64,000 bases of DNA from an uncultured Spirochaetales bacterium (GTDB lineage: Bacteria; Spirochaetota; Spirochaetia; SPDA01; CAZSGZ01), in assembly GCA_964641125.1 (NCBI GenBank), contig CAZXMO010000003.1, positions 29,756 through 93,755 of the forward strand, in the 5' to 3' direction. The notes under the pieces are model-generated. The model searched no databases. It saw only the letters and a program-made list of their open reading frames with translations, and was not told the DNA's origin. Made by a program: the position numbers and the translations under genes. Of this stretch, positions 1-64,000 are shown one piece after another. Every line of letters begins with the position of its first letter. Positions within the stretch are counted from its first letter, which is position 1.

Positions 1-2040
1 GACCCGGGAAGCTACGAGAATTTCCTTGAACCCTTCGATAGGGACGGGGCGGCTGAAGTGAAATCCCTGATACCACAGCTCGGAAAGGGTCTTTAAATAG
101 AAAAACTGCTCCGAGTTCTCTATCCCCTCGGCTATAATCCCGAGGTTGAGGCCGTTGGCCATGGCAACGATTGAATTAACGATGGAGGTATCGTCACGCC
201 TAAGGGGTACGCCGGATATAAAGATCCGGTCGATTTTGATACTGTCAACGGGCAGGGATTTCAGATACTGCAGACTGGAATAACCCGTGCCGAAATCGTC
301 GATGGAGAAGACGACCCCGAGGTCTCTCAAGAATTGGATCTTTTCGGTGACCGCCTCGGCATCCTCTAAAAAGAGGCTCTCGGTTATCTCGATGTGCAGG
401 AGGCGCGGCGGGAGTCCCGTCTTGTCGAGGATACGCTTCACGTCTTTATGGATGTTCTTTTCCCGGAATTGCTTGACCGAGAAGTTTACCGATACAAAGG
501 CCCCCCCCTGACCGTTGAGCATAGCATTCCATTCCCGTGCGTCCGTGCACGCCTGTTCCAGGATCCACTGTCCCACCTTGTTGATGAGACCCGAGTCTTC
601 TAGGACCGATATGAAGTCGTCGGGACCGATAAAAGTCCCTCCCCCTTTTTTCCACCGAAGCAATGCCTCGGCACCGACAATCCGTTCCGCGTCGTTGTAG
701 ATGGGTTGAAAAAACAGAACGAATTCCTTTTTCGAGTAGGCCTTTCTCAACTCGCTGATGAGCTCGACCCGGGCTATGGCCTTTGACTGGATCTCCTGCG
801 AGTAGAACACGTAGGCGTTACGGGTCTTTTTCGCCTCCATAAGGGCGATGTCCGCCCGGCTGGTGATCTGGTTCGCGTCCCTCCCGTCTTTGGGAAAGAT
901 AGCGATGCCGATGCTCATACTCACCGAAATTTCCCTCTCTTTGATCCGGATATCCCGGGAGAAACGTTGGAATATCTTCTCCGCCACGAGAGCGGCGTCG
1001 GTTTCGATCATGATATTCGAGAGAACGACTATAAACTCATCGCTCCCTATCCGGTAGACATAATCACTGTCCCGAACGCAATGAGGAAGGAGCCGGGCTG
1101 TTTCGACCAAGACCTGATCGCCGTAGATATTTCCGAACTGATCGTTTATCTCCTGGAAGAAATCGAGATCGACGTAGAGAATGGCCCGCATAACTTCCTT
1201 TTCCCGCCTGGCTTGCTTCAGGAGCTTTTCGAAGTTCTCCATGTAGGCCTTGCGGTTGAGAAGCCCGGTCAAGGGGTCGACATAGGCGGATTGAGCGAGC
1301 TGCTTATTCGCCTCGGAGAGCTCGGCGGTACGGTTTGCCACCCGATCCTCCAGCCTCGTGGCGAGACGCTCGATCTCCTCCCGTTCGAGCTTTAAAAGGG
1401 AATTCAAGTAGAAGTTCTTACGCTTCGAGTATTCGCTGTAGTATCCCGCGAACATACCCAGCACGTCCGCGGTCAAGAGCATAAAGAGGTTGTTGATGAA
1501 AACAACTTCAGATATGTCAAAAAACAGCGAGTTGAAAGCGGCGTAGAGAATTATAAGGAGGGTCCCGGAGACAGTCGCCCAGATGAATCTGAGCCCGATG
1601 AAAGTGTAGGAAAAGAAAAAAATGAGTGCGAATCCCACGTAGTAGAGCTCGTGCGTTATAACCCCAGCGACGATGAAAATTCCGAAAAGCCCCCCTCCGG
1701 CGATGAAGACGAGGGCGGTAAGAATCTGCTGATAGAATCGATAGAACAGGCGGGTATAAGTTAGCCCGAAGGTAAACGCTATGGCCGGAAGCACCGCACC
1801 GAACCGGATAATCCACACCGGGACGTGCGATCCGGGAAGAAGCAAGTAGTCGAGGATACCGAAGAATCCGTAGAAAAAGAAGGCAAGGAGTAGTGCGCTG
1901 CGGGACTGAGGTAATGTAGCCGATTTATGGGATTCCTGGAAATCCTTTTCGATCTTTCCGGGAAAGGCGAGGGTAAATCGATGGACCGGAATGTCCATCT
2001 TTTGAAAAAAAATGCTTGTTCTGGGTTTCATCTCTCTCAT
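1..2040 (-). CDS. Membrane-anchored GGDEF-EAL (c-di-GMP turnover) signalling protein; 3' end runs off the window
   Basis: Absent from the ORF track because there is no stop in the window. My minus-strand translation from ATG 2040 stays open to nt 1. It has N-terminal hydrophobic helices, a GGDEF domain (RIGSDEF at ~1033-1053) and an EAL domain (EFVLFFQPIY at ~700-726, DDFGTGYSSL, KIDR, AEGIEN, QGFHFSRP). Confidence 0.85.
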   Translation of the reverse strand, partial: MREMKPRTSIFFQKMDIPVHRFTLAFPGKIEKDFQESHKSATLPQSRSALLLAFFFYGFFGILDYLLLPGSHVPVWIIRFGAVLPAIAFTFGLTYTRLFYRFYQQILTALVFIAGGGLFGIFIVAGVITHELYYVGFALIFFFSYTFIGLRFIWATVSGTLLIILYAAFNSLFFDISEVVFINNLFMLLTADVLGMFAGYYSEYSKRKNFYLNSLLKLEREEIERLATRLEDRVANRTAELSEANKQLAQSAYVDPLTGLLNRKAYMENFEKLLKQARREKEVMRAILYVDLDFFQEINDQFGNIYGDQVLVETARLLPHCVRDSDYVYRIGSDEFIVVLSNIMIETDAALVAEKIFQRFSRDIRIKEREISVSMSIGIAIFPKDGRDANQITSRADIALMEAKKTRNAYVFYSQEIQSKAIARVELISELRKAYSKKEFVLFFQPIYNDAERIVGAEALLRWKKGGGTFIGPDDFISVLEDSGLINKVGQWILEQACTDAREWNAMLNGQGGAFVSVNFSVKQFREKNIHKDVKRILDKTGLPPRLLHIEITESLFLEDAEAVTEKIQFLRDLGVVFSIDDFGTGYSSLQYLKSLPVDSIKIDRIFISGVPLRRDDTSIVNSIVAMANGLNLGIIAEGIENSEQFFYLKTLSELWYQGFHFSRPVPIEGFKEILVASRV

Positions 2041-2085
2041 ATAATTAAACCGTGAGTCACACCTGATATAAGTTTAACCCACCTA

Positions 2086-2114
2086 AAGACAATAATCAAG
2101 GTATTTTATATAAT
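2086..2114 (+). promoter_or_regulatory. Candidate sigma70-type promoter (AAGACA-N17-TATAAT) in the AT-rich divergent intergenic region
   Basis: A perfect -10 TATAAT lies at 2109-2114 and a 4/6 -35 lies 17 nt upstream. This is the only AT-rich gap in this part of the window. Pattern match only. Confidence 0.3.
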
Positions 2115-2177
2115 ACATATTTTAAAGATTTTTTGTAGGTACTTAACATTTATTTTCCCTCGGGATAGAGTACCCGC

Positions 2178-3812
2178 ATGGCTGAAATCTACGTTACGGG
2201 ACACAAAAACCCCGATATGGACTCCACGTGTTCCTCCTTCTGTTACACTCACCTGAAAAATATTCTCGACTCCGGGAACACCTATACCGCCGTCCGGTGC
2301 GGCAACCTCAATAAGCAGACGAAATCGGTTTTCAAGAGGCTCGACCTCGAACCGCCCGAGCTCAAGAAAGACGTCTATCCCCGGGTGATCGATGTAGCAT
2401 GGCGAAACCTCCTCCGTTTAGATATCGAGTCCCCGGTCCTCGCGGCGGTCCGGGGCATAGATGAGCGGAACTTGAGCGTAATACCGGTCTTTTCTGGAGA
2501 AGACTTCAGGGGGATCGTAAGCGTCCACGAGATAACGCGGTTCTTCATTCAGGAAAATACCGGGATCAGGCCCGTTCATAACTTTTTGATCGATAACTTC
2601 GGCGAGGTCCTTCCTGGCTACTTTCTCAAGAAGGGCGACCACCGCGAGTTCGAGGCTCCCATCATGACCGGTGCAATGCCTTACACGGTTTCCATCGAAA
2701 GGCTCAGCCGGCTGAGTCCTCTCAAACCGGTTTTGATCGTGGGATTGAGAAAAGATATCGTGATGCACGCCGTCGAACGCCGGCTCCCCGCTTTGATCCT
2801 GACCGGGGTCGAGAACGGCGATATGGAAGGAATCGATTTTTCCGATTATCCGGGCCACGTCTTTATTTCCGAGATCGATACCGCGGAAACAATTCGTCTG
2901 CTTCGGTTGAGCATTCCGGTCAAGCATATCATGGAAATCCGTCCGAAACGGGTCGAGAGCTCGGATCATTTCGACGAGGCGAAGGCGGTTCTTCTCGACT
3001 CGATGGTGAGAGGTCTCCCCGTCTTCGACGGCGACCGCTTCGAAGGGGTTGTTACCCGGCGGTGCTTCATCGAAAAGCCTAAGCGGAAAATCATACTCAT
3101 GGACCACAACGAGCTCGAGCAAAGCATCCCCGGATCAGAGCAGGCCGAAATCGTTGAGATAATCGACCATCACAGACTGTCCGCTGAAAAGACCTTCGAG
3201 CCCATCTACTTTTACTCCAAGCCGGTGGGAAGTACGTGTACTATCGTCTTTCAGCATTTCGTTCATAACGGCGTAAAGATCGGTCCGCGGCACGCCACCC
3301 TTCTCTTAGCCGGTATCCTTTCCGATACGGTCATGCTCAAATCCCCCACGACTACCGGCGAGGATCGATCTGCTCTCGGGAAACTCGAAGAAATCGCGGG
3401 AATCGACGCCATGAAGTTCGGTGAAGAGATGTTCTCTCAGACCGTCATCCTGCGAACGGCCCAGCCCAAAAAGCTCATTACCGCCGACTTCAAGTCTTAC
3501 TCCGAATACGGATACGATGTCGGTATCGGTCAGGTTGAGGTAGTAACCCTCGAAGACGTGGACGAGATCAAGACGAAATATAGGAAGGCCCTCGAAGGGG
3601 TCAGGAAGGAAATGGGGCTCGATTGGGTCATGCTGCTGATCACTAATGTTCTCAAAGAAAACAGCATGCTTTTGTCCACCGACTTTCCCGGGGCAGAAAA
3701 CTCACTCGTCTACAAGAAACACTCTCCCCACTTCTACCGGCTTCCCGGGGTCCTCTCTCGGAAGAAACAGCTCCTTCCTGAAATCTTACGTGTTCTCGAA
3801 GAGCTCTCCTAG
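2178..3812 (+). CDS. CBS/DRTGG-domain family II (DHH/DHHA2) inorganic pyrophosphatase
   Basis: N-terminal GHKNPDMDS (DHH motif I), later LMDHNE and IIDHHRL (DHH motif), an internal CBS-pair/DRTGG-like insert and a C-terminal DHHA2-like region. 544 aa, typical of CBS-PPases. Confidence 0.8.
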   Translation: MAEIYVTGHKNPDMDSTCSSFCYTHLKNILDSGNTYTAVRCGNLNKQTKSVFKRLDLEPPELKKDVYPRVIDVAWRNLLRLDIESPVLAAVRGIDERNLSVIPVFSGEDFRGIVSVHEITRFFIQENTGIRPVHNFLIDNFGEVLPGYFLKKGDHREFEAPIMTGAMPYTVSIERLSRLSPLKPVLIVGLRKDIVMHAVERRLPALILTGVENGDMEGIDFSDYPGHVFISEIDTAETIRLLRLSIPVKHIMEIRPKRVESSDHFDEAKAVLLDSMVRGLPVFDGDRFEGVVTRRCFIEKPKRKIILMDHNELEQSIPGSEQAEIVEIIDHHRLSAEKTFEPIYFYSKPVGSTCTIVFQHFVHNGVKIGPRHATLLLAGILSDTVMLKSPTTTGEDRSALGKLEEIAGIDAMKFGEEMFSQTVILRTAQPKKLITADFKSYSEYGYDVGIGQVEVVTLEDVDEIKTKYRKALEGVRKEMGLDWVMLLITNVLKENSMLLSTDFPGAENSLVYKKHSPHFYRLPGVLSRKKQLLPEILRVLEELS

Positions 3813-3822
3813 ATGATAGGAT

Positions 3823-4590
3823 CTACAGGATTCCCGGTACCACCGCCTTCCTGTCCCCGGGGTAATCTTCAAAGGTTTCCCTGTACCATTTATGATGGGA
3901 TACAGCCCGGGGGAGGAGGTTGAAGATAGTCCACAGAGCGAAGACCAGGCCGGGCAGGGACCAGGTGAGAACGGCCCAGCCGATCCATTCGACCATCTCT
4001 CCAAAGTAGTTCGGCGCGGATATCCAACGGAAGAACCACCCTCTCGGGACCTTATATTCCATCTCCCCCGGATTTCTGAGGTTCCGGAGGATGTAATCAC
4101 TCCGAACGTGTATTACGAATCCCGTAAAAAATAGGGCGCATCCGATTATAAACTGGGGTGTGGTCAGCCATGAAAGGGAGTATTTTTCAGCCCCTGGAGA
4201 GAAGATGTAGAGGTATCCCCCCTGAAGATATGAGTTGAATCCGTTGAAAAGAACGGCAAAGAGCACCACCGACAGCGGCATATTGTTCCGGCTCGGCATA
4301 AGGCTCGAGAAGATGAAGCTCCGATAGATGTAGTGGAAGAGCCACAAACCCAGAAAGACATAGGGCGGCGCTCCCGATTTCCAGCTTCCTAAGACAAAGA
4401 GGAGCACGAATCCGATGGGGGAAACCGCCTCCATGACCGTCCATCCAACCCGGTTGTTTATCTCCGGGCCCCATCCTCCCCGGGAATACCGTCCATACGG
4501 AGCGGTGATGAAAAAGAGGGCGACAAAGATTACGGCCCCGATAAAAAGGAAGCCGAACTGGATAATTGAATAGAAAGTCCTAGGGTTCAT
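3823..4590 (-). CDS. Polytopic membrane protein, steroid 5-alpha-reductase / DUF1295 family
   Basis: 255 aa with multiple TM helices. The C-terminal NYFGEMVEWIGWA motif is typical of 3-oxo-5-alpha-steroid 4-dehydrogenase-like proteins. Confidence 0.7.
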   Translation of the reverse strand: MNPRTFYSIIQFGFLFIGAVIFVALFFITAPYGRYSRGGWGPEINNRVGWTVMEAVSPIGFVLLFVLGSWKSGAPPYVFLGLWLFHYIYRSFIFSSLMPSRNNMPLSVVLFAVLFNGFNSYLQGGYLYIFSPGAEKYSLSWLTTPQFIIGCALFFTGFVIHVRSDYILRNLRNPGEMEYKVPRGWFFRWISAPNYFGEMVEWIGWAVLTWSLPGLVFALWTIFNLLPRAVSHHKWYRETFEDYPGDRKAVVPGIL

Positions 4591-4620
4591 GTATCTTGTA
4601 TACGGAAAAAGTGGGGGTTT

Positions 4621-4656
4621 GTACAGACAGTACAGACAGTACAGACGGTGCAGACG
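4621..4656. repeat. Four tandem 9-bp repeats (GTACAGACA x2, GTACAGACG, GTGCAGACG)
   Basis: Read directly from the sequence. The repeats sit 8 nt upstream of the -35 box of the selenium operon promoter. Confidence 0.9.
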
Positions 4657-4663
4657 GGAATCG

Positions 4664-4692
4664 TTGACACGCCTCCTACTCCAATCTAAACT
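4664..4692 (+). promoter_or_regulatory. Candidate sigma70 promoter TTGACA-N17-TAAACT for the DUF3343-yedF-selD operon (near-leaderless)
   Basis: Perfect -35 at 4664-4669, exact 17-nt spacer, -10 at 4687-4692. The ATG at 4702 is only 9 nt after the -10 and has no Shine-Dalgarno sequence. Confidence 0.5.
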
Positions 4693-4701
4693 TGCACCGG
4701 A

Positions 4702-4929
4702 ATGAAGACACTCTACAGCCTCATATTCGTTCCGAGCATCTCACACGCCCTCGCCTGCGAGAAAATTCTCGAGCGAACGGGCGTATCCCAAAAGCTTATT
4801 CCCGTACCGAGGCGGTACAGCTCCGACTGCGGGGTGTGTATACGGATCTCCGCCGCGGACCGCGCACGCACCGAAGCGGTCCTGTCGGAAACCGGTACGG
4901 TATATGACCGAATCATTGAGGATGCTTAA
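4702..4929 (+). CDS. DUF3343-family small protein (putative Se/S carrier-like)
   Basis: 75 aa with the size and pattern of DUF3343 (…IPVPR…SSDCG…). It lies immediately upstream of yedF and selD, which is the usual context for this family. Confidence 0.65.
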   Translation: MKTLYSLIFVPSISHALACEKILERTGVSQKLIPVPRRYSSDCGVCIRISAADRARTEAVLSETGTVYDRIIEDA

Positions 4930-4938
4930 GGAGATTTT

Positions 4939-5562
4939 ATGTCGGGAAAAACCATCGATGCGAGGGGGCAAGCCTGTCCTCAACCCGTTATTTTGACGAA
5001 AAAAGCATTGAAAGAACCGGACTTCGATGTGATTACCGTCATCGTGGATAACGATACCGCTTTGAAAAACGTGACCCTCCTCGCGGCGAAGCGGGGCGCA
5101 ATGTATACCTCGGAATCCCGGGAAGACGGTCATTACATAACCCTCTCCCGTACTCCCTCGCCCGGTGCCACCGGAGGACCGGAGCCCGCGGGGGAACACT
5201 TTCCGGGACACGATCGGATAGAAAGCCCCTCGTCGGTCCTTGTCGTGAACTCGGCCGTTATGGGCCGGGGCGACGACGAGCTCGGAGGGCTCCTCCTCCG
5301 CGGATTTTTTCACGCCCTCGGCGAAGCGGATACCAAGCCGGGTACGATTATCTTCTACAACTCCGGGGTCCGGCTCACTGCCGAAGGCTCCCCGGTACTC
5401 GACGACCTCGCCGAGCTCGAGAAGTACGGCGTAACTCTCCTCGCCTGCGGAACCTGCCTCGAGTACTTCGGGCTCAAAGACAACCGCACCGTCGGGAGTG
5501 TTACCAACATGTATACTATTACCGAAACGCTTCTCGAAGCGGAAAGGGTAATTAATCTTTAG
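4939..5562 (+). CDS. yedF: Selenium metabolism protein YedF (TusA/SirA-like N-domain + DsrE-like C-domain)
   Basis: N-terminal DARGQACPQPV (CPxP motif of TusA/SirA), a C-terminal DsrE-like half ending in LLACGTCLEYFG, and adjacency to selD. Confidence 0.8.
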   Translation: MSGKTIDARGQACPQPVILTKKALKEPDFDVITVIVDNDTALKNVTLLAAKRGAMYTSESREDGHYITLSRTPSPGATGGPEPAGEHFPGHDRIESPSSVLVVNSAVMGRGDDELGGLLLRGFFHALGEADTKPGTIIFYNSGVRLTAEGSPVLDDLAELEKYGVTLLACGTCLEYFGLKDNRTVGSVTNMYTITETLLEAERVINL

Positions 5563-5633
5563 GATTTCTTCCGGTATGATAGAACGCGAGTTAAAAAGCC
5601 GAAAGGCCCACAGATGAAAAAAAGGAGGTACCC

Positions 5634-6689
5634 GTGGCGTGTGACGAATTCCGTCTGACCGCACTTACCGGTTCGGCCGGATGAGCGGCTAAGAGGGCCC
5701 CAGGGGCCCTGTCGCAGGTACTGCGGCACATAGACGGACTCTTTCCAACAGACAAGTTCCCCGATCTCCTAGTCGGCCTCGAGGTAAGCGACGACGCCGC
5801 GGTGTATCGAATAGATGCCGATAAGGCGGTAATTCTTACGGTGGATTTCATTACTCCCGTGGTGGACGATCCGTATGAGTACGGCGCCGTGGCCGCGGCG
5901 AACTCACTGAGCGATGTCTATGCCATGGGGGGCGATCCGGCGGTCGCCCTCAATGTATGCTGTTTTCCTCCCTCTCTCCCGGCGGAGATCCCGGCGGAAA
6001 TCCTTCGCGGCGGGGCGGAGACCGTTCTCTCCGCCGGTGCGGTTATCGCGGGGGGCCACACCGTCGACGACGACGAGCCGAAGTACGGGCTGTGCGTCAT
6101 GGGTTTAGTCCATCCCGAATCTATTATGACAAAGGCCGCCTTTCGACCCGGAGACATCCTTGTCCTGACAAAACCGTTAGGTACGGGGATGATTACCACC
6201 GCCGCGAAGGGGGATGCGGCCGATCCCGAGCACATAGCTTCGGCCCTCGAGACAATGAAACGGCTCAATGGAGACGCATCGAAAATATTCGGCGAGATCG
6301 GTATCCGGGGATGCACCGACGTAACCGGTTTCGGTCTCCTCGGACACGCCGTCGAGGCGGCCGAGAAGAGCGGAGTGACCCTCGAAATCGACATGAACAG
6401 GCTCGACTTTCTTCCCGGAGCACTCGATTATGCCGAAGAGTGCCTGTTTCCGGGGGGATCGCAAAACAATCTGGACTGTTATACACGGGCGGTCCGATTC
6501 GACGAAAGTCTCGACGAGACCTCACAACTGCTCTTAGCGACCCCGGAGACCTCCGGGGGGCTTCTCGCCGCGGTGTCCCCGGGGGCGCTCGCATCATGCC
6601 TCGAAAGGCTCGGTGCATCGGGAATACCCTTTTCGACGATCGGCCGGGTAATCGAAAAACAGTCCGAATCGGTTGCCGTCAAGGCGTGA
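5634..6689 (+). CDS. selD: Selenophosphate synthetase SelD, selenocysteine-containing (UGA at 5682-5684)
   Basis: The ORF track only gives 5802..6689. Extending upstream in frame gives GTG 5634 preceded by AAAGGAGG. The translation reads [61 protein letters not shown]…, which aligns with the SelD N-terminus (Cys/Sec-x-x-Lys). Confidence 0.9.
5682..5710 (+). promoter_or_regulatory. Sec UGA plus candidate SECIS hairpin of selD
   Basis: AGGGCC (5694-5699) pairs with GGCCCT (5705-5710) around a 3-5 nt loop, starting 9 nt after the UGA. Folded by hand only. Confidence 0.5.
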
Positions 6690-6737
6690 TGACGTTCGCG
6701 GTTTGACAATGACGCCCGGATACGGCACTATATTCGA

Positions 6738-6824
6738 GGAAGCAGATGGGGTCTGGTGGCCCCCGCGGTCTTCAAAACCGTCGGCTGCATGACGCAGCGG
6801 GAGGTTCGATTCCTCCCTCTTCCG
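6738..6824 (+). tRNA. selC: tRNA-Sec (anticodon UCA)
   Basis: GGAAGCAG-AT-GGGGTC-TGGT-GGCCCC-C-GCGGT-CTTCAAA-ACCGT, then a long variable arm (GCTGC-ATGAC-GCAGC), then GGAGG-TTCGATT-CCTCC-CTCTTCC-G. Features: 6-bp D stem with 4-nt loop, UCA anticodon, long extra arm. The layout parallels E. coli selC. The acceptor stem needs one bulged or mismatched C (6743). CCA is not encoded. Confidence 0.85.
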
Positions 6825-6828
6825 ATAT

Positions 6829-8190
6829 ATGCACGACAACCCCCTTGCCTCGCTGCCGCAGATCGAAACTCTTCTCTCCCTATCCGAAATAGCCGGTTTC
6901 GAGGAACGGATCGGAAGGCCCCTCGTCAAGCAGGCCGCCCGAACGGCGGTAGACCGGTTCCGTGCGAAACTCCGCGGTGGAAAGGTCGACGGTGCGGCAG
7001 TACCCGCCCTCGACGAGGTTGCGGAGACGGTGGCGGAGGAATGCCGCAGAATAGAGCGGAAAAAGATCCGCCGGGTCATAAACGGCACCGGAGTCGTCCT
7101 CCATACCAATCTCGGCAGGTCTCCCCTGTCCCGCGATGTGTGGAAGGCCGCCGAAGCGGTCAACTGCGGCTACTCGAGCCTGGAGCTCGATATGACGTCG
7201 GGAAAACGGGGCGGCCGCACCGGTCTTATCCCGGAGCTCCTTGCCTCCTACCTCGGCTGCGAGAACGCCCTGGTGGTCAATAACAATGCAGCCGCGGTCT
7301 ATCTGATCCTGTCGGAGTACGGACGGGGCAGAGACGTTTTGGTGAGCCGGGGTGAGCAGATCCAGATCGGGGGCGGCTTTCGGATCCCGGAAATTCTCGA
7401 GCAGACCGGATCGAGACTCGTAGAGGTGGGGACAACGAATATAACCGGCATCGAGGATTTTCTCACCGCGGTAACTCCGGATACGGGATTGTGTCTGAGG
7501 GTCCACACCTCCAATTACGCCGTCCGCGGATTCACCCGCACCCCGGGAATACGGGAGCTCAAGTCCGCTCTCCCCGCCCATGTCCCTCTTATCATGGACC
7601 AAGGCTCGGGAGCGATGAAAGAAAACATCCCGGGAGAGACCGGAGTCGGGGAATACCTGAAGATGGGGGCCGATCTGGTCTGCTTTTCCGCGGATAAGCT
7701 CTTCGGAGGGGTCCAGGCGGGGTTCATCGTGGGTAAAGACGATATGATACGAAGGCTCTCCTCCCATCCGCTGATGAGGGTCTTCCGGCCGGGAAAGACC
7801 ATATACTCCCTCCTCGAAGAGCATCTGATCCGCGCCATCAACGGAGAACAATCCCTCCCCGCCGATTCGATTCGAGAAGATAACGACCGCGCCAAGAGAA
7901 CCGCGCGTAAAGTTCTCAAGGATATACCCTCCTCGCGCGCGCGAATAATGTCCGCCGATTTTTCCTTGGGCGGGGGGAGCTCTCCGGACGAGTATTTTCC
8001 TACCGCGGCAATCGAAATAATCTCCGACGATCCGCCTGAGTCGATACTCAAAAAGATGCGCGCCTGGAATCCCCCCATCATAGGTGTTATCCAGGACAAC
8101 AGGGTCCGTATATTCCCGGTAACCCTCTTCCCAGAGGACATCCCGCCGGTACGGGGTTTCCTCGAGCATCTGACGGGAGATGAATCCTGA
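6829..8190 (+). CDS. selA: L-seryl-tRNA(Sec) selenium transferase SelA
   Basis: N-terminal LPQIETLL (cf. LPAIDRLL in E. coli) and PLP-lysine context FSADKLFGGVQAG. 453 aa, located between selC and selB. Confidence 0.9.
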   Translation: MHDNPLASLPQIETLLSLSEIAGFEERIGRPLVKQAARTAVDRFRAKLRGGKVDGAAVPALDEVAETVAEECRRIERKKIRRVINGTGVVLHTNLGRSPLSRDVWKAAEAVNCGYSSLELDMTSGKRGGRTGLIPELLASYLGCENALVVNNNAAAVYLILSEYGRGRDVLVSRGEQIQIGGGFRIPEILEQTGSRLVEVGTTNITGIEDFLTAVTPDTGLCLRVHTSNYAVRGFTRTPGIRELKSALPAHVPLIMDQGSGAMKENIPGETGVGEYLKMGADLVCFSADKLFGGVQAGFIVGKDDMIRRLSSHPLMRVFRPGKTIYSLLEEHLIRAINGEQSLPADSIREDNDRAKRTARKVLKDIPSSRARIMSADFSLGGGSSPDEYFPTAAIEIISDDPPESILKKMRAWNPPIIGVIQDNRVRIFPVTLFPEDIPPVRGFLEHLTGDES

Positions 8191-9965
8191 TGTTCGTTAT
8201 CGGGACCGCCGGTCATGTCGACCACGGGAAGACCGCCCTTATCGAGGCCCTTACCGGAATCAACGCGGACCGTCTGCCGGAGGAAAAGAAGCGGGGAATG
8301 ACCATCGACCTCGGATTCGCCCACTTCTTAGGATCGGAAGGCGAGGAAATCGGAGTTATCGACGTTCCGGGGCACGAGCGGTTTATCCGGAATATGGTCG
8401 CCGGGGCCTGGAGTCTCGATCTCGGTCTCCTGGTTATCGCGGTCGACGACGGATGGATGGATCAAACCGAGGACCACGCGCGGGTCCTCTACGGTATGGG
8501 GGTCCGCCGGGTTGTGTTGGTCCTCACGAAATGCGACCTCGCCGACCGAGACCAGATCGACCTCGTCCGGGAAGATACGGAAGAAAATTTCTTCCGTATC
8601 TTCGAAACCCTCCCCGAAACGGTCGAAACCAGCGCCCTATCCGGAACCGGAATCGACGAGCTCAAAACGACGGTCGTCCGGCTTCTCGCGGAGCCGAAAA
8701 AACGGAGCTTCCTCCCCTTCGCCACCCTCTACGTCGACCGTGTTTTTTCCCTTCAGGGAACGGGAACGGTGGTGACGGGAAGTCTCACAACGGGGAAAAT
8801 TACCTCAGGCGGGGAGGTTACTCTTCTGCCTAGGGGCGCTCGAGCCCGGGTACGTTCGATCCAGTCGTACTACCGGGACACCGATACGGCCCGTCCGGTT
8901 TCCCGGGTCGCCGTCAATCTCCAGGGAATCAAGAAGGAAGAAGTATCCCGGGGCATGTGTCTGACCGATGATCGAGACCGCTTCTGGACCTCGAAAGAGC
9001 TTCTTGTACGTATCCGGGAGTATCCCTCCCGGGAGACTCTTTCCGCAGCAAGCGCTCTGCGCGGGCAGAAGGAGGTCGAGGTCGCCCTCGGGACCTTTAA
9101 CTCCCCCGCCCGGATCTACCGTTTGAACGACGCCTGCGTACGTTTCGTCCTCCGCGAGCCGGCATCCTTTCGCTGGAATCAGCCCCTTATAGTCACCGGA
9201 CACGGGGGAAGCACCCCCCGCGCTTGGGGGCGTGTTCTGTGGGGAGAAAGAGTTTCGAGCGGCCTCAGATCACGTATCGCCGATTTTGCGGCCGCATGCG
9301 ATACTTTGGAGCTCCCCGGCTACACCGTTTTTCATCTCGAAGTCTTCGGGTATGCCCGGGATACTGCAGGCGATTATCCTGAAGCACGAAGAATCGGGGA
9401 ATGGATCCTTCAGGATTCTCTCGTCGAAAAGATCGAGACGGCCGTCCGACGTTCTTCCGAAAAGCCGGGGGGAACGACCCTTCCCGAATTATCAGGAGGT
9501 ATTCCCGAGCTCGGTGAGCTCGAAACTTCGCTCCTAGAGTCGATCGTCGGCGAGATGAAGGCAAAGGGAACACTTGTCGAGCGCACAGGGGTCCTCTTTC
9601 AGCCGGGGAGAGAACGGAGCGAAGTGAGTAAAACGGGGAAGAAAATACTCGAGGCGGCTGCCGATAAAGAGCCGGAGGCGTTCGAGCCGAAGGACCTTTC
9701 TGTGCCCGGATGTCAACAGGAGATCCGCGCTCTAGTTCGGGAAGGGCTCCTCGTCCAGCTCGAGGGAGGGCTCTACTATAGGCCCGAGGCCTACGATTCT
9801 CTGCGGGACAAAATATTGGACGGGCTCGGTTCCGGGGCTTCCTTTACTATACCCGAGGCTAAGGACCGGTCCGGGCTCACCCGTAAATATATCATCCCCC
9901 TTCTCAACCGGATGGAGACGGACAAGCTGGTCCGGAGAGTTGATAATCAGCGTATCGTGCTCTGA
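8190..9965 (+). CDS. selB: Selenocysteine-specific elongation factor SelB
   Basis: GTAGHVDHGKT, DVPGHE and TKCD GTPase motifs, plus a long C-terminal winged-helix region. The start overlaps the selA stop (TGATG). Confidence 0.9.
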   Translation: MFVIGTAGHVDHGKTALIEALTGINADRLPEEKKRGMTIDLGFAHFLGSEGEEIGVIDVPGHERFIRNMVAGAWSLDLGLLVIAVDDGWMDQTEDHARVLYGMGVRRVVLVLTKCDLADRDQIDLVREDTEENFFRIFETLPETVETSALSGTGIDELKTTVVRLLAEPKKRSFLPFATLYVDRVFSLQGTGTVVTGSLTTGKITSGGEVTLLPRGARARVRSIQSYYRDTDTARPVSRVAVNLQGIKKEEVSRGMCLTDDRDRFWTSKELLVRIREYPSRETLSAASALRGQKEVEVALGTFNSPARIYRLNDACVRFVLREPASFRWNQPLIVTGHGGSTPRAWGRVLWGERVSSGLRSRIADFAAACDTLELPGYTVFHLEVFGYARDTAGDYPEARRIGEWILQDSLVEKIETAVRRSSEKPGGTTLPELSGGIPELGELETSLLESIVGEMKAKGTLVERTGVLFQPGRERSEVSKTGKKILEAAADKEPEAFEPKDLSVPGCQQEIRALVREGLLVQLEGGLYYRPEAYDSLRDKILDGLGSGASFTIPEAKDRSGLTRKYIIPLLNRMETDKLVRRVDNQRIVL

Positions 9966-11101
9966 TCGGCGGGAATGTTTCTTCTCCGTATCCACACGAA
10001 AAGACCCGCCGCCACCGCCGCAATCACGAAGAGATTGAATACATAGGACCGCTCGATTCCGAAAGATGAAGCGAGCACCCCGAGAAGAAGCGGAAAGAGC
10101 ATTCCTCCCAGCGAAAGGCAGGCGAAGAGAATCCCGGTTACCGCACCCGGCTGTTTCGGGTATTCCTCCGCCCCCTTGGCCATCACCAGCGGGAACACCG
10201 GAGCAATGCCGAGACCGTAGATGAGGCAGAAGATAACCTTGACCGGTATGCTCGGAACAACGATAAAGATGATCAGACTGATGAACCCGGTCAAGAGCCC
10301 GATAAAGAGAAGGTTCTTGCTCTTGATCCTCCGTATTATCCAGCTCGACGAAAGCCTTCCCGTCAAGACCCCGGCGAGGTAGATCCCAACAATGGCGCTG
10401 GAGAGCCTCATGCTGACCTCGAGCTCGGTTTTGAAATACTCCGCAAGCCAGTAGGAGAATCCCAAGTCCAAGGAGACCGAGAGAAATATCAGCACCGCCG
10501 CGAGGATGATATTCGGATTTTTTAGTATTTCTTTTATCGGCCGATGCCCCGACCGCTCCGTAGAGGCATCGGGAATCCGGGAAAAGACTATAGCCGGGAT
10601 CAGGAGGAAGGCGATACCCGCCGTCTGAACGAAGGGCCATCTCCAGGAAAGTCCGACGGTAAAGTTGAGGGCCACCAGGAGAGGCGCGGTGAAACTGCCC
10701 AAAGCGGCGAAGAAGGTCTGAATGGAGAGATACCTCGCCCGGTTATGGGGAAACATGTCGAGCATTATGCTCTGCCCCACCGCTCCGATGGGGCTTCCGA
10801 AGAGGCTGAAAGCGAAAACGATAATGCAGATAACGATGTATGTCGGCGCGAAACCCATCGTAATGAGCCCGAGCCCGAGTAATCCTGAAAATCCGGCGTA
10901 GAGAAGTTTTCGGTTCGCGTAATCGGTAGCGATCCCTCCGACGGTCGTGCCGAACAGTGATCCCAGGGACAGGAGGGTAAAGAAGAGCCCCGCCTGAGGA
11001 TAGGTGATTCCCAGATCGTCCACGATACCGGGAACGGACGGCCCGAGAAGGCCTATCACCATGACCCATAAAAAATTGGACGCGAAAGATATGTACGGCA
11101 C
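9947..11101 (-). CDS. MFS transporter
   Basis: 384 aa, about 12 predicted TM helices, typical MFS loop pattern. Substrate unknown. Confidence 0.7.
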   Translation of the reverse strand: MPYISFASNFLWVMVIGLLGPSVPGIVDDLGITYPQAGLFFTLLSLGSLFGTTVGGIATDYANRKLLYAGFSGLLGLGLITMGFAPTYIVICIIVFAFSLFGSPIGAVGQSIMLDMFPHNRARYLSIQTFFAALGSFTAPLLVALNFTVGLSWRWPFVQTAGIAFLLIPAIVFSRIPDASTERSGHRPIKEILKNPNIILAAVLIFLSVSLDLGFSYWLAEYFKTELEVSMRLSSAIVGIYLAGVLTGRLSSSWIIRRIKSKNLLFIGLLTGFISLIIFIVVPSIPVKVIFCLIYGLGIAPVFPLVMAKGAEEYPKQPGAVTGILFACLSLGGMLFPLLLGVLASSFGIERSYVFNLFVIAAVAAGLFVWIRRRNIPADQSTIR

Positions 11102-11108
11102 CCGAATT

Positions 11109-11903
11109 CTACTTCCCTATATGGCTCATGGCCTGCTTTACGGACCACCCCTCATGGACGAGTCCGCACATGGCTTCCACTACCGCCTGTGTATTCCCGT
11201 GCTGCCAGATGTTCCTTCCGATGGCGATTCCCTTCGCCCCCGCCTGCATCGAATAATAGACATCGGTGAAGACGTCCTCGATGCTGTCGGTCTTCTCGCC
11301 GCCGAGGATCACGATGGGTATCGGACACCCCTCCACCACTTCCCGGAAGCTCTCGGGACTTCCCGTATAGTAGGTCTTCACCAGATCGGCGCCGATCTCC
11401 ATCGCCGCCCGGGCGGCAATCTTGACTCCCTTGACATCGGTGGAGGATAAATCCTTTCCCTTGGCCATCGCCTCGATCATAAGGGGAATACCCCACCGAG
11501 AACAGGCGTCGGCGACGAGACTGCCGTTTCGAATAAACTCACCTTCCCTGGGATGACCGAACTTGACCGTTACCGCGGCTCCGGCGGCGCCGTATTCGAG
11601 AGCTTTTTCCGGCGAGGTTATGAGCTCTTCTTCGAACATGCCGCCTAAGACGGTAAATCCGCCGGTCAACCGGAGGACCAATGATGTGCTCCTGTCCCAC
11701 GCTCCTTCCGCCGCCGATGCGAATCCCCGGGTGGTTAGAATGCAGTCCGCGCCTCCGGTTACGCAGTCCCGCACCAACCCCGCGGGGTCGTTTATCCCTT
11801 CCATGGGCCCTGCGATACCGCCGTGATCTATTGCCACACACACGCAGTTGCCGGTGTCCTTCCTGAAGAGGGAGTTGTACCGTATTTCTTTTCCTAGGTT
11901 CAT
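11109..11903 (-). CDS. Class I aldolase of the DeoC/FbaB/LsrF family
   Basis: 264 aa TIM-barrel pattern: VAIDHG…, Schiff-base Lys context DLVKTYYTG, IVILGG. Resembles LsrF / 2-amino-3,7-dideoxyheptulosonate synthase-type aldolases. Confidence 0.65.
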   Translation of the reverse strand: MNLGKEIRYNSLFRKDTGNCVCVAIDHGGIAGPMEGINDPAGLVRDCVTGGADCILTTRGFASAAEGAWDRSTSLVLRLTGGFTVLGGMFEEELITSPEKALEYGAAGAAVTVKFGHPREGEFIRNGSLVADACSRWGIPLMIEAMAKGKDLSSTDVKGVKIAARAAMEIGADLVKTYYTGSPESFREVVEGCPIPIVILGGEKTDSIEDVFTDVYYSMQAGAKGIAIGRNIWQHGNTQAVVEAMCGLVHEGWSVKQAMSHIGK

Positions 11904-11912
11904 CGTTTCTCC

Positions 11913-13352
11913 TTATTCCTTGACTTTTTTTATCCGTGAGAGCTTTTCGAAAATGTTCTTGAGCCCGCCGTAGGCTTCACGGTAGAGCTCGAAATACTCG
12001 CTGTATAGGGAATAGGCTGCAGGATCCGGTTCGAGGGTTTCCCGGAAGCGCACCGTTTCCTCCGCCGCTTCCGCTAACGACGAGAATCTGCCGAGGCCCG
12101 CTAAGGCGAAGCAGAGGTCTCCGATTAACTCCGAATCGGAGGTTTCCGGGACCAATATCCTCTTTCCCGTGATGTCCGCTTTTATCTGGTTCCACACACG
12201 GCTCTTCGCCTGACTCCCGGTGATCCTCAGCTCCTCAGCTTCGAGCCCGTTCTCCTCCATTGCTTCGAGAACGTGCCGTATGGCATATCCCACCGATTCG
12301 ACTACCGCCCGGGTCATCTCTCTCCTGCCGTGCTGCAGCGAAAGCCCGATAAAACACCCCCGGGCCGCCGGATCCCAGAGGGGGGCACGTTCTCCGGCGA
12401 GATACGGGAGGAATATCAAGCCGGCCCCGGCAGGAGCCGTATCGGCCACTTCGATGAATATATCCTCGTAGCTTATATTTTTGCGTCCTGTTATCTCCTT
12501 GAACCACTGGAGCGCCTTTCCGGAGGTGGCCACCGGTCCCGAAATATTGTACAGCCCCTCCACGACGTGGCTCATACACAGGAGCCGGTCGTCACGGATG
12601 AGGGTCTCGGTACACAGGTTTATCCCCTCGGAGGTGCCCGCGCGGTCGCATGCCCTCCCGGGGACGGTTGTCGCGGTCCCTATCAACGAGGCGGCGAAAT
12701 CGGGTCCGCAGGCGAATACCGGAACATCCGCGGGCAGTCCGAAGAGCTCCCCCGCCGTGCGGGTGGTCTTTCCCGCTTGAGTACCCGGTTTTATAAAGCC
12801 GGGAAACTTGTCCGGGTCCATTCCCAGACCTAAGGTCTGCTCCTCGGTCCAGATATAGGGTCTATACTCCGGTACCGGGAGGACCACCGATCGGTTCCCG
12901 GTCAAGAGATAGGTTATATACTCGGGACAGGAAGAAAAGAATACGGTCTTACCGTAGATACCGGGACGATTACGGAAGATCCAATATGCCTTAGGAAGAT
13001 AAAACATGGGATCGATATAGATTCCGGCCCGTTCGGAGATCTCCTTCGATTCATCGACCCCCCTCCTGTCGAGCCAGGTCATGGCGTTATCCAGGGGCAT
13101 ATCATCGGGTCCGACCGGTACGAGGGTCGGCCCGTTTCCGCTGACGGCGACCGCCTCGAGTTCTCGGGTATTCAACTCCGCGGCACAACGGCTCAATGCC
13201 GTTATCCATTGCCGGCCGTCCACCTCGTGATACGATGAATTATCGGAGACGGCGAGGGAAATTTCCACGCTCGCCGTGGAGAGGCAATTTCCTCCAAGGT
13301 CGTACAGGGAAGTCTTTAATACCGTCGTTCCGATATCGATTACGAGAATCAT
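11913..13352 (-). CDS. FGGY-family carbohydrate kinase (xylulokinase/LsrK-like)
   Basis: N-terminal ILVIDIGTT (actin-fold ATPase phosphate-1), 479 aa, FGGY C-domain pattern (…GGxA…LW.Q…). Confidence 0.75.
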   Translation of the reverse strand: MILVIDIGTTVLKTSLYDLGGNCLSTASVEISLAVSDNSSYHEVDGRQWITALSRCAAELNTRELEAVAVSGNGPTLVPVGPDDMPLDNAMTWLDRRGVDESKEISERAGIYIDPMFYLPKAYWIFRNRPGIYGKTVFFSSCPEYITYLLTGNRSVVLPVPEYRPYIWTEEQTLGLGMDPDKFPGFIKPGTQAGKTTRTAGELFGLPADVPVFACGPDFAASLIGTATTVPGRACDRAGTSEGINLCTETLIRDDRLLCMSHVVEGLYNISGPVATSGKALQWFKEITGRKNISYEDIFIEVADTAPAGAGLIFLPYLAGERAPLWDPAARGCFIGLSLQHGRREMTRAVVESVGYAIRHVLEAMEENGLEAEELRITGSQAKSRVWNQIKADITGKRILVPETSDSELIGDLCFALAGLGRFSSLAEAAEETVRFRETLEPDPAAYSLYSEYFELYREAYGGLKNIFEKLSRIKKVKE

Positions 13353-14371
13353 AGCTCATGCTCGAGGAGTACCCGGTAGGTATCCGTGCTCATGGCATCG
13401 GTTATACCCTTTTCGATTTCCGAAAAAGCCACCGTCTCGGAGATCAGGGGCTCCACATCAATCTTCCCGAAACCGATCAGCCGGACGGCCTGAAGAAAAT
13501 CGTGTTCGGTCCTCCCCTCGCTCCCGGTCACTAAGACCTCGTTCCGGTGAAGGGTATTCGCGTCGATGGGAAAGGGAAGCTTTTCGTTGTAGGAGGTGTA
13601 GATGTTGAGCCTCCCGACCTTTCCGACGGCGTCGAAACCGTTCTCGAGGGCCGCCGGTGCCGGTGAGGTGATGATACAGACGTCGGCGCCTCTTCCGTCG
13701 GTCTCCTCTTTGAGCACCGCCGCCGGGTCTTCCCGGGTCGGATCGATTGCTCGGTAGGCCCCGAGCTTTTCGGCCAATGCAAGCCTGTCGGTATCGGGAT
13801 CGGAAACAAACACCCTCGCCCCCATGCATAGGGCCGTCAGCTGATGCATGATCCCCATCGGTCCCGCACCCACTATCAAAACATCCTCGGCCAAAGCCAG
13901 ATCCACCTTCTTGAGACTCCTGATGCAGCATGCCACCGGTTCCGAAAAGGCGGCCGCCCGGAAGCTCATCGAATCGGGGATGGGATAGATCTGTGACCCC
14001 CTGACCGTGATGTATTCGCCGAAACCTCCCAAGACCTTCTGCCCCTTCTTGAAGCGGTTCGCGCACATGTTCGACTGCCCGGTCCGGCAGTAGTAGCACT
14101 CACCGCACCGGGTCACCAGATCGACGGCGACCCGGGTACCCGGCGCATACTGCCCGATGACCGCCGACCCGGTCTCTACGACCTCTCCCGAAGCCTCATG
14201 ACCCGGGATAATCGGGTAGTAGATCTTCATGTCTCCCCTATAGAGACGCTGCTCCAGGGTGCAGATGCCGCAATTCTTGAGCTTTACCAATACCTCGTTA
14301 TCGGTGACCGCGGGGGTGTCCACCTCCCGCACCTCGATTTTTTTGACCTCCGTAAGGACTGCCGCTTTCAT
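13349..14371 (-). CDS. Zinc-dependent medium-chain alcohol/polyol dehydrogenase
   Basis: GHEASGEVVETG zinc motif and Rossmann VGAGPMG. I prefer ATG 14371 (MKAAVL…), which has an AAGGAG RBS and an ATGA overlap with the upstream permease stop, over the longer track ORF. Confidence 0.8.
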   Translation of the reverse strand: MKAAVLTEVKKIEVREVDTPAVTDNEVLVKLKNCGICTLEQRLYRGDMKIYYPIIPGHEASGEVVETGSAVIGQYAPGTRVAVDLVTRCGECYYCRTGQSNMCANRFKKGQKVLGGFGEYITVRGSQIYPIPDSMSFRAAAFSEPVACCIRSLKKVDLALAEDVLIVGAGPMGIMHQLTALCMGARVFVSDPDTDRLALAEKLGAYRAIDPTREDPAAVLKEETDGRGADVCIITSPAPAALENGFDAVGKVGRLNIYTSYNEKLPFPIDANTLHRNEVLVTGSEGRTEHDFLQAVRLIGFGKIDVEPLISETVAFSEIEKGITDAMSTDTYRVLLEHEL

Positions 14372-15279
14372 GATCTCTGCTCCTTCTTGTAGTATTTCCA
14401 AATGCTGAACCCGATCATCGCAATAACCGTAATTATATAGGGGAAAGCGAGGATAAAATCAGCGGGGATATTGATCGCCCCCTGAGCGAAGTTGGATATG
14501 CTTTCGGCGAAACCGAACACCAGAGAGGCGATGAGGATGCCGTAGGGGTTCTTGTTCCCCAGGTAGATTGCCACGAGGGCTATCCAGCCCCTTCCCGCGG
14601 TGATCTCCGGCACGAAGGCGCCCATGTTGAGGGTAAGCAGCGCTCCGGCCAATCCGCAGGTAAACCCGGATATCAGTATGCCGTAGAGCTGGTAACGCCG
14701 GGGCTTGAGTCCGAGGGATGTAATCGTCTCCGGGCTCAAGCCCGTCCCCCGGATCCTCAACCCGAAAGGAGTCCTGTATATGACGACCGCGGCGAGGACC
14801 ACCACGAGCCAGCTCAAGTACACGAAGACGTTGTGGCCGAAGAAGATATCGCCGAGTACCGGTATCTTCTGGATCGCGGGAACCGTCAGCTCAGGGAGCC
14901 GGGGGAGATTCTCGAAACGTACGACTCCCTTGTTTCCGAAGATCTGAAAAGCAAGGACCACCGTAATGCCTGCGGCGAAGAGATTGGTGGCGAGCCCGGT
15001 AATAAATATATTCGCCTTCAAGTAGAGGCTCACTGCCCCGAAGATATAGGCCATGATGAGGGCGGCGAGGATTCCTAAGAGTATTCCCAACAGAAGGCTT
15101 CCCGTAGCGGCAACAAAGACGACGCTGAAGAATGCCCCGATGAGCATGAGCCCCTCTAAGGCTATGTTGAGCATCCCGGCGAGCTCGGTAAAGAGCCCGC
15201 CTATAGCCGCAAGAAGGAAGGGGGTCATGATCCCGATAGTGTTATGGAGTAAGGGTATTGCGAAGGATGAATTGTTCAT
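14368..15279 (-). CDS. ABC transporter permease (BMP/nucleoside-type, second permease)
   Basis: 303 aa polytopic protein whose reading frame overlaps its neighbours. It is paired with a BMP-family binding protein. Confidence 0.75.
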   Translation of the reverse strand: MNNSSFAIPLLHNTIGIMTPFLLAAIGGLFTELAGMLNIALEGLMLIGAFFSVVFVAATGSLLLGILLGILAALIMAYIFGAVSLYLKANIFITGLATNLFAAGITVVLAFQIFGNKGVVRFENLPRLPELTVPAIQKIPVLGDIFFGHNVFVYLSWLVVVLAAVVIYRTPFGLRIRGTGLSPETITSLGLKPRRYQLYGILISGFTCGLAGALLTLNMGAFVPEITAGRGWIALVAIYLGNKNPYGILIASLVFGFAESISNFAQGAINIPADFILAFPYIITVIAMIGFSIWKYYKKEQRS

Positions 15280-16325
15280 ACGACCGCTTTCCTCCTCGAT
15301 TGAAACAGGGTGTAGAGGGCCTGGGCGGTGACTAAGTAGAATATAATCGATTGAGCCACCGCGGCTATTTCGAAGGTCACATCGGAATGGAGCATAGCCG
15401 CCTTCGCTCCGGCGTCGAGATAGGCGAAGAACAGCGCCGCGGGGATTACAGCCACGGGATTGTTCTTAGCGATCAGGGCCACGGCGATTCCGTTCCAGCC
15501 CATGCCGCCGGTCATCCCCTTAAGAGCACGGTAATGGGTTCCGAGCACCGTCACCCCTCCCGCGACCCCGTGAAGACCCCCGCTTATCACCATGGGGAGC
15601 ACGAGATACTTAGAGACGCTTATTCCTCCGTACCGGGCGAAGTTACGGTTGATGCCGCACATCCTCATCTCGTACCCCCAATGGGACTTATTCATGAAAA
15701 AGTAGACAGCTCCCGCGGTGAGGACAGCGAAGACGATGCTTATATCGAGCTTCGAAGGCTTGAAAATCTGGAGGAGTCTGTACTGTTCACCTATCGCCCT
15801 GGTCGCGAGAAGGTTGTTCTCCGGATCGTCGAGGGGCCCGGTAATAAAATAGTTGACGATCAGGATCACCGCGGAAGAGATCAGGAATGACGATATGAGC
15901 TCGTCGGTCCCCCACTTCATCCTGAAGAAACCCGACAATCCGGCGAGGAGCGCTCCCGCCGCGCACGCCGTAATAATCGCTAGGATTCCGCCGGCATATC
16001 CGTTCGCCCCGGGCAGGTACAGACAGATTACCGTGGTAATCAGCGCCCCCGTATATGCCTGTCCCTCTCCTCCGAGATTGAAGACCGCCGACTTGAAGGC
16101 CACGGCTATACCGAGTCCCGTAAAGATGAGAGGTGTGGCGACATTGAGCATATTTCCGAAATAGTAGGGATTAGTGAAGGGGCCGACGAAAAAGTAGTAA
16201 ATCGTTCTTCCCGGAGACTTGCTCAAAAAGAAGATAAGGAGGATGACGAAGACGAAAGAGATTATGAGAGTCAGCGTCAGCCCGAGAGTGTTGCTAAAGA
16301 TGTCGGTGAGTTTTCGTTTTCTCAT
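15276..16325 (-). CDS. ABC transporter permease (BMP/nucleoside-type, first permease)
   Basis: 349 aa polytopic protein with 4-nt overlaps on both sides. Confidence 0.75.
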   Translation of the reverse strand: MRKRKLTDIFSNTLGLTLTLIISFVFVILLIFFLSKSPGRTIYYFFVGPFTNPYYFGNMLNVATPLIFTGLGIAVAFKSAVFNLGGEGQAYTGALITTVICLYLPGANGYAGGILAIITACAAGALLAGLSGFFRMKWGTDELISSFLISSAVILIVNYFITGPLDDPENNLLATRAIGEQYRLLQIFKPSKLDISIVFAVLTAGAVYFFMNKSHWGYEMRMCGINRNFARYGGISVSKYLVLPMVISGGLHGVAGGVTVLGTHYRALKGMTGGMGWNGIAVALIAKNNPVAVIPAALFFAYLDAGAKAAMLHSDVTFEIAAVAQSIIFYLVTAQALYTLFQSRRKAVV

Positions 16326-17884
16326 GTTTCCCCGTCCTCATATTCGGTTTCGCCGTAGTCGTCACGGATGCCGAGCATGTATTCTCCTATGAGCTCCTTG
16401 GACATATCGGAATCATTGGCCCGCCTGCATACCACCCGTCCCCGATACATGACGACGATGGTGTCCGCAATGCCGAGGATCTCATCGAGATTCGAAGATA
16501 TCATAAGGACCCCGCACCCCCGTTCTCTCAGCTCGAGAATCTTTTCGTACACGAACTGACTGCTCGCAACGTCCAGTCCCCAGGTCGGTTCCGAAAAAAC
16601 GATGAAATCGGTCCGTGTTGCCAGCTCCCGGGCGAGGATTACCTTCTGAATATTTCCTCCCGATAAGGTCCCGATGGGAGCCGAAGAGGTCCCGTCGATG
16701 GAGAACTGCTCGATGAGGGAATCGGTGAAATCCTGAACGTCCTTACCCCGGATAATTCCTCCCCGAATAAAATCGTGATGCCGGGAGATCATGATGTTCT
16801 CCCTGACCGAGGCGACGGAGCTCGAACCCCTCTGCAGCCGGTCGGCGGGGACATAGGCAAGCCCCCGTTCTCTGAGATCGAGGGTGGGCAATCCCGTTAC
16901 GTCTTCTCCTCCGAATATGTACCGGCCGGAGTCGGCCCTTCTCAGTCCCGTGACGACGTCTTCGAGCTCACCTAAGCCGTTACCGCCCACTCCCGCGACC
17001 CCTAGGACCTCACAAGAACGTACGGTGAGGTTGACTCCGTCGAGCAAGGGTCTGCCATGACCGAATTGACGGAGGGTGATATCCTCAAGCTCGACGACGG
17101 GGGTGCCGCAGGCCTTCTTCTCTTTCCTGATCTGAAACAGGACCTCCCGGCCGACCATAAGCTTGGAGAGCTCCTTTTCCGAGACCTCCGAGGTTTTTTT
17201 GAGGGCGACTACCCTTCCCTTCCGCATGACGGTGACTCTGTCGGAGATACGTTTTACCTCGCCGAGCTTGTGGGTGATGATAATTATAGTCTTTCCCTGG
17301 GACCGCAGTCGCCGGAGAGTATCGAACAACGCCTCTATTTCCTGCTCTGTGAGGACCGAGGTCGGTTCGTCAAGGATGAGGAGATCCACCTTCCTGTAGA
17401 GCATCTTGACGATCTCCACCTGCTGCATCTGCCCGACCGTCAGGCTTTCAACCCGTTTTCGGGCATCGATGCTGAAACCGTGGTTCTCGATCACCTCCCC
17501 GACCCGCTTCCGGGACTCCTGTCTGTTGATAAAAAGCCCCCGTTTGACCGGCTCGATACCGAGGACGACATTCTCCGCGACGCTAAACTCCGGTACCAGC
17601 TTGAAATGCTGATGGACCATTCCTATACCGAGATTATTCGCATCCAAGGGGGTGCGAATTTCCCGTTCCTCACCGTCGAGGAAAATTTTTCCCCCGTCAG
17701 GATGCTCGAGTCCGTAGAGAACCTTCATGAGGGTTGATTTTCCCGCTCCGTTCTCTCCGACTATGGCATGAATCTCCTGAGGGTTAACCTCCAGAGTAAC
17801 CGAATCGTTCGCCTTGAGCTCTTTCTGCCGGTAAATTTTCGTTATGTCTTCCATCCGCAGATACGGTCTCATAGGTTTCTCCAA
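16322..17884 (-). CDS. ABC transporter ATP-binding protein with duplicated ATPase domains
   Basis: Walker A GENGAGKST, LSGGNIQK-type signature, and two nucleotide-binding domains in 520 aa, as in sugar/nucleoside importers. Confidence 0.85.
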   Translation of the reverse strand: MEKPMRPYLRMEDITKIYRQKELKANDSVTLEVNPQEIHAIVGENGAGKSTLMKVLYGLEHPDGGKIFLDGEEREIRTPLDANNLGIGMVHQHFKLVPEFSVAENVVLGIEPVKRGLFINRQESRKRVGEVIENHGFSIDARKRVESLTVGQMQQVEIVKMLYRKVDLLILDEPTSVLTEQEIEALFDTLRRLRSQGKTIIIITHKLGEVKRISDRVTVMRKGRVVALKKTSEVSEKELSKLMVGREVLFQIRKEKKACGTPVVELEDITLRQFGHGRPLLDGVNLTVRSCEVLGVAGVGGNGLGELEDVVTGLRRADSGRYIFGGEDVTGLPTLDLRERGLAYVPADRLQRGSSSVASVRENIMISRHHDFIRGGIIRGKDVQDFTDSLIEQFSIDGTSSAPIGTLSGGNIQKVILARELATRTDFIVFSEPTWGLDVASSQFVYEKILELRERGCGVLMISSNLDEILGIADTIVVMYRGRVVCRRANDSDMSKELIGEYMLGIRDDYGETEYEDGET

Positions 17885-17928
17885 ATACCTTCGGGGGACG
17901 AGCCCCCGAAGGTTTGTAAAGGGTTTCT

Positions 17929-19014
17929 TTAGAACTCAGGGACCGGAAAACTCAGTTCTCCGTTTCGCATCTTCTTTACGACCACCGACATCTCTTCCCG
18001 AACCGACTCGGGAACGGTTTCCCTATAGATAGCGCTGTCGTCGGCAAAGTCGACGTATCCCCCCTCGGTGTCCAGCACATCGGCACTCCCCCATGAGACG
18101 TCTCCTTCGATCGCCCTCTTGACGGTCTCGTAGGTCGCCCTGTCCTGATAGAGGACGCCGCAGCCGACGATAGTCCCCGGGGCGATGTCGTATTCCTCGG
18201 CATCGAAGTACAGGACATACTTGTTCCGTTCCTGCGCCGCCTTGATGGTACCCTGATTTGCTCCCCCGGCAATGGTCAATATTATGTCCACTCCCGCGTC
18301 GAACATGCTGTTCGCCAGGTCGGAGGCCTTGTTCGCGTCGTACCAGTTACCGATGACCCGGTAGTCTACGGTAATTCCCGGGTCGACCGCTTCGAAGCCC
18401 ATCTTGTATCCGGGGCGCATCATCTTAAGCAGTGCGGGATACTCCTGGGCTACGATCATTCCGACCTTGAGGTCCCCGTTGGCTCCCTCCATGTCGCTTG
18501 TGGTAACCAGTCCGCCCATGTACCCCATGAAGTAGGCCTGTTCCACCTGGTTGTACATGACCGTGTACATTTGAGGATTTCCCTCCATGTAGGCGTCCAT
18601 GATGATGAACTTTTGGTCGGTGAAGGCTTCCATGACCTCCATGGCGACGAAGGGCATCGCGGGATTCGATGAAAGGATAAACTCGTACTCTCCGGTCGCG
18701 GCTAGGGACGTGAGTTTTTCGCCCCATTCGGCCTGGTTGAATCCCCCTTCCACGACCTTGACCGTTACATGGTCGTATTCAGAAGCGGCCCTTTCGGCTC
18801 CCGATACCAGCTCCTCGTACAAGGGGCTTCCCGCGACGACCCCGGGGACGAAGATGCCTATGTCTACCGGTTCCATCTTTTCGGCGGTCTCCGCCTTTTC
18901 CTCGGTCTTCATGCTCTGCTCGGGTTCTTCCTGGCCCCCACCGGCAAAGGCAAGGGGAGTAAGGAAGCACAGGACCACGAGAACCGTAATCACAATACGC
19001 ACACTCTTTTTCAT
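17929..19014 (-). CDS. BMP-family (basic membrane protein / PnrA-like) ABC substrate-binding lipoprotein
   Basis: Signal peptide with a possible lipobox Cys (VLVVLCF). Mature domain matches the BMP pattern (…IFVPGVVAGSPLYE…, …TIAGGANQG…). Confidence 0.75.
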   Translation of the reverse strand: MKKSVRIVITVLVVLCFLTPLAFAGGGQEEPEQSMKTEEKAETAEKMEPVDIGIFVPGVVAGSPLYEELVSGAERAASEYDHVTVKVVEGGFNQAEWGEKLTSLAATGEYEFILSSNPAMPFVAMEVMEAFTDQKFIIMDAYMEGNPQMYTVMYNQVEQAYFMGYMGGLVTTSDMEGANGDLKVGMIVAQEYPALLKMMRPGYKMGFEAVDPGITVDYRVIGNWYDANKASDLANSMFDAGVDIILTIAGGANQGTIKAAQERNKYVLYFDAEEYDIAPGTIVGCGVLYQDRATYETVKRAIEGDVSWGSADVLDTEGGYVDFADDSAIYRETVPESVREEMSVVVKKMRNGELSFPVPEF

Positions 19015-19059
19015 GATACACTCCTTTGAAAATATTCCGGCGGTTTCAACGAAACCGCG

Positions 19060-20238
19060 TTATCGGTAATAATTCTGTTCTATCGCATCGCTCGGACACA
19101 CGCTGACGCAGAGTCCGCACCCGATGCATCGTTCAGCCCTTACACGGGCCTTCTCTTCCATGATTATCGCCTCGTACGCGCAGGCCCGGACGCACCGTCC
19201 GCAGGCGATGCACGCCTCGGGGGCTATCACCGCGGGCACCGGTTCGGTTACCGCCTGCATCCCCCGTTGTTTTCTCCGTTTTATCCTGCGGATAGTGAGG
19301 CCCCGGATCTCATCGAGACTCCCGTACCCGTACTTTTCGAGGATTGCCGGGATTTTTTCGATTATCCGGCTGTAGGCGTCCTCTCCCGCGATATGGCCCG
19401 CCGTGCACACTCCGACTAGGGTCGCCCCGGCCATGACGTAACGAATTACGTCCTCCGCGGAAGAGGCGCCTCCGATTCCGATGACCGGCAGGTCCACGGT
19501 CATAGCCGCCTCGAGGACCATCCTCAAGGTTATGGGCATAATGGCCGCTCCGGTCAGGCCTCCAACGCCCCGGGGCCCCCCTAACGCCGGCTCACCGGTC
19601 CGTATGTCTATGGATAGAGCGGGGCCCAATGCATCCGAGCATGCTATCCCGTCGGCCCCCGCCTCGCTGACTCCTTCCGCCCATTGCCTGACGATGTTGA
19701 AAAAGGTCCCCGAAAGCTTGACGACTATGGGGATATCCACCGCCCGCTTCATGAGACGGACCGATTCCTTCATAGGGGTGAGGTCGGTCAGCTTCGGCTC
19801 GGGAAACGGCATGTCAGGATACATGGCGCACAGGATTTCACCCATGTGAGGGCAATGGGTGGGGAGCATGATCATCTCGGCTCCGGCCGATTCCGCCTTT
19901 GCCGCGAGATCCGCCGCCTCTTCGGGAGTAAAACCCGCGAGGTTCGCGATGACCCGGGACCTCCCCTCCCGGGCCCGGGAGATCCCCTCGGAAAACCAAT
20001 ATTCCGCAGTCTTGTCGCTTCCGAACACCGAGTTGACCATTCCGGAAGGAACGGCTGAAAAACAGGGAAGCACGTCGGTTGCCGGTTGGGATACAATGGT
20101 CTTGGTACAGATCCCCGCGACTCCCGATTCTCCCGTCGCCCGCATGACGTCCCCGTCCCGGCCGTGTACCCCCGCGGGTACGATGACCGGGTTTTTAAAC
20201 TCGATTCCGCAGAAATTCGTCTTCAGATCACTACCCAT
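19060..20238 (-). CDS. Dihydroorotate/dihydropyrimidine dehydrogenase-family flavoprotein with C-terminal 2x[4Fe-4S] domain (PreA-like)
   Basis: N-terminal GIEFKNPVIVPAG (DHOD/DHPD TIM barrel). The C-terminus has CIACGRCVRAC…CIGCGLCVSVCP. Confidence 0.7.
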   Translation of the reverse strand: MGSDLKTNFCGIEFKNPVIVPAGVHGRDGDVMRATGESGVAGICTKTIVSQPATDVLPCFSAVPSGMVNSVFGSDKTAEYWFSEGISRAREGRSRVIANLAGFTPEEAADLAAKAESAGAEMIMLPTHCPHMGEILCAMYPDMPFPEPKLTDLTPMKESVRLMKRAVDIPIVVKLSGTFFNIVRQWAEGVSEAGADGIACSDALGPALSIDIRTGEPALGGPRGVGGLTGAAIMPITLRMVLEAAMTVDLPVIGIGGASSAEDVIRYVMAGATLVGVCTAGHIAGEDAYSRIIEKIPAILEKYGYGSLDEIRGLTIRRIKRRKQRGMQAVTEPVPAVIAPEACIACGRCVRACAYEAIIMEEKARVRAERCIGCGLCVSVCPSDAIEQNYYR

Positions 20239-21664
20239 TCGTCACCTCGATTCCGTTTCGACCCCACAGTTTTCGTGCCTCTTCGCTACAGCACAATCTC
20301 ATCTCTTCCTCGTCCACCCGGACGGCCCGGCCTCCCTCGACGAGCTTTTCTCCCGCGACGAAGACGGTGTCCACGTTCCGGCCCTGAAAGGTCATTGTGA
20401 GGTATGATATAACCGAAACCGGCGTCACCGGAACGGGTGAATCCGGCTTGATGATGATCAGATCGGCCTGTTTTCCCGCCGCCAGGCTTCCTACCGCATT
20501 TTCCATCCCCAGTGCCCTCGCCCCATGAGAGAGGGCCAGATCGACCGCCTGAAAGGGGGGAAGAACCGCCGGGTCCGCCCGATGCGCCTTGTGGAGGAGA
20601 TAGGCGTACCGAATGTATTCGGCTGTGTCTAACGTAAAGAAGCAGTCGTGTCCCAACGAGACGTTTATGTTCCGTTCCATCATTTCCGGAACCCTCGCCA
20701 CCCCGTTTCCGCCCAAGGAATTGGTCATCGGGGTGTGGGCGACGTTGACTTCGTTCCGGGCCAAGATATCCAGGTCCTCATCGGACAGATCGATGCAGTG
20801 GGCCGCCACCACATCCGGTCCTAATAGCCCGCATTCTTCGAGGAGGGCGGGGGCCGATTTTCCATATTTCTCCACCAGGAAGGTTCGGGGAATTTCCGCG
20901 ATGTGAATCTGCATTCCCAAGGAAAATCGGTCGGCCAATTCCCGGGCGCGCCGCAGGGTTTCGGGGGAATTCGTATACGCGGTATGGACTCCCATTCTCA
21001 CCGTGACCCGTTCCCCCCCCGGGAAGCTCCCCTCCTTTGCAAGCCGGCTGGAGATGAGATCCGCCGCTTTCAAGTTTTCTTCGAAACCCTTCTCCGCCAT
21101 ACCGGGGTCGAGCTTTTCGTTGATCGAAATACCGGGGATACGTTCGGTCACCTCATATCCTATTTGGGCCCGCAGACCGATCTCCCGAACCGCGGTAAGG
21201 GAAGCCTGGAGGGGGCTCTCGAACCGCCCGTCGCCGTTCAAACCGTTCGGCGCCTCCACGAGCTCGCAGACGGTGGTGGTCCCGTGTTTGAGCATCTTCA
21301 TTCCGGCGTAGCGGGTTGCGGCGTAAATGCCCTCGCAGGTGGTTATATCCTCGAGCCATTCCCACCCCATCTTCTGGAGCATGTCCCAAAAGCTCTTAAG
21401 CCGGGTCACGTCCACCGGCTGATTGTGTCCAAGAACGTAGGGCATGTGGGTGTGGGTAATGATGAAACCCGGCATAATTATACCCCCCGCGGCATCCACC
21501 GTCTCTGACGCTTCGGGGTGCGCGGAAAGAACATCCCTTTCCGGTCCCACCGCGACGATTCTGCCGTCTTCCACCGCCACCGCACCTGGAGAAAATATTT
21601 CTCCACGAAGCAGATCGGGCTCGCAGGTCAGAACCAGTCCGTTCTTCAGTATCGTATCAGCCAT
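20231..21664 (-). CDS. Amidohydrolase-superfamily enzyme, SsnA / chlorohydrolase-aminohydrolase-like
   Basis: IMPGFIITHTHMP metal-binding HxH motif and HIAE…, 477 aa. It directly follows and overlaps the Mo-hydroxylase large subunit, as ssnA does beside xdhD-type genes in E. coli. Confidence 0.6.
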   Translation of the reverse strand: MADTILKNGLVLTCEPDLLRGEIFSPGAVAVEDGRIVAVGPERDVLSAHPEASETVDAAGGIIMPGFIITHTHMPYVLGHNQPVDVTRLKSFWDMLQKMGWEWLEDITTCEGIYAATRYAGMKMLKHGTTTVCELVEAPNGLNGDGRFESPLQASLTAVREIGLRAQIGYEVTERIPGISINEKLDPGMAEKGFEENLKAADLISSRLAKEGSFPGGERVTVRMGVHTAYTNSPETLRRARELADRFSLGMQIHIAEIPRTFLVEKYGKSAPALLEECGLLGPDVVAAHCIDLSDEDLDILARNEVNVAHTPMTNSLGGNGVARVPEMMERNINVSLGHDCFFTLDTAEYIRYAYLLHKAHRADPAVLPPFQAVDLALSHGARALGMENAVGSLAAGKQADLIIIKPDSPVPVTPVSVISYLTMTFQGRNVDTVFVAGEKLVEGGRAVRVDEEEMRLCCSEEARKLWGRNGIEVTNG

Positions 21665-23966
21665 CGGTACCTCCTTGACGGTCCTTCTCCTCTAAAGCTC
21701 GGAGTATATCCTGCCTGGTAATCGGCAGCTTCGTAAAGCGTATCCCCGTTGCTGCGGCCACCGCATTGGCGAAGGCCGCAACGGTCCCCGCCACCGGGGG
21801 TTCGCCGATTCCCTTCGCGCCGAAGGGACCGCTCGGGTTGGCCTCCTCCACGGCGATCGGCTCGGTGTCGATTCGGTCGAGCATAGTGGGCACGGCGTAA
21901 TCCGCGAAATTACTATTCAACACCGTTCCGGCGGAATATTCGATCTTTTCCATATGGGCGAGGCCGAAGCCGATGAGGGAGGCCCCCTGCACCTGCCCCT
22001 CGAAACCGAGGGGGTTTATGACCTTTCCCACATCGTGACACGCGGCGTGTCTCAGCACCTTGACCTTACCGGTATACCTGTCGATCCGGACGTCCATACG
22101 GTGGGTCCCGAAGTTATAGGCGATATAGATATTCCCCTGATGAGTTTCGTGATCGTAATCCGCTGCGGGAGCCTGAGAAAACTCGAGATGCATGAGGGGA
22201 AATCCTGTCCAGTATGCGGCGGTCGCCGCCTCAGACAGGGGGATTACGGTATTTTTATCCCCTTCGATGCGTACGGTATTTTCCCCTATCCTTATCGATT
22301 CCTGATCGGCGCCGGTCATGAGGGAGACCATTTTTTCGAGACTCTCCCTGACCGCCCTAGCCGCCTTTTCCACGGCCTTTCCCCCGACGGTGGTGCTCCG
22401 GGATGCCACGGTGGGGCCCGAATCGTGGACTCCGTCGGTATCGACGAGCTTGACGGTTACCCTGTCCACGGTCACCCCCAGGATTTCCGCGGCAACTTGC
22501 GCATATACGGTCTTAGCACCCTGTCCGAGCTCGGTAAGACCTACTCCGACTAAGACGCTTCCGTCCTGACTCATCTGGACCGAAGCCCCCACAACATCGA
22601 CCCCCTCGGCGCCGTTGGATATCCCCTGGAGAAGACACGAGTAGCCGGTCCCCCGGAGATACCGCCCGCCGGATCCGGCGGTCTCGGTCTCTTCATTTAT
22701 AGGAGGGAGTTCGATTTCGGCAATTCGATCGATTGTCTGGATGAGCCCCACAGATTCGTCGAAGACTTGACTGGTCGCGGTGGCGTCGCCGGGTTTGAGT
22801 CCGTTTTTTCTTCTGAACTTTAGCTTGTCCATACCGATCTTTTCCGCCGCCTCGTCCATCTGTGATTCCGAGGCGAATGTAACCTGGGGGACCCCGAACC
22901 CCCTGAAGGCGCCGCAGTAGGTCTTATTGGTATACACTGTAGTCGCCTCGACGAAGACATTGTCGATAGTGTAAGGACCGGCGGCATGGATGAGTCCCTT
23001 CATGGTGACGAAGGGACTCTCCGAGGCGTAGGCTCCTCCGTCGAGGAGGACGTATATCTTCCGGGCTGTGACCGTTCCGTCCTTCTTCACACCGGTGGCA
23101 ATCCTGATTCGCGACGCGTGCCTGAAGTTCGAGCCTATCACCGACTCCTCCCGGGTATGCTCGATCATTACCGGCCGTCCCGTTATCACGGCGGCGGTCG
23201 CCGCGAGGGAGCCGATTTCCGTTGCCACGTCGTCCTTTCCGCCGAAAGACCCGCCGGTAAAGGCCTGGACCACCTTGACCCGGGAAGCCGGATATCCGAT
23301 ATTCGCCGCGACATGTCCCCTGATGTGGAAGGGGGATTGGCAGGAGGCGTATACGGTAATACGCCCGTCGCTCTCGGGGACCGCGCACACCGCCTCCGGC
23401 TCCATGTAGGCGTGCTCCTGGAAGGATGTCTCATACTCTCCCTCCACTACGAAGTCGGCCTCACCCAATCCCTTTTCCGCGTCCCCCTTGGTCAACCGGC
23501 GGGAAAAGGTGACGTTACCGTTTTCGTGGATCTTCCGAGCGTCTTCCGCGAGGGCCTCGTCCACCGTCAGAATCGGTTCGTAGGGCTCGATGACCGATTC
23601 GATCAGCTCCGCCGCCTCCCGGGCACCCCTCCTCGAGTCGGCGACCACCAGGGCCACCGATTCGCCGGCGTAACGTATCTCCCCCTCGGCGAGAATGGGC
23701 TGATCGAAGGGGGGGAGAATTCCTATCAGATTGGGTCCGAGGAGGTCCTTCGCGGTAATTATTTCCACGACTCCTTCCGCCCGGGAGGCGGCCCCGGTTT
23801 TAACCTCCCGGAGGTGTCCCGCGGGAACACCCGCCCGCGCCGCGGCCCCGTGGAGCATACCCGGAAAGCGCATGTCCCCGGTGAACCGTGCCGCTCCGGT
23901 AACGAGCTCGATTCCGTCTACCTTTCTAACCGGTTTTCCGACTGTGCTGTAATTCGACTTATTCAT
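21657..23966 (-). CDS. Xanthine dehydrogenase/aldehyde oxidase-family molybdopterin-binding large subunit
   Basis: 769 aa with the a/b-hammerhead N-terminus (GKPVRKVDGIELVTG), QAFTGGSFGGK, AFRGFGVPQ, and KGIGEPPVAG containing the catalytic Glu. Confidence 0.85.
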   Translation of the reverse strand: MNKSNYSTVGKPVRKVDGIELVTGAARFTGDMRFPGMLHGAAARAGVPAGHLREVKTGAASRAEGVVEIITAKDLLGPNLIGILPPFDQPILAEGEIRYAGESVALVVADSRRGAREAAELIESVIEPYEPILTVDEALAEDARKIHENGNVTFSRRLTKGDAEKGLGEADFVVEGEYETSFQEHAYMEPEAVCAVPESDGRITVYASCQSPFHIRGHVAANIGYPASRVKVVQAFTGGSFGGKDDVATEIGSLAATAAVITGRPVMIEHTREESVIGSNFRHASRIRIATGVKKDGTVTARKIYVLLDGGAYASESPFVTMKGLIHAAGPYTIDNVFVEATTVYTNKTYCGAFRGFGVPQVTFASESQMDEAAEKIGMDKLKFRRKNGLKPGDATATSQVFDESVGLIQTIDRIAEIELPPINEETETAGSGGRYLRGTGYSCLLQGISNGAEGVDVVGASVQMSQDGSVLVGVGLTELGQGAKTVYAQVAAEILGVTVDRVTVKLVDTDGVHDSGPTVASRSTTVGGKAVEKAARAVRESLEKMVSLMTGADQESIRIGENTVRIEGDKNTVIPLSEAATAAYWTGFPLMHLEFSQAPAADYDHETHQGNIYIAYNFGTHRMDVRIDRYTGKVKVLRHAACHDVGKVINPLGFEGQVQGASLIGFGLAHMEKIEYSAGTVLNSNFADYAVPTMLDRIDTEPIAVEEANPSGPFGAKGIGEPPVAGTVAAFANAVAAATGIRFTKLPITRQDILRALEEKDRQGGTDG

Positions 23967-24438
23967 TCCCGTTTCGCTCTATCAGCTCCGCCGCGTGCTC
24001 GACGGCTTCGACTATCTTCGTATACCCGGTGCATCGGCAGAAGTTTCCGCTCAAAGCTTCGGCTATCCTCGTCCGGTCAGGTTTCGGTTCCTCGTCTAAG
24101 AGTGCCTTGGTGCTCAGCACCATCCCCGGCGTGCAGAAGCCGCATTGGACGGCCCCCTTCTCGAGGTAGGCGTCCTGTATGGGATGCAGGCCGCCGTCGT
24201 GCCCGTGAATCCCCTCAATAGTAGTCACCCGGGTGCCGTGGAGCTTGGCCGCGGTCAGGAGACAGCTGTTCACGGTACGTCCGTCGACAATTACCGTGCA
24301 GGCGCCGCACTCTCCCTTCCCGCATCCCTCTTTCGTGCCGGTAAGTCCGAGCCGGTCTCTGAGGATGTCCAGAGCGCGCTCGTCTCCGTTCACCTCGAGG
24401 GTTATCTCTTTTCCGTTGCAGATAAAATCAAGCTTCAT
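23959..24438 (-). CDS. Mo-hydroxylase [2Fe-2S] small subunit
   Basis: EGCGKGECGACTV and CGFCTPG…NFCRCTGY motifs. Start chosen at ATG 24438 (MKLDFICNGK…). Confidence 0.85.
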   Translation of the reverse strand: MKLDFICNGKEITLEVNGDERALDILRDRLGLTGTKEGCGKGECGACTVIVDGRTVNSCLLTAAKLHGTRVTTIEGIHGHDGGLHPIQDAYLEKGAVQCGFCTPGMVLSTKALLDEEPKPDRTRIAEALSGNFCRCTGYTKIVEAVEHAAELIERNGNE

Positions 24439-25297
24439 CGTTGCCCCCTCCCCGCGTGAAGATTTCCGACACCGCATCCGCTACCAGCTGCCCGGTTACC
24501 GATGCCCGGTAATCTCCGGTGGCCCTCACATCGTTTATCGGACGGATGTCCTTTCGCACCGTTTCCGATAGAGTCTCCCGTTCGATTTCCTCGCGCCCTC
24601 GGCCGGTCATGTACTCTTCCGCCGAATAAAGCCTGACCGGTACCGGCGCCACGCTTCCCGCGGCAGCCCGGACCCGTGTTATCCTCAAGTCTCCGTCGAG
24701 TACACTCCACACCGCCGTGTTCACCTGGGATATCGCCTGTCCCTCCCGCTTTCCGATCATCCGGAACGCTGAAATCCCTTCGAGGGATTTCTGAGGCAGT
24801 ACGACCGCGGCGAGGAGCTCCCCAGGCTTGCGTACGGTCATCTTCGGACCGGTGAAGAATTCCTCGGCCTTTATCCTCCGTTCTCCGTCTAGGGATCGGA
24901 GAACGAGCTCCGCTTCGAGACAGACAAGTGGAGCCAAGGTGTCTCCGCAGGGAGACCCGTTGCAGATGTTCCCCCCGAGGGTCGCGAGATTTCGGATCTG
25001 CGGGCTCCCTATAGCCTGAGCCCCCTGCCTGAGGCACGCGGGTATCATCGTTCCGTCCGACTGTGCAATTTCGGCAATGGTGACGCAGGCGCCGATAACG
25101 CAGTCCCCGTCAGTGTATCGGATGTCTCTCAGCTCCTCTAATCCGGTGATATCGAGGAGTCCCGCGGGATCTTTGATCCTGTCCGCCCTCTGGACCATCA
25201 GATCGGTACCGCCCGCGATTATCTCGACACCCTTACCCGCCGCGAGCTCGAGGGCCTCCGCGATGTTGTGTGCTCTATAGTATACCGGTTGCTTCAT
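24428..25297 (-). CDS. Mo-hydroxylase FAD-binding subunit (XdhB/CoxM/YgfM-like)
   Basis: 289 aa with IIAGGTDLMV and ATLGGNICNGSP FAD-binding motifs. Confidence 0.8.
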   Translation of the reverse strand: MKQPVYYRAHNIAEALELAAGKGVEIIAGGTDLMVQRADRIKDPAGLLDITGLEELRDIRYTDGDCVIGACVTIAEIAQSDGTMIPACLRQGAQAIGSPQIRNLATLGGNICNGSPCGDTLAPLVCLEAELVLRSLDGERRIKAEEFFTGPKMTVRKPGELLAAVVLPQKSLEGISAFRMIGKREGQAISQVNTAVWSVLDGDLRITRVRAAAGSVAPVPVRLYSAEEYMTGRGREEIERETLSETVRKDIRPINDVRATGDYRASVTGQLVADAVSEIFTRGGGNDEA

Positions 25298-25304
25298 AGT
25301 TGTC

Positions 25305-25601
25305 TCAGCCGCCTTCCATTCCGGTTGCGATTACATATTCCTCTTCGAACCTGCCTCGCCCCACCGCGGGCGCCTCGAGATGATCGATCCTCTCCAAACC
25401 TCCCGCCTCGTTCCGCCGGAAAACGAGCACTCCGTCGTAGAGATCCCCCTTTTCGAAGAGCCTCAAGCTCCTATACGCCTTCTCCACCTCCCGCAGGGTC
25501 GAGGCTAAGGACATATTTTCCTCCGGGAGCTCTATCACGGTATTCCGTTCTCCCGCGCATGTCCTGATATGACCTACGAACTCGATCCTCACCCGGCTCA
25601 T
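25305..25601 (-). CDS. MoaD/ThiS-family ubiquitin-like small protein (AorD-like)
   Basis: 98 aa running MSRVRIEFVGHI… to …ATGMEGG, with a C-terminal Gly-Gly. The ATG overlaps the AOR stop (ATGA at 25598-25601). The 173-aa track ORF is an N-terminal over-extension into the AOR gene. Confidence 0.7.
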   Translation of the reverse strand: MSRVRIEFVGHIRTCAGERNTVIELPEENMSLASTLREVEKAYRSLRLFEKGDLYDGVLVFRRNEAGGLERIDHLEAPAVGRGRFEEEYVIATGMEGG

Positions 25602-27409
25602 CTCCCTGAAATCTCCAGCTCTCTCAGTTTTTCCCCTCCCGGTACGCCGTCCCGGTCCCATCCGCGGAGACTGTAGTACTCCTCGAGCATTTCCGTAAAT
25701 CGCCCCTTGTCCATAACCGCGGCTTCCGAAACCTCTCCAACGATGGGCTCGAAACACCTCTCGGGAAGCATGTCGTCCTGCTTGGTCAACCCCGCCCGGA
25801 CATTGAACAGCCGCTCCAGATTCCATGTGCGCTCTCCGATTCGGACGAACTCCTCCCAGGACATATCCCGTCCCACCGCCGCCTTCAGATATCTAGGATA
25901 GTAGTCGTGATCGGTGACGAATTCGTGGAACCGGCAGCTTATGAGGGTAAAGATAGCATTGACGGTGTTCTGGATTCCGATGACCATCTCGGCCTTTCCC
26001 TCGTAGCTGTCCATATCGACAGCCCCGATAATCTCGGCACCGATGGGGGCCCTCTTGTGGCAGGCCCCGCGGTTCGATGTGGCAAAGGCGAGTCCGGTTC
26101 CCTTCATCCGCCGGGGCATCCAGGCGGCGAATCCTGAGTTCTTGACCTGCATGGCGAACTCCTTTCCCGCGCCTATTTTTTCCGCGGCTTTAGCGGGCCC
26201 GAGGGCCAGAGTGTCGCCGATACCCTCCCTCTTTCCTATCTTGTGCAAGAGGGCGAGCACGGTCTCCGGTTTTCCGAACTCGAGATCGATACCCGGTTCG
26301 CCGATGAGTCCCCGCTCTCCCATCTCCAGGGCCCAGGCGATGGTTACTCCGACGGTGAGGCTGTCCATACCGTATTCCTCGGTCAGTCTGTTCGCCTCGG
26401 CGAGAACGTCGGGGTCCCGGTTTTCCAGGTTGGACCCCAGGGAGTACATGGTCTCGTACTCGGGCCCCCGGGCCCAGGCGTCTTTTCCGCCGTGATCCTT
26501 GTACCTATGGACCCGCCCGCAGTGAACGGGACAGCTGAAGCAGGAAACCCACTTGGTAGAGAAGTCCTTCTCGTACCGCTGCCCGTCGATGAGATCGGCC
26601 CCCTCGAAAGCCCCTTTTTGATGATTCCGCGTCGGAAGACCGCCCCGGCTCTGGACGAGAGACATCCCCGCTCCGGTCCCGAAACGCGAGAAGAGTCCCA
26701 CGAGATTGTACTCCTCATCGCAGGCGGACATGATGACCGTCATGTTGTCGGCGACGCACCGTGAAAATTCCTTTCGGTCGTAGACGTCGACGGGTACCGA
26801 GCCCCTGATACCGACCCCCTTGATCCTTTTCGATCCGAGGACGGCTCCGGCTCCCCCACGGCCGAAGGTGCGGGTTTCGGAGAATATCGAACCCATGGCC
26901 ACACCCTTTTCTCCGGCCGGGCCGATGGAGAGGGTTCTGTACCCGCTCCCGTAGGTATTTTTTATGTACGTTTCGGTCTCTTCGGTGGAAGTCCCTAAAA
27001 CCGGTGACGCGTCGACGAACCGGACTTCGTCGTTATCGATCAGGATCAGGCTCCACTCGTCGCACCGTCCTTCGAAGATGATTCCGTCGATTCCCGCGAA
27101 CTTGATTTCCGCTCCGAGGAAACCCCCGGCGTAGCAGTTGAGGATGGTCCCCGACAGGGGCGATTTGGTGACGATACACGCCTGAGGGTGCATGGGAGCC
27201 GCGGTCCCGGTAAGAGGACCGACGGTGAGGACGATCTTGTTCGCGGGATCGAGGGGATCGATCCGGGGATCTACTTCGTCGAAGAGGATTTTCGTACCGT
27301 ACCCGATACCGCCGATGTATTCCCGCACTTCCCCGGGCACTTCCCAGGGTGACGCCTTTTTCTCGCCGCACTCGATTCTCAAGATCCGGTCTCTCATACT
27401 GCCCGGCAT
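25598..27409 (-). CDS. Tungsten-type aldehyde:ferredoxin oxidoreductase (AOR family) catalytic subunit
   Basis: N-terminal …ILRIECGEKK…YIGGIGYGTKILFDEV… and the AOR-family central and C-terminal pattern (…CPVHCGR…). Start chosen at ATG 27409, which has an AAGGGGGAA RBS and lies directly after the ferredoxin stop. Confidence 0.8.
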   Translation of the reverse strand: MPGSMRDRILRIECGEKKASPWEVPGEVREYIGGIGYGTKILFDEVDPRIDPLDPANKIVLTVGPLTGTAAPMHPQACIVTKSPLSGTILNCYAGGFLGAEIKFAGIDGIIFEGRCDEWSLILIDNDEVRFVDASPVLGTSTEETETYIKNTYGSGYRTLSIGPAGEKGVAMGSIFSETRTFGRGGAGAVLGSKRIKGVGIRGSVPVDVYDRKEFSRCVADNMTVIMSACDEEYNLVGLFSRFGTGAGMSLVQSRGGLPTRNHQKGAFEGADLIDGQRYEKDFSTKWVSCFSCPVHCGRVHRYKDHGGKDAWARGPEYETMYSLGSNLENRDPDVLAEANRLTEEYGMDSLTVGVTIAWALEMGERGLIGEPGIDLEFGKPETVLALLHKIGKREGIGDTLALGPAKAAEKIGAGKEFAMQVKNSGFAAWMPRRMKGTGLAFATSNRGACHKRAPIGAEIIGAVDMDSYEGKAEMVIGIQNTVNAIFTLISCRFHEFVTDHDYYPRYLKAAVGRDMSWEEFVRIGERTWNLERLFNVRAGLTKQDDMLPERCFEPIVGEVSEAAVMDKGRFTEMLEEYYSLRGWDRDGVPGGEKLRELEISGR

Positions 27410-27410
27410 A

Positions 27411-27812
27411 TCATTCCCCCTTCTTCCGTATCGCCTGAGTCGCGCACTCCGGAACGCACGCCGGCTCTCCGCCGCAGAAATCGCACTTCCACGCCTTTTT
27501 GCCGACAAAGGTTATTGCATCGTAAGGACAGGCGTCCATGCAGGCCCTGCATCCGATACACTCCTCTTCATCGATGACGACGGTCCCCCCGTTTTCCCGG
27601 ATCGCGTCGACGGGACACGATTCTATGCAGGGATGACCTTCGCAGTCGTCGAATCGGCACACCCTGAACACAGGATCCCCCGGCCACGCCCGGTCGACGA
27701 AGATTCGGGACTCTTTCATATCCACCCTTTCCGTCTGAACGATGGAACAGGCAATCATGCATCGCCTGCATTCGGTACAGCGCTTCAGATCTATTTCAAA
27801 ACCCGTTAGCAT
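27411..27812 (-). CDS. Poly-[4Fe-4S] ferredoxin-like electron-transfer subunit (AorA-like)
   Basis: 133 aa with CTECRRCMIAC, CEGHPCIESCP, CIGCRACMDACP and CDFCGG…CVPEC cluster motifs. Confidence 0.8.
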   Translation of the reverse strand: MLTGFEIDLKRCTECRRCMIACSIVQTERVDMKESRIFVDRAWPGDPVFRVCRFDDCEGHPCIESCPVDAIRENGGTVVIDEEECIGCRACMDACPYDAITFVGKKAWKCDFCGGEPACVPECATQAIRKKGE

Positions 27813-27827
27813 AATTCTCTTCTCCGA

Positions 27828-30398
27828 TTACAGATATCCGCCGTCTTCGAGGACTCGAAGCGCGGATTCGGCGTCCTCCCCGGCAACCATTACCACGGGA
27901 CCGGTACATCCCATCCCGGCTTCGGCATATATTCCCCGTTTCGACAGGAGTGCCGCCGCACTATCGATTTCGAGGACGTCGATCCCTTCTATTTCCTTCC
28001 CCACCGGTTTTTTAGGCGGTCCGGAGGCCGCTGATTCGGGGACCCGCGGTTCCCGAACCTTGCCGATCACGCTTCCCGCGGCAAGAAACCTTCCATAGGT
28101 TTCGGCGACCACCCCGGGCAAGTTTCCCCGGACCATCCGCGCAAGATAAAGGAGGGCCGCGCCGGTTACCTCCGGGGAGGTCGCCCTGGAGATGATCCCC
28201 ACCAAGGATTCCATGCACACCCCGATACCCGGACCGTATCCGGAACCCTTCGTCTCGATAGTTCCGTCGGTCTCCGAAGCCGCGAGGAGCTTCATGATAA
28301 GGTTCCCCGTCAGGCTGTCGCACACCGCGACGTCCACGGTCCCCGCGAGGACATCATTTCCTCTGAGGAGCTCATCGCCGCGGGCGGAACCCGTGAGGTT
28401 GAGGTCGAAACCGTTCGCCGTTGTTTCTTTGAGCCGTCTTAAAGCCGTCTGGGCTCCTTCCAGATTGATAAGCCCTACCTTCGGCCGAACGATTCCGTAC
28501 GTCCTCGCGACACTGACGCCCAAGACGGTGTTCAGGACCAGTGCCTCCACCCGGCTCGTAGAAACCGTTCCGGTTGTCGTGGCGATGAACAGCGGTTTTC
28601 CCTCCGTCTTCGTGTTCACCATCCCCACCGTGGCCACTCCTACGGGAAAAGGATAATGAAAGGTCAGTGCTCCGTCGATCTTCTTTTCCGCGAGGGCTCC
28701 GGACATTTCCCGGTGGGCTTCTTCCGGGGTCCCCTCCTCGGAACCGAAGAAGACTATCTCGAGGTTCGGATCGTCCTCGGCGGCCGATTCTGCCCCCCGT
28801 ATCAGCTCGTCCGTTCCGGCTTCGCTCCCCGGGAGGGTCAGTCCCAGGGCAACCGGGCCGTCCCCGGTATACCCGGAAAAATCGAGGGGTATGCGGAAAC
28901 TTTCCGCCGTCGGCGCCGCGGAGATTGCCGAAGGTCCGGCATCGGAGGATTCGAAGAGTATCGATACCCCGTCGAAGAGATTGGTCATCCTCCCTAAGAA
29001 GAGACTCCCCTTGCCTATGACCATCGCCCGGGTAACAGTCCCCATCTCGGCGTACCGGAGGAGCCAGCCTAAGGCGGGGACCCCCGACGGAATATGCCCC
29101 TGCGTCGGGGCCCATCCCGAGACCCCGTGTTCATTGATAAAATCGGGTATAGAACTCCGCTCTATTTCTTTCTTCATCACCGCCATGGCGGCTATCATCT
29201 TGAGGTTTGCCTCGGTTACGTTTCCCGCGCCGGCGTTCTCGGTGATCTCCGGGTTCTGGAGCTCCGGAGCGTAGAGGTCCACATCGGAAAGACCGAATCC
29301 GCCGGAGGCAAGGGGGTCCGTCACGAGGTCCTGTATGACCGCCTGAGGGGAAGCGCCCGACCCTATCCTGTGCCTTCCCACCACGTCGGTACGGATGACC
29401 AATCCCCGCCCCTCACGTCTCACGAGGACCGCGAAGCCTGCCATGCAGTCCTCGAGGACCGGGAGTCCCTTCTCGATGTGTTTTTTGGAATTCATCCCCA
29501 GCTTAGCGGTGGTCCCCCCGGCGGTGACGACGACCGATTCGAAGATCCCCGACCGTACCAAACCCGCCGCCTGGAGAATACCGTGGACCGGTCCCGCGCA
29601 GAAGGACCTGGTGTCGCTGCCGGTGGCCCGAGAGAGGCCCGAGAGCTCTCCTACGGCCTTCGCGAAGTTGCCTCCTCCCCGCTGGTTGATGTCTCCGCAG
29701 GCCTCCTCGGAGGTCTCGATGATATAGTCGATACTTTCCGGATCCACCGAGTTTCGGTTCAGCAGATCTCTGACCGTGTAGACCGCGGTCGCCTTGGCGG
29801 CTAAGTTTTCGAGAATCGTGTGGGCATGGAGATTGACGTCGTCGGGATGGGCCGACCGGACGCATCCGACCACCTCACCTTTTGATTCTAGCGGCAGCGC
29901 CCCCTCGGCTATCTCCTTCTCGAGGGAACTCTTCTCGATCCCCTTCCTGTGTTTCGGTGTGATAAGCCCGGATAAGACCGGATCTTTCTCGAGGATCGAG
30001 AAAATCAGCTCCGAGAAATCCTGTTCTAAGGCCACGAGATCGAAGACGTCGGCAACCTTCACGAGACTGTAGAGAAGCTCTTCCGACAGGATCGATCCGA
30101 ACCGACCCCGGCATGCACGGCCCTCCATTTCGAATTCGCCGCCGGGTCCCGCCTTTTCGTACCAGGGGCGCGGAGGAAGCTCTCTCGGGTCGATGTTCCC
30201 GATGTAAGCCTGATTCGGAAGATATCCCGCAACGTCTTCGAAGCTTCTCAGCCGGCCGGCGAAGAGCTGTGCGAACTCGGCACCTCCCTCGGTCCGCTTC
30301 GTTTCGGCGTGAGGGGCGCTCCCGTAGGCAGCCGTGAAAAAGGGCGCGTGAAAGAGGCTGTAGGCGGCCGCGGTCAGGACGGGGAAACTATCAGGCAC
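27828..30398 (-). CDS. Glycine/sarcosine/betaine reductase complex component C, with beta (GrdC-like) and alpha (GrdD-like) subunits fused in one 856-aa polypeptide
   Basis: Residues ~1-483 are thiolase/KAS-like GrdC (FPVLTAAAYSLFHAP… to …GKGSLFLGRMTNLFDGVSILFE). A ~30-aa Ala/Ser/Pro linker occupies ~28857-28949. Residues ~515-856 are PlsX-like GrdD (…ALGLTLPGSE… to …AEAGMGCTGPVVMV…). Confidence 0.75.
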   Translation of the reverse strand: MPDSFPVLTAAAYSLFHAPFFTAAYGSAPHAETKRTEGGAEFAQLFAGRLRSFEDVAGYLPNQAYIGNIDPRELPPRPWYEKAGPGGEFEMEGRACRGRFGSILSEELLYSLVKVADVFDLVALEQDFSELIFSILEKDPVLSGLITPKHRKGIEKSSLEKEIAEGALPLESKGEVVGCVRSAHPDDVNLHAHTILENLAAKATAVYTVRDLLNRNSVDPESIDYIIETSEEACGDINQRGGGNFAKAVGELSGLSRATGSDTRSFCAGPVHGILQAAGLVRSGIFESVVVTAGGTTAKLGMNSKKHIEKGLPVLEDCMAGFAVLVRREGRGLVIRTDVVGRHRIGSGASPQAVIQDLVTDPLASGGFGLSDVDLYAPELQNPEITENAGAGNVTEANLKMIAAMAVMKKEIERSSIPDFINEHGVSGWAPTQGHIPSGVPALGWLLRYAEMGTVTRAMVIGKGSLFLGRMTNLFDGVSILFESSDAGPSAISAAPTAESFRIPLDFSGYTGDGPVALGLTLPGSEAGTDELIRGAESAAEDDPNLEIVFFGSEEGTPEEAHREMSGALAEKKIDGALTFHYPFPVGVATVGMVNTKTEGKPLFIATTTGTVSTSRVEALVLNTVLGVSVARTYGIVRPKVGLINLEGAQTALRRLKETTANGFDLNLTGSARGDELLRGNDVLAGTVDVAVCDSLTGNLIMKLLAASETDGTIETKGSGYGPGIGVCMESLVGIISRATSPEVTGAALLYLARMVRGNLPGVVAETYGRFLAAGSVIGKVREPRVPESAASGPPKKPVGKEIEGIDVLEIDSAAALLSKRGIYAEAGMGCTGPVVMVAGEDAESALRVLEDGGYL

Positions 30399-30711
30399 CT
30401 AAAATCTCCTCGAGCTTGGATTCCACCTCGTCGATTTCGAATTCCTTGGAGAACGAGGCTTCCTTTGTCCCGTCCCGGTAGATAAGGATAGACGGAAGAC
30501 CCATCACCTTTTCCCGGATGGCGAGCCTCCGGTTCCCCTGAATGTTGACCTTAGCGAACTCCGCCTTGTCCTCGTATTTTGCGGCGAGGTTCTCGAAATC
30601 CGGCATCATCTCCACGCATTCCTCGCACCCGTCGCTCCAAAAATCGACCACCACGACTCCGTCCGACTCGAGGACCGCCTCGTCGAAGGTGTCTTTATGT
30701 AGTTCTTTCAT
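30391..30711 (-). CDS. trxA: Thioredoxin with atypical active site G-C-E-E-C
   Basis: 106 aa Trx fold: VVVDFWSDGCEECVEM…, cis-Pro GLPSILIY. Confidence 0.8.
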   Translation of the reverse strand: MKELHKDTFDEAVLESDGVVVVDFWSDGCEECVEMMPDFENLAAKYEDKAEFAKVNIQGNRRLAIREKVMGLPSILIYRDGTKEASFSKEFEIDEVESKLEEILGA

Positions 30712-30733
30712 ACCGTTTCCGTCCTTTGAATCG

Positions 30734-30755
30734 GGCGGCCCCCGGCGGGACCGCC
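30734..30755 (-). other. Stable GC hairpin in the grdA-trxA intergenic spacer (9-bp stem, GCCG tetraloop; no U-tract)
   Basis: The minus-strand RNA GGCGGUCCC-GCCG-GGGGCCGCC was folded by hand. It lies between the grdA stop (30766) and the trxA RBS. Confidence 0.5.
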
Positions 30756-30765
30756 GTATAATCCA

Positions 30766-31224
30766 CTAGAGAAATTGACCTCGGATGGTCGAAACTTCCC
30801 GGACGATCTCGTCCACATCCAGGACCATCTCCATCATTCCGATGTTGTCCCCATAGACCGATTCGTCCAAATCGTTTTTAATCTCCGGTTCGAGCACGTG
30901 ATATGCGGGGAGTCCCAACTGGACTCCCGTCAATGGACCGGCATAGGCGGGATCGCCGTTTATAACCGTTTCGGCGATGAGGCCGCTTGCCTCAGGGTCG
31001 GCTCCGCCCAAGAGCACCAGGATATTCTCCTTTCCGTGCTCCTCGGCGAGCGCCTTTACCCGCTTCTGGTTCTCCAGGTCCATTGCTCCGGCCGAAGTTC
31101 AAACAAAGCACTCGGTTGCGGAAAAAATGATCTCGACATTCTTTCCCTCGAGACAGGCTTCGATTGCCCCGCCGGGGATTCCGTCTCGATCTCCTAAGAT
31201 AATTATCTTCTTACCGTCGAGCAT
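30766..31224 (-). CDS. grdA: Glycine/sarcosine/betaine reductase selenoprotein A (GrdA), Sec42 encoded by UGA at 31099-31101
   Basis: The track ORF (30766..31083) is only the part after the Sec codon. Upstream in frame: AGGAGG RBS, ATG 31224, [57 protein letters not shown]…. This matches the conserved GrdA CFVUT(A/S)AGAMDLENQ core. Confidence 0.92.
31063..31101 (-). promoter_or_regulatory. grdA Sec UGA plus candidate SECIS stem-loop
   Basis: Hand fold: CUUCGG/CCGG … CUGG/CC-A-GAAG immediately 3' of the UGA. Not verified computationally. Confidence 0.3.
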
Positions 31225-31242
31225 GAGTGCATCACCTCCTTT

Positions 31243-32409
31243 TTATGTAATGTCTATAGTCTCCGAACGTTTTCCATCGGTCACCCGAATAAGCTCAGGC
31301 ACACTGTCCACTCCGAAATCCGCGGCAATATTCCTGTAGCGGGATCTATCGAGCTTGACGAGGTTCTTCCCGTCTTCAGCGGCTTTCCGCTCGACAACAG
31401 GAAAGAGCTCGAGGGATTCGGCTATAGGCGGAAAGTAGAAATAGAGATAGAAATCGTTTCCCGCCTCCGAGGCCAGCCGTTCATATCCTTCTATTTCGCT
31501 CAAACCCCTGTCGGCGAAGAACGCCGCCGTCGCCCCGTCGGACGCCGCGGTGACGACCTGCCTCAAGTGTTTTTTTCGCGCGTCTCCCGCGGCGAAGACC
31601 AAGGAACGGCCGGTCCGCATTGCGTCGTCGGTTACGATGTATCCTCCGTCGAGCCCGATGAACCCCTCGGCGAAACCGGTTAGAGGAACGGTCCCCACGA
31701 ACATGAACACACCATCACAGTCCAGCTCCGCGGTGGTCCCGTTCTTCAAATTCTTGAGCCTGACCCGTTCGACGATCTCGTCGCCCTCGATCGCTTCCAG
31801 GGCATGGTTCCACATCCACGTGAGTTTCGGGTTTTCCATCGCATCGCAGGCCATATAGGAGTTACAGTCCAGGGTCCCCTCGTCGTGGACGACGACCATT
31901 ACCACCTCCCTCGCGAAGCGGCTGATGTAGACCGCTTCTTCGACCGCGGTGTCGCCGCTCCCGACGACGACCACCTTGGCGTCCTCGTAGAGCTCGGCGT
32001 CGCAGGTCGCGCAGTAGGAAACCCCCGAGCCGGTGAGCTCCTCTTCACCGGGAATGCCTAAACGTCTCGGTTCGCACCCCGGAGCAAGAATCAAAGCTCT
32101 TCCCTCGAAAAGGGCCCCGGATTTGCACTCCGCCCGGTAGATTCCGTCTGCTTGTCTTACGGTAAGGACCGTATCCTTGACGATCGCGCACCCCATTTCG
32201 AGGGCTTGATCGCGGAAGAGGTTGGTCAGCTCCCTGCCTCCGACTCCGCCGGGAAAACCGGGATAGTTCTCCATCCTCTCGGTGGTCGCCGCCTGCCCCC
32301 CCGGACGCTTCCGGTCGACGATACAGGTACTCCGTTTCGCCCTGGCTGCGTAAATCCCCGCGGTGAGTCCCGCGGTCCCCGCGCCTATGATGAGGATATC
32401 GTAGAGCAT
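31243..32409 (-). CDS. trxB: Thioredoxin reductase (TrxB) with a C-terminal cysteine-less thioredoxin-fold extension
   Basis: ILIIGAGTAGLTAG FAD motif, redox-active CATC, VVVGSGDTAVEEA NADPH motif and FAAGD. The ~75 extra C-terminal residues (…FYLYFYFPPIAESL…DSVPELIRV…) have a Trx-like beta-alpha-beta pattern with PPIA in place of CxxC. Confidence 0.8.
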   Translation of the reverse strand: MLYDILIIGAGTAGLTAGIYAARAKRSTCIVDRKRPGGQAATTERMENYPGFPGGVGGRELTNLFRDQALEMGCAIVKDTVLTVRQADGIYRAECKSGALFEGRALILAPGCEPRRLGIPGEEELTGSGVSYCATCDAELYEDAKVVVVGSGDTAVEEAVYISRFAREVVMVVVHDEGTLDCNSYMACDAMENPKLTWMWNHALEAIEGDEIVERVRLKNLKNGTTAELDCDGVFMFVGTVPLTGFAEGFIGLDGGYIVTDDAMRTGRSLVFAAGDARKKHLRQVVTAASDGATAAFFADRGLSEIEGYERLASEAGNDFYLYFYFPPIAESLELFPVVERKAAEDGKNLVKLDRSRYRNIAADFGVDSVPELIRVTDGKRSETIDIT

Positions 32410-33719
32410 CAGTACGGCACCCCCGCGAGCTTTCCGATTCCGCTCTGATTCGCCCCGCAGTAAAAGGCGGTGGTAACATCGAGGGTCCTCTCGATATCGG
32501 CGGGCTCTGGCTCGCCTCCGGTCTCTTTTCTCAATCTCAGGCAGTCTCCGCCGGCGACCCGGTTTACCTTGGGTATGGTAGTCGGCTTCTCGATCGATCC
32601 GGTGGAGACGACATACCTCGCCTCGGGGACATCGTCGACTAGGAGGATTCCCTCGGTCCCGTCGGGGCCTCCGAATTCGAAGGTGAAGGGGACCGCCTTG
32701 ATTCCCCAGCTCTCACAGGTCTCGAGGGTGAGCATCGCGTCGGTCGCCGCGTTGCCCCCCCCTTCCCAGGAAATGACCACTCCGTCGGCCCCGGTCCTGC
32801 GTACAAGGTTTGCCGCAATGTTCGCCACCCGCTGCTTTTCGAAGTGGCTGTTGTTGTGTCCCCGGTCGAAGACGACCCCGGTAAAGTTACAGCTCTTCCC
32901 GTGGGCCCGAGCGAGCTGCATCACCACGGGGAGGTTCGCCTGGATGTAGGACGGTATCTTGAAACAGGGCCACACGTAGTTGCCGCTGACGATACACCCG
33001 TCCATCACTTCGGTGGGCCCCAGCAAGGTGGGGACGATGTTGCTTACCTCCCGACCGTAGAGGAAGGTGTTCGAATAGGTCCCCTGATTCTGGCACTGGG
33101 TTACGTAGGCGATTTTCGGGAGAGCGGGATCCACCTCGGTGTCGAAATCGAAGAGCTCCGTATGTTCCGGCTCGCGGTCTTTGATAAGCCCTGCTAAATA
33201 ACGTGTACACCTGATACCCGCGGCCCTGACCGATCCGTCGTACTCCACATCGCTGGACCCTTCGACCATCTCCATCTTCAGGATCAGGTTGTAGGTCCCG
33301 GAGAAAGGCGAGTACCCCGCCGCGGGGCCGGCCATGTCCACGATGGCGTCCCGGGGATACAGGAGCGCCGATTTTCCCGCCCAGGGGAGTTCGGCGCACT
33401 CCATGACCGCAAGGTTTGTAATGAGGTGGGTCTTTCCCTCCCCCACGATGGTGGGTGGAGAGAGCTGCCCCGGCATAAAATCCCCGGGGCCCTCTACCTT
33501 AACCCCGACCTGGAGGGTATCGAGGATATGGACGATCCGCGTCGACTCCCCGGGCTTCACGATTTCCAGTTCCAGGCCGGCGATGTTCCCGTTCTCGTCC
33601 GAGTCGAGGAGATATTTTTCGAGCTCTTCCTTATCGACTGTAAGCACCCCGTTCTCGATGGCCGTCTCCGTCCCGAACTCGAGGTCTTTAATGGTAAAAT
33701 ATCCGCGTTCAAGTTTCAT
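32409..33719 (-). CDS. Grd component B GrdE/GrdG/GrdI-family subunit with Tyr at the proprotein cleavage position (GrdI-like)
   Basis: 436 aa, collinear with my recollection of GrdE (…RPGES.RI…KVEGPG…PTEVMDG.I.SGN-x-V…). The GrdE self-cleavage Asn-Cys is Asn247-Tyr248 here (TAC at 32976-32978). Confidence 0.75.
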   Translation of the reverse strand: MKLERGYFTIKDLEFGTETAIENGVLTVDKEELEKYLLDSDENGNIAGLELEIVKPGESTRIVHILDTLQVGVKVEGPGDFMPGQLSPPTIVGEGKTHLITNLAVMECAELPWAGKSALLYPRDAIVDMAGPAAGYSPFSGTYNLILKMEMVEGSSDVEYDGSVRAAGIRCTRYLAGLIKDREPEHTELFDFDTEVDPALPKIAYVTQCQNQGTYSNTFLYGREVSNIVPTLLGPTEVMDGCIVSGNYVWPCFKIPSYIQANLPVVMQLARAHGKSCNFTGVVFDRGHNNSHFEKQRVANIAANLVRRTGADGVVISWEGGGNAATDAMLTLETCESWGIKAVPFTFEFGGPDGTEGILLVDDVPEARYVVSTGSIEKPTTIPKVNRVAGGDCLRLRKETGGEPEPADIERTLDVTTAFYCGANQSGIGKLAGVPY

Positions 33720-33741
33720 AGATCCTCCGGTATCAGGGGTT

Positions 33742-35076
33742 TCAGGCTAACGCCACATCGAATTCGGTCGGCTCCGAGACCTCGGTGGCGATCGCCTCGA
33801 GGGCGGTTTCCACAAGGCGCTTTCGAAACTCGATTTCCCGGTCCTTCGGCAGATTCGGATCCCCCGCGGGATACGGAATTCCGCCGCCGGTTATAATCCT
33901 GCTTACCCCTACCGACTTAGCGACCGAGGGAATCGCGGTAATAAGGGCCGAAGGGATCCCTATCCGCTCGGCTTCTTTCTGCATCGTTGACACGCAACGG
34001 GTACAGGTTCCTCATGTGGAGGTGAATATCGCGGCGGATACGCTCTTCCGTTTGAGCTCCTCCGCGATACTCGCTCCGAGTTTCTTGCTCATGGCGACGT
34101 TAGTGCCGATTCCGCACAGGGCGAAGTATTCGGCGTGGAGTTTCTTGAATTTCCCCTTCTTTTCCAGGTCCCGGAGGGCGTCCAGCGGGACCACCCGGTC
34201 CGGGTCCTCGTCCACCCAGGAGCTGTCGTAGCCCCCGTGAATCCCCTTGAAATCCACCGCCGGAAGCTCGTCCATCCCCTCGATCGAATAGACCCCGTAG
34301 CTGTCGGAGAAAGCCTGCTTGAGCTTGTCCGGGTTTCCCTTAGGGACCATTCCGCCGCCGGTTACTACCGCAATCGTAGCCGAAGCGAGGTCGGTCAGAG
34401 GCGGCGCGGGGGGCACCTTCTCGAAGGATCTTAAAGGGACCTCGGTCGGCGGGCTCCCGCCGGAGAGCCTCTTCATCAGCATCTCGACGGCCCGCTCGGC
34501 CGCGTTCTTTTCGACCATCTCGTTGTACCGGTATCCCCGGGGGATATAACCGTCGACCAGGGCGTTATCGAGCTTGCCGTTCCGGCCGCACTTGAGGGTG
34601 AGGGCCGCGATCTTGGGCAGGTCCTTCCTCATTCCCGCGGCCGTTTCGGCGCAGGGGACGATATATCCATGCTTTTTGTAGATTTCCACCGCGGGATTTT
34701 CCGGATAGAGCCCGGTGATACAGGGAACGCCTAACTTTTCGCCGCAGAGCTTCATCACCATTCCGCAGGCCAAACCGTATCTGCCTGCATTGAAAGCGGG
34801 CCCCGCGACGACCACGTCGGGTTTCGCCGAACGGATAAGCTCCTCTATCTCGCTCAAGGTCTTTTCCTGCTCCTGATTAATCCGGTTGTCGCCGCACCAG
34901 ATGGTCCTGACGATTACCGCCGAGTCACCGAGGGCCCCTTCTATTCCGATGCCCGGTCCCTTCGGCCCGTCGACGAACTCCAGGGGGGCGTCCCCCTTCT
35001 CTTCGCCGCCTATTCCAGCGAAGAACTGATTGATGTAGTGAACTATTCGTATTTTTTCTCGTATTTTTTCCGCCAC
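33742..35076 (-). CDS. Grd selenoprotein B family (GrdB/GrdF/GrdH), Sec355 encoded by UGA at 34012-34014
   Basis: Track ORFs 34012..35076 and 33742..33993 are in the same frame. Read-through gives …SAAIFTST-U-GTCTRCVSTMQKEAERIGIP…, the conserved UxxCxxC selenoprotein B motif. The N-terminus RIVHYINQFFAGIGGEEK is typical. GTG start at 35076 with a GGGGAGGGG RBS. Confidence 0.9.
33985..34014 (-). promoter_or_regulatory. Selenoprotein B UGA plus candidate SECIS hairpin (CGUUG-CGUGU-CAACG)
   Basis: A 5-bp stem with a 5-nt loop starts 12 nt after the UGA. Hand fold only. Confidence 0.35.
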
Positions 35077-35095
35077 GGTCCCCTCCCCAGGTCCC

Positions 35096-36097
35096 TTACC
35101 TATACCCGCCCATGGTCAAGGCGAGAATTGCCTTCTCAGTATGCAGCCTGTTTTCCGCCTCGTCGAATATGATCGATTTGTCCGAATTGAGGACCTCGTC
35201 GGTCACCTCGGTATTACGGCTTATAGGCATGCAGTGCATGACCCGGGCGTCCTTCTTGGCCATATCCATGACCTTCTTGTCAACGATCCAATCCTTTTTA
35301 AGCTCGGCTTTCTTCTCCTGGAACTCGGGGTCCCCCTGGAAATGGGTCTCGAGACCCTTGGCGAAGACCTCGGGAGAAACCCAGGAATATACGTTGATAA
35401 AATCGGCGTCCTTCACCGCCTCGTCGTAACTGCGGACTATCTCCACTTTGCCTCCGGACAACTCGGCGGCATCGTCGGCGAGCTTCTTGACATTCATATC
35501 CGGATCGAACCCTTCCGGACAGGCTATGGAGAGATTGAATCCGAGTTTTCCCGCCATGAGCATTGTCGAGTTGGTGAGTCCCGCGGGGGGATTCGCCGTA
35601 CGGTATCCCCAGCAGAGCGCTACTTTGAGATCCCGGACCTGTCCCTTCTTTTCCTGCATGGTCAACACATCGGCAAAGGCCTGACAAGGATGCTCCACCG
35701 GACAGGATGCGTTGATAACCGGAATTCCCGAATACTCCACCGCCGAGTCGAGGCGGTCCCTTCGGACCGACCGGTACGCGATGCCGTCCAGGTACCTTTC
35801 GAGGGTTTTTATGGTGTCCCGCCAGTCCTCCTCCGCGGCTTCTCCCACCCAGAGCCTGTTCTGGTCGAGCCACAGCATGTGGCCCCCTAACTGCATCATC
35901 GCGGTCTCGAAGCTCACGCTCGTTCTCGTGGAAGGAGTCTCGAAGATACCTCCGAGGCTCTTACCCTCGAGGAGCCGATGCGCTCTTCCCGTCTTGAGCT
36001 CCCTTTTGAGCATGCTCGACACCTCGAGGATAAACTCGATCTGTTCCTTGTCTACGTCGGTAATTCCGGCTATCGATCTTCCCTTCAAATTATCCAT
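35096..36097 (-). CDS. Aspartate/ornithine carbamoyltransferase-superfamily enzyme of non-canonical (unknown) specificity
   Basis: The carbamoyl-phosphate motifs are present but altered: STRTS (not STRTR), HPCQ, HCMP. The OTC-specific DxxxSMG and GDGNN motifs are absent (WGYRTANPPAGLTNS instead). Confidence 0.7.
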   Translation of the reverse strand: MDNLKGRSIAGITDVDKEQIEFILEVSSMLKRELKTGRAHRLLEGKSLGGIFETPSTRTSVSFETAMMQLGGHMLWLDQNRLWVGEAAEEDWRDTIKTLERYLDGIAYRSVRRDRLDSAVEYSGIPVINASCPVEHPCQAFADVLTMQEKKGQVRDLKVALCWGYRTANPPAGLTNSTMLMAGKLGFNLSIACPEGFDPDMNVKKLADDAAELSGGKVEIVRSYDEAVKDADFINVYSWVSPEVFAKGLETHFQGDPEFQEKKAELKKDWIVDKKVMDMAKKDARVMHCMPISRNTEVTDEVLNSDKSIIFDEAENRLHTEKAILALTMGGYR

Positions 36098-37232
36098 CTA
36101 TTCCTCCTTCCATCAAATACTGCTTGACCTGGTCCACCGACCAGGAGGGATCCATCCCCATCTCCTCTATCGTCCTCCCGATCGAACGGAAGTCCTTGTC
36201 CAGAAGCCCCTCGGCGATGGTTATCACCGCGTCGGTGTACGGGGTGGGAACATCTAAGAGCCTCCCTAAGGACGAAAAGGTCACCAGCCCGTAGGGAACG
36301 TCCTCGGTCAGGTGGCGGGCTTCTAAGCTGTACGGCCCCTCGCAGACCTCGAGGAAGGGAGTATGGATGGCGTCGTAGAGGGGGAGCACGTAATCCTCCC
36401 CTCTAGGGTTCCACTTGACCATCATGATCTCCTCTTCCAAGGGATACTGCTTGAGTCCCAGCTTTTCGCCGATGGCCATCCGTTCCCGGTCGAGCTTCTC
36501 GATTAAGTTGACGATCCCCGGGGTGTTCTCCTTTTTTCCGAAGAGGAAAAAATCCTTCTCCCCCGATTCGATCCGTCCGGCGTTGCAAATCATCGGCGGG
36601 GTATGGGTTATGGCGTTGTAGTCTACCAAGATACTGTCGATGGCGTTCTGTCCGGCCCTCAGGGTATATCCGTGCTCTTCGGGATACAGCTTCAGGGCCG
36701 CCTCCATCACCCGGTCGATGTCCTTTCCGGGAAAACAGGCGATAATCAGGTTCTGCGTCCGGTTCTCGAGACGTACCTGATACCCCCCTTTCTTGGAAGC
36801 CCCGTAGGGAAGGGTATTGCAGTCGGCGAGATAGACCCGTGCTGAAACACCTTCCTCATTAAGGACCCGCGCCCAGGTCAGGGAAGCTCCCCCCTTTCCC
36901 AAATAGAGAACGATCTGCCCTTCTTCGAGGTGCGGCGCCGTCATCCTCGCGTACTCCTCACAGACAAAATAGGGGATGGGATTGACGATGACGTCGGCGC
37001 CCCGGACCGCCTCCGCGATATCGGAGGTAACGAGGGCGACCTTCCCGAACTTGCCGGTAGGCTTGCTGTCGATGTCGAGGATCTCGATCCCTCCCTTCTC
37101 CGCGACCCCCTCCAACTTCTCCGGGTTCCGGGAGAATAAAGCGACTTCATATCCCATGCCGGCAAAATCCGCCGCCGACATGAAACCTCCGCTCCCCGCC
37201 CCGAGGACGGCTATCTTTCGTATCTCTCTCAT
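36090..37232 (-). CDS. NAD(P)-dependent opine (octopine/nopaline) dehydrogenase-family oxidoreductase
   Basis: Rossmann KIAVLGAGSGG, then …ITHTPPMICNAG… and RHLTEDVPYGLV, typical of the opine-DH helical domain. Start chosen at ATG 37232 (AAGGAAGGA RBS). The longer track ORF is an Arg-rich over-extension. Confidence 0.7.
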   Translation of the reverse strand: MREIRKIAVLGAGSGGFMSAADFAGMGYEVALFSRNPEKLEGVAEKGGIEILDIDSKPTGKFGKVALVTSDIAEAVRGADVIVNPIPYFVCEEYARMTAPHLEEGQIVLYLGKGGASLTWARVLNEEGVSARVYLADCNTLPYGASKKGGYQVRLENRTQNLIIACFPGKDIDRVMEAALKLYPEEHGYTLRAGQNAIDSILVDYNAITHTPPMICNAGRIESGEKDFFLFGKKENTPGIVNLIEKLDRERMAIGEKLGLKQYPLEEEIMMVKWNPRGEDYVLPLYDAIHTPFLEVCEGPYSLEARHLTEDVPYGLVTFSSLGRLLDVPTPYTDAVITIAEGLLDKDFRSIGRTIEEMGMDPSWSVDQVKQYLMEGGIDG

Positions 37233-37246
37233 GATGTATCCTTCCT

Positions 37247-39004
37247 TTAGGACCTTTCGGACCTGAGTCCTGCTGTTTTTTCCTCGTCGATCTCGAACCG
37301 TTCGGTGTCCTCGAAGACCACCCCGTAGAGCGATTCGGCCCTCTCGACGGTGATTATTCCGTTTCTGACGTCCCTTCGTACCAATTCCGGGTCCCGGTCG
37401 AAGGGGTTCCCCCACCCGCCTCCGCCCGAGGGGTAGCTCGTATAGGTGTCCCCCTTCCCGAGGCGCACCGTTTCCTTCGCGGCGAGCTCCCGCTCCCTAT
37501 CGGTGCCTTCATTGATGTAGGCGAGATTGCACGATCCGGGAAGCCCTCCGAAGAGGCCGTAGGGGGGATGGATTTTTCCGTCCCCGAACATGACGAGGGT
37601 CGGCTCTTCGTCGTATACCCTGATCCGGTATTTGGCCCCGCACCCGCCGCGATACTCTCCCGCCCCGCAGGAATCGGGGGTAAACTCGTTGAACAGTGTC
37701 AGGTGGGGATAGTCCATCTCGTTGGTCTCGATATTCGGAGCGATAAGCCCTCCCAGATCGATGCCGTCGCCTATGTAATGACGGCCGTCCATCCCCTTCA
37801 TCCCCCCGGCACCGCCGAAGCCGTTGAATCCGAACATGACGTAGAACCCCTTACTCCGCGGATCGATACCGGTAATAGTCGGTCCGTTCCACCTGTTCCA
37901 TCCCGCCGGTACCCGGTCGGGAAGGACCAGGGATAGGGCCTGCCAGCAGGCCTCCAATATGGCACAGGCGGTGTCCAGGGTGCACGAGGCGACCGGCGCC
38001 GGAAACCGGGGATTCACCACAGACCCCTCCGGCGCGGTTATACGGATGGGTCTGTAGGCCCCTTCGTTGTGAGGGATATCCGGAGTGGTGACGGTGGTCA
38101 GAAAAGATACGTAAACGCAGGTGGCGGTATTGGCCATCGGCGAGTTGACGAATCCCGTTACCTGGGGATCGGAGCCTTCGAAATCGACGGAGGCCTCGTC
38201 CCCCTTCACCGTAATGCTCACCCGTATCCGGATGGGATCGTCGGAAAATCCGTCCGAATCGAGAAAACTCTCGCCGATGTAGGTCCCGTCGGCAAGCTTC
38301 TCGATCTCCCCCCGCATCCGGCGTTCAGCGTACTGGTGTATCTCTTCGATGGTATCTCGGGTCTTTCGAACCCCATACTTGCCGATCAGATCGATGATCC
38401 GACGCTCCGCCACCCTGCAGGATGCGACCATGGCCTTCAGGTCGACCCATAGGTCGTCGGGCATCCGGGTGTTCAGGCGGATCATGTTGATCACGTCCAT
38501 GATAGGCTCTTCCTTCGCGTAGATCCGGACCGGGGGAATCCGTATTCCCTCGTGGAAGAGCTCAGTCGCCTGAGGGCAGTAGGACCCCGGCTCCATCCCT
38601 CCGACGTCGCCGTGATGGGCACGATTGATGGCGATAAATTGGAGCTCGCCGTCGTAGAAAACCGGCTTCATCACCGTCACGTCCTGGAGGTGGGTACCCC
38701 CGAGGTAGGGATCGTTCAGGACAAAGACATCTCCCGGGTTGATATCGCCGCCGAAATGGCGGCTCACCGCCTTGACCGCCTCCATGGCCGACGCGGTGTG
38801 GCTGGGGACCCCGTCGATCTGAGCGACGATACGGTTGTCCCAGTCGCACAGGGCGCAGGAGAAATCGTGGACCTCGGCGAAGATCGGAGAGATAGAGGTA
38901 TTCACCATGGTAATCCCCATCTCCTGATTTATGGTCAAGAGGCGGTTGTAGATAACCGAAAGGGTTATCGGATCGTGGGCGCCTTCGAACTCTTTCTTTC
39001 TCAT
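37247..39004 (-). CDS. hyuB: Hydantoinase B / oxoprolinase-family subunit (HyuB-like)
   Basis: 585 aa. DPITLSVIYNRLLTINQEMG…HDFSCAL… is typical of the Hydantoinase_B family. ATGA overlap with hyuA. Confidence 0.8.
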   Translation of the reverse strand: MRKKEFEGAHDPITLSVIYNRLLTINQEMGITMVNTSISPIFAEVHDFSCALCDWDNRIVAQIDGVPSHTASAMEAVKAVSRHFGGDINPGDVFVLNDPYLGGTHLQDVTVMKPVFYDGELQFIAINRAHHGDVGGMEPGSYCPQATELFHEGIRIPPVRIYAKEEPIMDVINMIRLNTRMPDDLWVDLKAMVASCRVAERRIIDLIGKYGVRKTRDTIEEIHQYAERRMRGEIEKLADGTYIGESFLDSDGFSDDPIRIRVSITVKGDEASVDFEGSDPQVTGFVNSPMANTATCVYVSFLTTVTTPDIPHNEGAYRPIRITAPEGSVVNPRFPAPVASCTLDTACAILEACWQALSLVLPDRVPAGWNRWNGPTITGIDPRSKGFYVMFGFNGFGGAGGMKGMDGRHYIGDGIDLGGLIAPNIETNEMDYPHLTLFNEFTPDSCGAGEYRGGCGAKYRIRVYDEEPTLVMFGDGKIHPPYGLFGGLPGSCNLAYINEGTDRERELAAKETVRLGKGDTYTSYPSGGGGWGNPFDRDPELVRRDVRNGIITVERAESLYGVVFEDTERFEIDEEKTAGLRSERS

Positions 39005-41070
39005 TTCGCGGCCTCCATGATGATATTGCCGTACCCGTCGATCCAGGCCTCCCAGCCGGGATGAACGATCACCGTGGTGATCCTCTCTTCGATGACAGCG
39101 GGTCCCGAAATCCGGTTCCCCGCCTGGAGCTTCGTCCTGTCGAAAACCGGGGTGGCTACGAAATCGCTCTTTCCCGCGAAGTAGACATCGCGGCGCCCCT
39201 TCTCCGCCGCCGAAGCATCTTCGCTCCCCTTCTCCTCCTCGGTTATTACCGCCTTGTCCACGGCCCCCACCGCTGTGATGCGGAGGTTTATGATCTCCAG
39301 AGGAGTTTCGGGAGTGGAGTAGGTATAGAGCTTTTCGTGAGCATCATGAAAGGTCCCGGCGATCTCCTCGAGGTGGCGGTCGGCGAGTTCGGTTCCGGAG
39401 GGGATTTCCACGGTCACCTCGTGGTGCTGTCCGGCATACCTGATGTCGGCGAACCGGAGGAGACGTGCCCGTCTCTTTTCGACCCCTTCTTGAAGGAGCT
39501 CTTCGAGGGCCTGTGACTCCGTTGTCCGTATCACTTCGTTCAGATCGCCCAGATCGAGCCCGGGAATAGTCCCGAAATACGATTTGACGCTGTCCAAACG
39601 TATGTCCGATTCGAGCATCCCCAAGGCGCAGAATACCGACGCCGCCTTCGGAACCAGCACCCGGGTAGAGCCCACTTCTTCGGCAATTCTGCAGCTGTGA
39701 ATCGAGCAGGCCCCGCCGGCACTGACAAGGGTATATTCCCTCGGATCGTGCCCCCGCTGAACGCTCACGACCTTGGCGGCGTCGGCCATGTTCTGATTGA
39801 TGATCTCGAAGATACCCGCCGCGGCCTCGGTTGACGACATTCCCAAGGGTTCGGCGATCTTTTCCCGCACCGATGCCTCCGCCTTCTCCGCGTTCACCTT
39901 CATCTCTCCGCCTAAGAAAAAGTCCTTGTTCAGGTACCCCAAAAGGAGATTGGCGTCGGTCACCGTGGGCTCGGTGCCCCCCGAATCATAGCAGACGGGC
40001 CCGGGATCGGAGCCCGCCGAGGCGGGACCTACCCGGAGCATTCCCCCCTTGTCGATCCAGGCAACCGAACCGCCGCCGGCGCCGACGGTATTGATATCGA
40101 TCATGGGCTTAGCCACACGATAGCCCGCGATCTCCCCCTCGGTGCTCAAGGTTACCCGGCCGTTGTTGATAAGGGTCACATCGAAAGAGGTCCCCCCCAT
40201 GTCCATGAGAATCAAATTCCCGCGGTCCAAGAGCTCGGCGAAGTATACCGCCCCCACGGCGCCTGCGGCGGGACCCGAGAGGAGGGTCGCCGAGGCGTGC
40301 CGCACGGCGGTTTCCGCGGTCATGACTCCGCCGTTAGACGCGGTCACGTAGAAGGCCCTTTGCAGTCCGTCCGATTTGAGGTTCTTTTCCAAATTGGAAA
40401 GATACACCGTCAGCCGCGGACCCACGTAGGCATTCGCCGCTGTCGTGGAGCTCCGCTCGTACTCCCGTATCTGCGGAAGGACCTCCGAGGAAATCGAAAC
40501 GAAGGCGTCGGGCATCTCTTCGAGGAGGATCTCACGGATCCGCAGTTCGTGTTCGGGGTTGAGGAATGAGAACAGGGTAACCACGGCAACGGCCCCTACC
40601 CCTTCCGCTTTGAACTTTCCGCAGGCCCTGCGGACCGATTCTTCGTCGAGGGGAGTCACCGCGGTTCCCGTGGAATCTATCCGCTCCGTCACTCCGAGGC
40701 GTAGATACCGGGGGACCAGCGGATCGGGGGCCTTCAGAAAGAGGTCCCAGATATTTTCCTTGTGAGCCCGGCGCATTTCGAGGGAATCCCTGAAGCCTTC
40801 TGTACAGACAAGACCGGTCACCGCGCCGGTGCCGGTCAGGAGCGTGTTCGTCGCCACCGTGGTGCCGTGGGCGAAGAAATCGAGCTTAGCGAGGAAGGCC
40901 GACAAATCGTCGCCGAAGGAGGCGGCGGCCTTCGCAATCACGTTGTATACGCCTACGGCCGGGTTCTCCGGCGTCGATAACTCCTTGAAGGTATGGACCT
41001 TCCCCGTTTCATCTATGACGACGCAGTCGGTGAAGGTCCCGCCGGTGTCGACACCCATACGCAGCTTCAT
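39001..41070 (-). CDS. hyuA: Hydantoinase A / oxoprolinase-family ATP-dependent subunit (HyuA-like)
   Basis: MKLRMGVDTGGTFTDCVV (actin-fold ATPase), …MDMGGTSFDV…. 689 aa from ATG 41070, which has a GGAGGGG RBS. Confidence 0.8.
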   Translation of the reverse strand: MKLRMGVDTGGTFTDCVVIDETGKVHTFKELSTPENPAVGVYNVIAKAAASFGDDLSAFLAKLDFFAHGTTVATNTLLTGTGAVTGLVCTEGFRDSLEMRRAHKENIWDLFLKAPDPLVPRYLRLGVTERIDSTGTAVTPLDEESVRRACGKFKAEGVGAVAVVTLFSFLNPEHELRIREILLEEMPDAFVSISSEVLPQIREYERSSTTAANAYVGPRLTVYLSNLEKNLKSDGLQRAFYVTASNGGVMTAETAVRHASATLLSGPAAGAVGAVYFAELLDRGNLILMDMGGTSFDVTLINNGRVTLSTEGEIAGYRVAKPMIDINTVGAGGGSVAWIDKGGMLRVGPASAGSDPGPVCYDSGGTEPTVTDANLLLGYLNKDFFLGGEMKVNAEKAEASVREKIAEPLGMSSTEAAAGIFEIINQNMADAAKVVSVQRGHDPREYTLVSAGGACSIHSCRIAEEVGSTRVLVPKAASVFCALGMLESDIRLDSVKSYFGTIPGLDLGDLNEVIRTTESQALEELLQEGVEKRRARLLRFADIRYAGQHHEVTVEIPSGTELADRHLEEIAGTFHDAHEKLYTYSTPETPLEIINLRITAVGAVDKAVITEEEKGSEDASAAEKGRRDVYFAGKSDFVATPVFDRTKLQAGNRISGPAVIEERITTVIVHPGWEAWIDGYGNIIMEAAK

Positions 41071-41107
41071 GTACCCCTCCGTTGCTCTATCCTTCGCATA
41101 AATACGC

Positions 41108-41836
41108 TCAAAAAAGGTCTTCCTGCAGGACCCTGATGTGCTCCTGCATCTCCTTCCGGGCAAGGTCTCCGTTTCCTTCCCAGATAGCCCTAAATATACA
41201 TGTGTGTTCTTTATGATAATTCTCGAGGTTTCCCTCTTTGAGGATGCTCTTCATCTTCATACCCTTCCAGTGGGTTTCCTTCATCATGAAATTGACCCCG
41301 GAGAAGACCATATACAGGACGTTATTGTGGGCGAACCGGCCGATGTCGAGATGAAACAGCCGGTCCTCCTCCATATACCCTTCGATTATGTCCTGTAAGG
41401 TGGCGGTGCCGTTCAGGACCTGAAAGCTCAAGCTGTTCAGAGCCTCGAGCCTTACCCGCAAAGCCTCTTTCTCCTCGGCGGTGGCCCGTTCCGCGGCAAG
41501 GGCGGCCATGTTCGGCTCGATCTCCAGCCGCGCCTCGAATATCTCGTAGGGATCGTGGTCCCGTAAAAGAGAGCTCAAGAGCTCGCCGTCGATCGATCCG
41601 CTCGAGCCGTCGGCACGGATAAAGTTGCCCTGCCCGCTCCGGCATTCGATAATGCCGAGAATCTCCAACGCGCTCAAGGCCTCCCGGATACTCGCCCGGG
41701 AAGTCCCGAACTGCACCGCTAAAGCCCTTTCCGCGGGCAGCTTGTCTCCGATCTTGAGTTTCCCGGCGATAATTTGATCGCGGATCTGCTTCGCGATCTG
41801 CATATAGTACTTTTGAGGCTGTACGTGCTTGAACAT
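41108..41836 (-). CDS. GntR/FadR-family transcriptional regulator
   Basis: Winged HTH (LPAERALAVQFGTSRASIREALSALE) plus a FadR-type FCD C-domain. Start preferred at ATG 41836 (GAAGAGGGA RBS). The upstream in-frame codons contain a promoter and an operator. Confidence 0.8.
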   Translation of the reverse strand: MFKHVQPQKYYMQIAKQIRDQIIAGKLKIGDKLPAERALAVQFGTSRASIREALSALEILGIIECRSGQGNFIRADGSSGSIDGELLSSLLRDHDPYEIFEARLEIEPNMAALAAERATAEEKEALRVRLEALNSLSFQVLNGTATLQDIIEGYMEEDRLFHLDIGRFAHNNVLYMVFSGVNFMMKETHWKGMKMKSILKEGNLENYHKEHTCIFRAIWEGNGDLARKEMQEHIRVLQEDLF

Positions 41837-41851
41837 TCCCTCTTCCATCAG

Positions 41852-41869
41852 TGGTATAGCGGCCTGACC
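41852..41869. promoter_or_regulatory. Candidate GntR operator O1: GTGGT-N8-CTGACC (GTGGTATAGCGGCCTGACC)
   Basis: Lies between the predicted gntR promoter -10 and the gntR RBS. It shares both 5-6 nt arms and the spacing with the site at 42006-42024. Confidence 0.45.
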
Positions 41870-41879
41870 GCGACGATTT

Positions 41880-41908
41880 ATGGTAAGGGCATCATGTAAA
41901 TATGTCAA
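41880..41908 (-). promoter_or_regulatory. Candidate sigma70 promoter TTGACA-N17-TACCAT for the gntR-hyu-grd array
   Basis: Perfect -35 (41903-41908 on the minus strand), 17-nt spacer, 4/6 -10. Confidence 0.4.
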
Positions 41909-41969
41909 CATATTTCTTCAAAATTAGCCAATATTAGATATATTAGAGTTAATAATAGAGAGATTCTTA

Positions 41970-41998
41970 TTGACAGCTCGCAAAAAGGCCCGTATCCT
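41970..41998 (+). promoter_or_regulatory. Candidate sigma70 promoter TTGACA-N17-TATCCT for the aminotransferase-arcC-xdhC arm
   Basis: The TTG that the ORF track uses as a start codon (41970) is the first base of a perfect TTGACA. The real start is better placed at ATG 42051, which has a GGAGG RBS. Confidence 0.45.
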
Positions 41999-42005
41999 AA
42001 AAGCC

Positions 42006-42024
42006 GTGGTCAGGCCAGCTGACC
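42006..42024. promoter_or_regulatory. Candidate GntR operator O2: GTGGTCAGGCCAGCTGACC (inverted repeat GGTCAG-N5-CTGACC)
   Basis: A perfect 6-bp inverted repeat immediately downstream of the predicted -10/TSS. It fits the GntR-family GT-Nx-AC operator logic. Confidence 0.5.
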
Positions 42025-42050
42025 CAGTACTTAACCTTCTGGAGGTTTGC

Positions 42051-43385
42051 ATGGGTTATACAGGCCCCAAAATCGTCGTCCCGCCGCCCGGCCCGAAAGC
42101 CCGGGATATTATCGAAAGAGATGAGAAACTCCTCTCCCCTTCTCTTTCCCGGAGCGCTCCTCTCGTGGGCGAAAGGGCGGAAGGGGTTTTCGTCGAAGAT
42201 CCCGACGGAAATGTCTATCTCGATTTCGGCTCGGGAATCGCCGTCACCGGTCTCGGACACCGGCACCCGAGAGTCATCGAAGCGGTCAAGAGGCAGCTCG
42301 ATAAGCTCGTCTTCGTCAACAGCCTCGATTACTACACCGCATCACAGGTCGAATACGCGGAAATGCTCCTCCCCCGAACCCCCGGGGATTTCGCGAAACG
42401 TATCTTTCTCTGTAACAGCGGGAGCGAGACCATCGATACCGCTATCAAAATGGCCAAGTGGCACACCCGACGAGGCTACGGAATTGGATTCATAAACGGC
42501 TTTCACGGAAGGACCATGGGAGCGGTAAGCTTCACCACCACGGGTCTCACCGCCCGGAGGGGTTTCTTTCCCCTCTATCCGATAGGACATTTCACCCCCT
42601 ACCCCAATTGCTATAGGTGCCTCTTCAACCGGGAGTATCCCTCCTGTGATGTCGCCTGCCTCGATTATCTGACCGATGTTATCTTCAAGAAGATCGTCCC
42701 CCCCGACGAGACCGCTTTCATCCTCTTCGAACCGGTTCAGGGGGCCGGGGGCTATATCGTTCCGCCGAGGGAGTTCTTCACCCGGCTCACCGAAATTGCC
42801 CGGGAGCACGGAATACTTTTGATCGCGGACGAGGTGCAGACCGGTTTCGGCAGAACAGGCAAGATGTTCGCCTGCGAGCACTTTGGGATGGTCCCCGACA
42901 TCATTACTATGTCAAAGACCTTTGCCAACGGTTTCCCCGCCGGTGCCGCGGTAGCCAGGGCGGAAGTCATGGACTGGGTGGACAATGCCCATGAAGGGAC
43001 CTTGAACGGGGGCCCGGTGATCATGGAAGCGGCAAAAGCGGTATTGCACGTAATCGATGAAGAACAGCTCCTCAAACGCTCGGCGGAGCTCGGATCCTAC
43101 ATGCGGGAACAGCTCCTCTCCATGCGGGAAAGACATCCCCTGATAGGAGATGTCCGCGGCTTAGGGATCATGCTCGGTATCGAGCTCGTCCGGGACGCGA
43201 AGAAAACCCCCGCCAAAGAGGAACGGGACCGGCTTCTCTCGTCCGCCTTTACCAAGGGGCTCCTTCTCCTCGGAGCCGGTAAGTCCTCGATCCGGCTGGC
43301 GCCGCCTATGGTAATTACCCGAGAGCAGATAGATACGGGGCTCACCATTCTCGAGGATTGTCTTGAGGAGATCGAAAAACAATGA
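42051..43385 (+). CDS. Class III PLP-dependent aminotransferase (GABA/ornithine/omega-amino acid type)
   Basis: …DFGSGIAVTGLGHRHP…, LIADEVQTGFGRTGKMFA, and TMSKTF containing the PLP lysine. 444 aa from ATG 42051. Confidence 0.8.
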   Translation: MGYTGPKIVVPPPGPKARDIIERDEKLLSPSLSRSAPLVGERAEGVFVEDPDGNVYLDFGSGIAVTGLGHRHPRVIEAVKRQLDKLVFVNSLDYYTASQVEYAEMLLPRTPGDFAKRIFLCNSGSETIDTAIKMAKWHTRRGYGIGFINGFHGRTMGAVSFTTTGLTARRGFFPLYPIGHFTPYPNCYRCLFNREYPSCDVACLDYLTDVIFKKIVPPDETAFILFEPVQGAGGYIVPPREFFTRLTEIAREHGILLIADEVQTGFGRTGKMFACEHFGMVPDIITMSKTFANGFPAGAAVARAEVMDWVDNAHEGTLNGGPVIMEAAKAVLHVIDEEQLLKRSAELGSYMREQLLSMRERHPLIGDVRGLGIMLGIELVRDAKKTPAKEERDRLLSSAFTKGLLLLGAGKSSIRLAPPMVITREQIDTGLTILEDCLEEIEKQ

Positions 43386-44338
43386 AGCAAAACGAGCTCT
43401 TTGTCGTAGCCCTCGGAGGAAACGCCATCAAACAGGCACACCAAAGGGGAACCACCGAAGAGCAGTTTCAGAACATAGACGCCGCAGCGCGGCAGCTGAC
43501 CCGGCTGGTCCGGCTCGGATACGGATTGGCAGTAACCCACGGAAACGGCCCTCAGGCTGGCGCCCTTCTGATCCAGCAGGAGGAAAGCGAGGCACTCGTC
43601 CCGGCCCAGAGCTTAGCGGCATGCGGTGCTATGACCCAGGGGCAAATCGGCTGGATGCTCCAGAACCGTATCCGATTCCATCTCGCCTCGGCGGGAATCG
43701 AGCGTCCCTGCGCGAGCTTAGTTACACAGGTGGTAGTCGACGAGAACGACCCCGATTTCGAAAACCCCTCCAAACCGGTGGGGCCCTTCTACACCCGAGA
43801 GGAGGCCGCCGGTCTGGCCGAGTCCAAGGGATACACGGTACGGGAAGTCAAGCCGGGAGATGAAAAGGGTTGGCGGCGGGTGGTCCCCTCACCCTTGCCT
43901 GAGGAGATAGTCGAAGCGGATCTCATCCGGTCCCTGGTGTCCTCCGGGGTCATCGTCATCGCCTCCGGCGGAGGCGGCGTCCCGGTACGGCGGAGTGGGA
44001 ACGGCGATCTCTTCGGTATAGATGCCGTTATCGACAAGGACCGGGCGGGATTCCTCCTTGCCCGAACGATCGACGCCGACCGGTTCATCATCCTTACCGA
44101 TGTGGAGACGGTCTATCTCAACATAGACACCCCTGAACGAACCCCCCTGCGCTCCCTGACGGTTGATCAGGCCGCCGGTTATATGACCGAGGGTCACTTC
44201 CTCGAGGGGTCCATGGGACCGAAAGTCGAATCCTGCCTTGACTTTACCCGCGCCTGCGGGAGAGAATCGATCATCACCTCCCTCCACACTCTGGAGGAGG
44301 CGCTTGAGGGAAGGACAGGTACCCGTTTTCTTCCCTGA
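43382..44338 (+). CDS. arcC: Carbamate kinase
   Basis: VVALGGNA…THGNGPQAG…, 318 aa, typical ArcC pattern. ATGA overlap with the aminotransferase stop. Confidence 0.85.
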   Translation: MKQNELFVVALGGNAIKQAHQRGTTEEQFQNIDAAARQLTRLVRLGYGLAVTHGNGPQAGALLIQQEESEALVPAQSLAACGAMTQGQIGWMLQNRIRFHLASAGIERPCASLVTQVVVDENDPDFENPSKPVGPFYTREEAAGLAESKGYTVREVKPGDEKGWRRVVPSPLPEEIVEADLIRSLVSSGVIVIASGGGGVPVRRSGNGDLFGIDAVIDKDRAGFLLARTIDADRFIILTDVETVYLNIDTPERTPLRSLTVDQAAGYMTEGHFLEGSMGPKVESCLDFTRACGRESIITSLHTLEEALEGRTGTRFLP

Positions 44339-44361
44339 TCTCAATACAATCGGAAGGGGTT

Positions 44362-45153
44362 ATGGACAGTACTATTCGGATTCTCGAGCTCTCAATCGCG
44401 GAACAGAAAAGGGGCGGGAGCTGCGTTGTCGTCACCGTCGTCGAGACCGGCGGAGACTCGCCTGCAAAATCCGGATTCAAGCTTCTCGTGACATCGGGAG
44501 GGGAGCTTCACGGTACCGTGGGGGGCGGCGCTCTGGAGCACGCTGCAGTCGAGCATGCGAAGGAGCTCTTGAGCACAGCAAAAAGCGAGGTCGTCGATTA
44601 CGACCTGGCATCACTGAGAATGAAATGCGGCGGACGGGTTACCCTCTTCTACGAATACCTGTCTGCGGCGAAGCTGATCGTTCTGTTCGGCGGCGGTCAT
44701 GTCGCCGAATCCCTGGCGCCGATTCTCGAAACATCCGGCTTCAGCGCGGTCGTCTACGACCCCAGGGAAGAGATCGTAAAGAAACATCACACGAGAAACC
44801 GTACGGCTTTCCTCGGCGAATACGCCGATATCTCCGGCGTCTTTGAATATCTCGGTTCGGGATATTGCTTTATCGCGACCCACGGGCACGTCCATGACAC
44901 CGACGTTCTGAGGCAGGTCCTCCTGTCGGACAAACCGATGAGCTACATCGGAATGATCGGATCGAAGAACAAGATACGGACCGCCTTGAAAACTCTCGCC
45001 GACGAGGATATCATCATCCCCCCGTGTTTATACGCCCCCGTCGGGCTGAATATCGGGGGGGACACCGCCGGGGAGATAGCCGTTTCCATCGCCTCGGAAA
45101 TTCTCGCGGTGGCCTACGGAAAAGAGGCTCCCCATATGAGGGATACGCTGTAG
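44362..45153 (+). CDS. XdhC/CoxI-family molybdenum-cofactor insertion/sulfuration accessory protein
   Basis: N-terminal XdhC_CoxI pattern (…VVVTVVETGGDSPAKSG.K…G.L.GTVGGG.LE) plus a C-terminal Rossmann-like domain (LFGGGHVAE…). Confidence 0.75.
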   Translation: MDSTIRILELSIAEQKRGGSCVVVTVVETGGDSPAKSGFKLLVTSGGELHGTVGGGALEHAAVEHAKELLSTAKSEVVDYDLASLRMKCGGRVTLFYEYLSAAKLIVLFGGGHVAESLAPILETSGFSAVVYDPREEIVKKHHTRNRTAFLGEYADISGVFEYLGSGYCFIATHGHVHDTDVLRQVLLSDKPMSYIGMIGSKNKIRTALKTLADEDIIIPPCLYAPVGLNIGGDTAGEIAVSIASEILAVAYGKEAPHMRDTL

Positions 45154-45732
45154 TCAGCTCTTCCGTTCGGGATGCGCAGCGAACGTATCATCACCGTATC
45201 CCTTCGAGCGTGCCGCGAGGTAGATCTGCTCACCCTGCGCGAGGACGGTAAACAGCACCGCTTCGATAAAAGTCTTCAGGCCCTTGAACGGTGTTCCCCT
45301 GAAGCCTCCGCGCATGCGGACCGTATACCATACGACCCGAACCTTTTCTCCTACCGAGGCGAGAGAATTGAGGGCCACCGTAAAGGCGAATCCCAGGCCT
45401 CCCAGTCCCGCCCTCCGGAAGAGCAATTCGATCTTTCTCGCTGAGATCCGGCGTCTCAAGAATTCGATAAGGAGGAGAAAGACGAAAGCTTTCCCGGCAA
45501 AAACAAAACCGTCCGTAAGGGGTACTGCGGGTACCGCGAAACCGATAACGACCGGAGCGGCCACCACCAGCCAAAACCTCAAGGCGGTTATGCACCGGGG
45601 GAAGGTCGGTACGCTCGCAAAAAGAATGAGAACACCCCCTAAGGAAATGAGCGAGCCGATCCCGGTGAAAACCGCATTACTTACAAAGAGAAGGATCCAC
45701 ACTCCGGTACGGAATCTATCACCCGTTTTCAT
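45154..45732 (-). CDS. Short ECF/CbiQ-like transmembrane (T) component
   Basis: 192 aa polytopic protein with Arg-rich cytoplasmic loops (…RRRISARK…, …VRMRGGFRG…) resembling EcfT coupling helices. It overlaps the upstream membrane-protein gene by 14 nt. Confidence 0.5.
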   Translation of the reverse strand: MKTGDRFRTGVWILLFVSNAVFTGIGSLISLGGVLILFASVPTFPRCITALRFWLVVAAPVVIGFAVPAVPLTDGFVFAGKAFVFLLLIEFLRRRISARKIELLFRRAGLGGLGFAFTVALNSLASVGEKVRVVWYTVRMRGGFRGTPFKGLKTFIEAVLFTVLAQGEQIYLAARSKGYGDDTFAAHPERKS

Positions 45733-46345
45733 TTTGATTAAACCGCTCCTTGAGAGTTATCCCGATACCCCTCCCGGCGAGCCCCGCGGCCAAGCCCACC
45801 GCCGCCCGTATCAGAAAGAACAGACCGAGGATGATCAGGATTCTCTCCTCTCCGATACCGAAAAATTCCGACCCGGACCGGGCGGTAGCCGCCGCCACCT
45901 GAAGGACTCGCCTCCCATAGAGAAGGCGGAGCATGATAAACCGATGAAAGAGGTTCCAACTGACCGCCGATAATCCCGCAGCCATGAATTGGACCGGACG
46001 CAGGCGGTTCCGGGGCAGAAAACAGAGCTCCATGAGGACCCCCTGGATGAGGATCGCCAGGAAAGGACCAACCTTTACCCCGCCGAAGCTCAGCAGCTTG
46101 AGGAGCGCGGCTATGATGCTGATGAATAAAACGGTACCGCGGTTCTCCACGAGGACCTTACCGGCCAGAGCGAGGATAACCCCTATCGCCGAGAGAAGCA
46201 CACCGGTAAGGAAGGTGTCCGCTAAGGGTGGAAAAATCATGTGGAGGATCGAACCGAGGGTCAGCTCCACGCCCCCCCATACCGCACCGAGAAGCCCGAT
46301 GGTAATCCAGTTCCTCAAAGTCCAGTCCTTAAGAGTCCGGTTCAT
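45719..46345 (-). CDS. Integral membrane protein, candidate ECF substrate-capture (S) component
   Basis: 208 aa, 5-6 TM helices, no recognisable catalytic motif. It lies between the fused ECF-type ATPase and the T component. Confidence 0.4.
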   Translation of the reverse strand: MNRTLKDWTLRNWITIGLLGAVWGGVELTLGSILHMIFPPLADTFLTGVLLSAIGVILALAGKVLVENRGTVLFISIIAALLKLLSFGGVKVGPFLAILIQGVLMELCFLPRNRLRPVQFMAAGLSAVSWNLFHRFIMLRLLYGRRVLQVAAATARSGSEFFGIGEERILIILGLFFLIRAAVGLAAGLAGRGIGITLKERFNQNENG

Positions 46346-47784
46346 CAGTTCTCCCTCTCGGTAAATCGTGTCGAATAATCACCGGCGATGCGTCCCTTCT
46401 CCATACGGACTACACGATCGGCGTACCTGCAGACGAGCTTGTCGTCATGGGTAATGACGAGGACCGCCGCATCCTTTTCGACAAGGTCCCCGAGACAGGA
46501 AAAGACGGCCTCTATATGCGACCAGTCCGCTCCGAGAGCAGGCTCGTCCAGAATTATCAAGTCCGGTTCGGACGCGAGGAGGGCGGCCAAAATCGTCCTG
46601 TGCTGTTCTCCCATGCTGAGGCTTCGCGGAACCCGTGCGGTAAGATCCCTAAGATCGAGCTTGTCGATCAGATCCGTAACATCACCTCTTCCGCCTGTTC
46701 CGCCGTAGAAGGCGTTGCGGGTTTCTTCATCGACGCTCCCGCAGATAAGCTGATCCGATACGCACTGAAACATCATGACCCTGCGAAACCCTCGTGCGCA
46801 GCGCAGTGAACCCCGGGATTTGCGCTTGGCTCCGGCCAAGACCATGCCGAGGGTACTCTTGCCCGAGCCGTTGTCGCCGACAAGAGCCGTAATTTCACCG
46901 GGAAAAAGATCGATATCGATATCCTCGAGAATCCGTTTTCCTCCGTAACCGGCGCGGATTTTACGGGCCCGTACCACCGGTTCCCGTGCATCTCCCCCCC
47001 GGGACTGGGTATTACCTGCACCCCTTACGTCCGGCAGGCTAATCCTCACGTCCTCCCATTTCCAAGGATACCGGACCCCGCAGGTTTTGAGCGCATCCGC
47101 ATACGATCGGACTTCGCCGCCGGAGCAGGAGAGCACCTGTCTTCCGCCGGAGAGCAGAATAAAGCGGTCGCACCGGTCCATAAACGGTTCCGTGCGGTGA
47201 TCGAAAATGATAACGGTACACTCCTTGTCGAAACACTCGAGAACGCCGCGGAGCCTATCGATCCCCTCCTGGTCCAGATAGCCCGTCGGCTCGTCGAGGA
47301 TCAAAACTTCCGGCTCTGAAGCAAGAGCCGCCGCCAGACACACCCTCTTCCTTTCTCCCGCTGAAAGTGAGAAGACATCCCTGTCGATGCAGCCGGCGGC
47401 CCCGAAGGCTTTTAGTGCTTCCAGAACCTCAGCCCGGCCGGCGGAGGCCGACCGTAGACAGGAGTGCACTTCTTCATAGACGGTGGTATGAAACATCTGC
47501 AGGAAGGGGTTCTGGAATACGATACTCGTCGAACCTTCCGGGATCCGGAGCCTTCCCCTGGTCCGGGCCCCCCGTATCTCGCGGGTCAAACCCGCGAGAG
47601 AGAGGGCGAGGCTCGACTTTCCGGCTCCCGAGGGACCCGTAATCACATACCGCTTTCCTTCTCCGAATTCGGCGGATATGTCGGACAGCAGGGTTCGGCC
47701 TCCCACCTCCAGGGTGAAGCCCGAGAGCTCGGCTACTATCCTTTCGGTTCCGCCCGATAATGTTCTGTTACACAATCCTTGCAT
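46345..47784 (-). CDS. Fused double ABC ATPase (EcfA-A'/CbiO-like)
   Basis: Two Walker A motifs (GPSGAGKSS, GDNGSGKST), two signature motifs (LSAGERKR, LSMGEQHR) and two Walker B motifs (ILDEPT, ILDEPA). Confidence 0.8.
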   Translation of the reverse strand: MQGLCNRTLSGGTERIVAELSGFTLEVGGRTLLSDISAEFGEGKRYVITGPSGAGKSSLALSLAGLTREIRGARTRGRLRIPEGSTSIVFQNPFLQMFHTTVYEEVHSCLRSASAGRAEVLEALKAFGAAGCIDRDVFSLSAGERKRVCLAAALASEPEVLILDEPTGYLDQEGIDRLRGVLECFDKECTVIIFDHRTEPFMDRCDRFILLSGGRQVLSCSGGEVRSYADALKTCGVRYPWKWEDVRISLPDVRGAGNTQSRGGDAREPVVRARKIRAGYGGKRILEDIDIDLFPGEITALVGDNGSGKSTLGMVLAGAKRKSRGSLRCARGFRRVMMFQCVSDQLICGSVDEETRNAFYGGTGGRGDVTDLIDKLDLRDLTARVPRSLSMGEQHRTILAALLASEPDLIILDEPALGADWSHIEAVFSCLGDLVEKDAAVLVITHDDKLVCRYADRVVRMEKGRIAGDYSTRFTEREN

Positions 47785-48337
47785 GATAATCTTCGTCGGT
47801 ATCGATGTCGTAGAGGATGTTCACGTCATTCACCGGCACTCCGACCGACGGAAACTTCTCGAGCACTTTATCGAGACTCGATTCAGCAGGCTCGTTGAGA
47901 ATCGCTTTTCCGACCGTGTCATCGAGGAGTACCGGATGGCCGCTCTTCCCACGGTATTCGGGAAGGATCACCGGCGCCCGCTCCGCTCGAAGAAGCTCTG
48001 TATAAGTTTCAGGGGAAATATCGGGCATGTCGCCGGGAAGCACAAAAAAGCGCTTCGAGGTTACCGCCGCCGCGCCGGTGTAAACCGAGGTGAACATGCC
48101 CCGCCGGTAGTCGTCGTTCCTGCGGGTGATCACCTCCGGATGTTCGGCGAACAACGTCTCCATTTCATCCGCCCTGAAACCGGTTACCAGGATTACCCTG
48201 CGTACTACCGAAAGTGCACGGCTGACAGCTGTTTCGATGACCGTCGAGTTTCCGTAGGGAAGGACCATCTTCCAGCGTCCCATCCGCGAAGAGAGACCCG
48301 CCGCGAGGATAACGCAATCGCAGCCGGATCTACCCAT
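47768..48337 (-). CDS. MobA-like nucleotidyltransferase (MocA/YgfJ-type molybdenum cofactor cytidylyltransferase)
   Basis: CVILAAGLSSRMG…K at the N-terminus, 189 aa. The context includes XdhC and a Mo hydroxylase. Confidence 0.7.
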   Translation of the reverse strand: MGRSGCDCVILAAGLSSRMGRWKMVLPYGNSTVIETAVSRALSVVRRVILVTGFRADEMETLFAEHPEVITRRNDDYRRGMFTSVYTGAAAVTSKRFFVLPGDMPDISPETYTELLRAERAPVILPEYRGKSGHPVLLDDTVGKAILNEPAESSLDKVLEKFPSVGVPVNDVNILYDIDTDEDYHARIV

Positions 48338-49109
48338 TGGTGGTGATACCCCTGCCTCCGTCTACCGGTAAGACCGCCCCCGTTATCCACGAGCTCGCCT
48401 CATCGGCCAAGAACAGCGCCGCCTCCGCTATATCGGCGGGTCTGCCGTTCCTTTTCAGGGGATGGAGATTCCTGAAGCGTTCATATGCCTCTTCGGCCTG
48501 CTTAGGAGAAAACATCTCTCTGCCGAGCTCGGTATCCTCCACTAAGCCCGGAGCGAGACAGTTGACACGGATGTTGTGCTCCGCGGCCTCTAAGGCCATC
48601 ACTCCGGAGAGCATCTGCAGCGCCGCCTTGGAGGCGCAGTAGACCGCGCTTCCGGGAAAAGGCCGGTTCCCCGATATAGAGGAGATATTGATAACCGATC
48701 CTCCCCCCTTCTTCATGAGATCAAACACATGGGCGAAGAGTCTTAAAGGGCCGTAGGCGTTGACGCCCATGAGCAGATTCCACAGCTCCCTATCCGATTC
48801 GGCGATCGATTTGAAGAGCATGACTCCCGCCGCGTTGACGAGTATTTCGAGTCTTCCGAAACGGCCCTCGGCCTCAGCGGCGAGATGCGCGAGATCATCC
48901 TCCCGGGTCACATCGCAGGAAACGGCCAGGCAGTCCCCTCCTTGTGACCTGATCTTTCCGGCGACATCTTCCACCATTTCGATCCGCCTGCCGCATACGA
49001 TGAGGGAGGCGCCGGCCCGGGCGAATCGTTCGGCGATTGCCCGCCCTATTCCCGTTCCGCCGCCGGTAATGATAGCCGTCTTTCCCTCTAAACTCATAAA
49101 ATCGCCCAA
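48330..49109 (-). CDS. Short-chain dehydrogenase/reductase (SDR)
   Basis: TAIITGGGTGIGRAIA, NAAG and YCASKAAL motifs. The start may instead be ATG 49097. Confidence 0.8.
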   Translation of the reverse strand: MGDFMSLEGKTAIITGGGTGIGRAIAERFARAGASLIVCGRRIEMVEDVAGKIRSQGGDCLAVSCDVTREDDLAHLAAEAEGRFGRLEILVNAAGVMLFKSIAESDRELWNLLMGVNAYGPLRLFAHVFDLMKKGGGSVINISSISGNRPFPGSAVYCASKAALQMLSGVMALEAAEHNIRVNCLAPGLVEDTELGREMFSPKQAEEAYERFRNLHPLKRNGRPADIAEAALFLADEASSWITGAVLPVDGGRGITTNG

Positions 49110-50048
49110 TCAGAGAATCGTCGCGATCATGAGGGCCTTTATAGTATGCTTGCGGTTTTCCGCCTCGTCCCATGCCCTTGATTGAGGTCCGTCGATGACA
49201 TCGGCGGTAACCTCGTTGCCCTTGACCGCGGGAAGACAGTGCATGAAGACGGTCTCCGCCTTTCCGGTCTTCTTCATGAGCCCGCTATTGACTTGATAGG
49301 GTCCTAGGATCTTCCGGCGCTCCTCCATCTTGGCCTCTTCCCCCATGGAGGCCCATACGTCGGTGTAGATGACATCCGCACCTTCGACCGCCGTGTCCGG
49401 GTCCTCGACAATCTCGACGGCCGCCCCCGATTCGGAGGCGTATCCCCTGCAGCTCTCGACGATGTCCTCACGAGGAGCGAGGTCCTTGGGGCATGCCACT
49501 GTAAAATTGACTCCCATCTTGGCACACCCTATCATCAGACTGATTGCGACGTTGTTCCGCCCGTCTCCGACGAAGCAGAGATTGCGCCCCTCGAGTCCGC
49601 CGAAGCTCTCTTCCACCGTCATCAGGTCGGCCAAGGCTTGGGTGGGATGAAAATCATCGGTGAGTCCGTTGTAAACCGGGATACCGGAGTGCTCGGCTAA
49701 GGTTTCCACCATTTTCTGACTGAATCCCCTGAACTGGACGGCATCGAACATTCTTCCCAAAACTCGTGCGGTATCCTCGATCGATTCCTTGGCCCCGAGC
49801 TGGATATCGCCGGTGGACAGGAAGACCGGATGTCCCCCCTCCTCTCCGAAGGCGGTTTCGAAGGCGCAGCGGGTCCGGGTGGACCTTTTCTCGAAGATGA
49901 GGGCTAAGGTATAGCCCTGGAATCTCTGATAGCGCTTCTTCTTCAGCCGCTCCTCTTTCACACGAACCGCTATATCCAGGAGCTCCCGAATCTCCGCGGG
50001 GCTGTAATCCTTGAGGGTCAGTAACGATCTTCCTTTGAACGAGCTCAT
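49110..50048 (-). CDS. argF: Ornithine carbamoyltransferase (canonical)
   Basis: STRTR, HPTQ, GDGRNNVA, DVWASMG and HCLP are all present. 312 aa. Confidence 0.88.
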   Translation of the reverse strand: MSSFKGRSLLTLKDYSPAEIRELLDIAVRVKEERLKKKRYQRFQGYTLALIFEKRSTRTRCAFETAFGEEGGHPVFLSTGDIQLGAKESIEDTARVLGRMFDAVQFRGFSQKMVETLAEHSGIPVYNGLTDDFHPTQALADLMTVEESFGGLEGRNLCFVGDGRNNVAISLMIGCAKMGVNFTVACPKDLAPREDIVESCRGYASESGAAVEIVEDPDTAVEGADVIYTDVWASMGEEAKMEERRKILGPYQVNSGLMKKTGKAETVFMHCLPAVKGNEVTADVIDGPQSRAWDEAENRKHTIKALMIATIL

Positions 50049-50077
50049 GTTCTCTCCTTTCAGGCGGGGTTCATTTG

Positions 50078-50106
50078 TTTATAGGGGAATGATCGGCATG
50101 TGTCAA
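50078..50106 (-). promoter_or_regulatory. Candidate sigma70 promoter TTGACA-N17-TATAAA upstream of the OTC operon
   Basis: Perfect -35 (50101-50106), 17-nt spacer, -10 (50078-50083), followed by a GGAGA RBS and ATG 50048. Confidence 0.45.
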
Positions 50107-50123
50107 CATTTTGTTTTTATCCA

Positions 50124-50924
50124 TTATTTTTCGCCGGAGGATGAAAAATCTCGAGCGAGATTTATAAGCTCATCGAGAAACTCGTTCCGTTCTTTTCCGG
50201 TCGCATCCGGACGGAGAACTCCTAAATCAACCCGTATTACCTCACGGGCCGTATTGAGGCCGGTCCTCTTGCGGATGATCGAGCCGTCGACGAAGAGATC
50301 GATGTAGGATTTTCCGCTTTCGGTGATCGTCTCCGCATCGGCTCGAGCGGGAACATCGTCCTCTTCTCCCTCCCGGGCAAAGCGCTGGAACTCTCTCAGG
50401 CTCGAATGTTTGACCTTATCGAAAACTTCCTCCCGATGCTCGCCGTGGTTCGCGAGAGCCTTGTCGAGATAGACCAGCTTCTTGAGTCCGTCCTCTTCCC
50501 GAAAGGCGATATTTTCCAGATCCTCGGAATGCCGGATAAGCATCCCCCCGATCTTAGCGTATTCCTTAGCCGTCTTGTAGTTGACGGGAAGCCGCTCAAG
50601 CTCGAGATACTCGAGGAAGCTCTCCGCCCCGGCCTGGGTGTAGAGCCGCTTACGATCTATGTTAGCCAGCGCCTTGCATAATGCCGCTTTGGAAAGGGTA
50701 ATACCGTCGAGAGTCTCTCTTATCCCCTTTTCGATTTCGTATAGTTCTTCGGAATCGATATAATCGAGGGAAACCCTTGCCGGATCCTTCCCGGTAAGGG
50801 CGGAACGGACCGCCATGAGAGGGGAGTCCTTTCGCTTCAAGTCCGCTATACGACCGTTGAGCTCCTCGAGCCGCCTAACCACCGTGGAGGGGACTTTTCT
50901 CTTTTCTTCCCCGGATTCGTCCAT
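50124..50924 (-). CDS. Hypothetical protein (charged, helical; no motif recognised)
   Basis: 266-aa ORF with coding-like composition and no competing ORF. Function unknown. Confidence 0.5.
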   Translation of the reverse strand: MDESGEEKRKVPSTVVRRLEELNGRIADLKRKDSPLMAVRSALTGKDPARVSLDYIDSEELYEIEKGIRETLDGITLSKAALCKALANIDRKRLYTQAGAESFLEYLELERLPVNYKTAKEYAKIGGMLIRHSEDLENIAFREEDGLKKLVYLDKALANHGEHREEVFDKVKHSSLREFQRFAREGEEDDVPARADAETITESGKSYIDLFVDGSIIRKRTGLNTAREVIRVDLGVLRPDATGKERNEFLDELINLARDFSSSGEK

Positions 50925-50991
50925 GCACCTATTCTAATCGTTTCTAACCAACCGGGGCAAGGTGTGCGGGCGTCTCGAGACCGCGGACTTC

Positions 50992-51954
50992 TCAAAAAAC
51001 AAGGATTGCAATTACTAGGAAAACCGGAAGGGTCACCAGGCTCGCCGCGTAGGTATGGAACATACCGTTTCCTATGTGGAGCTCCTGCTCCCGGGTACCG
51101 TAGGCCCGGGCTACGATGAGGTTGTTCGTCGCCGGGGGCACCGCGGCTTGGAGTACGAAGACGATCTTTATCCCCGCCGCCATGGCCGGACGAAGACTAT
51201 CGAGGGGAAGAAAAAGGAGTGCGGTTAAGACTATAGCGGGATAGGCTATCATCTTGACGATTATGAACTTAACGAATTCTCGGGAAAAGAATATGCCCGC
51301 CTTCGGAATTGTCGCGAGTATTCCTCCCATCAAAACGAGAATGAGATTGATGGCGATGCCGCCGGTTACCGAAAACCCCTTTCTAACCATAACCGGCACG
51401 TAATCGTAGAGTCCGAAGGCGGCAATCAATACTCCCGCGGCAAGCCCGATCAGGGGCATATTGATCCGGAAACGGAAACCCTTCTCCGTGGAGCTCAACA
51501 ACGACACCGTCACTCCCCAGAATATGATATTGAAGGCGAAGAAGAAAAAGAACAGATACACGATGAGGGCGTCGGGTGCTATGGCCTCGATAATAGGGAG
51601 GGGAATGTAGCCGGAGTTCTGGACGGCGAAGAGGATGATCAGATCGTTGGGGCGCTCGCTGGGAATAAGTTTTCGTCTTCCGATCAGAGCCCTGCCCAAG
51701 AGGTACTGAAATCCGATCAGCACGAAGCAGGAGACGAAAAAAATCACCATCCAGCTCCATCCCCCGGCGACGGCCTCGTCCCATCCCCGGGAAAAGCTGT
51801 CTATAAAGTAGATCGGAAAGAGGATGTTCAAGTTGATCCAAATGAGACGGTCGAGGATCCTCCTTAAGGGACCGATCTGAAAAACGAGGAGACCTAATAT
51901 AATGAGTCCGAATACCTTCCCTACCGCGGGAAGCGCCTCGACGATTCCTCCCAT
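50992..51954 (-). CDS. AEC (auxin efflux carrier / Mem_trans) family permease
   Basis: 320 aa, ~10 TM helices, two-repeat architecture typical of the AEC family. Confidence 0.65.
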   Translation of the reverse strand: MGGIVEALPAVGKVFGLIILGLLVFQIGPLRRILDRLIWINLNILFPIYFIDSFSRGWDEAVAGGWSWMVIFFVSCFVLIGFQYLLGRALIGRRKLIPSERPNDLIILFAVQNSGYIPLPIIEAIAPDALIVYLFFFFFAFNIIFWGVTVSLLSSTEKGFRFRINMPLIGLAAGVLIAAFGLYDYVPVMVRKGFSVTGGIAINLILVLMGGILATIPKAGIFFSREFVKFIIVKMIAYPAIVLTALLFLPLDSLRPAMAAGIKIVFVLQAAVPPATNNLIVARAYGTREQELHIGNGMFHTYAASLVTLPVFLVIAILVF

Positions 51955-51973
51955 ATATCAGATACGCCGGTCT

Positions 51974-53710
51974 TTAACTCAAAACCCCGTCCAGGTAGGC
52001 CCGGATCGTGTCGAGTCGCTGCCGGACCTCTGAAACTCCGGCGTCGAGGTCCTTTCCCTTCCGTGATCTTGCCGAAGCGTAGAACTTGATCTTCGGCTCG
52101 GTTCCCGAAGGGCGCATGGAAATAATCGATTCATCCCGGGTAATGAATTGCAAAACGTTCGACCGGGGCAGATCGATATCCTCTACCCGGCCGTCGGTTT
52201 TATATAGAGCCTTTCCTTCCAGATAGTCTTTGACGGTGGTTACCGGATCGTTCCCTATTTTTTCAGGGGTTTCCGCCCGGAAGGAACGCATGATTTCCTT
52301 GATCTTTTTGCTCCCCTCTTCCCCTTCGAACTTACGGGAGATAAGGATTTCCTCGAAGTAGCCGTGCCGCTTCCACAGCTCCCGCAGGTGATCCATGACG
52401 GTACGCCCCTTCGCTCGGTTGTACAGGGCCATCTCCGCAACCATAGCCGCCGCCCCGACCGCATCCTTGTCCCTGACTTCCGTCCCTACCAGGTAGCCGT
52501 AACTCTCCTCTCCGCCGAAGACATAGCTCCTCGGGGTAGTTTCGAACTCACGGATCTTTCCGGCTATGTACTTGAAGCCGGTCAAAACGTCTTCTACCTC
52601 GGCGCCGTAGGATTCGGCGATGAGCCTCTGCAGCTCGGTGGTGACGATTGTCTTGACGAGGACCGGATGTTCGGGAAGCTTCCCTTTCTCCTCGAGTTGA
52701 GAAAAGATGTAATCACACAGGAGGGCCCCGATCCGGTTACCGCTTAAAAGGGTATACTCACCGCCGTCGGGAACGGCAATACCCAAGCGGTCGCCGTCGG
52801 GATCGGTAGCCATAACCAACTCGGCGTTCTTCTTCTTTGCCAATTCGATGGCCATCTCCAAGGCCTCCGGCTCCTCGGGATTGGGAAACTCCACTGTCGG
52901 GAACTCGCCGTCAGGTTCCCTCTGCTCGGGCACCGTGGTTACCGAGAGTCCCAGCCTTCCTAAGGCCTGTTCCACCGCTTCGGTCCCGGTCCCGTGAAGG
53001 GGTGTATAGACGACGACCGCCTCCGTTCCGTATTGCTCGAGGATTTCCGGATTGAGGGAGTGGCTCTGGATCATCTCGATGTAGGGCTCGTCGATCTCTT
53101 CGTCGATAATCTCGAGGAGCCCCTTCTCCTTCGCTTCGCCGGTTTCGAGAAAATCGATCTCGCCGCTGACCTTTCGTACCTCTTCGATTATCCGGGTATC
53201 GTGGGGACTTATTATCTGGGCACCGTCGGACCAGTACACCTTGTAGCCGTTGTACTCCGGCGGATTATGGCTCGCGGTTATAACGATCCCCGCGGTTGCG
53301 GAGAGCTTCCGAACCGCGAAACTGAGCTCCGGTGTTGGGCGAAGGGACGAAAAGAGATACACCTTGATTCCGGCCGCGTTCAAGACCCCGGCCGCCTCCG
53401 ACGCGAATACATCGGAATAGCGCCTTGAATCGTAGGCAATGACCGCGGATCCTTCACCGGTCTGAGAACGGATGTATTCGGCCAAGCCCTTCGTCGCCTT
53501 CCGGATAATGTAGGTATTCATCCGGTTATATCCGCCTCCGATTTTGCCCCGTATACCTCCGGTCCCGAAGTCGAGCTCGGTATAGAACCGGTCGGAGAGC
53601 TCATCCCATGCTTCTTCGTTCAAGAGCTCCCTCACCTCACTCCTGAAAGTCTCGTTTTTCTCGAGTTCGATGTACTCGTGTGCTTTTTTTCGGATCGAAT
53701 CGTCTTTCAT
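51974..53710 (-). CDS. Phosphoglucomutase/phosphomannomutase-family phospho-sugar mutase
   Basis: Active-site GIVITASHNPPEYNGYK, metal loop ATDPDGDR, sugar loop GGEESYG. Confidence 0.88.
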   Translation of the reverse strand: MKDDSIRKKAHEYIELEKNETFRSEVRELLNEEAWDELSDRFYTELDFGTGGIRGKIGGGYNRMNTYIIRKATKGLAEYIRSQTGEGSAVIAYDSRRYSDVFASEAAGVLNAAGIKVYLFSSLRPTPELSFAVRKLSATAGIVITASHNPPEYNGYKVYWSDGAQIISPHDTRIIEEVRKVSGEIDFLETGEAKEKGLLEIIDEEIDEPYIEMIQSHSLNPEILEQYGTEAVVVYTPLHGTGTEAVEQALGRLGLSVTTVPEQREPDGEFPTVEFPNPEEPEALEMAIELAKKKNAELVMATDPDGDRLGIAVPDGGEYTLLSGNRIGALLCDYIFSQLEEKGKLPEHPVLVKTIVTTELQRLIAESYGAEVEDVLTGFKYIAGKIREFETTPRSYVFGGEESYGYLVGTEVRDKDAVGAAAMVAEMALYNRAKGRTVMDHLRELWKRHGYFEEILISRKFEGEEGSKKIKEIMRSFRAETPEKIGNDPVTTVKDYLEGKALYKTDGRVEDIDLPRSNVLQFITRDESIISMRPSGTEPKIKFYASARSRKGKDLDAGVSEVRQRLDTIRAYLDGVLS

Positions 53711-53718
53711 ACTTTCCC

Positions 53719-54381
53719 CTATTTTAGAATCATTCGGACCGGTATTTCCCGAGGTTCTTCGATAATGAGCTCCGCCCCCTCCCGAAGGAGCTCCTCGGGC
53801 GGCCGGAATCCCCAGGACACCCCTACGGGAATCATTCCCGCCGCTCGGGCGGTGTGCATGTCTACTGTCGAATCTCCGATGAACAAGACTTTTTTGGGAG
53901 GAACTCCCATCGATTCCGCGATCTCCAGGGCCGATCGGGGATCCGGCTTCTTGGGTGCGCCGTCGACGGCCCCCCGGACGACCGCGAACCGTTTTCCAGG
54001 AAGAATTCTCTCGACAACCCGGCGTGCCACCGGATCGGCCTTGTTCGAGAGGACCGACATAGGAATCCCTCCTTCCTCGAGCTCGTCGAGCATCGAAAGG
54101 ATGCCCGGATAGGGCCGCGTCTTGATAACCGGTTCCCGGGTGTATCGGCGAAGGAGCTCGGCGGCAAGGGCGTTCACCGTTTCATCACGGCGGCGGTCCT
54201 CGGGAAGGGCCCGCACAATCAGATTCGTCAAACCCCAGCCGACCATATCCCGGTACGCCTCCTCGGCATGCCCGGGAAAGCCGTTGTCCGCAAGAACGGC
54301 GTTGGTTACGTCGGTAAGGTCCGCCAAGGTGTCCGCCAGAGTTCCGTCCAGATCGAAGATTATTGCTCGAGGTCCGTTCAT
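53719..54381 (-). CDS. HAD-superfamily phosphatase (phosphoglycolate phosphatase-like)
   Basis: IIFDLDGTLADT motif I, SNK motif, GDSTVD motif IV. Start chosen at ATG 54381. Confidence 0.8.
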   Translation of the reverse strand: MNGPRAIIFDLDGTLADTLADLTDVTNAVLADNGFPGHAEEAYRDMVGWGLTNLIVRALPEDRRRDETVNALAAELLRRYTREPVIKTRPYPGILSMLDELEEGGIPMSVLSNKADPVARRVVERILPGKRFAVVRGAVDGAPKKPDPRSALEIAESMGVPPKKVLFIGDSTVDMHTARAAGMIPVGVSWGFRPPEELLREGAELIIEEPREIPVRMILK

Positions 54382-54476
54382 TTTTCCCACATTAAAGAAA
54401 ATAGTTACACACCATGAAAGAGTCAACAGGACAAGCCGAGGTGACGCGGCCGGTAAAAACCGATAGAGTAATCCCT

Positions 54477-55577
54477 ATGAAACTGCGTGTCCTTTTCTTA
54501 GAACCCTTCTACGGGGGGTCTCACAGAGCCTTTGCCGACGGACTTGTTTCTTTTTCACGTCACCACATCGATCTGGTGACCCTCCCGGCCCGGTTTTGGA
54601 AGTGGCGGATGCGCGGCGCCGCGCTTCATTTCGTCCGCACCGTCCCGGCCCCCGAGCTCTACGACCTGATAATCGTCTCCGATCTCATGTCGCTGTCGGA
54701 CCTCAAGAGCTTGTGGGGAAGCCGGTGTCCGGCGAGTATCGTTTATTTCCACGAGAGCCAGCTCTCCTATCCCCTGCCCCCGGGAGAGCGGATGGATTAC
54801 CATTTCGGATTCACCGACATCACTTCCTGCCTGACAGCTGATAAAATCGTATTCAACTCCCGTTTCCACTATTCGCGCTTCTTCGAGGAGCTGCCCAAAT
54901 TCATCAGGAAGATGCCGGAGTTCAAACCGACGTGGGTACCCGAAGAGATAGAGCCCAAGAGTGTGATTCTCTACCCGGGGTGCGATTTCGGTCTTTCCGG
55001 CGGCACCGAGCCTTCAGGCCACACCGGCGGTCCCCTTATCGTATGGAACCACCGGTGGGAGTTCGACAAGAATCCGGGGCTTTTCTTCGATGTTCTCTAC
55101 CGAGCCGCCGAGGCGGGATTAGACTTCCAATTGGCTCTCCTGGGAGAGAATTTCCAGACGGTGCCGAAGCCTTTTTTAGAGGCGAAGGACCGGCTCGGGG
55201 ACCGCCTACTTCACTACGGCTATGTGGAAGACCGGAAGGCTTATATGCAAATCCTCGAAGAAGCCGACATCGTTATAAGTACTTCCATCCAGGAGAACTT
55301 CGGCTATTCCGTAGTCGAAGCGATACGGGCGGGGTGCTATCCCCTCCTCCCCGAACGGCTCTCCTATCCGGAGATACTACCCGAAGAATATCATGACCGC
55401 TGCCTCTATGCCGGCGAAGCGGAACTCCTAGAAAAGCTCTTCGCCCTGCTCGGAGATGAAAAAGTCCCGAACCTCCGGGAGCTCTCGAGCTCTATGGACC
55501 GCTTCGATTGGAAGACCATGGCCCCCCTCTACGACGAGCTCTTCGAAGGCACCGCGGCGGAGGGTTCGAATGGGTAA
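54477..55577 (+). CDS. DUF3524 + GT4 glycosyltransferase, GTDC1/QTMAN-like (putative tRNA-queuosine glycosyltransferase homologue)
   Basis: Collinear with my recollection of human GTDC1: LEPFYGGSH, LPARFWKWRMRG, VYFHESQLSYP, IVFNS, IVWNHRWEFDKNP, LLGENF, ISTSIQENFGYSVVEA, GCYPLLP, YPEILPEEY. Start taken at ATG 54477. Confidence 0.7.
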   Translation: MKLRVLFLEPFYGGSHRAFADGLVSFSRHHIDLVTLPARFWKWRMRGAALHFVRTVPAPELYDLIIVSDLMSLSDLKSLWGSRCPASIVYFHESQLSYPLPPGERMDYHFGFTDITSCLTADKIVFNSRFHYSRFFEELPKFIRKMPEFKPTWVPEEIEPKSVILYPGCDFGLSGGTEPSGHTGGPLIVWNHRWEFDKNPGLFFDVLYRAAEAGLDFQLALLGENFQTVPKPFLEAKDRLGDRLLHYGYVEDRKAYMQILEEADIVISTSIQENFGYSVVEAIRAGCYPLLPERLSYPEILPEEYHDRCLYAGEAELLEKLFALLGDEKVPNLRELSSSMDRFDWKTMAPLYDELFEGTAAEGSNG

Positions 55578-56385
55578 GACCCCCAAGGGAGCCGAGGGAT
55601 TCGAGCGGTTCTACCGGGAGATGTACGGGGTGCGATGGCCCGCCATGAAAACGGCCCTCCTCGAGGAACCGAAGCGGATCCCCTACTCCGAGGGCCTTCT
55701 CAAGCCCTACTTTCTCGATTACGGGTCCTACCTCGCCGCCCGGGCGGTGGAACCGGAACAGGGTGATTCGATTCTCGATATGTGCGCGGCCCCCGGGGGA
55801 AAGAGCCTGATCCTCGCCGCGGCACTCGGGGGAAAGGGTAATCTTACCAGCAACGATCGATCGGCGGCCCGGAGAAGGCGGCTCATAAACGTTCTCGACG
55901 AGCACCTGCCGGCGGAATCTCGGCGAACGGTGAGAGTAACAGGCCACGACGCGGCGCGGTGGTGTCTCTATGAACAGGATGCCTACGACAAGGTTCTCCT
56001 CGACGCTCCCTGCTCTTCGGAACGTCATCTTCTTCATTCTCCCAAGCACCTTGCCGGATGGTCCCCCGCTAGAACCCGACACCTTGCCCAACAGGCCTAC
56101 GCCTTCCTGGTTTCGGCGCTCAGAACCGCTAAACCCGGCGGTATCCTGGTATACAGCACCTGTACAATATCGGTACGGGAGAACGATGAGGTACTCGCCA
56201 AACTTTTTGCAAAATATCCCGATGCGGCGAAAATTGTACCTGTGTCGATCGAGGAGGGAAGCTCGACAGCTTACGGTCGGTTGATTCTTCCCGATGCGGA
56301 TGGGGGTATGGGACCTATGTATATAGCATGTCTCAGGAAGCGCCCAGCGGGCGGGTCCGACGAACCGGAGAGAGCTGAAAATTGA
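55570..56385 (+). CDS. RsmB/NOP2/NSUN-family SAM-dependent RNA (cytosine-C5) methyltransferase, compact form
   Basis: DMCAAPGGKS (SAM motif I), LLDAPCSSE (motif IV Cys), YSTCTIS (motif VI Cys). ATG 55570 overlaps the upstream stop by 8 nt. Confidence 0.8.
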   Translation: MGKTPKGAEGFERFYREMYGVRWPAMKTALLEEPKRIPYSEGLLKPYFLDYGSYLAARAVEPEQGDSILDMCAAPGGKSLILAAALGGKGNLTSNDRSAARRRRLINVLDEHLPAESRRTVRVTGHDAARWCLYEQDAYDKVLLDAPCSSERHLLHSPKHLAGWSPARTRHLAQQAYAFLVSALRTAKPGGILVYSTCTISVRENDEVLAKLFAKYPDAAKIVPVSIEEGSSTAYGRLILPDADGGMGPMYIACLRKRPAGGSDEPERAEN

Positions 56386-56890
56386 CTCCCGTCTTGACGC
56401 TCGTGGCGGTGTTGATCCAGCCGGGGGAGCCGATCAGAAGGTCCTGCTGAAGATAGAAGAACCACGCCATAAAATCGTGGACCCTCAAGCGGAATCCCCC
56501 TCTCAAGGAAGGGCCCATGAAGAATCTCAAGCCCGCTTCGTTGTAGAGAGGGTCAGGCTCCGGATTGAGGACAAAAACCGGGTTGATCCCTACCCCCACG
56601 AAGAATATCGGGTTGGAGTTGCCGAAGAAAAAATCTATCCCTCCGTAGACGGGCAAGTAGAATCGGGGCCTCTCCACCGGTCCCCGAACCGGCCATAGAG
56701 CAAAGTCGAAACCGAAATTCAGTTCCATTCCACGGGCAAGGACAATGTGGAACGCCGCGTGTGTCGCGAGGTAGATTTCGGCGTAATTGAATGTAGAAAA
56801 GCCGAGACCTACGGAAATCGAAGAGCCCATTGCCGGAACGGCCGCGACGACGAGGATTATAATGAAAACCCCGAGGACCGCCCGTTTCAT
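56333..56890 (-). CDS. Small secreted, possibly outer-membrane beta-barrel-like hypothetical protein
   Basis: Signal peptide MKRAVLGVFIIILVVAAVPAMG, then alternating aromatic/Gly-rich segments. ATG 56890 overlaps the glyA stop (ATGA). The longer track ORF is an over-extension. Confidence 0.5.
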   Translation of the reverse strand: MKRAVLGVFIIILVVAAVPAMGSSISVGLGFSTFNYAEIYLATHAAFHIVLARGMELNFGFDFALWPVRGPVERPRFYLPVYGGIDFFFGNSNPIFFVGVGINPVFVLNPEPDPLYNEAGLRFFMGPSLRGGFRLRVHDFMAWFFYLQQDLLIGSPGWINTATSVKTGVNFQLSPVRRTRPLGAS

Positions 56891-58377
56891 ATTGCGTTTC
56901 TCAAAAAATCCAGATCTATTCCCGGATAGACCGGAAACCGATCGAGAAGTTTCTGGACCCGCCCCCGCGCCGATTCCCGTATTCCCTCGTCGAGGACGTA
57001 CTTGGACGATTTCTTGCCGTTGCGGGAGAGAGACCGGGTCTTCGTTATCACAGCGGAGAGGACCTCGGCGATCTCGTCCATCTCTTCCAACCCCATGCCG
57101 AGGGTGGTCACCGCGGGAGTACCTATTCTCAGCCCGCTGGTGTACCAGGGACCGTTGGGGTCGTAGGGGATGGAGTTTCGATTCAAGGTTATCCCGCACT
57201 CCCTCATGGCCGATTCAGCCTGCCGTCCGTTCAACCCGAAGGGGCGTACGTCGATAAGCATCAGGTGATTGTCGGTACCGCCGGTGACGAGCTCGATTCC
57301 CCGCTTCATAAGAGAAGCGGCCAACCCCTTCGCGTTCTCGATGATACGCTTCGCGTACTCCCGGTACTCCGGGGTATTGGCCTCGGTCATGGCCACCGCT
57401 TTCGCCGCGAGGATGTGGGGAAGCGGTCCGCCGATAACCAAGGGGCATCCCTTATTGACGGCGTCTTTGAACTCTTCGGTACACAGAATCAATCCTCCCC
57501 GCGGACCCCGCAGGGTCTTGTGGGTAGTGGCGGTAATCACGTCGGCGTAGGGGACGGGATCGAACACCCCGGTCAGGGCCTTGCCGGCGACCAGACCGCC
57601 GAAGTGGGCCATGTCGACCATGAGAACGGCGTTCACGGTATCGGCTATTTCCCGCATCCGTTTAAAATCGATAAGCCGAGGATAAGCGCTGTATCCGGTC
57701 AGGAGAATGAGGGGCTCGATCTCTCTCACCTGTTTTTCCAATTCGTCGTAATCGATGAGCCCGGTCTGCCTGCTTACTCCGTACGAGTGGGCGTCGAACA
57801 TCCGGGCGGATATATTGTGCCGGTATCCGTGGGTCAGGTGTCCCCCGGAATAATAGTCCATGCCCAGGAGACGCTGATTACCGCTCAACTTTCTGAGCTC
57901 ACTCCAGTCCGCATCCGTGAGTTTCGAGGGGTTCATCTCCCCGACCTTCTCGAAAAAGGGAAGCTCCACCCGAGTATGGAGTATTGCCCAGTAGGCCATA
58001 AGGTTGGCATCGGCACCGCTGTGGGGCTGCACATAGGCATGCTCACACCCGAACAGCTTCATCGCCTCGGTGGCGGCATGCTCCTCTACGGCATCTACGT
58101 TGTTACATCCGGCATAGAACCGGTGGTGCGGGTACCCCTCGGCGTACTTGTCGGTGAGCAGGTTCGCCATGGCCGCTTGAGAAGCGACACTGGTATAGTT
58201 CTCGCTCGCGATGAGCTTGAGATTACTCCGCTGATCGGCCAATTCCTGGATAACGGCCCCTGCGATTTTTGGGGATACCTCCGCTATTTTGGAAATATTC
58301 GCGAGATAGACGACAAAGTCGGTATCGACCGATTCCGGCGTTTTCTGCTTGAGATAGCTATCTACAAGGTTAGTCAC
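56887..58377 (-). CDS. glyA: Serine hydroxymethyltransferase (long form, 496 aa)
   Basis: LIASENYTS and the PLP-lysine context TTHKTLRGPRGG. GTG start with an AGGAG RBS. Confidence 0.88.
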   Translation of the reverse strand: MTNLVDSYLKQKTPESVDTDFVVYLANISKIAEVSPKIAGAVIQELADQRSNLKLIASENYTSVASQAAMANLLTDKYAEGYPHHRFYAGCNNVDAVEEHAATEAMKLFGCEHAYVQPHSGADANLMAYWAILHTRVELPFFEKVGEMNPSKLTDADWSELRKLSGNQRLLGMDYYSGGHLTHGYRHNISARMFDAHSYGVSRQTGLIDYDELEKQVREIEPLILLTGYSAYPRLIDFKRMREIADTVNAVLMVDMAHFGGLVAGKALTGVFDPVPYADVITATTHKTLRGPRGGLILCTEEFKDAVNKGCPLVIGGPLPHILAAKAVAMTEANTPEYREYAKRIIENAKGLAASLMKRGIELVTGGTDNHLMLIDVRPFGLNGRQAESAMRECGITLNRNSIPYDPNGPWYTSGLRIGTPAVTTLGMGLEEMDEIAEVLSAVITKTRSLSRNGKKSSKYVLDEGIRESARGRVQKLLDRFPVYPGIDLDFLRNAI

Positions 58378-58450
58378 TTTTTTATCTCCTGAACATTGAC
58401 TCGTTTGTACTGGCGTTGGATGTCTATAGTATAGGGATTAGAAATCCCTT

Positions 58451-59416
58451 TCAAGACTTTTTCTTCCTTCTTGGCGGGGCAAACTGCTTCAAACGGGCCT
58501 CGATGAGGGCCAGCTCTTCCTCGAGGGGAAAGAGGAAAGAATTACTCAGTCCTCTCAGGTGCGAAGGTTCGAGGATCCTTCGGGTCCTCTCCTCGAACTC
58601 TTCGAAAATACGGTGGATCATTTCGATATTACCCGCCAGTTTTTTGAGATGGATTTCCCCCTCCCTCAGATCTGCGCACGGATATGTTCGCTCCTGGAGC
58701 TCAGTAAGTGCTTCCCTGGTTTCACGAACCCTTCTCCACGAATCCTCGGTGATACCTTCGATATCCTTCAAGAAAAGATCCACCTCTTTTGAGGCCTTGT
58801 ATACGGAAAAATCCCGGGCGGTCTCGGCGCCTATAATTCGATGAAGCATCCGCAGCCATGGACGTCGGGGCTCTTCGATAAAAACGATCGAATCATCCCC
58901 CGGACGGGCTGTGACCACATCGGTATCAAATCGTTCTTCGATATATCCCGCGATCTCTTCTGTTGTGCCGATGTTTCCCCCGGCTCGGGTTTTCAGAAGC
59001 ATAAGAGGGCCTCCATCGGTGTAGAGGGAGAAAAGATCCTCGAGTATCTCGTCTAGCAGCTGCCTTCCCCCTATCGCCGCCGGATCGAGCTTCGGGACCA
59101 TCGAATCGTTCGAACCGATACCCATATACTCGAAACATCCGGATTCTATGACGAGGTCGCTGAGGATCCGGGGATCGACAACCGGCAGAAACGACACCCC
59201 TTCGGTCCCGCTTTTCTTAAGGAGACCTTGTACACACTCTTCGGGATACTTGTAGGACGATCCGAATCTGGATCCCAGGGTCCACGGGTAGAATCTGCTC
59301 CACTCGATCCCCCAGGCATCCGCCCCGAGGGCTTTGAAAAAGCCGGGGAGCTTGGCAAGAAAATCGGGCTCCCCGGGAAATCGATCCATATACAGGATAA
59401 ACGTCTTTACTCCCAC
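58451..59416 (-). CDS. Hypothetical protein
   Basis: 321-aa ORF with normal composition. No motif that I can assign. Confidence 0.45.
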   Translation of the reverse strand: MGVKTFILYMDRFPGEPDFLAKLPGFFKALGADAWGIEWSRFYPWTLGSRFGSSYKYPEECVQGLLKKSGTEGVSFLPVVDPRILSDLVIESGCFEYMGIGSNDSMVPKLDPAAIGGRQLLDEILEDLFSLYTDGGPLMLLKTRAGGNIGTTEEIAGYIEERFDTDVVTARPGDDSIVFIEEPRRPWLRMLHRIIGAETARDFSVYKASKEVDLFLKDIEGITEDSWRRVRETREALTELQERTYPCADLREGEIHLKKLAGNIEMIHRIFEEFEERTRRILEPSHLRGLSNSFLFPLEEELALIEARLKQFAPPRRKKKS

Positions 59417-59482
59417 CCGTATATTCTACATTCTATTGAATCCTTTTCAAAGTCATTGTATAAAAAACCCCAAGGAGGAACC

Positions 59483-60808
59483 ATGAAGGCCGAAGAAACA
59501 TTGCGAAGTATCGGACTGAAAATACCCGAGATCCACCTGCCCGCGAGCCGGGTCGATCTGAAGAAATGGGCGGTCATAGCCTGCGATCAGTTTACCTCCG
59601 AACCCTCCTACTGGCGGGAGGTGGAACGGATCGTTGATGGTGAACCCTCGACATATCACATGATTCTTCCCGAATCCGACCTCGAGTCTCCCGAAAAAGA
59701 TGCGAAAATCGACAGGATCCGGAAAACCATGGAGTATTACCGCAGTGAGGATATCCTCGTTTCAGCGGGGTCCGGGGGCATGCTGGTAAAGCGCTCGACT
59801 CCCTTTTCTCCCGACAGGTGGGGCCTCGTCGCCGCCCTGGACTTGGAGCACTACGATTTTACGCCGGGGTCGGTAAGTCTCATCCGGGCTACCGAAAAAA
59901 CCATCCTTGAGCGAATTCCTCCCCGCAGAGCGATCCGGGAGGACGCCGTCTTCGAGCTACCCCACATCATGGTACTCATCGACGATCCTGAGCACACCGT
60001 AATCCGTCCTCTCGCGGATGCATACGGCGATTTAGAGGAAAAGTATTCTTTTCCCCTCATGCTCGGGGGAGGACACGTATCCGGGTTCTTTCTCCCCCCC
60101 GGGAAGGCGTGGGAACAGATCGGCGGAGCCCTCACAGCCCTCGCCGATCCGGCTGATTTCGAGTCTAAATACGGTGCTACCAATCCCCTTCTTTTCGCCA
60201 TGGGAGACGGCAATCACTCCCTTGCCACCGCTAAGACGGTGTGGGAAGACCTCAAGGAATCCCTACCCGGGGGTGTTTTCGAGGAACATCCGGCTCGTTG
60301 GGCCTTGGTGGAAATCGTTAATCTCTACGACCCGGGCCTCGTCTTCCACCCTATTCACCGCATCCTCTCACGTATCCGGACGGAGTCGCTGATGGAGGCT
60401 TTCGAATCGGCGGGCTGGAAGATCACCCAACTCTCCTACGGCACCTCCCTTCCCGGACCTGCCGCCGAGGATTCGCATACCGCCGTTGTCCATACCGGAG
60501 GAAACCGCTACGGACTCGAACTAGTCGAGCCGCGGCTCGATTTCCCCGTAGAGTCGATCGACGCCGTCTTGAACGCATATATGGAATCCGAACCCGGGTC
60601 GCATATCGACTATGTTCATGACGAGGAGACCGTCCGTGAGGCCGGATCAAAGGACGACGGCGCCGGATTCTTTCTGCCCGATTTCCCCAAGGATGAGTTG
60701 TTTCCCGCGGTTGTTTCCAAGGGAGCCCTTCCCCGAAAATCCTTTTCCCTGGGACATTCCCGGGAGAAGCGGTACTATCTGGAGGCTCGAAAGATTACTC
60801 GGGAATAA
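59483..60808 (+). CDS. DUF1015-family protein
   Basis: From ATG 59483 (AAGGAGG RBS): …KKWAVIACDQFTS…, …LFAMGDGNHSLATAK… and …HPIHR… are characteristic of DUF1015. Confidence 0.7.
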   Translation: MKAEETLRSIGLKIPEIHLPASRVDLKKWAVIACDQFTSEPSYWREVERIVDGEPSTYHMILPESDLESPEKDAKIDRIRKTMEYYRSEDILVSAGSGGMLVKRSTPFSPDRWGLVAALDLEHYDFTPGSVSLIRATEKTILERIPPRRAIREDAVFELPHIMVLIDDPEHTVIRPLADAYGDLEEKYSFPLMLGGGHVSGFFLPPGKAWEQIGGALTALADPADFESKYGATNPLLFAMGDGNHSLATAKTVWEDLKESLPGGVFEEHPARWALVEIVNLYDPGLVFHPIHRILSRIRTESLMEAFESAGWKITQLSYGTSLPGPAAEDSHTAVVHTGGNRYGLELVEPRLDFPVESIDAVLNAYMESEPGSHIDYVHDEETVREAGSKDDGAGFFLPDFPKDELFPAVVSKGALPRKSFSLGHSREKRYYLEARKITRE

Positions 60809-60814
60809 AGGTGC

Positions 60815-61285
60815 TCATCGGCTCCGCGAGTCGACGCCTTTCCGTCTGGAGAGGGTCATTACCAGGAACATTAAGAGCGCCGAGGCGAGGCCGAGGCTTC
60901 TGAATAGCTTCTTTCGCGTGTCCTGAGATATTTCCCACCGTATGATTTTTCCTACAGCGTAGTGGTTCTTTCGGTTTTCGTAACCTTCGATGTGGATAAT
61001 ACCCTCATCTGGCTCGAAGTATCCTATTCGTCTGGACTCGAGGCGGATATATTCAGCCTCCGAGCGCAGGAGGTCTATCTCCGTATGAAGACGTCGGTTG
61101 GTTTCCTGTATCTCCTCGAGATTCCGTACGAGCTTTTCGCTGTAAGCCCTGAGCTCACCCAATGCCGTGAGTCCCGATTGACCGTAAACCAGCGTAAGAA
61201 GGGAATAAACGGCGTAGCCTATGTAGAGCGATATGATGATTCGAGACCCGGTCTTCATACTTGTAATAACGGATAGTTCGATCAT
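60815..61285 (-). CDS. FtsB/DivIC-like septum formation initiator family protein
   Basis: N-terminal TM helix followed by a coiled coil (…LRAYSEKLVRNLEEIQETNRRLHTEIDLLRSEAEYI…). The start codon is uncertain. Confidence 0.55.
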   Translation of the reverse strand: MIELSVITSMKTGSRIIISLYIGYAVYSLLTLVYGQSGLTALGELRAYSEKLVRNLEEIQETNRRLHTEIDLLRSEAEYIRLESRRIGYFEPDEGIIHIEGYENRKNHYAVGKIIRWEISQDTRKKLFRSLGLASALLMFLVMTLSRRKGVDSRSR

Positions 61286-61420
61286 AATCTTGAGTTCCGG
61301 GGGATCCTGTATATTGTTGCGATTAATGCTAATATTGTATATAGTGAAATTATCTATAAACGCGAATACCGGTTATACCGATAATTGGGGAAGGCAGAGC
61401 ATTTTTTTCAGGAGTAAGTA

Positions 61421-63616
61421 ATGACCAACGAAATGGATAAGACACTTGGTCACAATCCAGAGCCCGATCCTAATGGTGTAGATTCGAAGTTTGCAGCCAT
61501 TCCTGAAGACCAGGACCTCGAAAAATATGGAGTGTGGGTAAAATCCGGCCCCGAAGATTATTCCGAGCCCCTCGCATCCGAGGGTGATATAGAACTCCAA
61601 GACTTAGAAGATGAGGAAAACGAACGGGTGCACCTTACCGAGGAGGAGGAAACTCTTCTCGGCGACTTGGAGCAGGATTCGGATTTCGAGGAGGAGTTCG
61701 AGGTTCCCGAAATGGACATTGATTCGGATCTGGAAGAATTGAACATCGACTCAGTTCCTGAAGAGGACGAATCCGAAGGGCCGGATGTCTTCGAAGAGGA
61801 TATTTTCGATTTAGGCGATGAGTTCGCAGGAACGGTCGAAGAACCCGGAGAAGAGATCTCGGAGCCTGAAGAAAGTGAGCTTCCCTCTTTCGAAGAGGAA
61901 GACCTTATCGAGATTCCCCTCGAGGATAAGCCTGAACTTGAAACCGAACCCTTTGATTTCGAAGAAACCGCGCTTCCCGCCACCGAGGAGGACCTCGAGG
62001 ACATTGATCTCTCCGATCTCCAAACGAACGAGCCCGGTGAGGAGCTCCCTGAGCTGGAGATCGAAGATACCGAGACTTTCGAGGAGGATGAACTCGTACT
62101 CGAATCAACCGAGGCGGAGGAAGCGGAACTCCAAGAGCACACCTCCACAAGCCGGGAAGAGCCCAGCCTCCCGGAGGACTCTTCCCGTATTCTCACTAAG
62201 ATCGAGGAAGAGCTCCTCTCTATCAAGAACGAGTTATCCTCTCTCAAATCCGAGCTTTCATCCCTTAGAGTAGCCGAAGCTCCTGAAGTCCAGCACAAGC
62301 CCTCCCTCGAGTCCGAAGCTGAACCGGGATTCTTCATCGAAGATGAGGATGAAACCATCGCACTGACCGGAGACGAGCTCGATAACATCCTCAATACCGC
62401 CGAGATTACCGAAGAAGTAGGTAAAACGACCGCTGCGCCCGATGAGGACGTCACCACCGAAGAGACCCTTACGGGGGACGAGCTCGATAATATTCTGAGT
62501 ACCGCCGATATCACCGAAGCGGAAGCGGAGGAGTTCGAAGAGCTCGATTTGGAATCGTTTCCGGAGCTCTCTGAGCTCGAAGAGGCCGAGAAAACCGAGG
62601 AGGAGGGTTTCGAGCTCGACGAAGAGGATCTTCCCGACCTCTCCGAACCCGAATCGATCACAGAAGGTGAGGATATTATCCCCGAGTTGGGAGATGAAGA
62701 GCTGCCCGAAGAAGTCGAAGAGTCACTCGAGAGCCCCGAAACCGAACCGCGGAGAAAGGGTGAAGGGGCCGTTCACGCCATACCTGAAAACGAGCTCATC
62801 GACGAAATCGAGGTTTCCATTCCGGAGGAGGACGAGGAACCCAAGGCGGTCGAATCTCCCGAGGAGATAGAACTGACCGAGGATGAGCTCGAGGACATTC
62901 AAGTCGAGGATGACGATGATTACGATTTTATCGCCGATCACGAGGAAGCCCTGTCGGAGGAATTCCCCGTAGCAGAAGGCGCTGAAGAAGGGGTCCTCGA
63001 AGATCTCGACGAGTTCGACATCGATCTCGAAACCGGAGAACCGGAGCTCGTCATAGAGGAACCGGAGGAAGCTGAACCCGAAGAAGATTTTACCCTTGAT
63101 ATCGAAGAACCGGAGGAAGATGAAGGGGAAATCGAGTTAGATATAGAAGACTTAGAAGAAGAGCCCCTCGAATCCGCCGAGCTGCCTGAAATAGTAACAG
63201 AAGAGGACGAGGAAACACCTATCGACCTCGACACCGAAGAGGAGCTCGATCTTTCCGAGGTGGAGATGCCCGAAGTCGAGGAACTCGATATAGAAGAGCT
63301 CGGGATCGAGGAACCCGAAGAAGCTGAACCCGAGACGGAGAAACCCGAAATAGAACAACCCGAAGTTACCCTCGAGCCGCCGGAGATCTTGGAGTCGGAA
63401 CTCGAAGACGAATTCGGCGGTGCGGAAGCGGAGTTCGAAACCGAACAGCTCGAAACCGAGATTCCCGAAGACCTCAAAGCTGAGATCAAATCCGTTTTGA
63501 GCTACATGGATCAGCTCCTCGAATCTCTACCCGAAGAGAAAATCCGGGAGTTTGCCGAATCCGAACACTTCGACGTGTACAAGAGACTTTTCGAAGAACT
63601 AGGTCTTAAGAGCTGA
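61421..63616 (+). CDS. Hyper-acidic (Glu/Asp/Pro-rich) low-complexity protein with short conserved N- and C-terminal modules
   Basis: 731 aa. The N-terminus has KYGVWVKSGPED. The long E/D-rich body contains EEPEEAEPE-type repeats. The C-terminus has a helical module IKSVLSYMDQLLESLPEEKIREFAESEHFDVYKRLFEELGL. RBS is CAGGAG. Confidence 0.7.
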   Translation: MTNEMDKTLGHNPEPDPNGVDSKFAAIPEDQDLEKYGVWVKSGPEDYSEPLASEGDIELQDLEDEENERVHLTEEEETLLGDLEQDSDFEEEFEVPEMDIDSDLEELNIDSVPEEDESEGPDVFEEDIFDLGDEFAGTVEEPGEEISEPEESELPSFEEEDLIEIPLEDKPELETEPFDFEETALPATEEDLEDIDLSDLQTNEPGEELPELEIEDTETFEEDELVLESTEAEEAELQEHTSTSREEPSLPEDSSRILTKIEEELLSIKNELSSLKSELSSLRVAEAPEVQHKPSLESEAEPGFFIEDEDETIALTGDELDNILNTAEITEEVGKTTAAPDEDVTTEETLTGDELDNILSTADITEAEAEEFEELDLESFPELSELEEAEKTEEEGFELDEEDLPDLSEPESITEGEDIIPELGDEELPEEVEESLESPETEPRRKGEGAVHAIPENELIDEIEVSIPEEDEEPKAVESPEEIELTEDELEDIQVEDDDDYDFIADHEEALSEEFPVAEGAEEGVLEDLDEFDIDLETGEPELVIEEPEEAEPEEDFTLDIEEPEEDEGEIELDIEDLEEEPLESAELPEIVTEEDEETPIDLDTEEELDLSEVEMPEVEELDIEELGIEEPEEAEPETEKPEIEQPEVTLEPPEILESELEDEFGGAEAEFETEQLETEIPEDLKAEIKSVLSYMDQLLESLPEEKIREFAESEHFDVYKRLFEELGLKS
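62363..62518 (+). repeat. Internal duplicated 17-aa motif LTGDELDNIL(N/S)TA(E/D)ITE (two copies, 62363-62413 and 62468-62518)
   Basis: Read from the translation and DNA. The copies are 35 codons apart and differ at synonymous sites. Confidence 0.8.
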
Positions 63617-63618
63617 CG

Positions 63619-64000
63619 ATGGGATTACTCGACAAGGCATCCGAGTTTTCAGTCCCAAAGCCTCAGGATCCAAAAACCGGCCGGGAATCATCACGCCCTT
63701 CGGGGGGGGCTAAAAAAAAAAGCGATACCTGGCTCGGTCCGACCGATATAGGAATATTCGAAAAGGGTTCCGCTGAAAGCTCCTTCGCGGATTCCGGTGT
63801 CGCCTCCGAGATCGGTGAAGGTGAATTGCACATTCCCGACGTCCACGCTCTTCTCTGGAACTCGGAAAGGATCGAAAACGATCTTCAAGCCCCCGCCGAG
63901 ATCTTCGACCTTCTACTCAGGGAGTTCGAGGCTAAGAAGGCCGCTTTGCTCGTACTCGGTTATGAGGGAAGGCACTTCGTCCCCTACTCCATCAAGGGCT
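63619..64000 (+). CDS. Hypothetical protein, 5' part only (runs off the window)
   Basis: ATG 63619 lies 2 nt after the stop codon (63614-63616) of the acidic-protein gene. The frame is open for 127 codons to the window end (MGLLDKASEF…LLVLGYEGRHFVPYSIKG). It is not in the ORF track because no stop lies within the window. Confidence 0.55.
   Translation, partial: MGLLDKASEFSVPKPQDPKTGRESSRPSGGAKKKSDTWLGPTDIGIFEKGSAESSFADSGVASEIGEGELHIPDVHALLWNSERIENDLQAPAEIFDLLLREFEAKKAALLVLGYEGRHFVPYSIKG
63702..63721 (+). repeat. Adjacent homopolymer tracts G8 (63702-63709) and A10 (63712-63721) inside codons 28-35 of the partial ORF
   Basis: Counted directly: c-gggggggg-ct-aaaaaaaaaa-g. Confidence 0.95.

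Follow-up and report, generated by a model that had tools for sequence, protein, structure and literature searches.

The described systems used for comparison here are the recently reported reductive uric-acid pathway (PMC12507026; bioRxiv 10.1101/2025.04.24.650524) and the route from N-methylhydantoin through sarcosine to sarcosine reductase in Tissierella and Clostridium sp. FS41 (PMC4417704); a catabolic beta-alanine transcarbamylase has also been postulated (PMC4581275). With these we compared a locus of an uncultured Spirochaetales bacterium, contained in a 64,000-nucleotide window (the whole stretch of DNA analyzed), in which genes were called with Pfam and NCBIfam profile models (Table 1). 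The locus is homologous to the E. coli uric-acid cluster, matching YqeA (45% identity, carbamate kinase), MocA (34%, MocA/MobA-like protein), XdhA (32.5%, XDH-type enzyme), XdhD (28%), YqeB (28%, XdhC/CoxI-family chaperone) and SsnA (26% over the full length, amidohydrolase). Its DHO_dh–Fer4 reductase has the same architecture as UacX (PF01180 plus Fe-S; PMC12507026). D-hydantoinase, YgeY and YgeX were not found in the window, and the lower pathway is therefore conjecture.

Table 1. Features of the locus in window coordinates
Feature	Position	Strand	Basis or detail
Selenocysteine machinery	5652-9965	+	selD (Sec-containing, in-frame UGA about 5682-5684); tRNA-Sec 6738-6823; selA 6829-8190; selB 8190-9965
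Bmp/PnrA-type ABC uptake (binding protein, ATPase, two permeases)	14368-19014	-	Pfam Bmp, ABC_tran, BPD_transp_2
DHO_dh + 2x[4Fe-4S] reductase (UacX/clostridial PydA architecture)	19060-20238	-	Pfam DHO_dh+Fer4
SsnA/TRZ-ATZ-type amidohydrolase	20231-21664	-	Amidohydro_1
XDH-type enzyme, three subunits	21657-25297	-	Pfam; FAD 24428-25297, 2Fe-2S 23959-24477, Moco 21657-23966
98-aa ORF ending Gly-Gly	25305-25601	-	Translation
Aldehyde:ferredoxin-oxidoreductase-family tungsto/molybdoenzyme (AFOR)	25598-27409	-	Pfam AFOR_N+AFOR_C
Poly-ferredoxin (4Fe-4S)	27411-27812	-	Cys-rich translation
grdC-grdD fused, protein C (GrdC beta, GrdD alpha)	27828-30398	-	NCBIfam
trxA, thioredoxin	30391-30711	-	Pfam Thioredoxin
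grdA, selenoprotein A	30766-31224	-	Pfam GRDA 246 bits; Sec UGA 31099-31101
trxB, thioredoxin reductase	31243-32409	-	TIGR01292 319 bits, residues 3-300 of 388
GrdE-like proprotein, substrate-binding partner of protein B	32409-33719	-	Pfam Gly_reductase 393 bits
Selenoprotein B (GrdB-like)	33742-35076	-	Pfam GRDB 443 bits; Sec UGA 34012-34014, motif U-GTC-TRC
OTC-like, non-canonical carbamoyltransferase, OTCase branch	35096-36097	-	OTCace_N+OTCace
OpDH, opine-dehydrogenase-family NAD(P) oxidoreductase	36090-37232	-	Pfam Octopine_DH
hyuB, beta subunit	37247-39004	-	Pfam Hydantoinase_B 564 bits
hyuA, ATP-dependent hydantoinase/lactamase alpha subunit	39001-41070	-	Pfam Hydant_A_N/Hydantoinase_A/Hydant_A_C
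gntR, GntR/FCD-family regulator, first in minus-strand string	41108-41911	-	Pfam GntR+FCD
Class III PLP enzyme, divergent from gntR	42051-43385	+	Aminotran_3 373 bits
Carbamate kinase	43382-44338	+	TIGR00746 (arcC, equivalog) 371 bits, cut-off 358
XdhC/CoxI-family Moco insertion chaperone	44362-45153	+	Pfam XdhC_CoxI+XdhC_C
MocA/MobA-like Moco nucleotidyltransferase	47768-48337	-	Pfam NTP_transf_3
Bona fide OTC	49110-50048

Gene string and extent of the unit

The minus strand reads gntR, hyuA, hyuB, OpDH, OTC-like, selenoprotein B, GrdE-like, trxB, grdA, trxA and grdCD. The profile calls confirmed every gene and the order given in an earlier note on this DNA, together with its ATGA overlap of hyuA and hyuB (39001-39004), its 8-nt overlap of OpDH and OTC-like (36090-36097) and the divergent, plus-strand position of the class III aminotransferase and carbamate kinase; as a correction, grdC and grdD form a single fused ORF. 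Junctions from gntR to grdCD range from -8 to +54 nt, with further overlaps of 1 nt (grdE/trxB) and 8 nt (trxA/grdCD) and gaps of 37, 14, 19, 22, 18 and 54 nt at the others. Beyond grdCD, co-directional and closely packed genes continue to at least 19060, adding Fer4, AFOR, the three-subunit XDH-type enzyme, the SsnA-like amidohydrolase and the UacX/PydA-like reductase. Every junction from gntR to the UacX-like gene is +54 nt or less, many genes overlap, and no intergenic terminator-like site was found on the minus strand over this span. The unit proposed earlier, ending at grdCD (27828), was therefore cut short.

Both Sec UGA codons of the grd genes are kept with identical flanks in every orthologous locus (TST-U-GTCTRC and CFV-U-TSAGAMD), and the selenocysteine machinery is encoded in the same window. 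A gntR orthologue occupies the equivalent position in loci L017-L019, L021 and L023-L026.

Enzymes of the locus

The OTC-like protein is non-canonical, in agreement with the earlier note: it scores below the cut-offs for OTC (272.3 against 280.85 bits), putrescine carbamoyltransferase (PTC; 236 against 500) and YgeW, lacks the DxxxSMG loop, and is accompanied elsewhere in the window by a true OTC. Its carbamoyl-phosphate site is retained, but its second-substrate site is rebuilt, as are the 240s loop and the GDxxNN region. Its homologues form a tight clade (63-98% identity), for which we propose a function as ureide phosphorylase. The carbamate kinase passes its equivalog cut-off and is genuine, as had been claimed. 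The neighboring class III PLP enzyme (PRK05769, 543 against 552 bits; PDB neighbors GABA-AT-like 7vno and an Ala/Ser racemase) may be an omega-aminotransferase or a racemase from the same subfamily. HyuA reaches 740 bits with the caprolactamase-alpha model (cut-off 1000), and its closest PDB entries are 6yra (534 bits) and then N-methylhydantoinase 7hk5 (484 bits). HyuB is 74-84% identical across phyla, and OpDH matches CENDH 1bg6 over its full length (E 1e-38).

GrdA and GrdCD are canonical, both halves of the fused protein exceeding their cut-offs (NF040746, 624 bits against 450; NF040747, 370 against 350), and this favors chemistry of the carboxymethyl type, from X-CH2-COO- to acetyl phosphate. 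The substrate subunits fit no characterized class, a point in favor of the earlier interpretation. Selenoprotein B stays below the cut-offs of GrdF (481 against 800), GrdB (436 against 602) and GrdH (418 against 775), and the GrdE-like protein below that of GrdG (270 against 780). The closest 50%-cluster representative of selenoprotein B is 48% identical; identity within the GrdE-like clade is 72-99% and then drops to 50-55%, with Cys242 in MDGC-IVSGNY conserved. Judged by sequence, the pair forms a new clade outside the glycine, sarcosine and betaine classes, and its nearest relatives (48-55% identity) are non-canonical too. TrxB carries a C-terminal extension of ~85 aa, its orthologues measuring 388-391 aa.

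Among the purine-type genes, the XDH-type enzyme reaches 541 and 518 bits with the pucD and XdhA models, under cut-off. Its Moco subunit retains the FRGFG Arg and GEPP Glu typical of purine hydroxylases. The amidohydrolase scores 200 bits with the SsnA models (cut-offs 455 for TIGR03314 and 444 for NF005540) and falls in the cytosine/guanine-deaminase-type subfamily, and the DHO_dh–Fer4 reductase scores 165 bits with the PreA model. An identical poly-ferredoxin gene in L003 was assigned Fer4 families, and AFOR follows Fer4 in most loci. The 98-aa ORF is perhaps MoaD/ThiS-like; a family search with it returned no match.

Distribution of the core and of the grd module

Of the 49 loci of the OTC-like clade that could be assessed, 48 share HyuA-HyuB-OpDH-OTC-like as an unvarying block, and OpDH lies immediately upstream of the OTC-like gene in the same proportion (48/49). 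The clade spans Spirochaetia, Bipolaricaulota, Atribacteria, 'Thermotogae', Tepidanaerobacteraceae and Cloacimonadota (six phyla). The block is nearly always flanked by the three-subunit XDH, the SsnA-like hydrolase, the DHO_dh–Fer4 reductase and Fer4-AFOR, and in many loci a Bmp gene lies next to the cluster. The grd module is confined to spirochaetes, occurring in 5 of 54 clade loci (two scans) and in four contigs from other look-ups. At least 8 independent contigs show the gene order studied here (72-97% protein identity), which is more than chance, and the protein B/GrdE-like clade was seen only inside this cluster (8/8 contigs with sufficient flank). In related genomes hyuAB, opine-DH and carbamoyltransferase are syntenic with grd, as the earlier interpretation required, but the unit is not a grd operon with additions: the invariant core is HyuAB-OpDH-OTC-like with XDH, the SsnA-like hydrolase and the UacX-like reductase, and Grd is an optional module.

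Outside the spirochaetes, the grd position is either empty or taken by a module of corrinoid methyltransferases. In Bipolaricaulota this comprises a B12-binding protein, an MtmB-like protein and an MttB-like protein, closest to the glycine-betaine methyltransferase MtgB. The same insertion point hosts a transketolase in some loci. One locus (L022) ends, right after carbamate kinase, with a homologue of YgeX, the 2,3-diaminopropionate ammonia-lyase (49% identity). In L017, tblastn identified an M20 peptidase with 25% identity to YgeY, and related M20 peptidases are present in L024 and L068.

Candidate pathways

The reading we favor, with confidence evenly balanced, is a reductive uric-acid (2,8-dioxopurine) variant in which HyuAB stands in for D-hydantoinase, the OTC-like enzyme and carbamate kinase regain ATP from ureido groups, and Grd yields acetyl phosphate. 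The locus would be a ~27 kb catabolic operon for an oxopurine-type ureide, with the grd genes as its terminal, lineage-specific module. The substrate, probably imported as base or nucleoside, would be converted by the XDH-type enzyme, the UacX-like flavin/Fe-S reductase and the SsnA-like amidohydrolase to a 5-substituted hydantoin or ureide, whose ring HyuAB would open at the expense of ATP. The OTC-like enzyme would then phosphorolyse the N-carbamoyl group(s), and carbamate kinase would turn carbamoyl phosphate into ATP. From the C3 diamino-acid remainder (2,3-diaminopropionate or albizziin), the opine-DH-family, class III PLP and AFOR-type enzymes would produce a glycine-type X-CH2-COO-, to be reduced to acetyl phosphate by a Grd complex in which subunits of the new protein-B/GrdE clade join GrdA, GrdCD, thioredoxin and thioredoxin reductase of canonical type. 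Gene content and order with the tight spacing, the conservation of the blocks, the family assignments and the homology to the E. coli cluster are observations, whereas we infer every substrate, the step order and the passage from diaminopropionate to a glycine-type compound. In favor of this reading stand the single long gene string, the conserved core, the uric-acid-pathway homologues, the purine-hydroxylase residues of the Moco subunit, the carbamoyl-handling enzymes and the Grd components; YgeX in L022 and the M20 peptidases of other loci provide links to diaminopropionate. Against this reading, the SsnA and XdhD homology is remote, the amidohydrolase may simply be a deaminase, the ATP-dependent hydantoinase uses up one ATP gained, and no cultured organism carries the cluster. 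In addition, the corrinoid methyltransferases at the grd position in Bipolaricaulota and the sarcosine models as the best, if sub-threshold, ones for protein B and GrdE are hints of an N-methyl compound, and no such compound comes from a plain purine.

A general glycine reductase inserted into a ureide operon, co-transcribed but not specifically fed by it and serving as electron sink during nucleobase and amino-acid fermentation, is rather unlikely. In its favor, the module lacks no component and can work by itself (GrdA, B, E, CD, TrxA, TrxB), is dispensable for the core pathway as it is missing in ~90% of loci, and shares its insertion point with unrelated modules; yet its protein B and GrdE clade is restricted to this context, misses the glycine-specific cut-off and has closest relatives that are equally non-canonical, and there is translational coupling on both sides.

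We also regard as unlikely the creatinine/N-methylhydantoin route, the main proposal of the earlier note, in which the deaminase-type amidohydrolase would form N-methylhydantoin from creatinine, HyuAB would yield N-carbamoylsarcosine, the OTC-like enzyme and carbamate kinase would gain ATP, and a sarcosine-type Grd would release acetyl phosphate and methylamine; in Bipolaricaulota, corrinoid methyltransferases would demethylate sarcosine or methylamine instead. The Tissierella and Clostridium sp. FS41 precedent (PMC4417704), the 7hk5 match, the amidohydrolase subfamily, the corrinoid methyltransferase module at the grd position and the sarcosine-specific GrdF and GrdG as top NCBIfam models are consistent with it. 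However, those models are far under cut-off and barely exceed the glycine and betaine models, and the ten closest GrdB relatives give the same pattern, so the pattern is not specific. HyuA also matches caprolactamase/oxoprolinase slightly better than N-methylhydantoinase, and the conserved XDH, XdhC, MocA, UacX-like reductase, AFOR and Bmp (nucleoside-type) transporter, as well as YgeX and the M20 peptidases, are left unaccounted for.

A reductive, energy-conserving pyrimidine pathway is very improbable: the PydA-like reductase and amidohydrolase would give N-carbamoyl-beta-alanine or N-carbamoyl-beta-aminoisobutyrate, the OTC-like enzyme (compare the postulated transcarbamylase, PMC4581275) and carbamate kinase ATP, and the class III aminotransferase and AFOR, both present, would oxidize the beta-amino acid, but a dihydropyrimidinase-type hydrolase is absent, the amidohydrolase is of SsnA/deaminase type, XDH, HyuAB, OpDH and Grd are not needed, and YgeX in L022 points to diaminopropionate instead.

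Of the earlier interpretation, then, the synteny, the carbamoyltransferase, the carbamate kinase and the purine-ring option, which fits the context better than the creatinine one, hold, while the extent of the unit and grd as its core do not. If the purine reading is true, anaerobic purine/ureide fermentation would have a widespread variant not described before, to which grd is added, in spirochaetes only, as an optional end module.

Organization of the gene string

Genes were called from an ORF listing combined with Pfam and NCBIfam scans of the window. An earlier note had read these genes as a grd operon carrying hydantoinase, opine dehydrogenase and carbamoyltransferase genes; all genes it named are present, in the minus-strand order and with the junction overlaps and gaps it described. 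The junctions from hyuA through grdCD measure -4, +14, -8, +19, +22, -1, +18, +54 and -8 nt. The proposed unit thus stands in its genes and their order but not in its extent, as grdC and grdD are a single ORF and the string continues past grdCD on the same strand with gaps of at most 54 nt. There follow a poly-ferredoxin, an AFOR-family enzyme, a 98-aa ORF, XDH-type FAD, 2Fe-2S and Moco subunits, an SsnA/TRZ-ATZ-type amidohydrolase, a reductase combining DHO_dh with two [4Fe-4S] clusters, and a Bmp/PnrA-type ABC transporter. A terminator scan found no intergenic minus-strand terminator within the string, promoter and terminator scans otherwise remaining at chance level. Rfam searches of the window and seven related loci revealed no ligand-naming riboswitch, the sole match being tRNA-Sec. 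Gene order, junctions, conserved UGA codons and the selenocysteine (Sec) machinery in the window confirm the observation: the gene cluster is real and non-random.

Features of the window and their assignments (bit scores against model cut-offs where available)
Feature	Position	Strand	Characteristics
selD	within 5652-9965		in-frame UGA ~5682-5684, GSAG-U-AAK
tRNA-Sec	6738-6823
selA	6829-8190
selB	8190-9965
MFS transporter, DhnA/LsrF-type class I aldolase, FGGY kinase, Tdh-like Zn-ADH	9947-14401		after the Bmp ABC transporter
98-aa ORF	25305-25601	minus	between AFOR and XDH genes; Gly-Gly C-terminus, like MoaD/ThiS-type sulfur carriers; no family model matched
grdC-grdD	27828-30398	minus	single fused ORF; NF040746 624 (cut-off 450), NF040747 370 (cut-off 350)
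trxA	30391-30711	minus	thioredoxin
grdA	30766-31224	minus	GRDA 246 bits; in-frame UGA 31099-31101
trxB	31243-32409	minus	TrxB model 319 bits
GrdE-like	32409-33719	minus
Selenoprotein B	33742-35076	minus	GRDB 443 bits; in-frame UGA 34012-34014
OTC-like	35096-36097	minus	OTCace_N/OTCace
OpDH	36090-37232	minus	Octopine_DH family, 115 bits
hyuB	37247-39004	minus	Hydantoinase_B
hyuA	39001-41070	minus	Hydantoinase_A with N and C domains
gntR	41108-41911	minus
Class III PLP enzyme	42051-43385	plus	divergent from gntR
Carbamate kinase	43382-44338	plus	divergent from gntR
XdhC-type chaperone	44362-45153	plus	divergent from gntR
Small multi-pass membrane ORF	45154-45732		no family match
Small multi-pass membrane ORF	45719-46345		no family match
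Double ABC ATPase	46345-47784
Canonical OTC	49110-50048		428 bits (cut-off 281); adjoins SDR and MocA-like gene (48330-50048)
Glycosyltransferase	54414-55577		tRNA-queuosine mannosyltransferase-type N-domain
SHMT, 496 aa	within 54414-58377		Pfam match starts only at ~residue 166 of the called ORF

The selenocysteine locus is complete (window 5652-9965), and selD is the third selenoprotein gene of the window. The two membrane ORFs and the double ABC ATPase, located between the XdhC and MocA genes, may constitute an ECF-type uptake system. The MocA-like gene and the bona fide OTC sit a few kb upstream of the string, so that a true OTC and its OTC-like paralogue occur in one genome less than 15 kb apart.

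A carbamoyltransferase clade with conserved neighbors

The OTC-like protein is a member of the transcarbamylase superfamily, displaying the S-T-R-T, Arg, H-P-x-Q, H-C-(L/M)-P and E-N-R signatures. It retains the carbamoyl-phosphate site, with STRTS, R109, HPCQ, HCMP and ENR aligned to E. coli ArgI and to the window's own OTC. Departures include STRTS in place of STRTR, AAEEDW in place of the HKES loop, a 5-residue insertion within GDxxNN, and a 12-residue insertion in place of DxxxSMG, where NVYSWVSPEVFAKGLETHFQGD is found instead of the expected DVWxSMGE. DxxxSMG in the 240s loop is the ornithine carbamoyltransferase motif (PMC4581275); the OTC-like protein matches none of the diagnostic motifs in that transcarbamylase review, its HCMP being neither HDLP nor H(T/S)LP. 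The 240s loop and GDxxNN region differ from those of OTCase, PTCase, DPTCase/DBTCase, UGTCase and YgeW. Scores fell below the OTC equivalog cut-off (272.3 vs 280.85 bits), those for PTC (236 vs 500) and YgeW (88 vs 453), and the AOTC-type cut-off. With the OTC, PTC and YgeW cut-offs missed and DxxxSMG replaced, the enzyme is non-canonical, as had been proposed. A plain catabolic OTC of the arginine deiminase pathway was rejected, given that the ornithine-binding loop is absent and the window contains a true OTC at another site. The pairing with carbamate kinase resembles the catabolic modules of the arginine deiminase, agmatine deiminase, oxalurate and ureidoglycine (UGTCase) pathways, in which ureido phosphorolysis yields carbamoyl phosphate and then ATP, the chemistry proposed here.

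The protein defines a tight clade: none of its best 120 clusters falls below 69% identity, all derive from metagenomes or MAGs, and they are labeled 'ornithine carbamoyltransferase' or unnamed. Sampling one genome per GTDB species gave 21 clade loci at 63-96% identity and two distant loci at 34%, and a metagenome scan added 33 further clade loci and one distant match (33%). The clade loci belong to Spirochaetia, Bipolaricaulota, Atribacteria, 'Thermotogae', Tepidanaerobacteraceae and Cloacimonadota. Every organism carrying the cluster is uncultured; GCA_963991725.1 is one such genome, and source habitats include hypersaline mats and sulfidic springs. Synteny, assessed by tblastn of the window's proteins against related loci, placed OpDH immediately 5' of the OTC-like gene in 48 of the 49 loci with enough flank, and HyuA-HyuB upstream of OpDH in every locus whose contig extends that far. 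XDH subunits, the SsnA-like hydrolase and the DHO_dh-Fer4 reductase adjoin these genes, usually together with Fer4-AFOR. We found no description of this gene arrangement in the searchable full-text literature.

HyuA and HyuB belong to the ATP-dependent hydantoinase/oxoprolinase family by domain composition. HyuA resembles caprolactamase ('5-oxoprolinase' 6yra, 534 bits) and N-methylhydantoinase (7hk5, 484 bits) to a similar degree, and equivalog scores for specific activities were not reached (CapA 740 vs 1000; CapB 430 vs 1000). A housekeeping 5-oxoprolinase was rejected on account of the invariable linkage of HyuAB to OpDH and the OTC-like gene. OpDH belongs to the opine dehydrogenase family by its Rossmann N-domain and Octopine_DH helical domain, and is related over its full length to N-(1-D-carboxyethyl)-L-norvaline dehydrogenase (CENDH 1bg6, E 1e-38, residues 4-362). 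A tblastn search of OpDH against plasmids returned only ~30% identity matches in unrelated contexts, lending no support to an Agrobacterium-style opine-lactam analogy in which HyuAB acts alongside opine oxidation. Archaeal GABA-aminotransferase-like proteins are the closest relatives of the class III enzyme, which is also near PLP racemases/epimerases of the same subfamily, so it could be either an aminotransferase or a racemase/epimerase.

The Grd module and its lineage-specific replacements

GrdA carries C-x-x-U (ECFV-U-T) and protein B carries U-x-x-C-x-x-C (T-U-GTC-TRC); both UGA codons are kept with identical flanks (CFV-U-TSAGAMD and TST-U-GTCTRC, respectively) in all orthologous loci. 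Protein C (GrdC and GrdD) and the thioredoxin system are also present, and GrdA, GrdC/D, thioredoxin and TrxB are canonical by Pfam and NCBIfam. TrxB comprises 388 aa, of which the model covers residues 3-300; its ~85-aa C-terminal extension is conserved in orthologues (388-391 aa). Protein B, on the other hand, fell below every substrate-specific cut-off (GrdF 481 vs 800, GrdB 436 vs 602, GrdH 418 vs 775), and comparison with the representative library showed it to be orthologous to none of the characterized GrdB, GrdF or GrdH proteins. An exhaustive profile-free search returned no representative more than 48% identical to it, and the ten nearest clusters are themselves non-canonical and uncharacterized. 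The GrdE-like partner scored 270 against the GrdG cut-off of 780; its homologues at 72-99% identity form an entirely spirochaetal clade, the next ones lying at 50-55%.

Cys242 of the GrdE-like protein (MDGC-IVSGNY) is conserved in nine of ten aligned homologues and presumably corresponds to Cys242 of C. sticklandii GrdE, which we take to be the self-cleavage, pyruvoyl-forming site. Such a residue would fit a primary or secondary amine as the substrate. The PDB contains no structure of a GrdE-type protein. GrdA, GrdC/D, thioredoxin and TrxB are common to the glycine, sarcosine and betaine systems, and because these shared components carry out carboxymethyl-to-acetyl-phosphate chemistry, the Grd substrate is probably of the X-CH2-COO- type. 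Glycine is the simplest candidate; its conceivable source is diaminopropionate or albizziin, which would be transaminated and then oxidized and decarboxylated by AFOR or a 2-oxoacid oxidoreductase.

Like the reductases of C. sticklandii and E. acidaminophilum, the module combines GrdA (CxxU), protein B (UxxCxxC), a putative GrdE-type proprotein in which the Cys is conserved, and GrdC/D together with thioredoxin and its reductase, with acetyl phosphate as the expected product. It differs from them in the GrdC-GrdD fusion, in the TrxB extension, and in a protein B/GrdE-like pair that forms its own clade and misses all three substrate-specific cut-offs; the operon is embedded among ureide/purine genes, whereas theirs are stand-alone. 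Cultured Bacillota harbor a sister group of the pair at 48-54% identity, found in Tepidimicrobium, Clostridium swellfunianum and an Oscillospiraceae genome (L030 8662-11311, L031 8665-11311, L032 8662-11323). There, a Sec-containing GrdB-like protein and its GrdE-like partner are found without grdA, grdCD or trx, adjoining DeoC-like aldolase, Zn-ADH, aldehyde dehydrogenase, and PTS-Man or permease genes. This pair looks like another uncharacterized Grd-type specificity.

The gene set 3' of the OTC-like gene differs between lineages. A complete Grd module follows it in the window, L002, L006, L019, L025, L026, L034, L055 and the P0068 contig, all spirochaetal. In L001 (Bipolaricaulota CP070725.1, 11063-15543) and 17 further loci (L007-L012, L014, L038-L046, L056), assigned to Bipolaricaulota, Atribacteria or 'Thermotogae', a corrinoid module stands precisely where grd would be. 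Its components are a B12-binding protein, an MtmB homologue whose pyrrolysine position is occupied by Ala, a non-Pyl MttB homologue most similar to the glycine-betaine methyltransferase MtgB, and an SbnB/ornithine-cyclodeaminase-like dehydrogenase; in L018 the same kind of module lies upstream of gntR. The remaining loci carry no module after the OTC-like gene. The survey therefore shows hyuAB, OpDH and the carbamoyltransferase to be syntenic with grd in related genomes, so that the refuting outcome named in the earlier note did not arise, but it displaces grd from the center of the unit, Grd being an accessory of a more general core.

Other genes accompany the core in subsets of loci. An indolepyruvate-type 2-oxoacid:ferredoxin oxidoreductase occurs with an ADP-forming acyl-CoA synthetase in L022-24, L047, L048, L051-53 and L062; in Tepidanaerobacteraceae, Cloacimonadota and some others, the synthetase subunits flank the IorA/IorB-type genes ahead of hyuA. 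This suggests a 2-oxoacid as a pathway product in loci carrying IorA/IorB. M20 peptidases are found in L017, L024 and L068, a D-hydantoinase homologue in L019, and, directly after carbamate kinase in L022, a homologue of YgeX, sharing 49% identity with the 2,3-diaminopropionate ammonia-lyase of E. coli. Transketolase (L020, L025, L026, L034), the DapA-family aldolase (L021, L025, L034, L054, L069) and the ZnADH-FGGY-aldolase set were considered as parts of an amino-acid branch and rejected, a sugar (nucleoside ribose) branch being more likely. The last set may be that branch of the same regulon; in L061, it stands directly upstream of the OTC-like gene without intervening HyuAB or OpDH.

Relation to purine and creatinine fermentation

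In the reductive uric-acid (2,8-dioxopurine) pathway, described in two 2025 papers, urate is reduced by XdhD-YgfM and the ring is dearomatized by YgfK or the ferredoxin-type UacX (PF01180); SsnA then opens the pyrimidine ring to give 5-(ureidomethyl)hydantoin, which the D-hydantoinase HyuA converts to 2,3-diureidopropionate (PMC12507026; bioRxiv 10.1101/2025.04.24.650524). YgeW, with phosphate and carbamate kinase YqeA, yields ATP, and YgeY and YgeX lead to pyruvate (same sources). By tblastn, the window encodes homologues of YqeA (45%), MocA (34%), XdhA (32.5%), XdhD (28%) and YqeB, the XdhC homologue (28%). The SsnA homologue is 26% identical over its full length and scores 200 bits on SsnA models with cut-offs of 455 (TIGR03314) and 444 (NF005540). 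XdhD-, UacX- and SsnA-type enzymes are adjacent, the UacX-type likeness being at the level of architecture only. In the XDH Moco subunit, the FRGFG arginine and the GEPP glutamate, marks of purine hydroxylases, are both kept.

The cluster thus has in common with those known from E. coli, C. difficile and C. sporogenes an XDH-family enzyme with its FAD subunit, a PF01180 plus Fe-S reductase, an SsnA-type amidohydrolase, a carbamoyltransferase and carbamate kinase for ATP, XdhC and MocA, as well as YgeX in one related locus. It differs in having ATP-dependent HyuAB where the D-hydantoinase stands, and a carbamoyltransferase on the unknotted OTCase branch, YgeW being knotted (26% identity). The window lacks a D-hydantoinase, YgeY and YgeX (tblastn, E<1e-5), YgeW appears only as a weak OTC-family match, and identities to SsnA and XdhD do not exceed 26-28%. 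Extra components are the opine-DH-family enzyme, the class III PLP enzyme and Fer4-AFOR, and in spirochaetes the full Grd system. Since YgeX in L022 and YgeY-like peptidases join these homologues, the most economical reading of the sequences is that the core is a variant of the reductive uric-acid pathway, in which HyuAB would take the ring-opening step and the OTC-like enzyme the YgeW step. A purine ring leading to a glycine-type product and selenium-dependent Grd, as proposed here, also recalls the xanthinase-pathway fermentation of C. purinilyticum; the ring-opening enzymes differ, however, formiminoglycine/folate genes are absent from the cluster, and carbamoyl groups would be conserved as ATP.

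The route from creatinine or N-methylhydantoin to sarcosine, favored by the earlier note, finds some backing in the corrinoid methyltransferase module standing in for grd in other phyla and in a marginal preference of protein B and the GrdE-like protein for sarcosine models. The Tissierella creatinophila and Clostridium sp. FS41 pathway likewise employs an ATP-dependent HyuAB-type hydantoinase, carbamoyl removal and Grd-type reduction, but N-carbamoylsarcosine amidase removes the carbamoyl group hydrolytically with no ATP gain, and XDH, SsnA-like hydrolase, UacX-like reductase and opine DH have no place in it. This route does not account for the conserved molybdoenzyme, reductase and transporter, or for YgeX. 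A pyrimidine route lacks its required hydrolase, and a functionally independent glycine reductase is contradicted by the exclusive association of the protein B/GrdE-like clade with the cluster. What endures of the earlier reading is a proposed ureide fermentation, energy-conserving and previously undescribed, with a link to Grd; its center of gravity has moved to the core, and its creatinine preference is probably wrong.

Taken together, a tentative joint reading, which we consider possible though rather unlikely in its entirety, would be as follows. The spirochaetal protein B/GrdE clade would represent a Grd substrate class additional to those for glycine, sarcosine, betaine and fluoroacetate, one candidate substrate being an N-substituted glycine from the adjacent opine DH or 2,3-diaminopropionate. 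HyuAB-OpDH-OTC-like would be a new way of gaining ATP from cyclic ureides, by ATP-driven opening and then phosphorolysis of one or two carbamoyl groups, and each anaerobic phylum would couple it to a terminal module of its own, be it Grd, corrinoid methyltransferases, or a 2-oxoacid oxidoreductase plus ADP-forming synthetase.

Elucidation of the 2,8-dioxopurine route dates from 2025 and covers gut Proteobacteria and Firmicutes only. The present cluster points to a second version, widespread among uncultured phyla of sediments, mats and the subsurface, namely Spirochaetota, Bipolaricaulota, Atribacterota and Cloacimonadota, groups thought to feed on necromass. Three enzymes stand out: the new transcarbamylase clade, the opine-DH-family enzyme and the Grd protein B clade outside known specificities. 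Identifying their substrates would lengthen the short lists of Grd substrates and of ATP-yielding ureide phosphorolyses, and would improve annotation, which at present reads 'ornithine carbamoyltransferase' and 'glycine or sarcosine reductase'.

Follow-up and report, generated by a model that had tools for sequence, protein, structure and literature searches.

A GrdE-like subunit with tyrosine at the pyruvoyl-forming position belongs to a distinct clade of Grd-type selenoprotein reductases

E' is the non-selenium subunit of a substrate-specific protein B that belongs to a complete Grd-type selenoprotein reductase, encoded in a 64,000-nt stretch of Spirochaetales DNA (the window). It has a tyrosine where the glycine and sarcosine enzymes carry their pyruvoyl-forming cysteine, and it belongs to a clade with the motif SGNYVWP whose members are found in conserved gene neighborhoods in two phyla. 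We read E' as an unprocessed, pyruvoyl-free B subunit for an X-CH2-COO- substrate made by aldehyde oxidation and place the probability of this reading slightly above one-half (roughly 0.55). Grd-type reductases allow anaerobes to gain ATP from reductive C-X cleavage. To our knowledge, their established substrates are only four, glycine, sarcosine, betaine, and fluoroacetate, with proline established for the Prd enzymes; the SGNYVWP proteins form a fifth, well-delimited clade beside the enzymes for these four.

Table 1. Features of the window, in order of position
Feature	Position	Strand	Support and remarks
Sec toolkit: selD, tRNA-Sec (6737-6825), selA, selB	5600-9965	plus	
PreA/UacX-like flavin-FeS reductase	19060-20238	minus	Pfam, NCBIfam
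SsnA/TRZ-ATZ-type amidohydrolase	20231-21664	minus	Pfam, NCBIfam
Xdh FAD, FeS, and Mo subunits	21657-25297	minus	Pfam, NCBIfam
Aldehyde:ferredoxin oxidoreductase (AOR)	25598-27812	minus	PF02730, PF01314
Small YgfS-like 4Fe-4S ferredoxin ORF	about 27411-27812	minus	ygfS/ygfT tblastn match
Fused GrdC-GrdD, 856 aa, protein C (forms acetyl phosphate)	27828-30398	minus	NF040746, NF040747
Thioredoxin	30391-30711	minus	PF00085
GrdA (selenoprotein A)	30766-31224	minus	NF040748, 161 bits (cutoff 130); C-F-V-U, UGA 31099-31101
Thioredoxin reductase, 388 aa	31243-32409	minus	TIGR01292, 319 bits
E' (GrdE-like subunit), SGNYVWP clade, 436 aa	32409-33719	minus	PF09338, 393 bits
E' Cys252 codon (TGT)	32964-32966	minus	codon mapping
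E' Tyr248 codon (TAC)	32976-32978	minus	column of the GrdE/GrdG Asn-Cys autocleavage site
E' Asn247 codon (AAC)	32979-32981	minus	column of the GrdE/GrdG Asn-Cys autocleavage site
E' Cys242 codon (TGT)	32994-32996	minus	codon mapping
B' (selenoprotein partner), 444 aa	33742-35076	minus	PF07355, 444 bits; UGA 34012-34014 in TST-U-GTCTRC
OTC-family carbamoyltransferase	35096-36097	minus	TIGR00658, 272 (cutoff 281)
Opine dehydrogenase family enzyme, 378 aa	36090-37226	minus	PF02317
HyuB, ATP-dependent hydantoinase/oxoprolinase	37247-39004	minus	Pfam Hydantoinase_B
HyuA, ATP-dependent hydantoinase/oxoprolinase	39001-41163	minus	Pfam Hydantoinase_A
GntR/FCD regulator, head of operon	41108-41911	minus	Pfam; conserved in Spirochaete loci
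Divergent operon: class III (omega) aminotransferase, carbamate kinase, XdhC	41970-45153	plus	Pfam
Second OTC copy	49110-50048		canonical

The Asn247-Tyr248 pair lies in the translated segment PTEVMDGCIVSGNYVWPCFKIPSY. Alignment with independently anchored GrdE, GrdG, and GrdI references places Tyr248 in the column of the cleavage Cys, so that SGN-Y-VWP in E' stands opposite SGN-C-V in GrdE and GrdG. Specifically, the site reads SGN-C-VSAC in the GrdE of Acetoanaerobium noterae, taken from a canonical trxB-trxA-grdE-grdA-grdB-grdCD operon, SGN-C-VAPC in the annotated GrdG of Peptoclostridium acidaminophilum, and SGS-F-MPCS in the GrdI of Enterococcus gilvus pCR1A, a reference chosen for its adjoining PGAP-named grdH and BCCT transporter genes. 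Coordinates, codons, and alignment thus all agree with the original prediction that Tyr takes the place of the pyruvoyl-forming Cys, and its statement that GrdI lacks that Cys is borne out by the Ser-Phe of the reference. Because this residue is absent, the further suggestion of an unprocessed subunit with no need for a Schiff base appears reasonable. The AF2 model of E' has a pLDDT of 91.9; a PDB sequence search with E' gives no match at E <= 1, and a Foldseek comparison of the model with the PDB gives none at E <= 0.001, with TM-scores below 0.2.

The same residues are found throughout the clade. Ser245, Asn247, Tyr248, and Trp250 are invariant in 118 of 118 full-length E' homologues, which come from independent assemblies in two phyla and share 50 to 99% identity. 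Tyr248 is therefore a clade signature, not a one-off. The clade is represented in at least 91 GTDB species, gut and oral bacteria among them; cultured carriers include Treponema putidum, Muricomes intestini, Bariatricus massiliensis, Faecalicatena contorta, Alkaliphilus peptidifermentans, and Tepidimicrobium xylanilyticum. It is further marked by insertions and motifs of its own (ELPW..LLYPRD, RGHN, WEGGGNAATD, and FEFGGxDGTEGILLVDD), and it separates from GrdE/GrdG and GrdI with a bootstrap of 96/100 in a tree built by neighbor joining only (numpy implementation, 100 bootstraps, representatives biased toward relatives of the query). Tyr at this site proved less exceptional than had been implied at the outset: among 130 diverse representatives of the GrdE family, a sample biased toward relatives of E', it is the commonest state (Asn-Tyr in 34, Asp-Tyr in 10, and others), and Asn-Cys is found in only 8. 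A literature search for characterization of the SGNYVWP clade or of GrdE-like radiations returned only the FarE paper and general work on Grd enzymes.

The partner subunit, B', shares 43 to 44% identity with GrdB/GrdF and 40% with GrdH when its in-frame UGA is read through, and the alignment shows that the reading frame stays conserved past this codon. It retains U-x-x-C-x-x-C, has motifs of its own (e.g., GIGTNV and KQAF), and matches neither the GrdB nor the GrdF motifs of Nobu et al. The hairpin that follows the UGA, examined as a SECIS candidate, has a folding energy no better than that of shuffled sequences (z = 0.04), so the selenocysteine assignment rests on frame conservation and on the U-x-x-C-x-x-C motif. 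The other components expected of a Grd-type complex are all present, namely a CxxU GrdA, GrdC and GrdD, and Trx with TrxB, and this complete grd set is the sole one within the window. GrdA, GrdC, and GrdD all score above their NCBIfam cutoffs, unlike E' and B'; the fused GrdCD scores 624 bits with NF040746 (residues 6 to 484) and 370 bits with NF040747 (residues 515 to 856). The selenocysteine toolkit includes a selD whose product itself contains selenocysteine (SAG-U-AAK).

When judged by the bit score cutoffs of the NCBIfam equivalog and exception models, neither subunit can be assigned to a named class. E' scores 269.7 bits with the GrdG model (NF040793; cutoff, 780), 154.9 with FarE (NF053623; cutoff, 675), and 50.1 with PrdA (TIGR04480; cutoff, 700), and B' scores 341.7 with GrdB (TIGR01917; cutoff, 602.2), 379.4 with GrdF (NF040794; cutoff, 800), and 318.2 with GrdH (NF040795; cutoff, 775). 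An assignment to GrdE, the glycine reductase proprotein, is also contradicted by the Asn-Tyr pair and the separate clade, one to GrdG by the missing cleavage Cys, and one to FarE by the CTRC motif kept in B' and the absence of a radical SAM gene from the operon; the distance from the PrdA cutoff leaves no place for E' among the D-proline reductases. E' resembles GrdI in its lack of a cleavage Cys, with Tyr here and Phe in the reference, but the original label "GrdI-like" does not stand as a statement of kinship: E' is 29.8% identical to the GrdI reference against 35 to 38% to GrdE/GrdG, GrdI falls in a separate SGSFMP clade, and the partner is not GrdH. The suggestion of betaine as the substrate fares no better, given the GrdH score of B' and the lack of a BCCT or Opu transporter among the window ORFs scanned; the reference GrdIH locus has a BCCT gene.

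Within the window, the reductase genes adjoin those for several enzymes of nitrogen compound metabolism. The operon-encoded carbamoyltransferase has STRTS in place of STRTR and a 12-aa insertion in place of DxxxSMG; with its ornithine-binding motif lost, it is predicted to have a specificity other than ornithine. The closest solved structure to the opine dehydrogenase is N-(1-D-carboxyethyl)-L-norvaline dehydrogenase (1BG6; E = 2.5e-38), HyuA matches 5-oxoprolinase (PDB 6YRA) and N-methylhydantoinase (7HK5), the carbamate kinase passes the arcC model (TIGR00746, 371; cutoff, 358), and the omega-aminotransferase resembles GABA and acetylornithine aminotransferases.

Neighborhoods of the clade were counted at 12 Spirochaete and 44 Bacillota loci. 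The Spirochaete loci encode GrdA and GrdCD in 12/12 cases, Xdh in 11/12, AOR in 9/12, and HyuB, the opine dehydrogenase, and the OTC-like protein in 10 to 11 of 12. One Spirochaete lineage (L024, L032) has the operon without Hyu, OTC, and Xdh genes, which shows that those genes are not obligatory partners. In Bacillota, an ALDH or AOR gene is found in 41 of the 44 loci, usually immediately upstream of B', and the B'E' pair lies apart from GrdA/CD in 34. This ALDH belongs to the BADH/aminoaldehyde group (470 to 476 bits with TIGR01804, below the BADH cutoffs of 668.6 and 593), has a PuuR-like regulator alongside, and is often joined by an Fe-ADH; a Tdh-like Zn-ADH and a DhnA/LsrF-type enzyme are found in 28/44 loci. 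Transporters associated with the clade are of the APC or Bmp-ABC type, not BCCT or Opu. In three Bacillota metagenome-assembled genomes, Xdh, SsnA-like (59 to 61% identical), and UacX-like genes adjoin ALDH-B'-E'-GrdA-GrdCD. Bacillota contexts also hold PTS, SIS, and aldolase genes beside the ALDH. N-epsilon-carboxymethyl-lysine, Amadori/Heyns compounds, glycolate, and sulfoacetate have been considered as candidate substrates for these contexts.

Since the autocleavage position lacks a Cys and no Cys is invariant among the 118 homologues, E' is most likely an intact, unprocessed chain of about 48 kDa that carries no pyruvoyl, as reported for GrdI. Together with its selenocysteine-containing partner B', it would bind an X-CH2-COO- substrate whose X group is unable to form an iminium with a carbonyl cofactor, or has no need of one. 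The selenolate might then attack C-alpha directly and displace X, handing the carboxymethyl group to GrdA, from which the fused GrdCD would make acetyl phosphate, with electrons supplied by TrxB and Trx. The substrate would probably come from oxidation of an N-substituted acetaldehyde, by AOR in this Spirochaete and by the betaine/aminoaldehyde-type ALDH in its Bacillota relatives. At the weakest point of the proposal, the Spirochaete aldehyde would most plausibly come from opening of a purine-type heterocyclic ring, whose products would be processed by the adjacent Xdh, flavin reductase, amidohydrolase, ATP-hydantoinase, carbamoyltransferase/carbamate kinase, omega-aminotransferase, and opine dehydrogenase. 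Speculatively, X might be of the amide or ureido type, which would make an N-substituted glycine such as N-carbamoylglycine a candidate substrate. The more specific claim that the clade is a pyruvoyl-independent selenoreductase for such non-iminium-forming glycines, serving in Spirochaetes as the terminal step of an undescribed purine/N-heterocycle branch, is doubtful. If it is true, N-carbamoylglycine, for instance, would yield urea and acetyl phosphate, the terminal step of anaerobic purine/N-heterocycle degradation in these Spirochaetes would conserve energy, the cost of ring opening by the ATP-hydantoinase would be repaid via carbamoyl phosphate and acetyl phosphate, and a new Stickland-type electron acceptor would be at hand, also in human gut Lachnospiraceae and oral treponemes.

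The opine dehydrogenase speaks against the proposal: it suggests secondary-amine chemistry, for which a pyruvoyl enzyme might be expected by analogy with sarcosine and GrdG. The clade neighborhoods could equally well deliver plain glycine, and a glycine reductase after all, with an alternative protein B that lacks the E-derived pyruvoyl, is an unlikely reading. In such an enzyme, NH3 would be displaced directly from protonated glycine or the carbonyl would be located elsewhere, and PMC10838667 treats the protein B carbonyl as not entirely settled. The operon is complete and the only grd set in the window, classical anaerobic purine fermentation ends in glycine according to the introduction of bioRxiv 10.1101/2025.05.19.654654, AOR or the aminoaldehyde-type ALDH could turn aminoacetaldehyde into glycine, and the Zn-ADH and DhnA/LsrF-type enzymes of many Bacillota loci could in principle take threonine to glycine. 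However, Asn-Cys is kept in all characterized glycine and sarcosine enzymes, E' falls outside the GrdE/GrdG clade, B' is far below the GrdB cutoff and differs in the GrdB-defining motifs of Nobu et al., and the frequent separation of B'E' from GrdA/CD in Bacillota resembles that of an accessory substrate module. A functional equivalent of GrdI, reducing betaine or another quaternary or tertiary methylamine bound by cation-pi contacts with Tyr248 and Trp250, is improbable. The aromatic residue of GrdI, the similarity of the Bacillota ALDH to betaine-aldehyde dehydrogenase, and its pairing with an Fe-ADH, as for choline to betaine, are set against the divergence from GrdI, the GrdH and BADH cutoffs, the transporter types, and the hydantoinase, carbamoyltransferase, and Xdh genes of the window, which are unrelated to methylamine metabolism.

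Processing to a pyruvoyl enzyme at another site, either Gly241-Cys242 or, on the model of pyruvoyl enzymes that derive the group from serine, Ser245, appears very improbable. Cys242 is kept in 114/118 clade members and is Ala in GrdE, GrdG, and GrdI, which indicates a clade-specific gain near the old site, and Ser245 is invariant. Yet Cys242 is Ala in the other four members, one of which (P0050) sits within a complete Spirochaete operon, Ser245 also occurs in GrdE, GrdG, and GrdI, none of which is processed there, and GrdI is reported in the literature on Cys-less subunits to be unprocessed (PMC10838667). The original prediction had reserved Cys242 or Cys252 as alternative sites; with Cys252 in only 51/118 homologues and no Cys invariant, this reservation is largely retired, although the near-constancy of Cys242 leaves a small probability of processing at Gly241-Cys242 in most members. 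Far less likely than the doubtful claim of a selenoreductase for N-substituted glycines is an extreme in which the invariant Asn-Tyr would give rise to a carbonyl or quinone cofactor, made from the tyrosine, in place of pyruvoyl. A degenerate, inactive paralogue, or a sequencing or assembly artifact, would have in its favor nothing beyond the loss of the catalytic Cys and is effectively refuted by the conservation of the motif across species and independent assemblies, to which the intact selenocysteine codon of B', the conserved operon synteny, and the high-confidence predicted fold of E' can be added.

The diagnostic motif, the co-evolving selenoprotein partner, and the reproducible neighborhoods make the substrate of the clade directly testable. 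Since Cys-less, Tyr-bearing homologues are the majority among the diverse representatives, pyruvoyl-independent chemistry may be the norm in the GrdE family and not the exception, and automated annotations of genes for such homologues as "glycine reductase" are probably wrong. The physical proximity of the reductase genes to a purine-type catabolic cluster suggests an unrecognized route from N-heterocycles to acetyl phosphate, which may bear on uric acid turnover in anoxic habitats.

Among characterized systems, GrdE/GrdB and GrdG/GrdF are the nearest relatives of E'/B' by sequence and share the TrxB, Trx, GrdA, and GrdCD partners and U-x-x-C-x-x-C, but GrdE and GrdG have Asn-Cys with a second Cys at +4 and autoprocess to pyruvoyl enzymes. 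The betaine reductase GrdI/GrdH of P. acidaminophilum resembles E'/B' in lacking the cleavage Cys, with an aromatic residue at the site, and in having a selenocysteine-containing GrdB-family partner that feeds GrdA and GrdCD; it differs in SGS-F-MP versus SGN-Y-VWP, in overall sequence, in its BCCT transporter, and in metabolic context. In the fluoroacetate reductase FarE/FarB of Cloacibacillus (PMC10838667), a GrdE homologue without processing cysteines, for which absence of processing was likewise inferred, acts on a substrate that has a leaving group on acetate and needs no Schiff base, and shares the common GrdA/GrdC system. FarB lacks the CxxC retained in B', E' is far from the FarE cutoff, and the window has no neighboring gene for the radical SAM protein FarC.

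The composition of the flanking cluster parallels that of the reductive uric acid (2,8-dioxopurine) pathway of E. coli and Clostridioides difficile (bioRxiv 10.1101/2025.05.19.654654), with an Xdh-type Mo enzyme and FAD subunit, a PydA/UacX-type reductase, an SsnA-type amidohydrolase, a hydantoinase, a carbamoyltransferase, a carbamate kinase, XdhC, and MocA in common. Orthology with the E. coli uricolytic genes was rejected on identities of 26 to 33% (SsnA, 26%; XdhD, 28%; XdhA, 33%) and on an SsnA score of 200.5 (TIGR03314/IPR017700; cutoff, 455.5), so the putative purine link is an analogy of composition; carbamate kinase stands at 44% identity. The uric acid cluster has a D-hydantoinase, YgeX, and YgeY, whereas the window has the ATP-dependent HyuAB type, and neither ORF scans nor comparison with the E. 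coli genes found YgeX or YgeY equivalents in it; their place is taken by the opine dehydrogenase, omega-aminotransferase, AOR, and Grd-type reductase. A Grd link goes unmentioned in both purine-degradation papers compared, the uric acid study among them. A pathway-level precedent for leading a hydantoin ring to a selenium-dependent Grd-type reductase is the creatinine fermentation of Tissierella creatinophila, in which ring opening of 1-methylhydantoin gives an N-carbamoyl amino acid, with sarcosine reductase acting on the product as the last step (PMC5364220). A creatinine-to-sarcosine pathway, prompted by HyuAB and the carbamoyl-cleaving enzyme, was set aside for the window: the Cys is retained in sarcosine enzymes, and the genes for Xdh and the flavin reductase would be out of place in such a pathway. 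T. creatinophila uses an N-carbamoylsarcosine amidase and a pyruvoyl-type GrdG/GrdF, whereas the window encodes a phosphorolytic carbamoyltransferase and the Cys-less E'.

The GrdE-family subunit E' is encoded by an ORF with an ATG start and comprises 436 residues, being a full-length member of the Pfam family Gly_reductase (PF09338; 393 bits). It was aligned with references whose identity was independently supported: the Acetoanaerobium noterae GrdE encoded in the canonical trxB-trxA-grdE-grdA-grdB-grdC-grdD operon, GrdG from the Peptoclostridium acidaminophilum megaplasmid (annotated grdG, followed by grdF), and GrdI from Enterococcus gilvus pCR1A, where a BCCT transporter and a grdH so named by PGAP adjoin it. 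The alignment is unambiguous around the cleavage site, which reads SGN-C-VSAC in GrdE and in a Photobacterium homologue, SGN-C-VAPC in GrdG, SGS-F-MPCS in GrdI, and SGN-Y-VWPC in E'. A codon-by-codon map places Asn247 (AAC) and Tyr248 (TAC) inside PTEVMDGCIVSGNYVWPCFKIPSY. The map and the alignment bear out the original prediction that Tyr replaces the pyruvoyl-forming Cys; Cys242 and Cys252 lie where it put them, and its premise that GrdI lacks the cleavage Cys agrees with the literature (PMC10838667) and with the GrdI reference. The Cys on which both the N-to-S acyl shift and the formation of a pyruvoyl group depend is missing from E'.

A search of a 5.8-billion-protein collection returned 120 relatives of E', 118 of them full-length, with identities of 72 to 99% in Spirochaetota and ~50 to 55% in Bacillota. 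All 118 read SGNYVWP, the motif that gives this clade its name, and Ser245, Asn247, Tyr248, and Trp250 are invariant. Tyr248 is a clade signature rather than an accident. Cys252 is kept in 51 of the 118 proteins and replaced by Ala, Trp, Val, or Leu elsewhere; Cys242 is kept in 114, with Ala in the other four, including one from a complete Spirochaete operon (P0050). No Cys is invariant anywhere in the protein, so the earlier concern about a nearby processing Cys is largely removed, although Gly241-Cys242 is still an improbable candidate site in most members. The peptides VSGNYVWP and LLVDDVPEA, used as probes against GTDB species representatives, find the clade in 91 species, with many Spirochaetota metagenome-assembled genomes (MAGs) and numerous Bacillota. 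Cultured carriers include Treponema putidum ATCC 700334, Muricomes intestini DSM 29489, Bariatricus massiliensis, Faecalicatena contorta, Lutispora saccharofermentans, and Alkaliphilus peptidifermentans DSM 18978; Tepidimicrobium xylanilyticum and Clostridium swellfunianum are found among the protein matches to E'.

E' scores below the NCBIfam cutoffs for GrdG (270 bits against 780), FarE (155 against 675), and PrdA (50 against 700). Searched exhaustively with HMMER, 1.84 billion cluster representatives yield 990 family members at E <= 1e-3. In a neighbour-joining tree built from 421 columns of 141 sequences with 100 bootstraps, the SGNYVWP clade has a support of 96/100 and stands apart from the GrdE/GrdG clade (72/100), whose members all have Asn-Cys, and from the GrdI clade, whose motif is SGSFMP. 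Over the aligned columns, E' is 37.7% identical to GrdE, 35.3% to GrdG, and 29.8% to GrdI. With its own clade and the lower identity to GrdI, E' thus shares with GrdI just the absence of the Cys and is no relative of it. The Tyr is also less singular than assumed. Among 130 diverse family representatives (P0121-P0270), a sample skewed toward relatives of E', it is the commonest residue at the site (Asn-Tyr in 34, Asp-Tyr in 10, His-Tyr in 6, and Gly-Tyr in 5); Asn-Phe is found in 6, Tyr, Phe, His, or Trp together account for most of the sample, and the canonical Asn-Cys is rare (8/130). Even allowing for the skew, these sequences show a large uncharacterised radiation of GrdE homologues that lack the Cys and bear an aromatic residue, and much of what is annotated in the family as "glycine reductase" probably does not depend on a pyruvoyl group. 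The AlphaFold2 model of E' (m467d3e7bf721) has a pLDDT of 91.9 and a pTM of 0.92; neither a sequence search nor Foldseek with the model found a solved relative in the PDB (best TM-score, ~0.2).

The selenoprotein partner B', encoded directly upstream of E', contains an in-frame UGA within TST-U-GTCTRC, the catalytic U-x-x-C-x-x-C. It also falls below the NCBIfam cutoffs, those of GrdF (379 bits against 800), GrdB (342 against 602), and GrdH (318 against 775), and is 43 to 44% identical to GrdB and GrdF and 40% to GrdH. The motifs by which Nobu et al. tell GrdB from GrdF fit neither way, as B' reads IHGGYDS...RVVPLD and GIGTNV. Its identity to the partners of other clade members is 48 to 57% in Bacillota and 73 to 77% in Spirochaetes, so B' co-evolves with E'. 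The clade and its partner differ from all four characterised specificities and constitute a fifth, well-defined, and widespread protein B clade of Grd-type selenoreductases; the "glycine reductase" annotation of its members is probably wrong.

The genes downstream of E' encode, in order, TrxB, GrdA (with C-F-V-U), thioredoxin, and a GrdC-GrdD fusion; GrdA, GrdC, and GrdD each score above their own NCBIfam cutoffs. The fusion is a single ORF of 856 residues, with counterparts of 849 to 850 residues in two Spirochaete relatives (L009 and L010), whereas GrdC and GrdD are separate genes in the Bacillota loci and reference organisms. TrxB (388 residues) matches TIGR01292 over residues 3 to 300 and has a C-terminal extension of ~85 residues; its length is similar in relatives (391 residues in L009). 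A complete selenocysteine toolkit adjoins the locus, including a selD with its own selenocysteine (SAG-U-AAK), and SelA and SelB are neighbours of the B'E' operon in four other loci as well (L024, L032, L033, and L086). With these genes, the machinery leading from the carboxymethyl-selenoether to acetyl phosphate is complete and canonical, the unusual part being only the substrate-specific protein B.

Features of the window in and around the B'E' operon
Feature	Position	Strand
Selenocysteine toolkit (selD, tRNA-Sec, selA, selB)	5600-9965	+
In-frame UGA of selD	~5682	+
tRNA-Sec	6737-6825	+
selA	6829-8190	+
selB	8190-9965	+
Bmp/PnrA-Zn-ADH-FGGY-DhnA module	11109-19014	-
Xdh (FAD, FeS, Mo), SsnA/TRZ-like amidohydrolase, PreA/UacX-like reductase	19060-25297	-
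GrdC-GrdD fusion	27828-30398	-
TrxB	31243-32409	-
E'	32409-33719	-
Tyr248 codon of E'	32976-32978	-
Asn247 codon of E'	32979-32981	-
B'	33742-35076	-
In-frame UGA of B'	34012-34014	-
Operon carbamoyltransferase	35096-36097	-
XdhC	44362-45153	+
MobA/MocA-like gene	47768-48337	-
Second OTC-family gene	49110-50048	-
Serine hydroxymethyltransferase homologue	56887-58377	-

The minus-strand array of the window runs GntR, the ATP-dependent hydantoinase subunits HyuA and HyuB, opine dehydrogenase, ornithine transcarbamylase (OTC)-like carbamoyltransferase, B', E', TrxB, GrdA, Trx, GrdCD, ferredoxin, aldehyde:ferredoxin oxidoreductase (AOR), xanthine dehydrogenase-like Xdh (FAD, FeS, and Mo subunits), SsnA/TRZ-type amidohydrolase, PreA/UacX-like flavin-FeS reductase, and a Bmp-type ABC transporter. 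The genes for a class III aminotransferase, carbamate kinase, and XdhC form a divergent operon. The array is conserved across Spirochaete relatives: among the 12 loci with enough flank, GrdA/CD is found in all 12, Xdh in 11, HyuB, opine dehydrogenase, and the OTC-like protein in 10 to 11, and AOR in 9. HyuA resembles ATP-dependent 5-oxoprolinase and N-methylhydantoinase, and the opine dehydrogenase is related over its full length to Arthrobacter N-(1-D-carboxyethyl)-L-norvaline dehydrogenase (1BG6; E = 2.5e-38). The operon carbamoyltransferase has lost the ornithine-binding DxxxSMG motif, with a 12-residue insertion in its place, and has STRTS for STRTR, suggesting specificity for a new carbamoyl acceptor or donor; the second OTC-family gene has every canonical OTC motif. 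In another Spirochaete lineage (L024 and L032), the operon (SelA, SelB, SDR, GntR, B', E', TrxB, GrdA, Trx, GrdC, GrdD, Bmp-ABC, and Zn-ADH) is without Hyu, OTC, and Xdh genes; these genes are therefore feeders specific to particular lineages, arranged around a core that is conserved.

Several further genes lie in or near these loci. Beside the cluster is a module of a Bmp/PnrA-type ABC transporter, Tdh-like Zn-ADH, FGGY kinase, and DhnA-type class I aldolase, which comes straight after GrdD in L032 (13174-18390). L009 encodes a transketolase-like TPP enzyme of 674 residues (6640-8664) between the carbamoyltransferase and B', hinting at a 2-oxo-acid or ketol step that feeds the reductase. The serine hydroxymethyltransferase homologue of the window (496 residues) matches the Pfam SHMT domain best over residues 166 to 439 only; its N-terminal region may be unusual or its start mis-called.

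The Bacillota context is unlike the Spirochaete one yet equally reproducible. An aldehyde-oxidising enzyme is found in 41 of 44 loci (ALDH in 37, AOR in 4), with the ALDH mostly immediately 5' of B', and is the most constant companion of the reductase. These ALDHs are 60 to 76% identical to the reference ALDH of locus L001 and are nearest to betaine-aldehyde and aminoaldehyde dehydrogenases (470 to 476 bits, under the equivalog cutoff); their regulator resembles PuuR. An APC permease is present in 33/44 loci, a Tdh-like Zn-ADH with a DhnA-type class I aldolase in 28/44, and GrdA/CD nearby in just 10/44. Three Bacillota MAGs (L033, L036, and L047) encode, in this order, UacX-like, SsnA-like (59 to 61% identical to that of the window), Xdh, ALDH, regulator, B', E', TrxB, Trx, GrdA, GrdC, and GrdD, and two other loci have HyuA (71 to 73% identical) a few kilobases away, so the heterocycle module recurs with the reductase across phyla.

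Lacking the Cys, E' is probably unprocessed, as are GrdI and FarE. Activity-based probes carrying a hydrazine react with the pyruvoyl group of GrdE and of PrdA in C. difficile (PMC9908766). B'E' would bind an X-CH2-COO- substrate, produced from X-CH2-CHO by AOR or ALDH, and X would be displaced when the selenolate attacks directly, the mechanism proposed for betaine and fluoroacetate; the carboxymethyl group would go to GrdA, and GrdCD would turn it into acetyl phosphate. The identity of X is speculative. One scheme that fits the accessory enzymes of the window has HyuAB opening a hydantoin, the carbamoyltransferase removing the terminal ureido group in the form of carbamoyl phosphate (with ATP via carbamate kinase), the omega-aminotransferase turning the freed amine into an aldehyde, and decarboxylation plus AOR giving N-carbamoylglycine, which would be reduced to urea and acetyl phosphate. 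Since a nitrogen of the amide type is unable to form a Schiff base, such a substrate would account for the dispensability of the pyruvoyl group. The opine dehydrogenase has no place in this scheme and might point instead to N-carboxyalkyl (secondary amine) intermediates.

Other readings concern the substrate or the processing. A pyruvoyl-independent glycine reductase is unlikely, even though the neighbourhoods might deliver plain glycine, either from aminoacetaldehyde by the aldehyde-oxidising enzymes or from threonine via the Tdh-like and LsrF-like enzymes. Betaine, originally named as one example of a substrate that forms no Schiff base, is improbable, as the phylogeny, the GrdH score of B', and the transporters speak against a betaine reductase; what stands of that interpretation is the probable lack of processing. 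Processing of E' at an alternative site, for which Cys242 would be the candidate in most members, is improbable. A dead paralogue or an artefact is practically ruled out.

The E' reductase is embedded here in a purine-type catabolic cluster. In reductive uric acid degradation (Li et al., bioRxiv 10.1101/2025.05.19.654654), XdhD-YgfM forms isoxanthine, YgfK or the PydA-like UacX, together with SsnA, forms ureidomethyl-hydantoin, a hydantoinase forms 2,3-diureidopropionate, YgeW (with phosphate) or UacY forms albizziin, YgeY forms diaminopropionate, and YgeX forms pyruvate. Eight of these roles are matched in the window: Xdh with its FAD subunit, UacX-like reductase, SsnA-like amidohydrolase, hydantoinase, carbamoyltransferase, carbamate kinase, XdhC, and MocA; counterparts of YgeX and YgeY were not found there. 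The likeness is one of composition and not of orthology to the E. coli cluster, given the low identity (SsnA, 26%; XdhD, 28%; XdhA, 33%; carbamate kinase, 44%; heterocycle module overall, 26 to 34%) and an SsnA-like score under the TIGR03314 cutoff. A Grd-type variant is mentioned in neither of the two purine papers, including that of Li et al. At the pathway level, there is a precedent for a hydantoin as the source of a Grd-type reductase substrate in Tissierella creatinophila, where creatinine is converted via methylhydantoin and N-carbamoylsarcosine to sarcosine, the substrate of sarcosine reductase (PMC5364220).

What the first reader, a model, noticed from the sequence alone, without database searches (positions are those of the whole stretch)
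54477..56385. Bacterial homologue of vertebrate GTDC1/QTMAN (queuosine mannosyltransferase) translationally coupled to an NSUN-type m5C RNA methyltransferase
The 366-aa protein is collinear with my recollection of human GTDC1 across nearly all conserved blocks: FYGGSH, YFHE-QL-YP, FNS, W-HRWE-DK-P, LGE-F, IST…E-FG, GCYPL-P and YPEI-P. GTDC1 has been reported as the enzyme that mannosylates queuosine in tRNA-Asp. Glycosylated queuosine is regarded as an animal feature.

Its stop overlaps the start of a compact RsmB/NSUN-family cytosine-C5 methyltransferase by 8 nt, implying co-expression of two RNA-modifying activities. In eukaryotes, Q in tRNA-Asp stimulates m5C38 formation, so a bacterial Q-glycosylation/m5C pair would be an intriguing parallel. 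That link is purely inferential.
Basis: partly seen in the sequence, partly recalled or inferred. Interest (0 to 1): 0.65.

Follow-up and report, generated by a model that had tools for sequence, protein, structure and literature searches.

The report
Bacterial QTMAN homologue with m5C methyltransferase
A spirochaete from a microbial mat carries a clear bacterial relative of the animal enzyme that adds mannose to queuosine in tRNA, followed by a small RNA cytosine methyltransferase. The relationship is real and already recorded in databases, its function in bacteria is untested, and the link between the two genes looks local rather than general.

Summary
ORF A (54477-55577, 366 aa) matches Pfam QTMAN_N over its full length (E 2e-60) and carries a GT1 domain. 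It aligns collinearly with vertebrate tRNA-queuosine mannosyltransferase (E 2e-64, 37-39% identity). Human K296 and the EX7E motif are conserved; only the vertebrate linker insert is missing. ORF B (55570-56385, 271 aa) overlaps A by 8 nt. It is a single-domain RsmB/F-type m5C methyltransferase with both catalytic cysteines.

The homology is not new. Pfam renamed DUF3524 to QTMAN_N, and NCBI already names the 91%-identical MAG protein accordingly. The family is large: at least 547 GTDB species and about 1,070 50%-identity clusters, mostly Desulfobacterota and Spirochaetia. I found no paper on a bacterial member.

The proposed Q-glycosylation/m5C coupling is weak. ORF B is closest to NSUN4 and RsmF, which are rRNA enzymes, not to tRNA m5C enzymes or DNMT2. 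Only 6 of 80 loci have the methyltransferase directly downstream, all from one spirochaete group. The methyltransferase keeps the same PGM-HAD/UvrD synteny without the glycosyltransferase. One fused GT-MTase ORF exists.

Most likely ORF A is a stand-alone Q34-tRNA hexosyltransferase, inferred from homology only, co-transcribed with an independent RNA methyltransferase.

The parts
54477..55577 (+). ORF A: a 366-aa cytosolic GT-B (GT4-type) glycosyltransferase and bacterial QTMAN/GTDC1 homologue. Alternative starts are ATG 54414 (387 aa) and GTG 54441 (378 aa).
   Evidence: - ORF list.
- Pfam QTMAN_N plus Glycos_transf_1.
- BLASTP against macaque QTMAN: E 2e-64.
- Start position inferred from the homologue alignment.
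- Public gene calls of 387 and 378 aa.
54486..54980 (+). N-terminal QTMAN_N domain (residues 4-168), the presumed acceptor-binding half. It contains FYGGSH (54507-54524), RFWKWRMRG (54591-54617) and YFHESQLSYP (54744-54773).
   Evidence: - Pfam PF12038: E 2.1e-60, model positions 1-167 of 168.
- Motif coordinates.
- Columns invariant with vertebrates: F11, G13, G14, S15, H16, W41, W43, R44, R46, Y90-E93, Q95, Y98, P99.
55029..55451 (+). C-terminal nucleotide-sugar-binding GT1 domain (residues 185-325). It contains WNHRWEFDKNP (55044-55076), K198 (55068-55070), which matches human K296, and the EX7E motif ENFGYSVVE (55293-55319).
   Evidence: - Pfam PF00534 and PF13692.
- Mapping of K198 and EX7E onto the human sequence.
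- K296A abolishes manQ in human cells (bioRxiv 10.64898/2026.06.28.735034, read).
- AlphaFold model: pLDDT 80, pTM 0.82. Foldseek top hits are PimA, BshA, MshA and other GT4 GT-B enzymes.
55559..55577 (+). Translational-coupling junction. It holds the Shine-Dalgarno GGAGGG (55559-55564), the ORF B start ATG at 55570, and the ORF A stop TAA at 55575-55577, giving an 8-nt overlap.
   Evidence: - Sequence read directly.
- The same overlap occurs in the 91%-identical locus L001. Spacing is tight in L016, L022, L039 and L061 (under 40 nt between the aligned segments); in L054 the aligned segments lie about 200 nt apart because the glycosyltransferase match stops early.
55570..56385 (+). ORF B: a 271-aa single-domain RsmB/NOP/NSUN-type RNA cytosine-C5 methyltransferase of the compact NSUN4-like kind. 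Motifs: SAM motif DMCAAPGGKS (55777-55806), motif IV DAPCS (56002-56016), motif VI YSTCT (56152-56166) and C-terminal GPMY (56311-56322).
   Evidence: - Pfam PF01189: E 4e-31, the only domain found.
- All NCBIfam matches fall below their curated cut-offs.
- Best PDB match is NSUN4, E 1.4e-34, over residues 34-257.
- Motif coordinates.
- Homologues are 250-300-aa spirochaete proteins.
51974..54381 (-). Divergent syntenic neighbours (context only): a phosphoglucomutase/phosphomannomutase-family mutase (51974-53710) and a HAD hydrolase (53719-54381).
   Evidence: - Pfam assignments.
- PGM, sometimes with HAD, lies next to the glycosyltransferase in L001, L003, L014, L024 and L061.
- PGM also lies next to the methyltransferase without any glycosyltransferase in L086 and L093.

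Best explanation
ORF A is a bacterial orthologue-grade member of the QTMAN (GTDC1) family. It is a soluble GT-B/GT4 glycosyltransferase of the retaining class.
- Its C-terminal domain binds a nucleotide-sugar. By analogy this is GDP-mannose, but the sugar is not determinable from sequence.
- Its QTMAN_N domain presents the cyclopentenediol of queuosine-34 of a GUN-anticodon tRNA, tRNA-Asp by analogy. The product would be a hexosyl-queuosine.

ORF B is a separate, compact NSUN4/RsmF-like RNA m5C methyltransferase. Its most probable substrate is small-subunit rRNA near the decoding centre.

The two genes are co-transcribed and translationally coupled in this spirochaete lineage. The glycosyltransferase gene sits in front of a methyltransferase gene that is resident at this locus, so the pairing does not require that they act on the same RNA.

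Shown:
- family membership;
- the intact donor site;
- the GT-B fold;
- the overlap;
- the catalytic cysteines of ORF B;
- the distribution of the pairing.

Inferred:
- the acceptor (Q-tRNA);
- the sugar;
- the target of ORF B.
For: Membership and active site of ORF A
- QTMAN_N matches over the full model at E 2e-60.
- BLASTP against macaque QTMAN gives E 2e-64 with 136 identities. The alignment is collinear over both domains and lacks only the vertebrate linker insert of about 95 aa.
- Identity to six vertebrate QTMAN sequences is 37-39%, with 72 columns invariant across bacteria and vertebrates. Many of these lie in the acceptor-side N-domain.
- Human K296, which is required for manQ formation (bioRxiv 10.64898/2026.06.28.735034), equals K198 here. 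EX7E is conserved.
- The model has a GT-B fold, and its nearest structures are GT4 enzymes such as PimA, BshA and MshA.
- Pfam found only the two glycosyltransferase domains in ORF A, and the AlphaFold model is a compact two-domain GT-B fold. No signal-peptide or membrane-segment prediction was run.

Family properties
- Bacterial members keep 54-60% identity between Spirochaetia and Desulfobacterota. This fits a conserved macromolecular substrate.
- No partner gene is conserved across lineages. This is usual for stand-alone tRNA-modification enzymes.

ORF B
- NSUN4 is the best solved relative, at E 1e-34. The match includes the N-terminal F..Y..YG..WP helix and the C-terminal GPMY motif. RsmF follows at 1e-23 to 1e-24.
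- JGI labels several homologues as NSUN4.
- The methyltransferase sits in the same PGM-HAD <-> MTase-UvrD synteny without a glycosyltransferase in L093 and L086.
Against: - No bacterial member of the family has been characterised in the literature I could search.
- Glycosylated Q is described there only for animals.
- Nothing in the genomic context points to queuosine. The window has no tgt, queA or queG. No preQ1 riboswitch was found in the window or in the 11 related loci scanned. No GUN tRNA gene is in the window or in the 60 related loci scanned.
- Whether this organism makes Q could not be checked.
- GT4 acceptor specificity can shift. Several structural neighbours glycosylate small molecules.
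- The tight overlap, the persistence of the pair down to about 46-58% identity, and one fused ORF argue that the two genes may be more than accidental neighbours.
Confidence: 0.55

Rival explanations
1. ORF A belongs to the QTMAN family by descent, but in bacteria it glycosylates a different acceptor. Candidates are a small molecule such as free queuine, a queuosine precursor or another diol-bearing metabolite, another RNA nucleoside, or a protein or lipid. In this reading, Q-tRNA specificity arose only in the eukaryotic branch.
For: - Foldseek neighbours include small-molecule GT4 enzymes: BshA, MshA, tetrahydrobiopterin glucosyltransferase and SenB.
- No Q-related context was found in the window or in the related loci examined.
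- In one Desulfobacterales clade the gene is followed by a second GT4 glycosyltransferase and a class-I SAM methyltransferase. That arrangement looks more like a glycoconjugate pathway.
- JGI's generic label is 'glycosyltransferase involved in cell wall biosynthesis'.
Against: - The acceptor-side N-domain is the best-conserved part shared with vertebrate QTMAN, at E 2e-60 with many invariant residues. A change of acceptor class would not be expected to leave this intact.
- The JGI label is a generic COG name.
- ORF A shows no sign of envelope association: Pfam finds only the two glycosyltransferase domains and the model is a compact two-domain fold.
- The GT4/methyltransferase context is limited to one narrow clade.
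Confidence: 0.27
2. ORF A and ORF B are a functional pair that modify the same RNA or the same decoding site. Examples are hexosyl-Q34 with an m5C in the same tRNA, or Q34 sugar with m5C in 16S helix 44 next to the wobble base. Co-expression would then be selected.
For: - The 8-nt overlap has a Shine-Dalgarno motif inside ORF A.
- The GT-MTase order is kept in six species-level spirochaete loci at only 49-58% protein identity.
- An in-frame fusion exists: glycosyltransferase (to about residue 320) joined to the full methyltransferase on L090, with UvrD downstream.
Against: - Adjacency is absent from about 60 Desulfobacterota loci and from 11 of the 19 spirochaete glycosyltransferase loci.
- Five methyltransferase-centred loci lack the glycosyltransferase. 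Two of them have identical flanking synteny.
- ORF B groups with rRNA enzymes.
- The eukaryotic Q-to-m5C38 circuit uses DNMT2, a different family.
- The fusion is a single 3.85-kb metagenomic contig and has lost the C-terminal ~46 residues of the glycosyltransferase.
Confidence: 0.15

Closest known systems
Vertebrate QTMAN (GTDC1), tRNA-queuosine alpha-mannosyltransferase
   Same: - Same two-domain architecture: QTMAN_N plus GT1.
- Collinear alignment at 37-39% identity, E 2e-64.
- The donor-site Lys (K296/K198) and EX7E are conserved.
- All signature blocks are shared.
   Different: - ORF A lacks the vertebrate inter-domain insert of about 95 aa.
- The host is a bacterium that would make Q de novo or salvage it.
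- Activity, sugar and tRNA target are untested.
- The QTMAN reaction (GDP-mannose onto the allylic hydroxyl of Q34 in tRNA-Asp) is known only for the animal enzyme.
NSUN4, the mitochondrial 12S rRNA m5C methyltransferase
   Same: - Best solved-structure match of ORF B, at E 1.4e-34.
- Both are compact catalytic-domain-only enzymes without PUA or NusB-like RNA-binding domains.
- They share an N-terminal helix motif and the C-terminal GPMY motif.
   Different: - NSUN4 has an insertion of about 70 aa after the N-terminal helix.
- NSUN4 works with MTERF4 (my own knowledge). No such partner is evident here.
- The target of ORF B is unknown.
Bacterial RsmF (YebU) and RsmB, 16S rRNA m5C1407 and m5C967 methyltransferases
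   Same: Same Pfam catalytic domain and the same catalytic cysteines in motifs IV and VI.
   Different: - ORF B lacks their extra RNA-binding domains.
- It scores far below every NCBIfam equivalog cut-off, for example 110 bits against 588 for RsmF.
GluQRS (YadB), glutamyl-queuosine synthetase of tRNA-Asp in Proteobacteria
   Same: It is the known bacterial example of a further modification of Q34 on the cyclopentenediol of tRNA-Asp (my own knowledge). ORF A would be a functional analogue.
   Different: It is an unrelated fold and chemistry: an aminoacyl-tRNA-synthetase paralogue that transfers glutamate. No sequence relationship was tested or is expected.
GT4 retaining GT-B enzymes (PimA, BshA, MshA)
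   Same: Nearest solved folds, with TM about 0.6-0.65. They share the C-terminal EX7E donor-site architecture.
   Different: Only 11-17% identity. Their N-terminal acceptor domains are unrelated to QTMAN_N at the sequence level (one search found only one weak C-domain hit).

Membership tests
QTMAN/GTDC1 family (Pfam PF12038 + GT4) | Full-length QTMAN_N (formerly DUF3524) N-terminal domain above the Pfam gathering score | tested here: met
   203.8 bits against a cut-off of 25, covering model positions 1-167 of 168.
QTMAN/GTDC1 family (Pfam PF12038 + GT4) | C-terminal GT1-type nucleotide-sugar domain with the EX7E motif and a GT-B fold | tested here: met
   PF00534 at 35.7 bits against a cut-off of 26.4. 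E273-E281 aligns with human E371-E379. The model has a GT-B fold and GT4 neighbours.
QTMAN/GTDC1 family (Pfam PF12038 + GT4) | The lysine equivalent to human K296, which is required for manQ formation | tested here: met
   K198 aligns to K296 and is invariant in all 17 aligned bacterial and vertebrate sequences. The K296A result comes from bioRxiv 10.64898/2026.06.28.735034.
QTMAN/GTDC1 family (Pfam PF12038 + GT4) | Significant collinear similarity to an experimentally characterised (vertebrate) member | tested here: met
   BLASTP E 2e-64 against macaque QTMAN and 2e-55 against alligator QTMAN. Identity is 37-39%.
QTMAN/GTDC1 family (Pfam PF12038 + GT4) | Enzymatic activity: transfer of mannose from GDP-mannose to Q34 of tRNA-Asp | not testable with these tools
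   This needs LC-MS of tRNA nucleosides or an in vitro assay.
QTMAN/GTDC1 family (Pfam PF12038 + GT4) | The host possesses queuosine in tRNA (tgt, queA, and queG or queH present) | not tested
   None of these genes lies in the 64-kb window.
NSUN/RsmB-F RNA m5C methyltransferases | RsmB/F catalytic domain with the SAM motif and the two catalytic cysteines (motif IV PC, motif VI TC) | tested here: met
   PF01189 at 108.6 bits against a cut-off of 27. The motifs DMCAAPGGKS, DAPCS and YSTCT are present.
NSUN4-like compact subfamily | Catalytic domain only, with no PUA or NusB-like RNA-binding domain, and closest to NSUN4 | tested here: met
   271 aa with a single Pfam domain. NSUN4 scores E 1.4e-34, against RsmF at 1e-23 to 1e-24, NSUN6 at 2e-18 and NSUN2 at 3e-7.
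RsmB / RsmF / tRNA-C49 methyltransferase equivalogs (NCBIfam) | Score above the curated equivalog cut-off | tested here: not met
   Best scores are 111.7 against 319 (RsmB), 110.2 against 588 (RsmF) and 96.7 against 550 (tRNA C49). ORF B is therefore not assignable to any curated target-specific family.
DNMT2-type tRNA m5C38 methyltransferase (the eukaryotic partner of Q34) | A DNA-methylase-fold C5-methyltransferase domain | tested here: not met
   Pfam finds only Methyltr_RsmB-F in ORF B.

The most novel reading that the evidence does not exclude
Glycosylated queuosine is not an animal invention. Hundreds of bacterial species, mainly Desulfobacterota and Spirochaetia, would make a hexosyl-queuosine in tRNA with a QTMAN orthologue. 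The animal enzyme and the bacterial family would share a single origin, possibly through horizontal transfer. In one spirochaete clade this activity might additionally be coupled, by operon and even by gene fusion, to an NSUN4-like m5C methyltransferase acting at or next to the decoding site.
Probability: 0.45. Interest if true: 0.7.

Novelty: new member of a known kind. Interest (0 to 1): 0.42.

Why it matters
The papers I could read describe manQ and galQ only in animals. If the bacterial QTMAN homologues do glycosylate Q-tRNA, three things would follow.
- A new bacterial tRNA wobble modification would be defined.
- The evolutionary origin of the animal enzyme would become traceable.
- Simple prokaryotic systems, namely cultivable Desulfobacterota, would become available to study what the sugar on Q34 does for decoding and tRNA stability.

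The prediction is cheap to test by nucleoside LC-MS.

The gene pair is of lesser weight. It is a lineage-restricted operon, and its methyltransferase is most like rRNA enzymes.

Tried and rejected
- **Exact look-up of the 366-aa product:** nothing on record, because gene callers used upstream starts. It was resolved through ORF B.
- **Conserved-neighbour analysis over 80 species-level loci:** no partner is shared across lineages and no Q-pathway gene family appeared among the recurrent neighbours.
- **preQ1 or other riboswitch upstream of the glycosyltransferase:** none in the window, and none in 11 related loci.
- **tRNA genes next to the glycosyltransferase:** none with a GUN anticodon in the window or in 60 loci.
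- **Phage or plasmid origin:** no homologue in viral contigs or PLSDB plasmids.
- **Defence-system reading, prompted by a sub-threshold GT4-conflict hit:** no PADLOC hit for ORF A. ORF B gave only a generic methyltransferase hit to mad2, much weaker than its RsmB-F match.
- **Solved QTMAN structure:** none in the PDB by sequence or by fold.
- **N-terminal extensions in P0416 and P0423 as possible informative fusions:** no domain was found; they are probably mis-called starts.
- **Taxon names for divergent representatives:** the cluster look-up returned none.
- **Literature on bacterial QTMAN, GTDC1 or DUF3524:** nothing found. The original Cell 2023 paper is not in the held library.
Full report
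**Observation**

The window region 54414-56385 holds two same-strand ORFs.

ORF A runs to a TAA stop at 55575-55577.
- Its possible starts are ATG 54414, GTG 54441 and ATG 54477.
- Public gene calls use the first two, giving 387 and 378 aa.
- The alignment with homologues places the conserved N-terminus (MKLRVLFLEPFYGGSH) at 54477, giving 366 aa.

ORF B starts at ATG 55570.
- It overlaps ORF A by 8 nt (ATGGGTAA).
- A GGAGGG motif lies 5 nt upstream, at 55559-55564.
- The 271-aa product agrees with the public gene call and with homologue lengths.
- The longer ORF from 55456 is not supported.

The window comes from a 110.7-kb contig of a JGI metagenome. The same genes occur on an ENA microbial-mat contig. 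The closest genome-collection locus, at 91% identity, is a Spirochaetia MAG.

**What ORF A is**

Domain and sequence evidence:
- Pfam gives QTMAN_N (PF12038, the former DUF3524) at E 2.1e-60 over the whole model, plus Glycos_transf_1. No NCBIfam model passes its cut-off.
- To compare with the characterised enzyme, I retrieved real vertebrate sequences from the protein collection. These include macaque and other proteins named tRNA-queuosine alpha-mannosyltransferase.
- BLASTP of ORF A against macaque QTMAN gives E 2e-64 with 136 identities. The alignment is collinear over both domains. Against alligator QTMAN it gives E 2e-55.
- In a 17-sequence alignment, ORF A is 37-39% identical to six vertebrate sequences. 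Seventy-two columns are invariant across bacteria and vertebrates.
- The only large difference is a vertebrate-specific linker insert of about 95 aa.

Active-site and fold evidence:
- Human K296, whose K296A substitution abolishes manQ (bioRxiv 10.64898/2026.06.28.735034), corresponds to K198.
- The GT4 EX7E motif is E273-E281.
- An AlphaFold2 model (pLDDT 80, pTM 0.82) has a GT-B fold.
- Its nearest solved structures are GT4 enzymes such as PimA, BshA and MshA.
- No QTMAN structure exists in the PDB.

**How common and how known**

Size and spread of the family:
- The family is large in bacteria. More than 4,500 90%-identity clusters matched.
- About 1,070 50%-identity clusters match at E <= 1e-30.
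The best 80 are Desulfobacterota and Spirochaetia, with Nitrospinaceae and others.

What is already recorded:
- NCBI already names the 91%-identical protein 'tRNA-queuosine alpha-mannosyltransferase domain-containing protein'. Older records say DUF3524. JGI uses a generic cell-wall glycosyltransferase label.
- I found no paper dealing with a bacterial member.
- The papers I could read describe manQ and galQ as features of vertebrates or animals.
- So the homology is catalogued, but the bacterial function is untested.

**Context**

- Across 80 species-level loci, no neighbour is conserved between lineages.
- There is no tgt, queA or queG in the window.
- No riboswitch was found upstream of the gene in the window or in 11 related loci.
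- No GUN tRNA gene is in the window or nearby in 60 loci.
- The family is absent from viral contigs and plasmids.
- It gives no defence-system hit.
- The inference that the acceptor is Q-tRNA therefore rests on homology alone. The strongest part of that evidence is the conservation of the acceptor-side N-domain.

**What ORF B is**

- It is a single-domain RsmB/F-type m5C methyltransferase.
- It has the SAM motif and both catalytic cysteines, DAPCS and YSTCT.
- It is below every curated NCBIfam equivalog cut-off.

| Solved relative | E-value |
|---|---|
| NSUN4 (mitochondrial rRNA enzyme) | 1.4e-34 |
| RsmF | 1e-23 to 1e-24 |
| NSUN6 | 2e-18 |
| Trm4-like | 1e-16 |
| NSUN2 | 3e-7 |

- The NSUN4 match includes an N-terminal helix motif and the C-terminal GPMY motif.
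- Its close homologues are 250-300-aa spirochaete proteins. JGI labels some of them NSUN4.
- An rRNA target is the most likely, but this is not shown.

**Is the pair functional?**

Evidence for a functional link:
- The overlap and the Shine-Dalgarno motif inside ORF A suggest coupled translation.
- The same gene order with tight spacing occurs in L001, L016, L022, L039, L054 and L061. These six spirochaete species share only 49-58% protein identity. In L003 the methyltransferase lies 5 kb away.
- One in-frame fusion exists. It joins the glycosyltransferase, up to about residue 320, to the complete methyltransferase on L090. The missing glycosyltransferase tail is not present in any other frame.

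Evidence against a functional link:
- None of about 60 Desulfobacterota loci, and 11 of 19 spirochaete glycosyltransferase loci, have the methyltransferase within 6 kb.
- Five methyltransferase-centred loci in other spirochaetes have no glycosyltransferase.
- L093 and L086 show the same PGM(-HAD) <-> MTase(-UvrD) synteny as the window, without the glycosyltransferase. The methyltransferase therefore looks like the resident gene and the glycosyltransferase like the variable one.
- The eukaryotic Q34-to-m5C38 circuit uses DNMT2, a different family.

I therefore rate functional coupling as possible but not the best reading.

**Verdict**

- ORF A is a new member of a known and already named family.
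- The most likely mechanism is hexosylation of Q34 in a GUN tRNA by a GT4-type glycosyltransferase of the retaining class. I put confidence in the combined statement at about 0.55.
- ORF B is an NSUN4/RsmF-like RNA methyltransferase of unknown target. It is co-transcribed with ORF A in one spirochaete clade.
- The interesting open point is that bacteria may make glycosylated queuosine. This is a family-level hypothesis that is easy to test in cultured Desulfobacterota.

Noticed in passing
L090:17-1570 (JGI 3300041024, contig Ga0451564_439029): A single ORF fuses a QTMAN-like glycosyltransferase, which lacks its last ~46 residues, in frame to a complete NSUN4-like methyltransferase. A UvrD-type helicase follows. 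The ORF is cut by the contig end and is seen on one 3.85-kb contig only.
   Followed up: partly
L093:1354-6832 and L086:3095-5798: Other spirochaetes keep the PGM-HAD <-> MTase-UvrD arrangement found around the window genes, but with no glycosyltransferase between HAD/PGM and the methyltransferase. This suggests insertion or loss of the QTMAN-like gene at a stable locus.
   Followed up: partly
L012:7064-8359 and L017:6176-6928 (one Desulfobacterales clade, 9 loci each): In this clade the QTMAN-like gene is followed by an overlapping second GT4 glycosyltransferase (Glyco_transf_4 + Glycos_transf_1). A class-I SAM methyltransferase (Methyltransf_11) lies about 1.2 kb downstream on the same strand. 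This is a different local operon from the spirochaete one.
   Followed up: partly
window 30766-31224 (-): A grdA gene (glycine/sarcosine/betaine reductase component A) has an in-frame TGA at 31099-31101 within the motif CFV-U. It is a selenocysteine codon, and public gene calls split the gene in two there. Nearby are GrdB-like and Gly_reductase genes, thioredoxin and thioredoxin-reductase-like genes.
   Followed up: partly
window 5802-9965 (+): A complete selenocysteine-insertion cluster: selD-like (5802-6689), tRNA-Sec (6737-6825, Rfam 69.8 bits), selA (6829-8190) and selB (8190-9965).
   Followed up: partly
window 56333-56890 (-): A 185-aa ORF with an N-terminal hydrophobic signal-like segment and no Pfam match. 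It converges on ORF B and overlaps its 3' end by 53 nt. It is conserved in the 91%-identical locus L001.
   Followed up: no
window ~17900-30400 (-): A block of genes for xanthine-dehydrogenase-type molybdoenzymes, amidohydrolase, a dihydroorotate-dehydrogenase-like Fe-S protein, aldehyde:ferredoxin oxidoreductase and a BMP-family ABC transporter. Together with the hydantoinase A/B genes at about 37200-41200, it suggests anaerobic purine or pyrimidine degradation.
   Followed up: no
P0416 (545 aa) and P0423 (519 aa): These QTMAN-like proteins have N-terminal extensions of 130-180 aa that are low in complexity and match no Pfam domain. They are probably over-extended gene calls in GC-rich genomes rather than real fusions.
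   Followed up: partly
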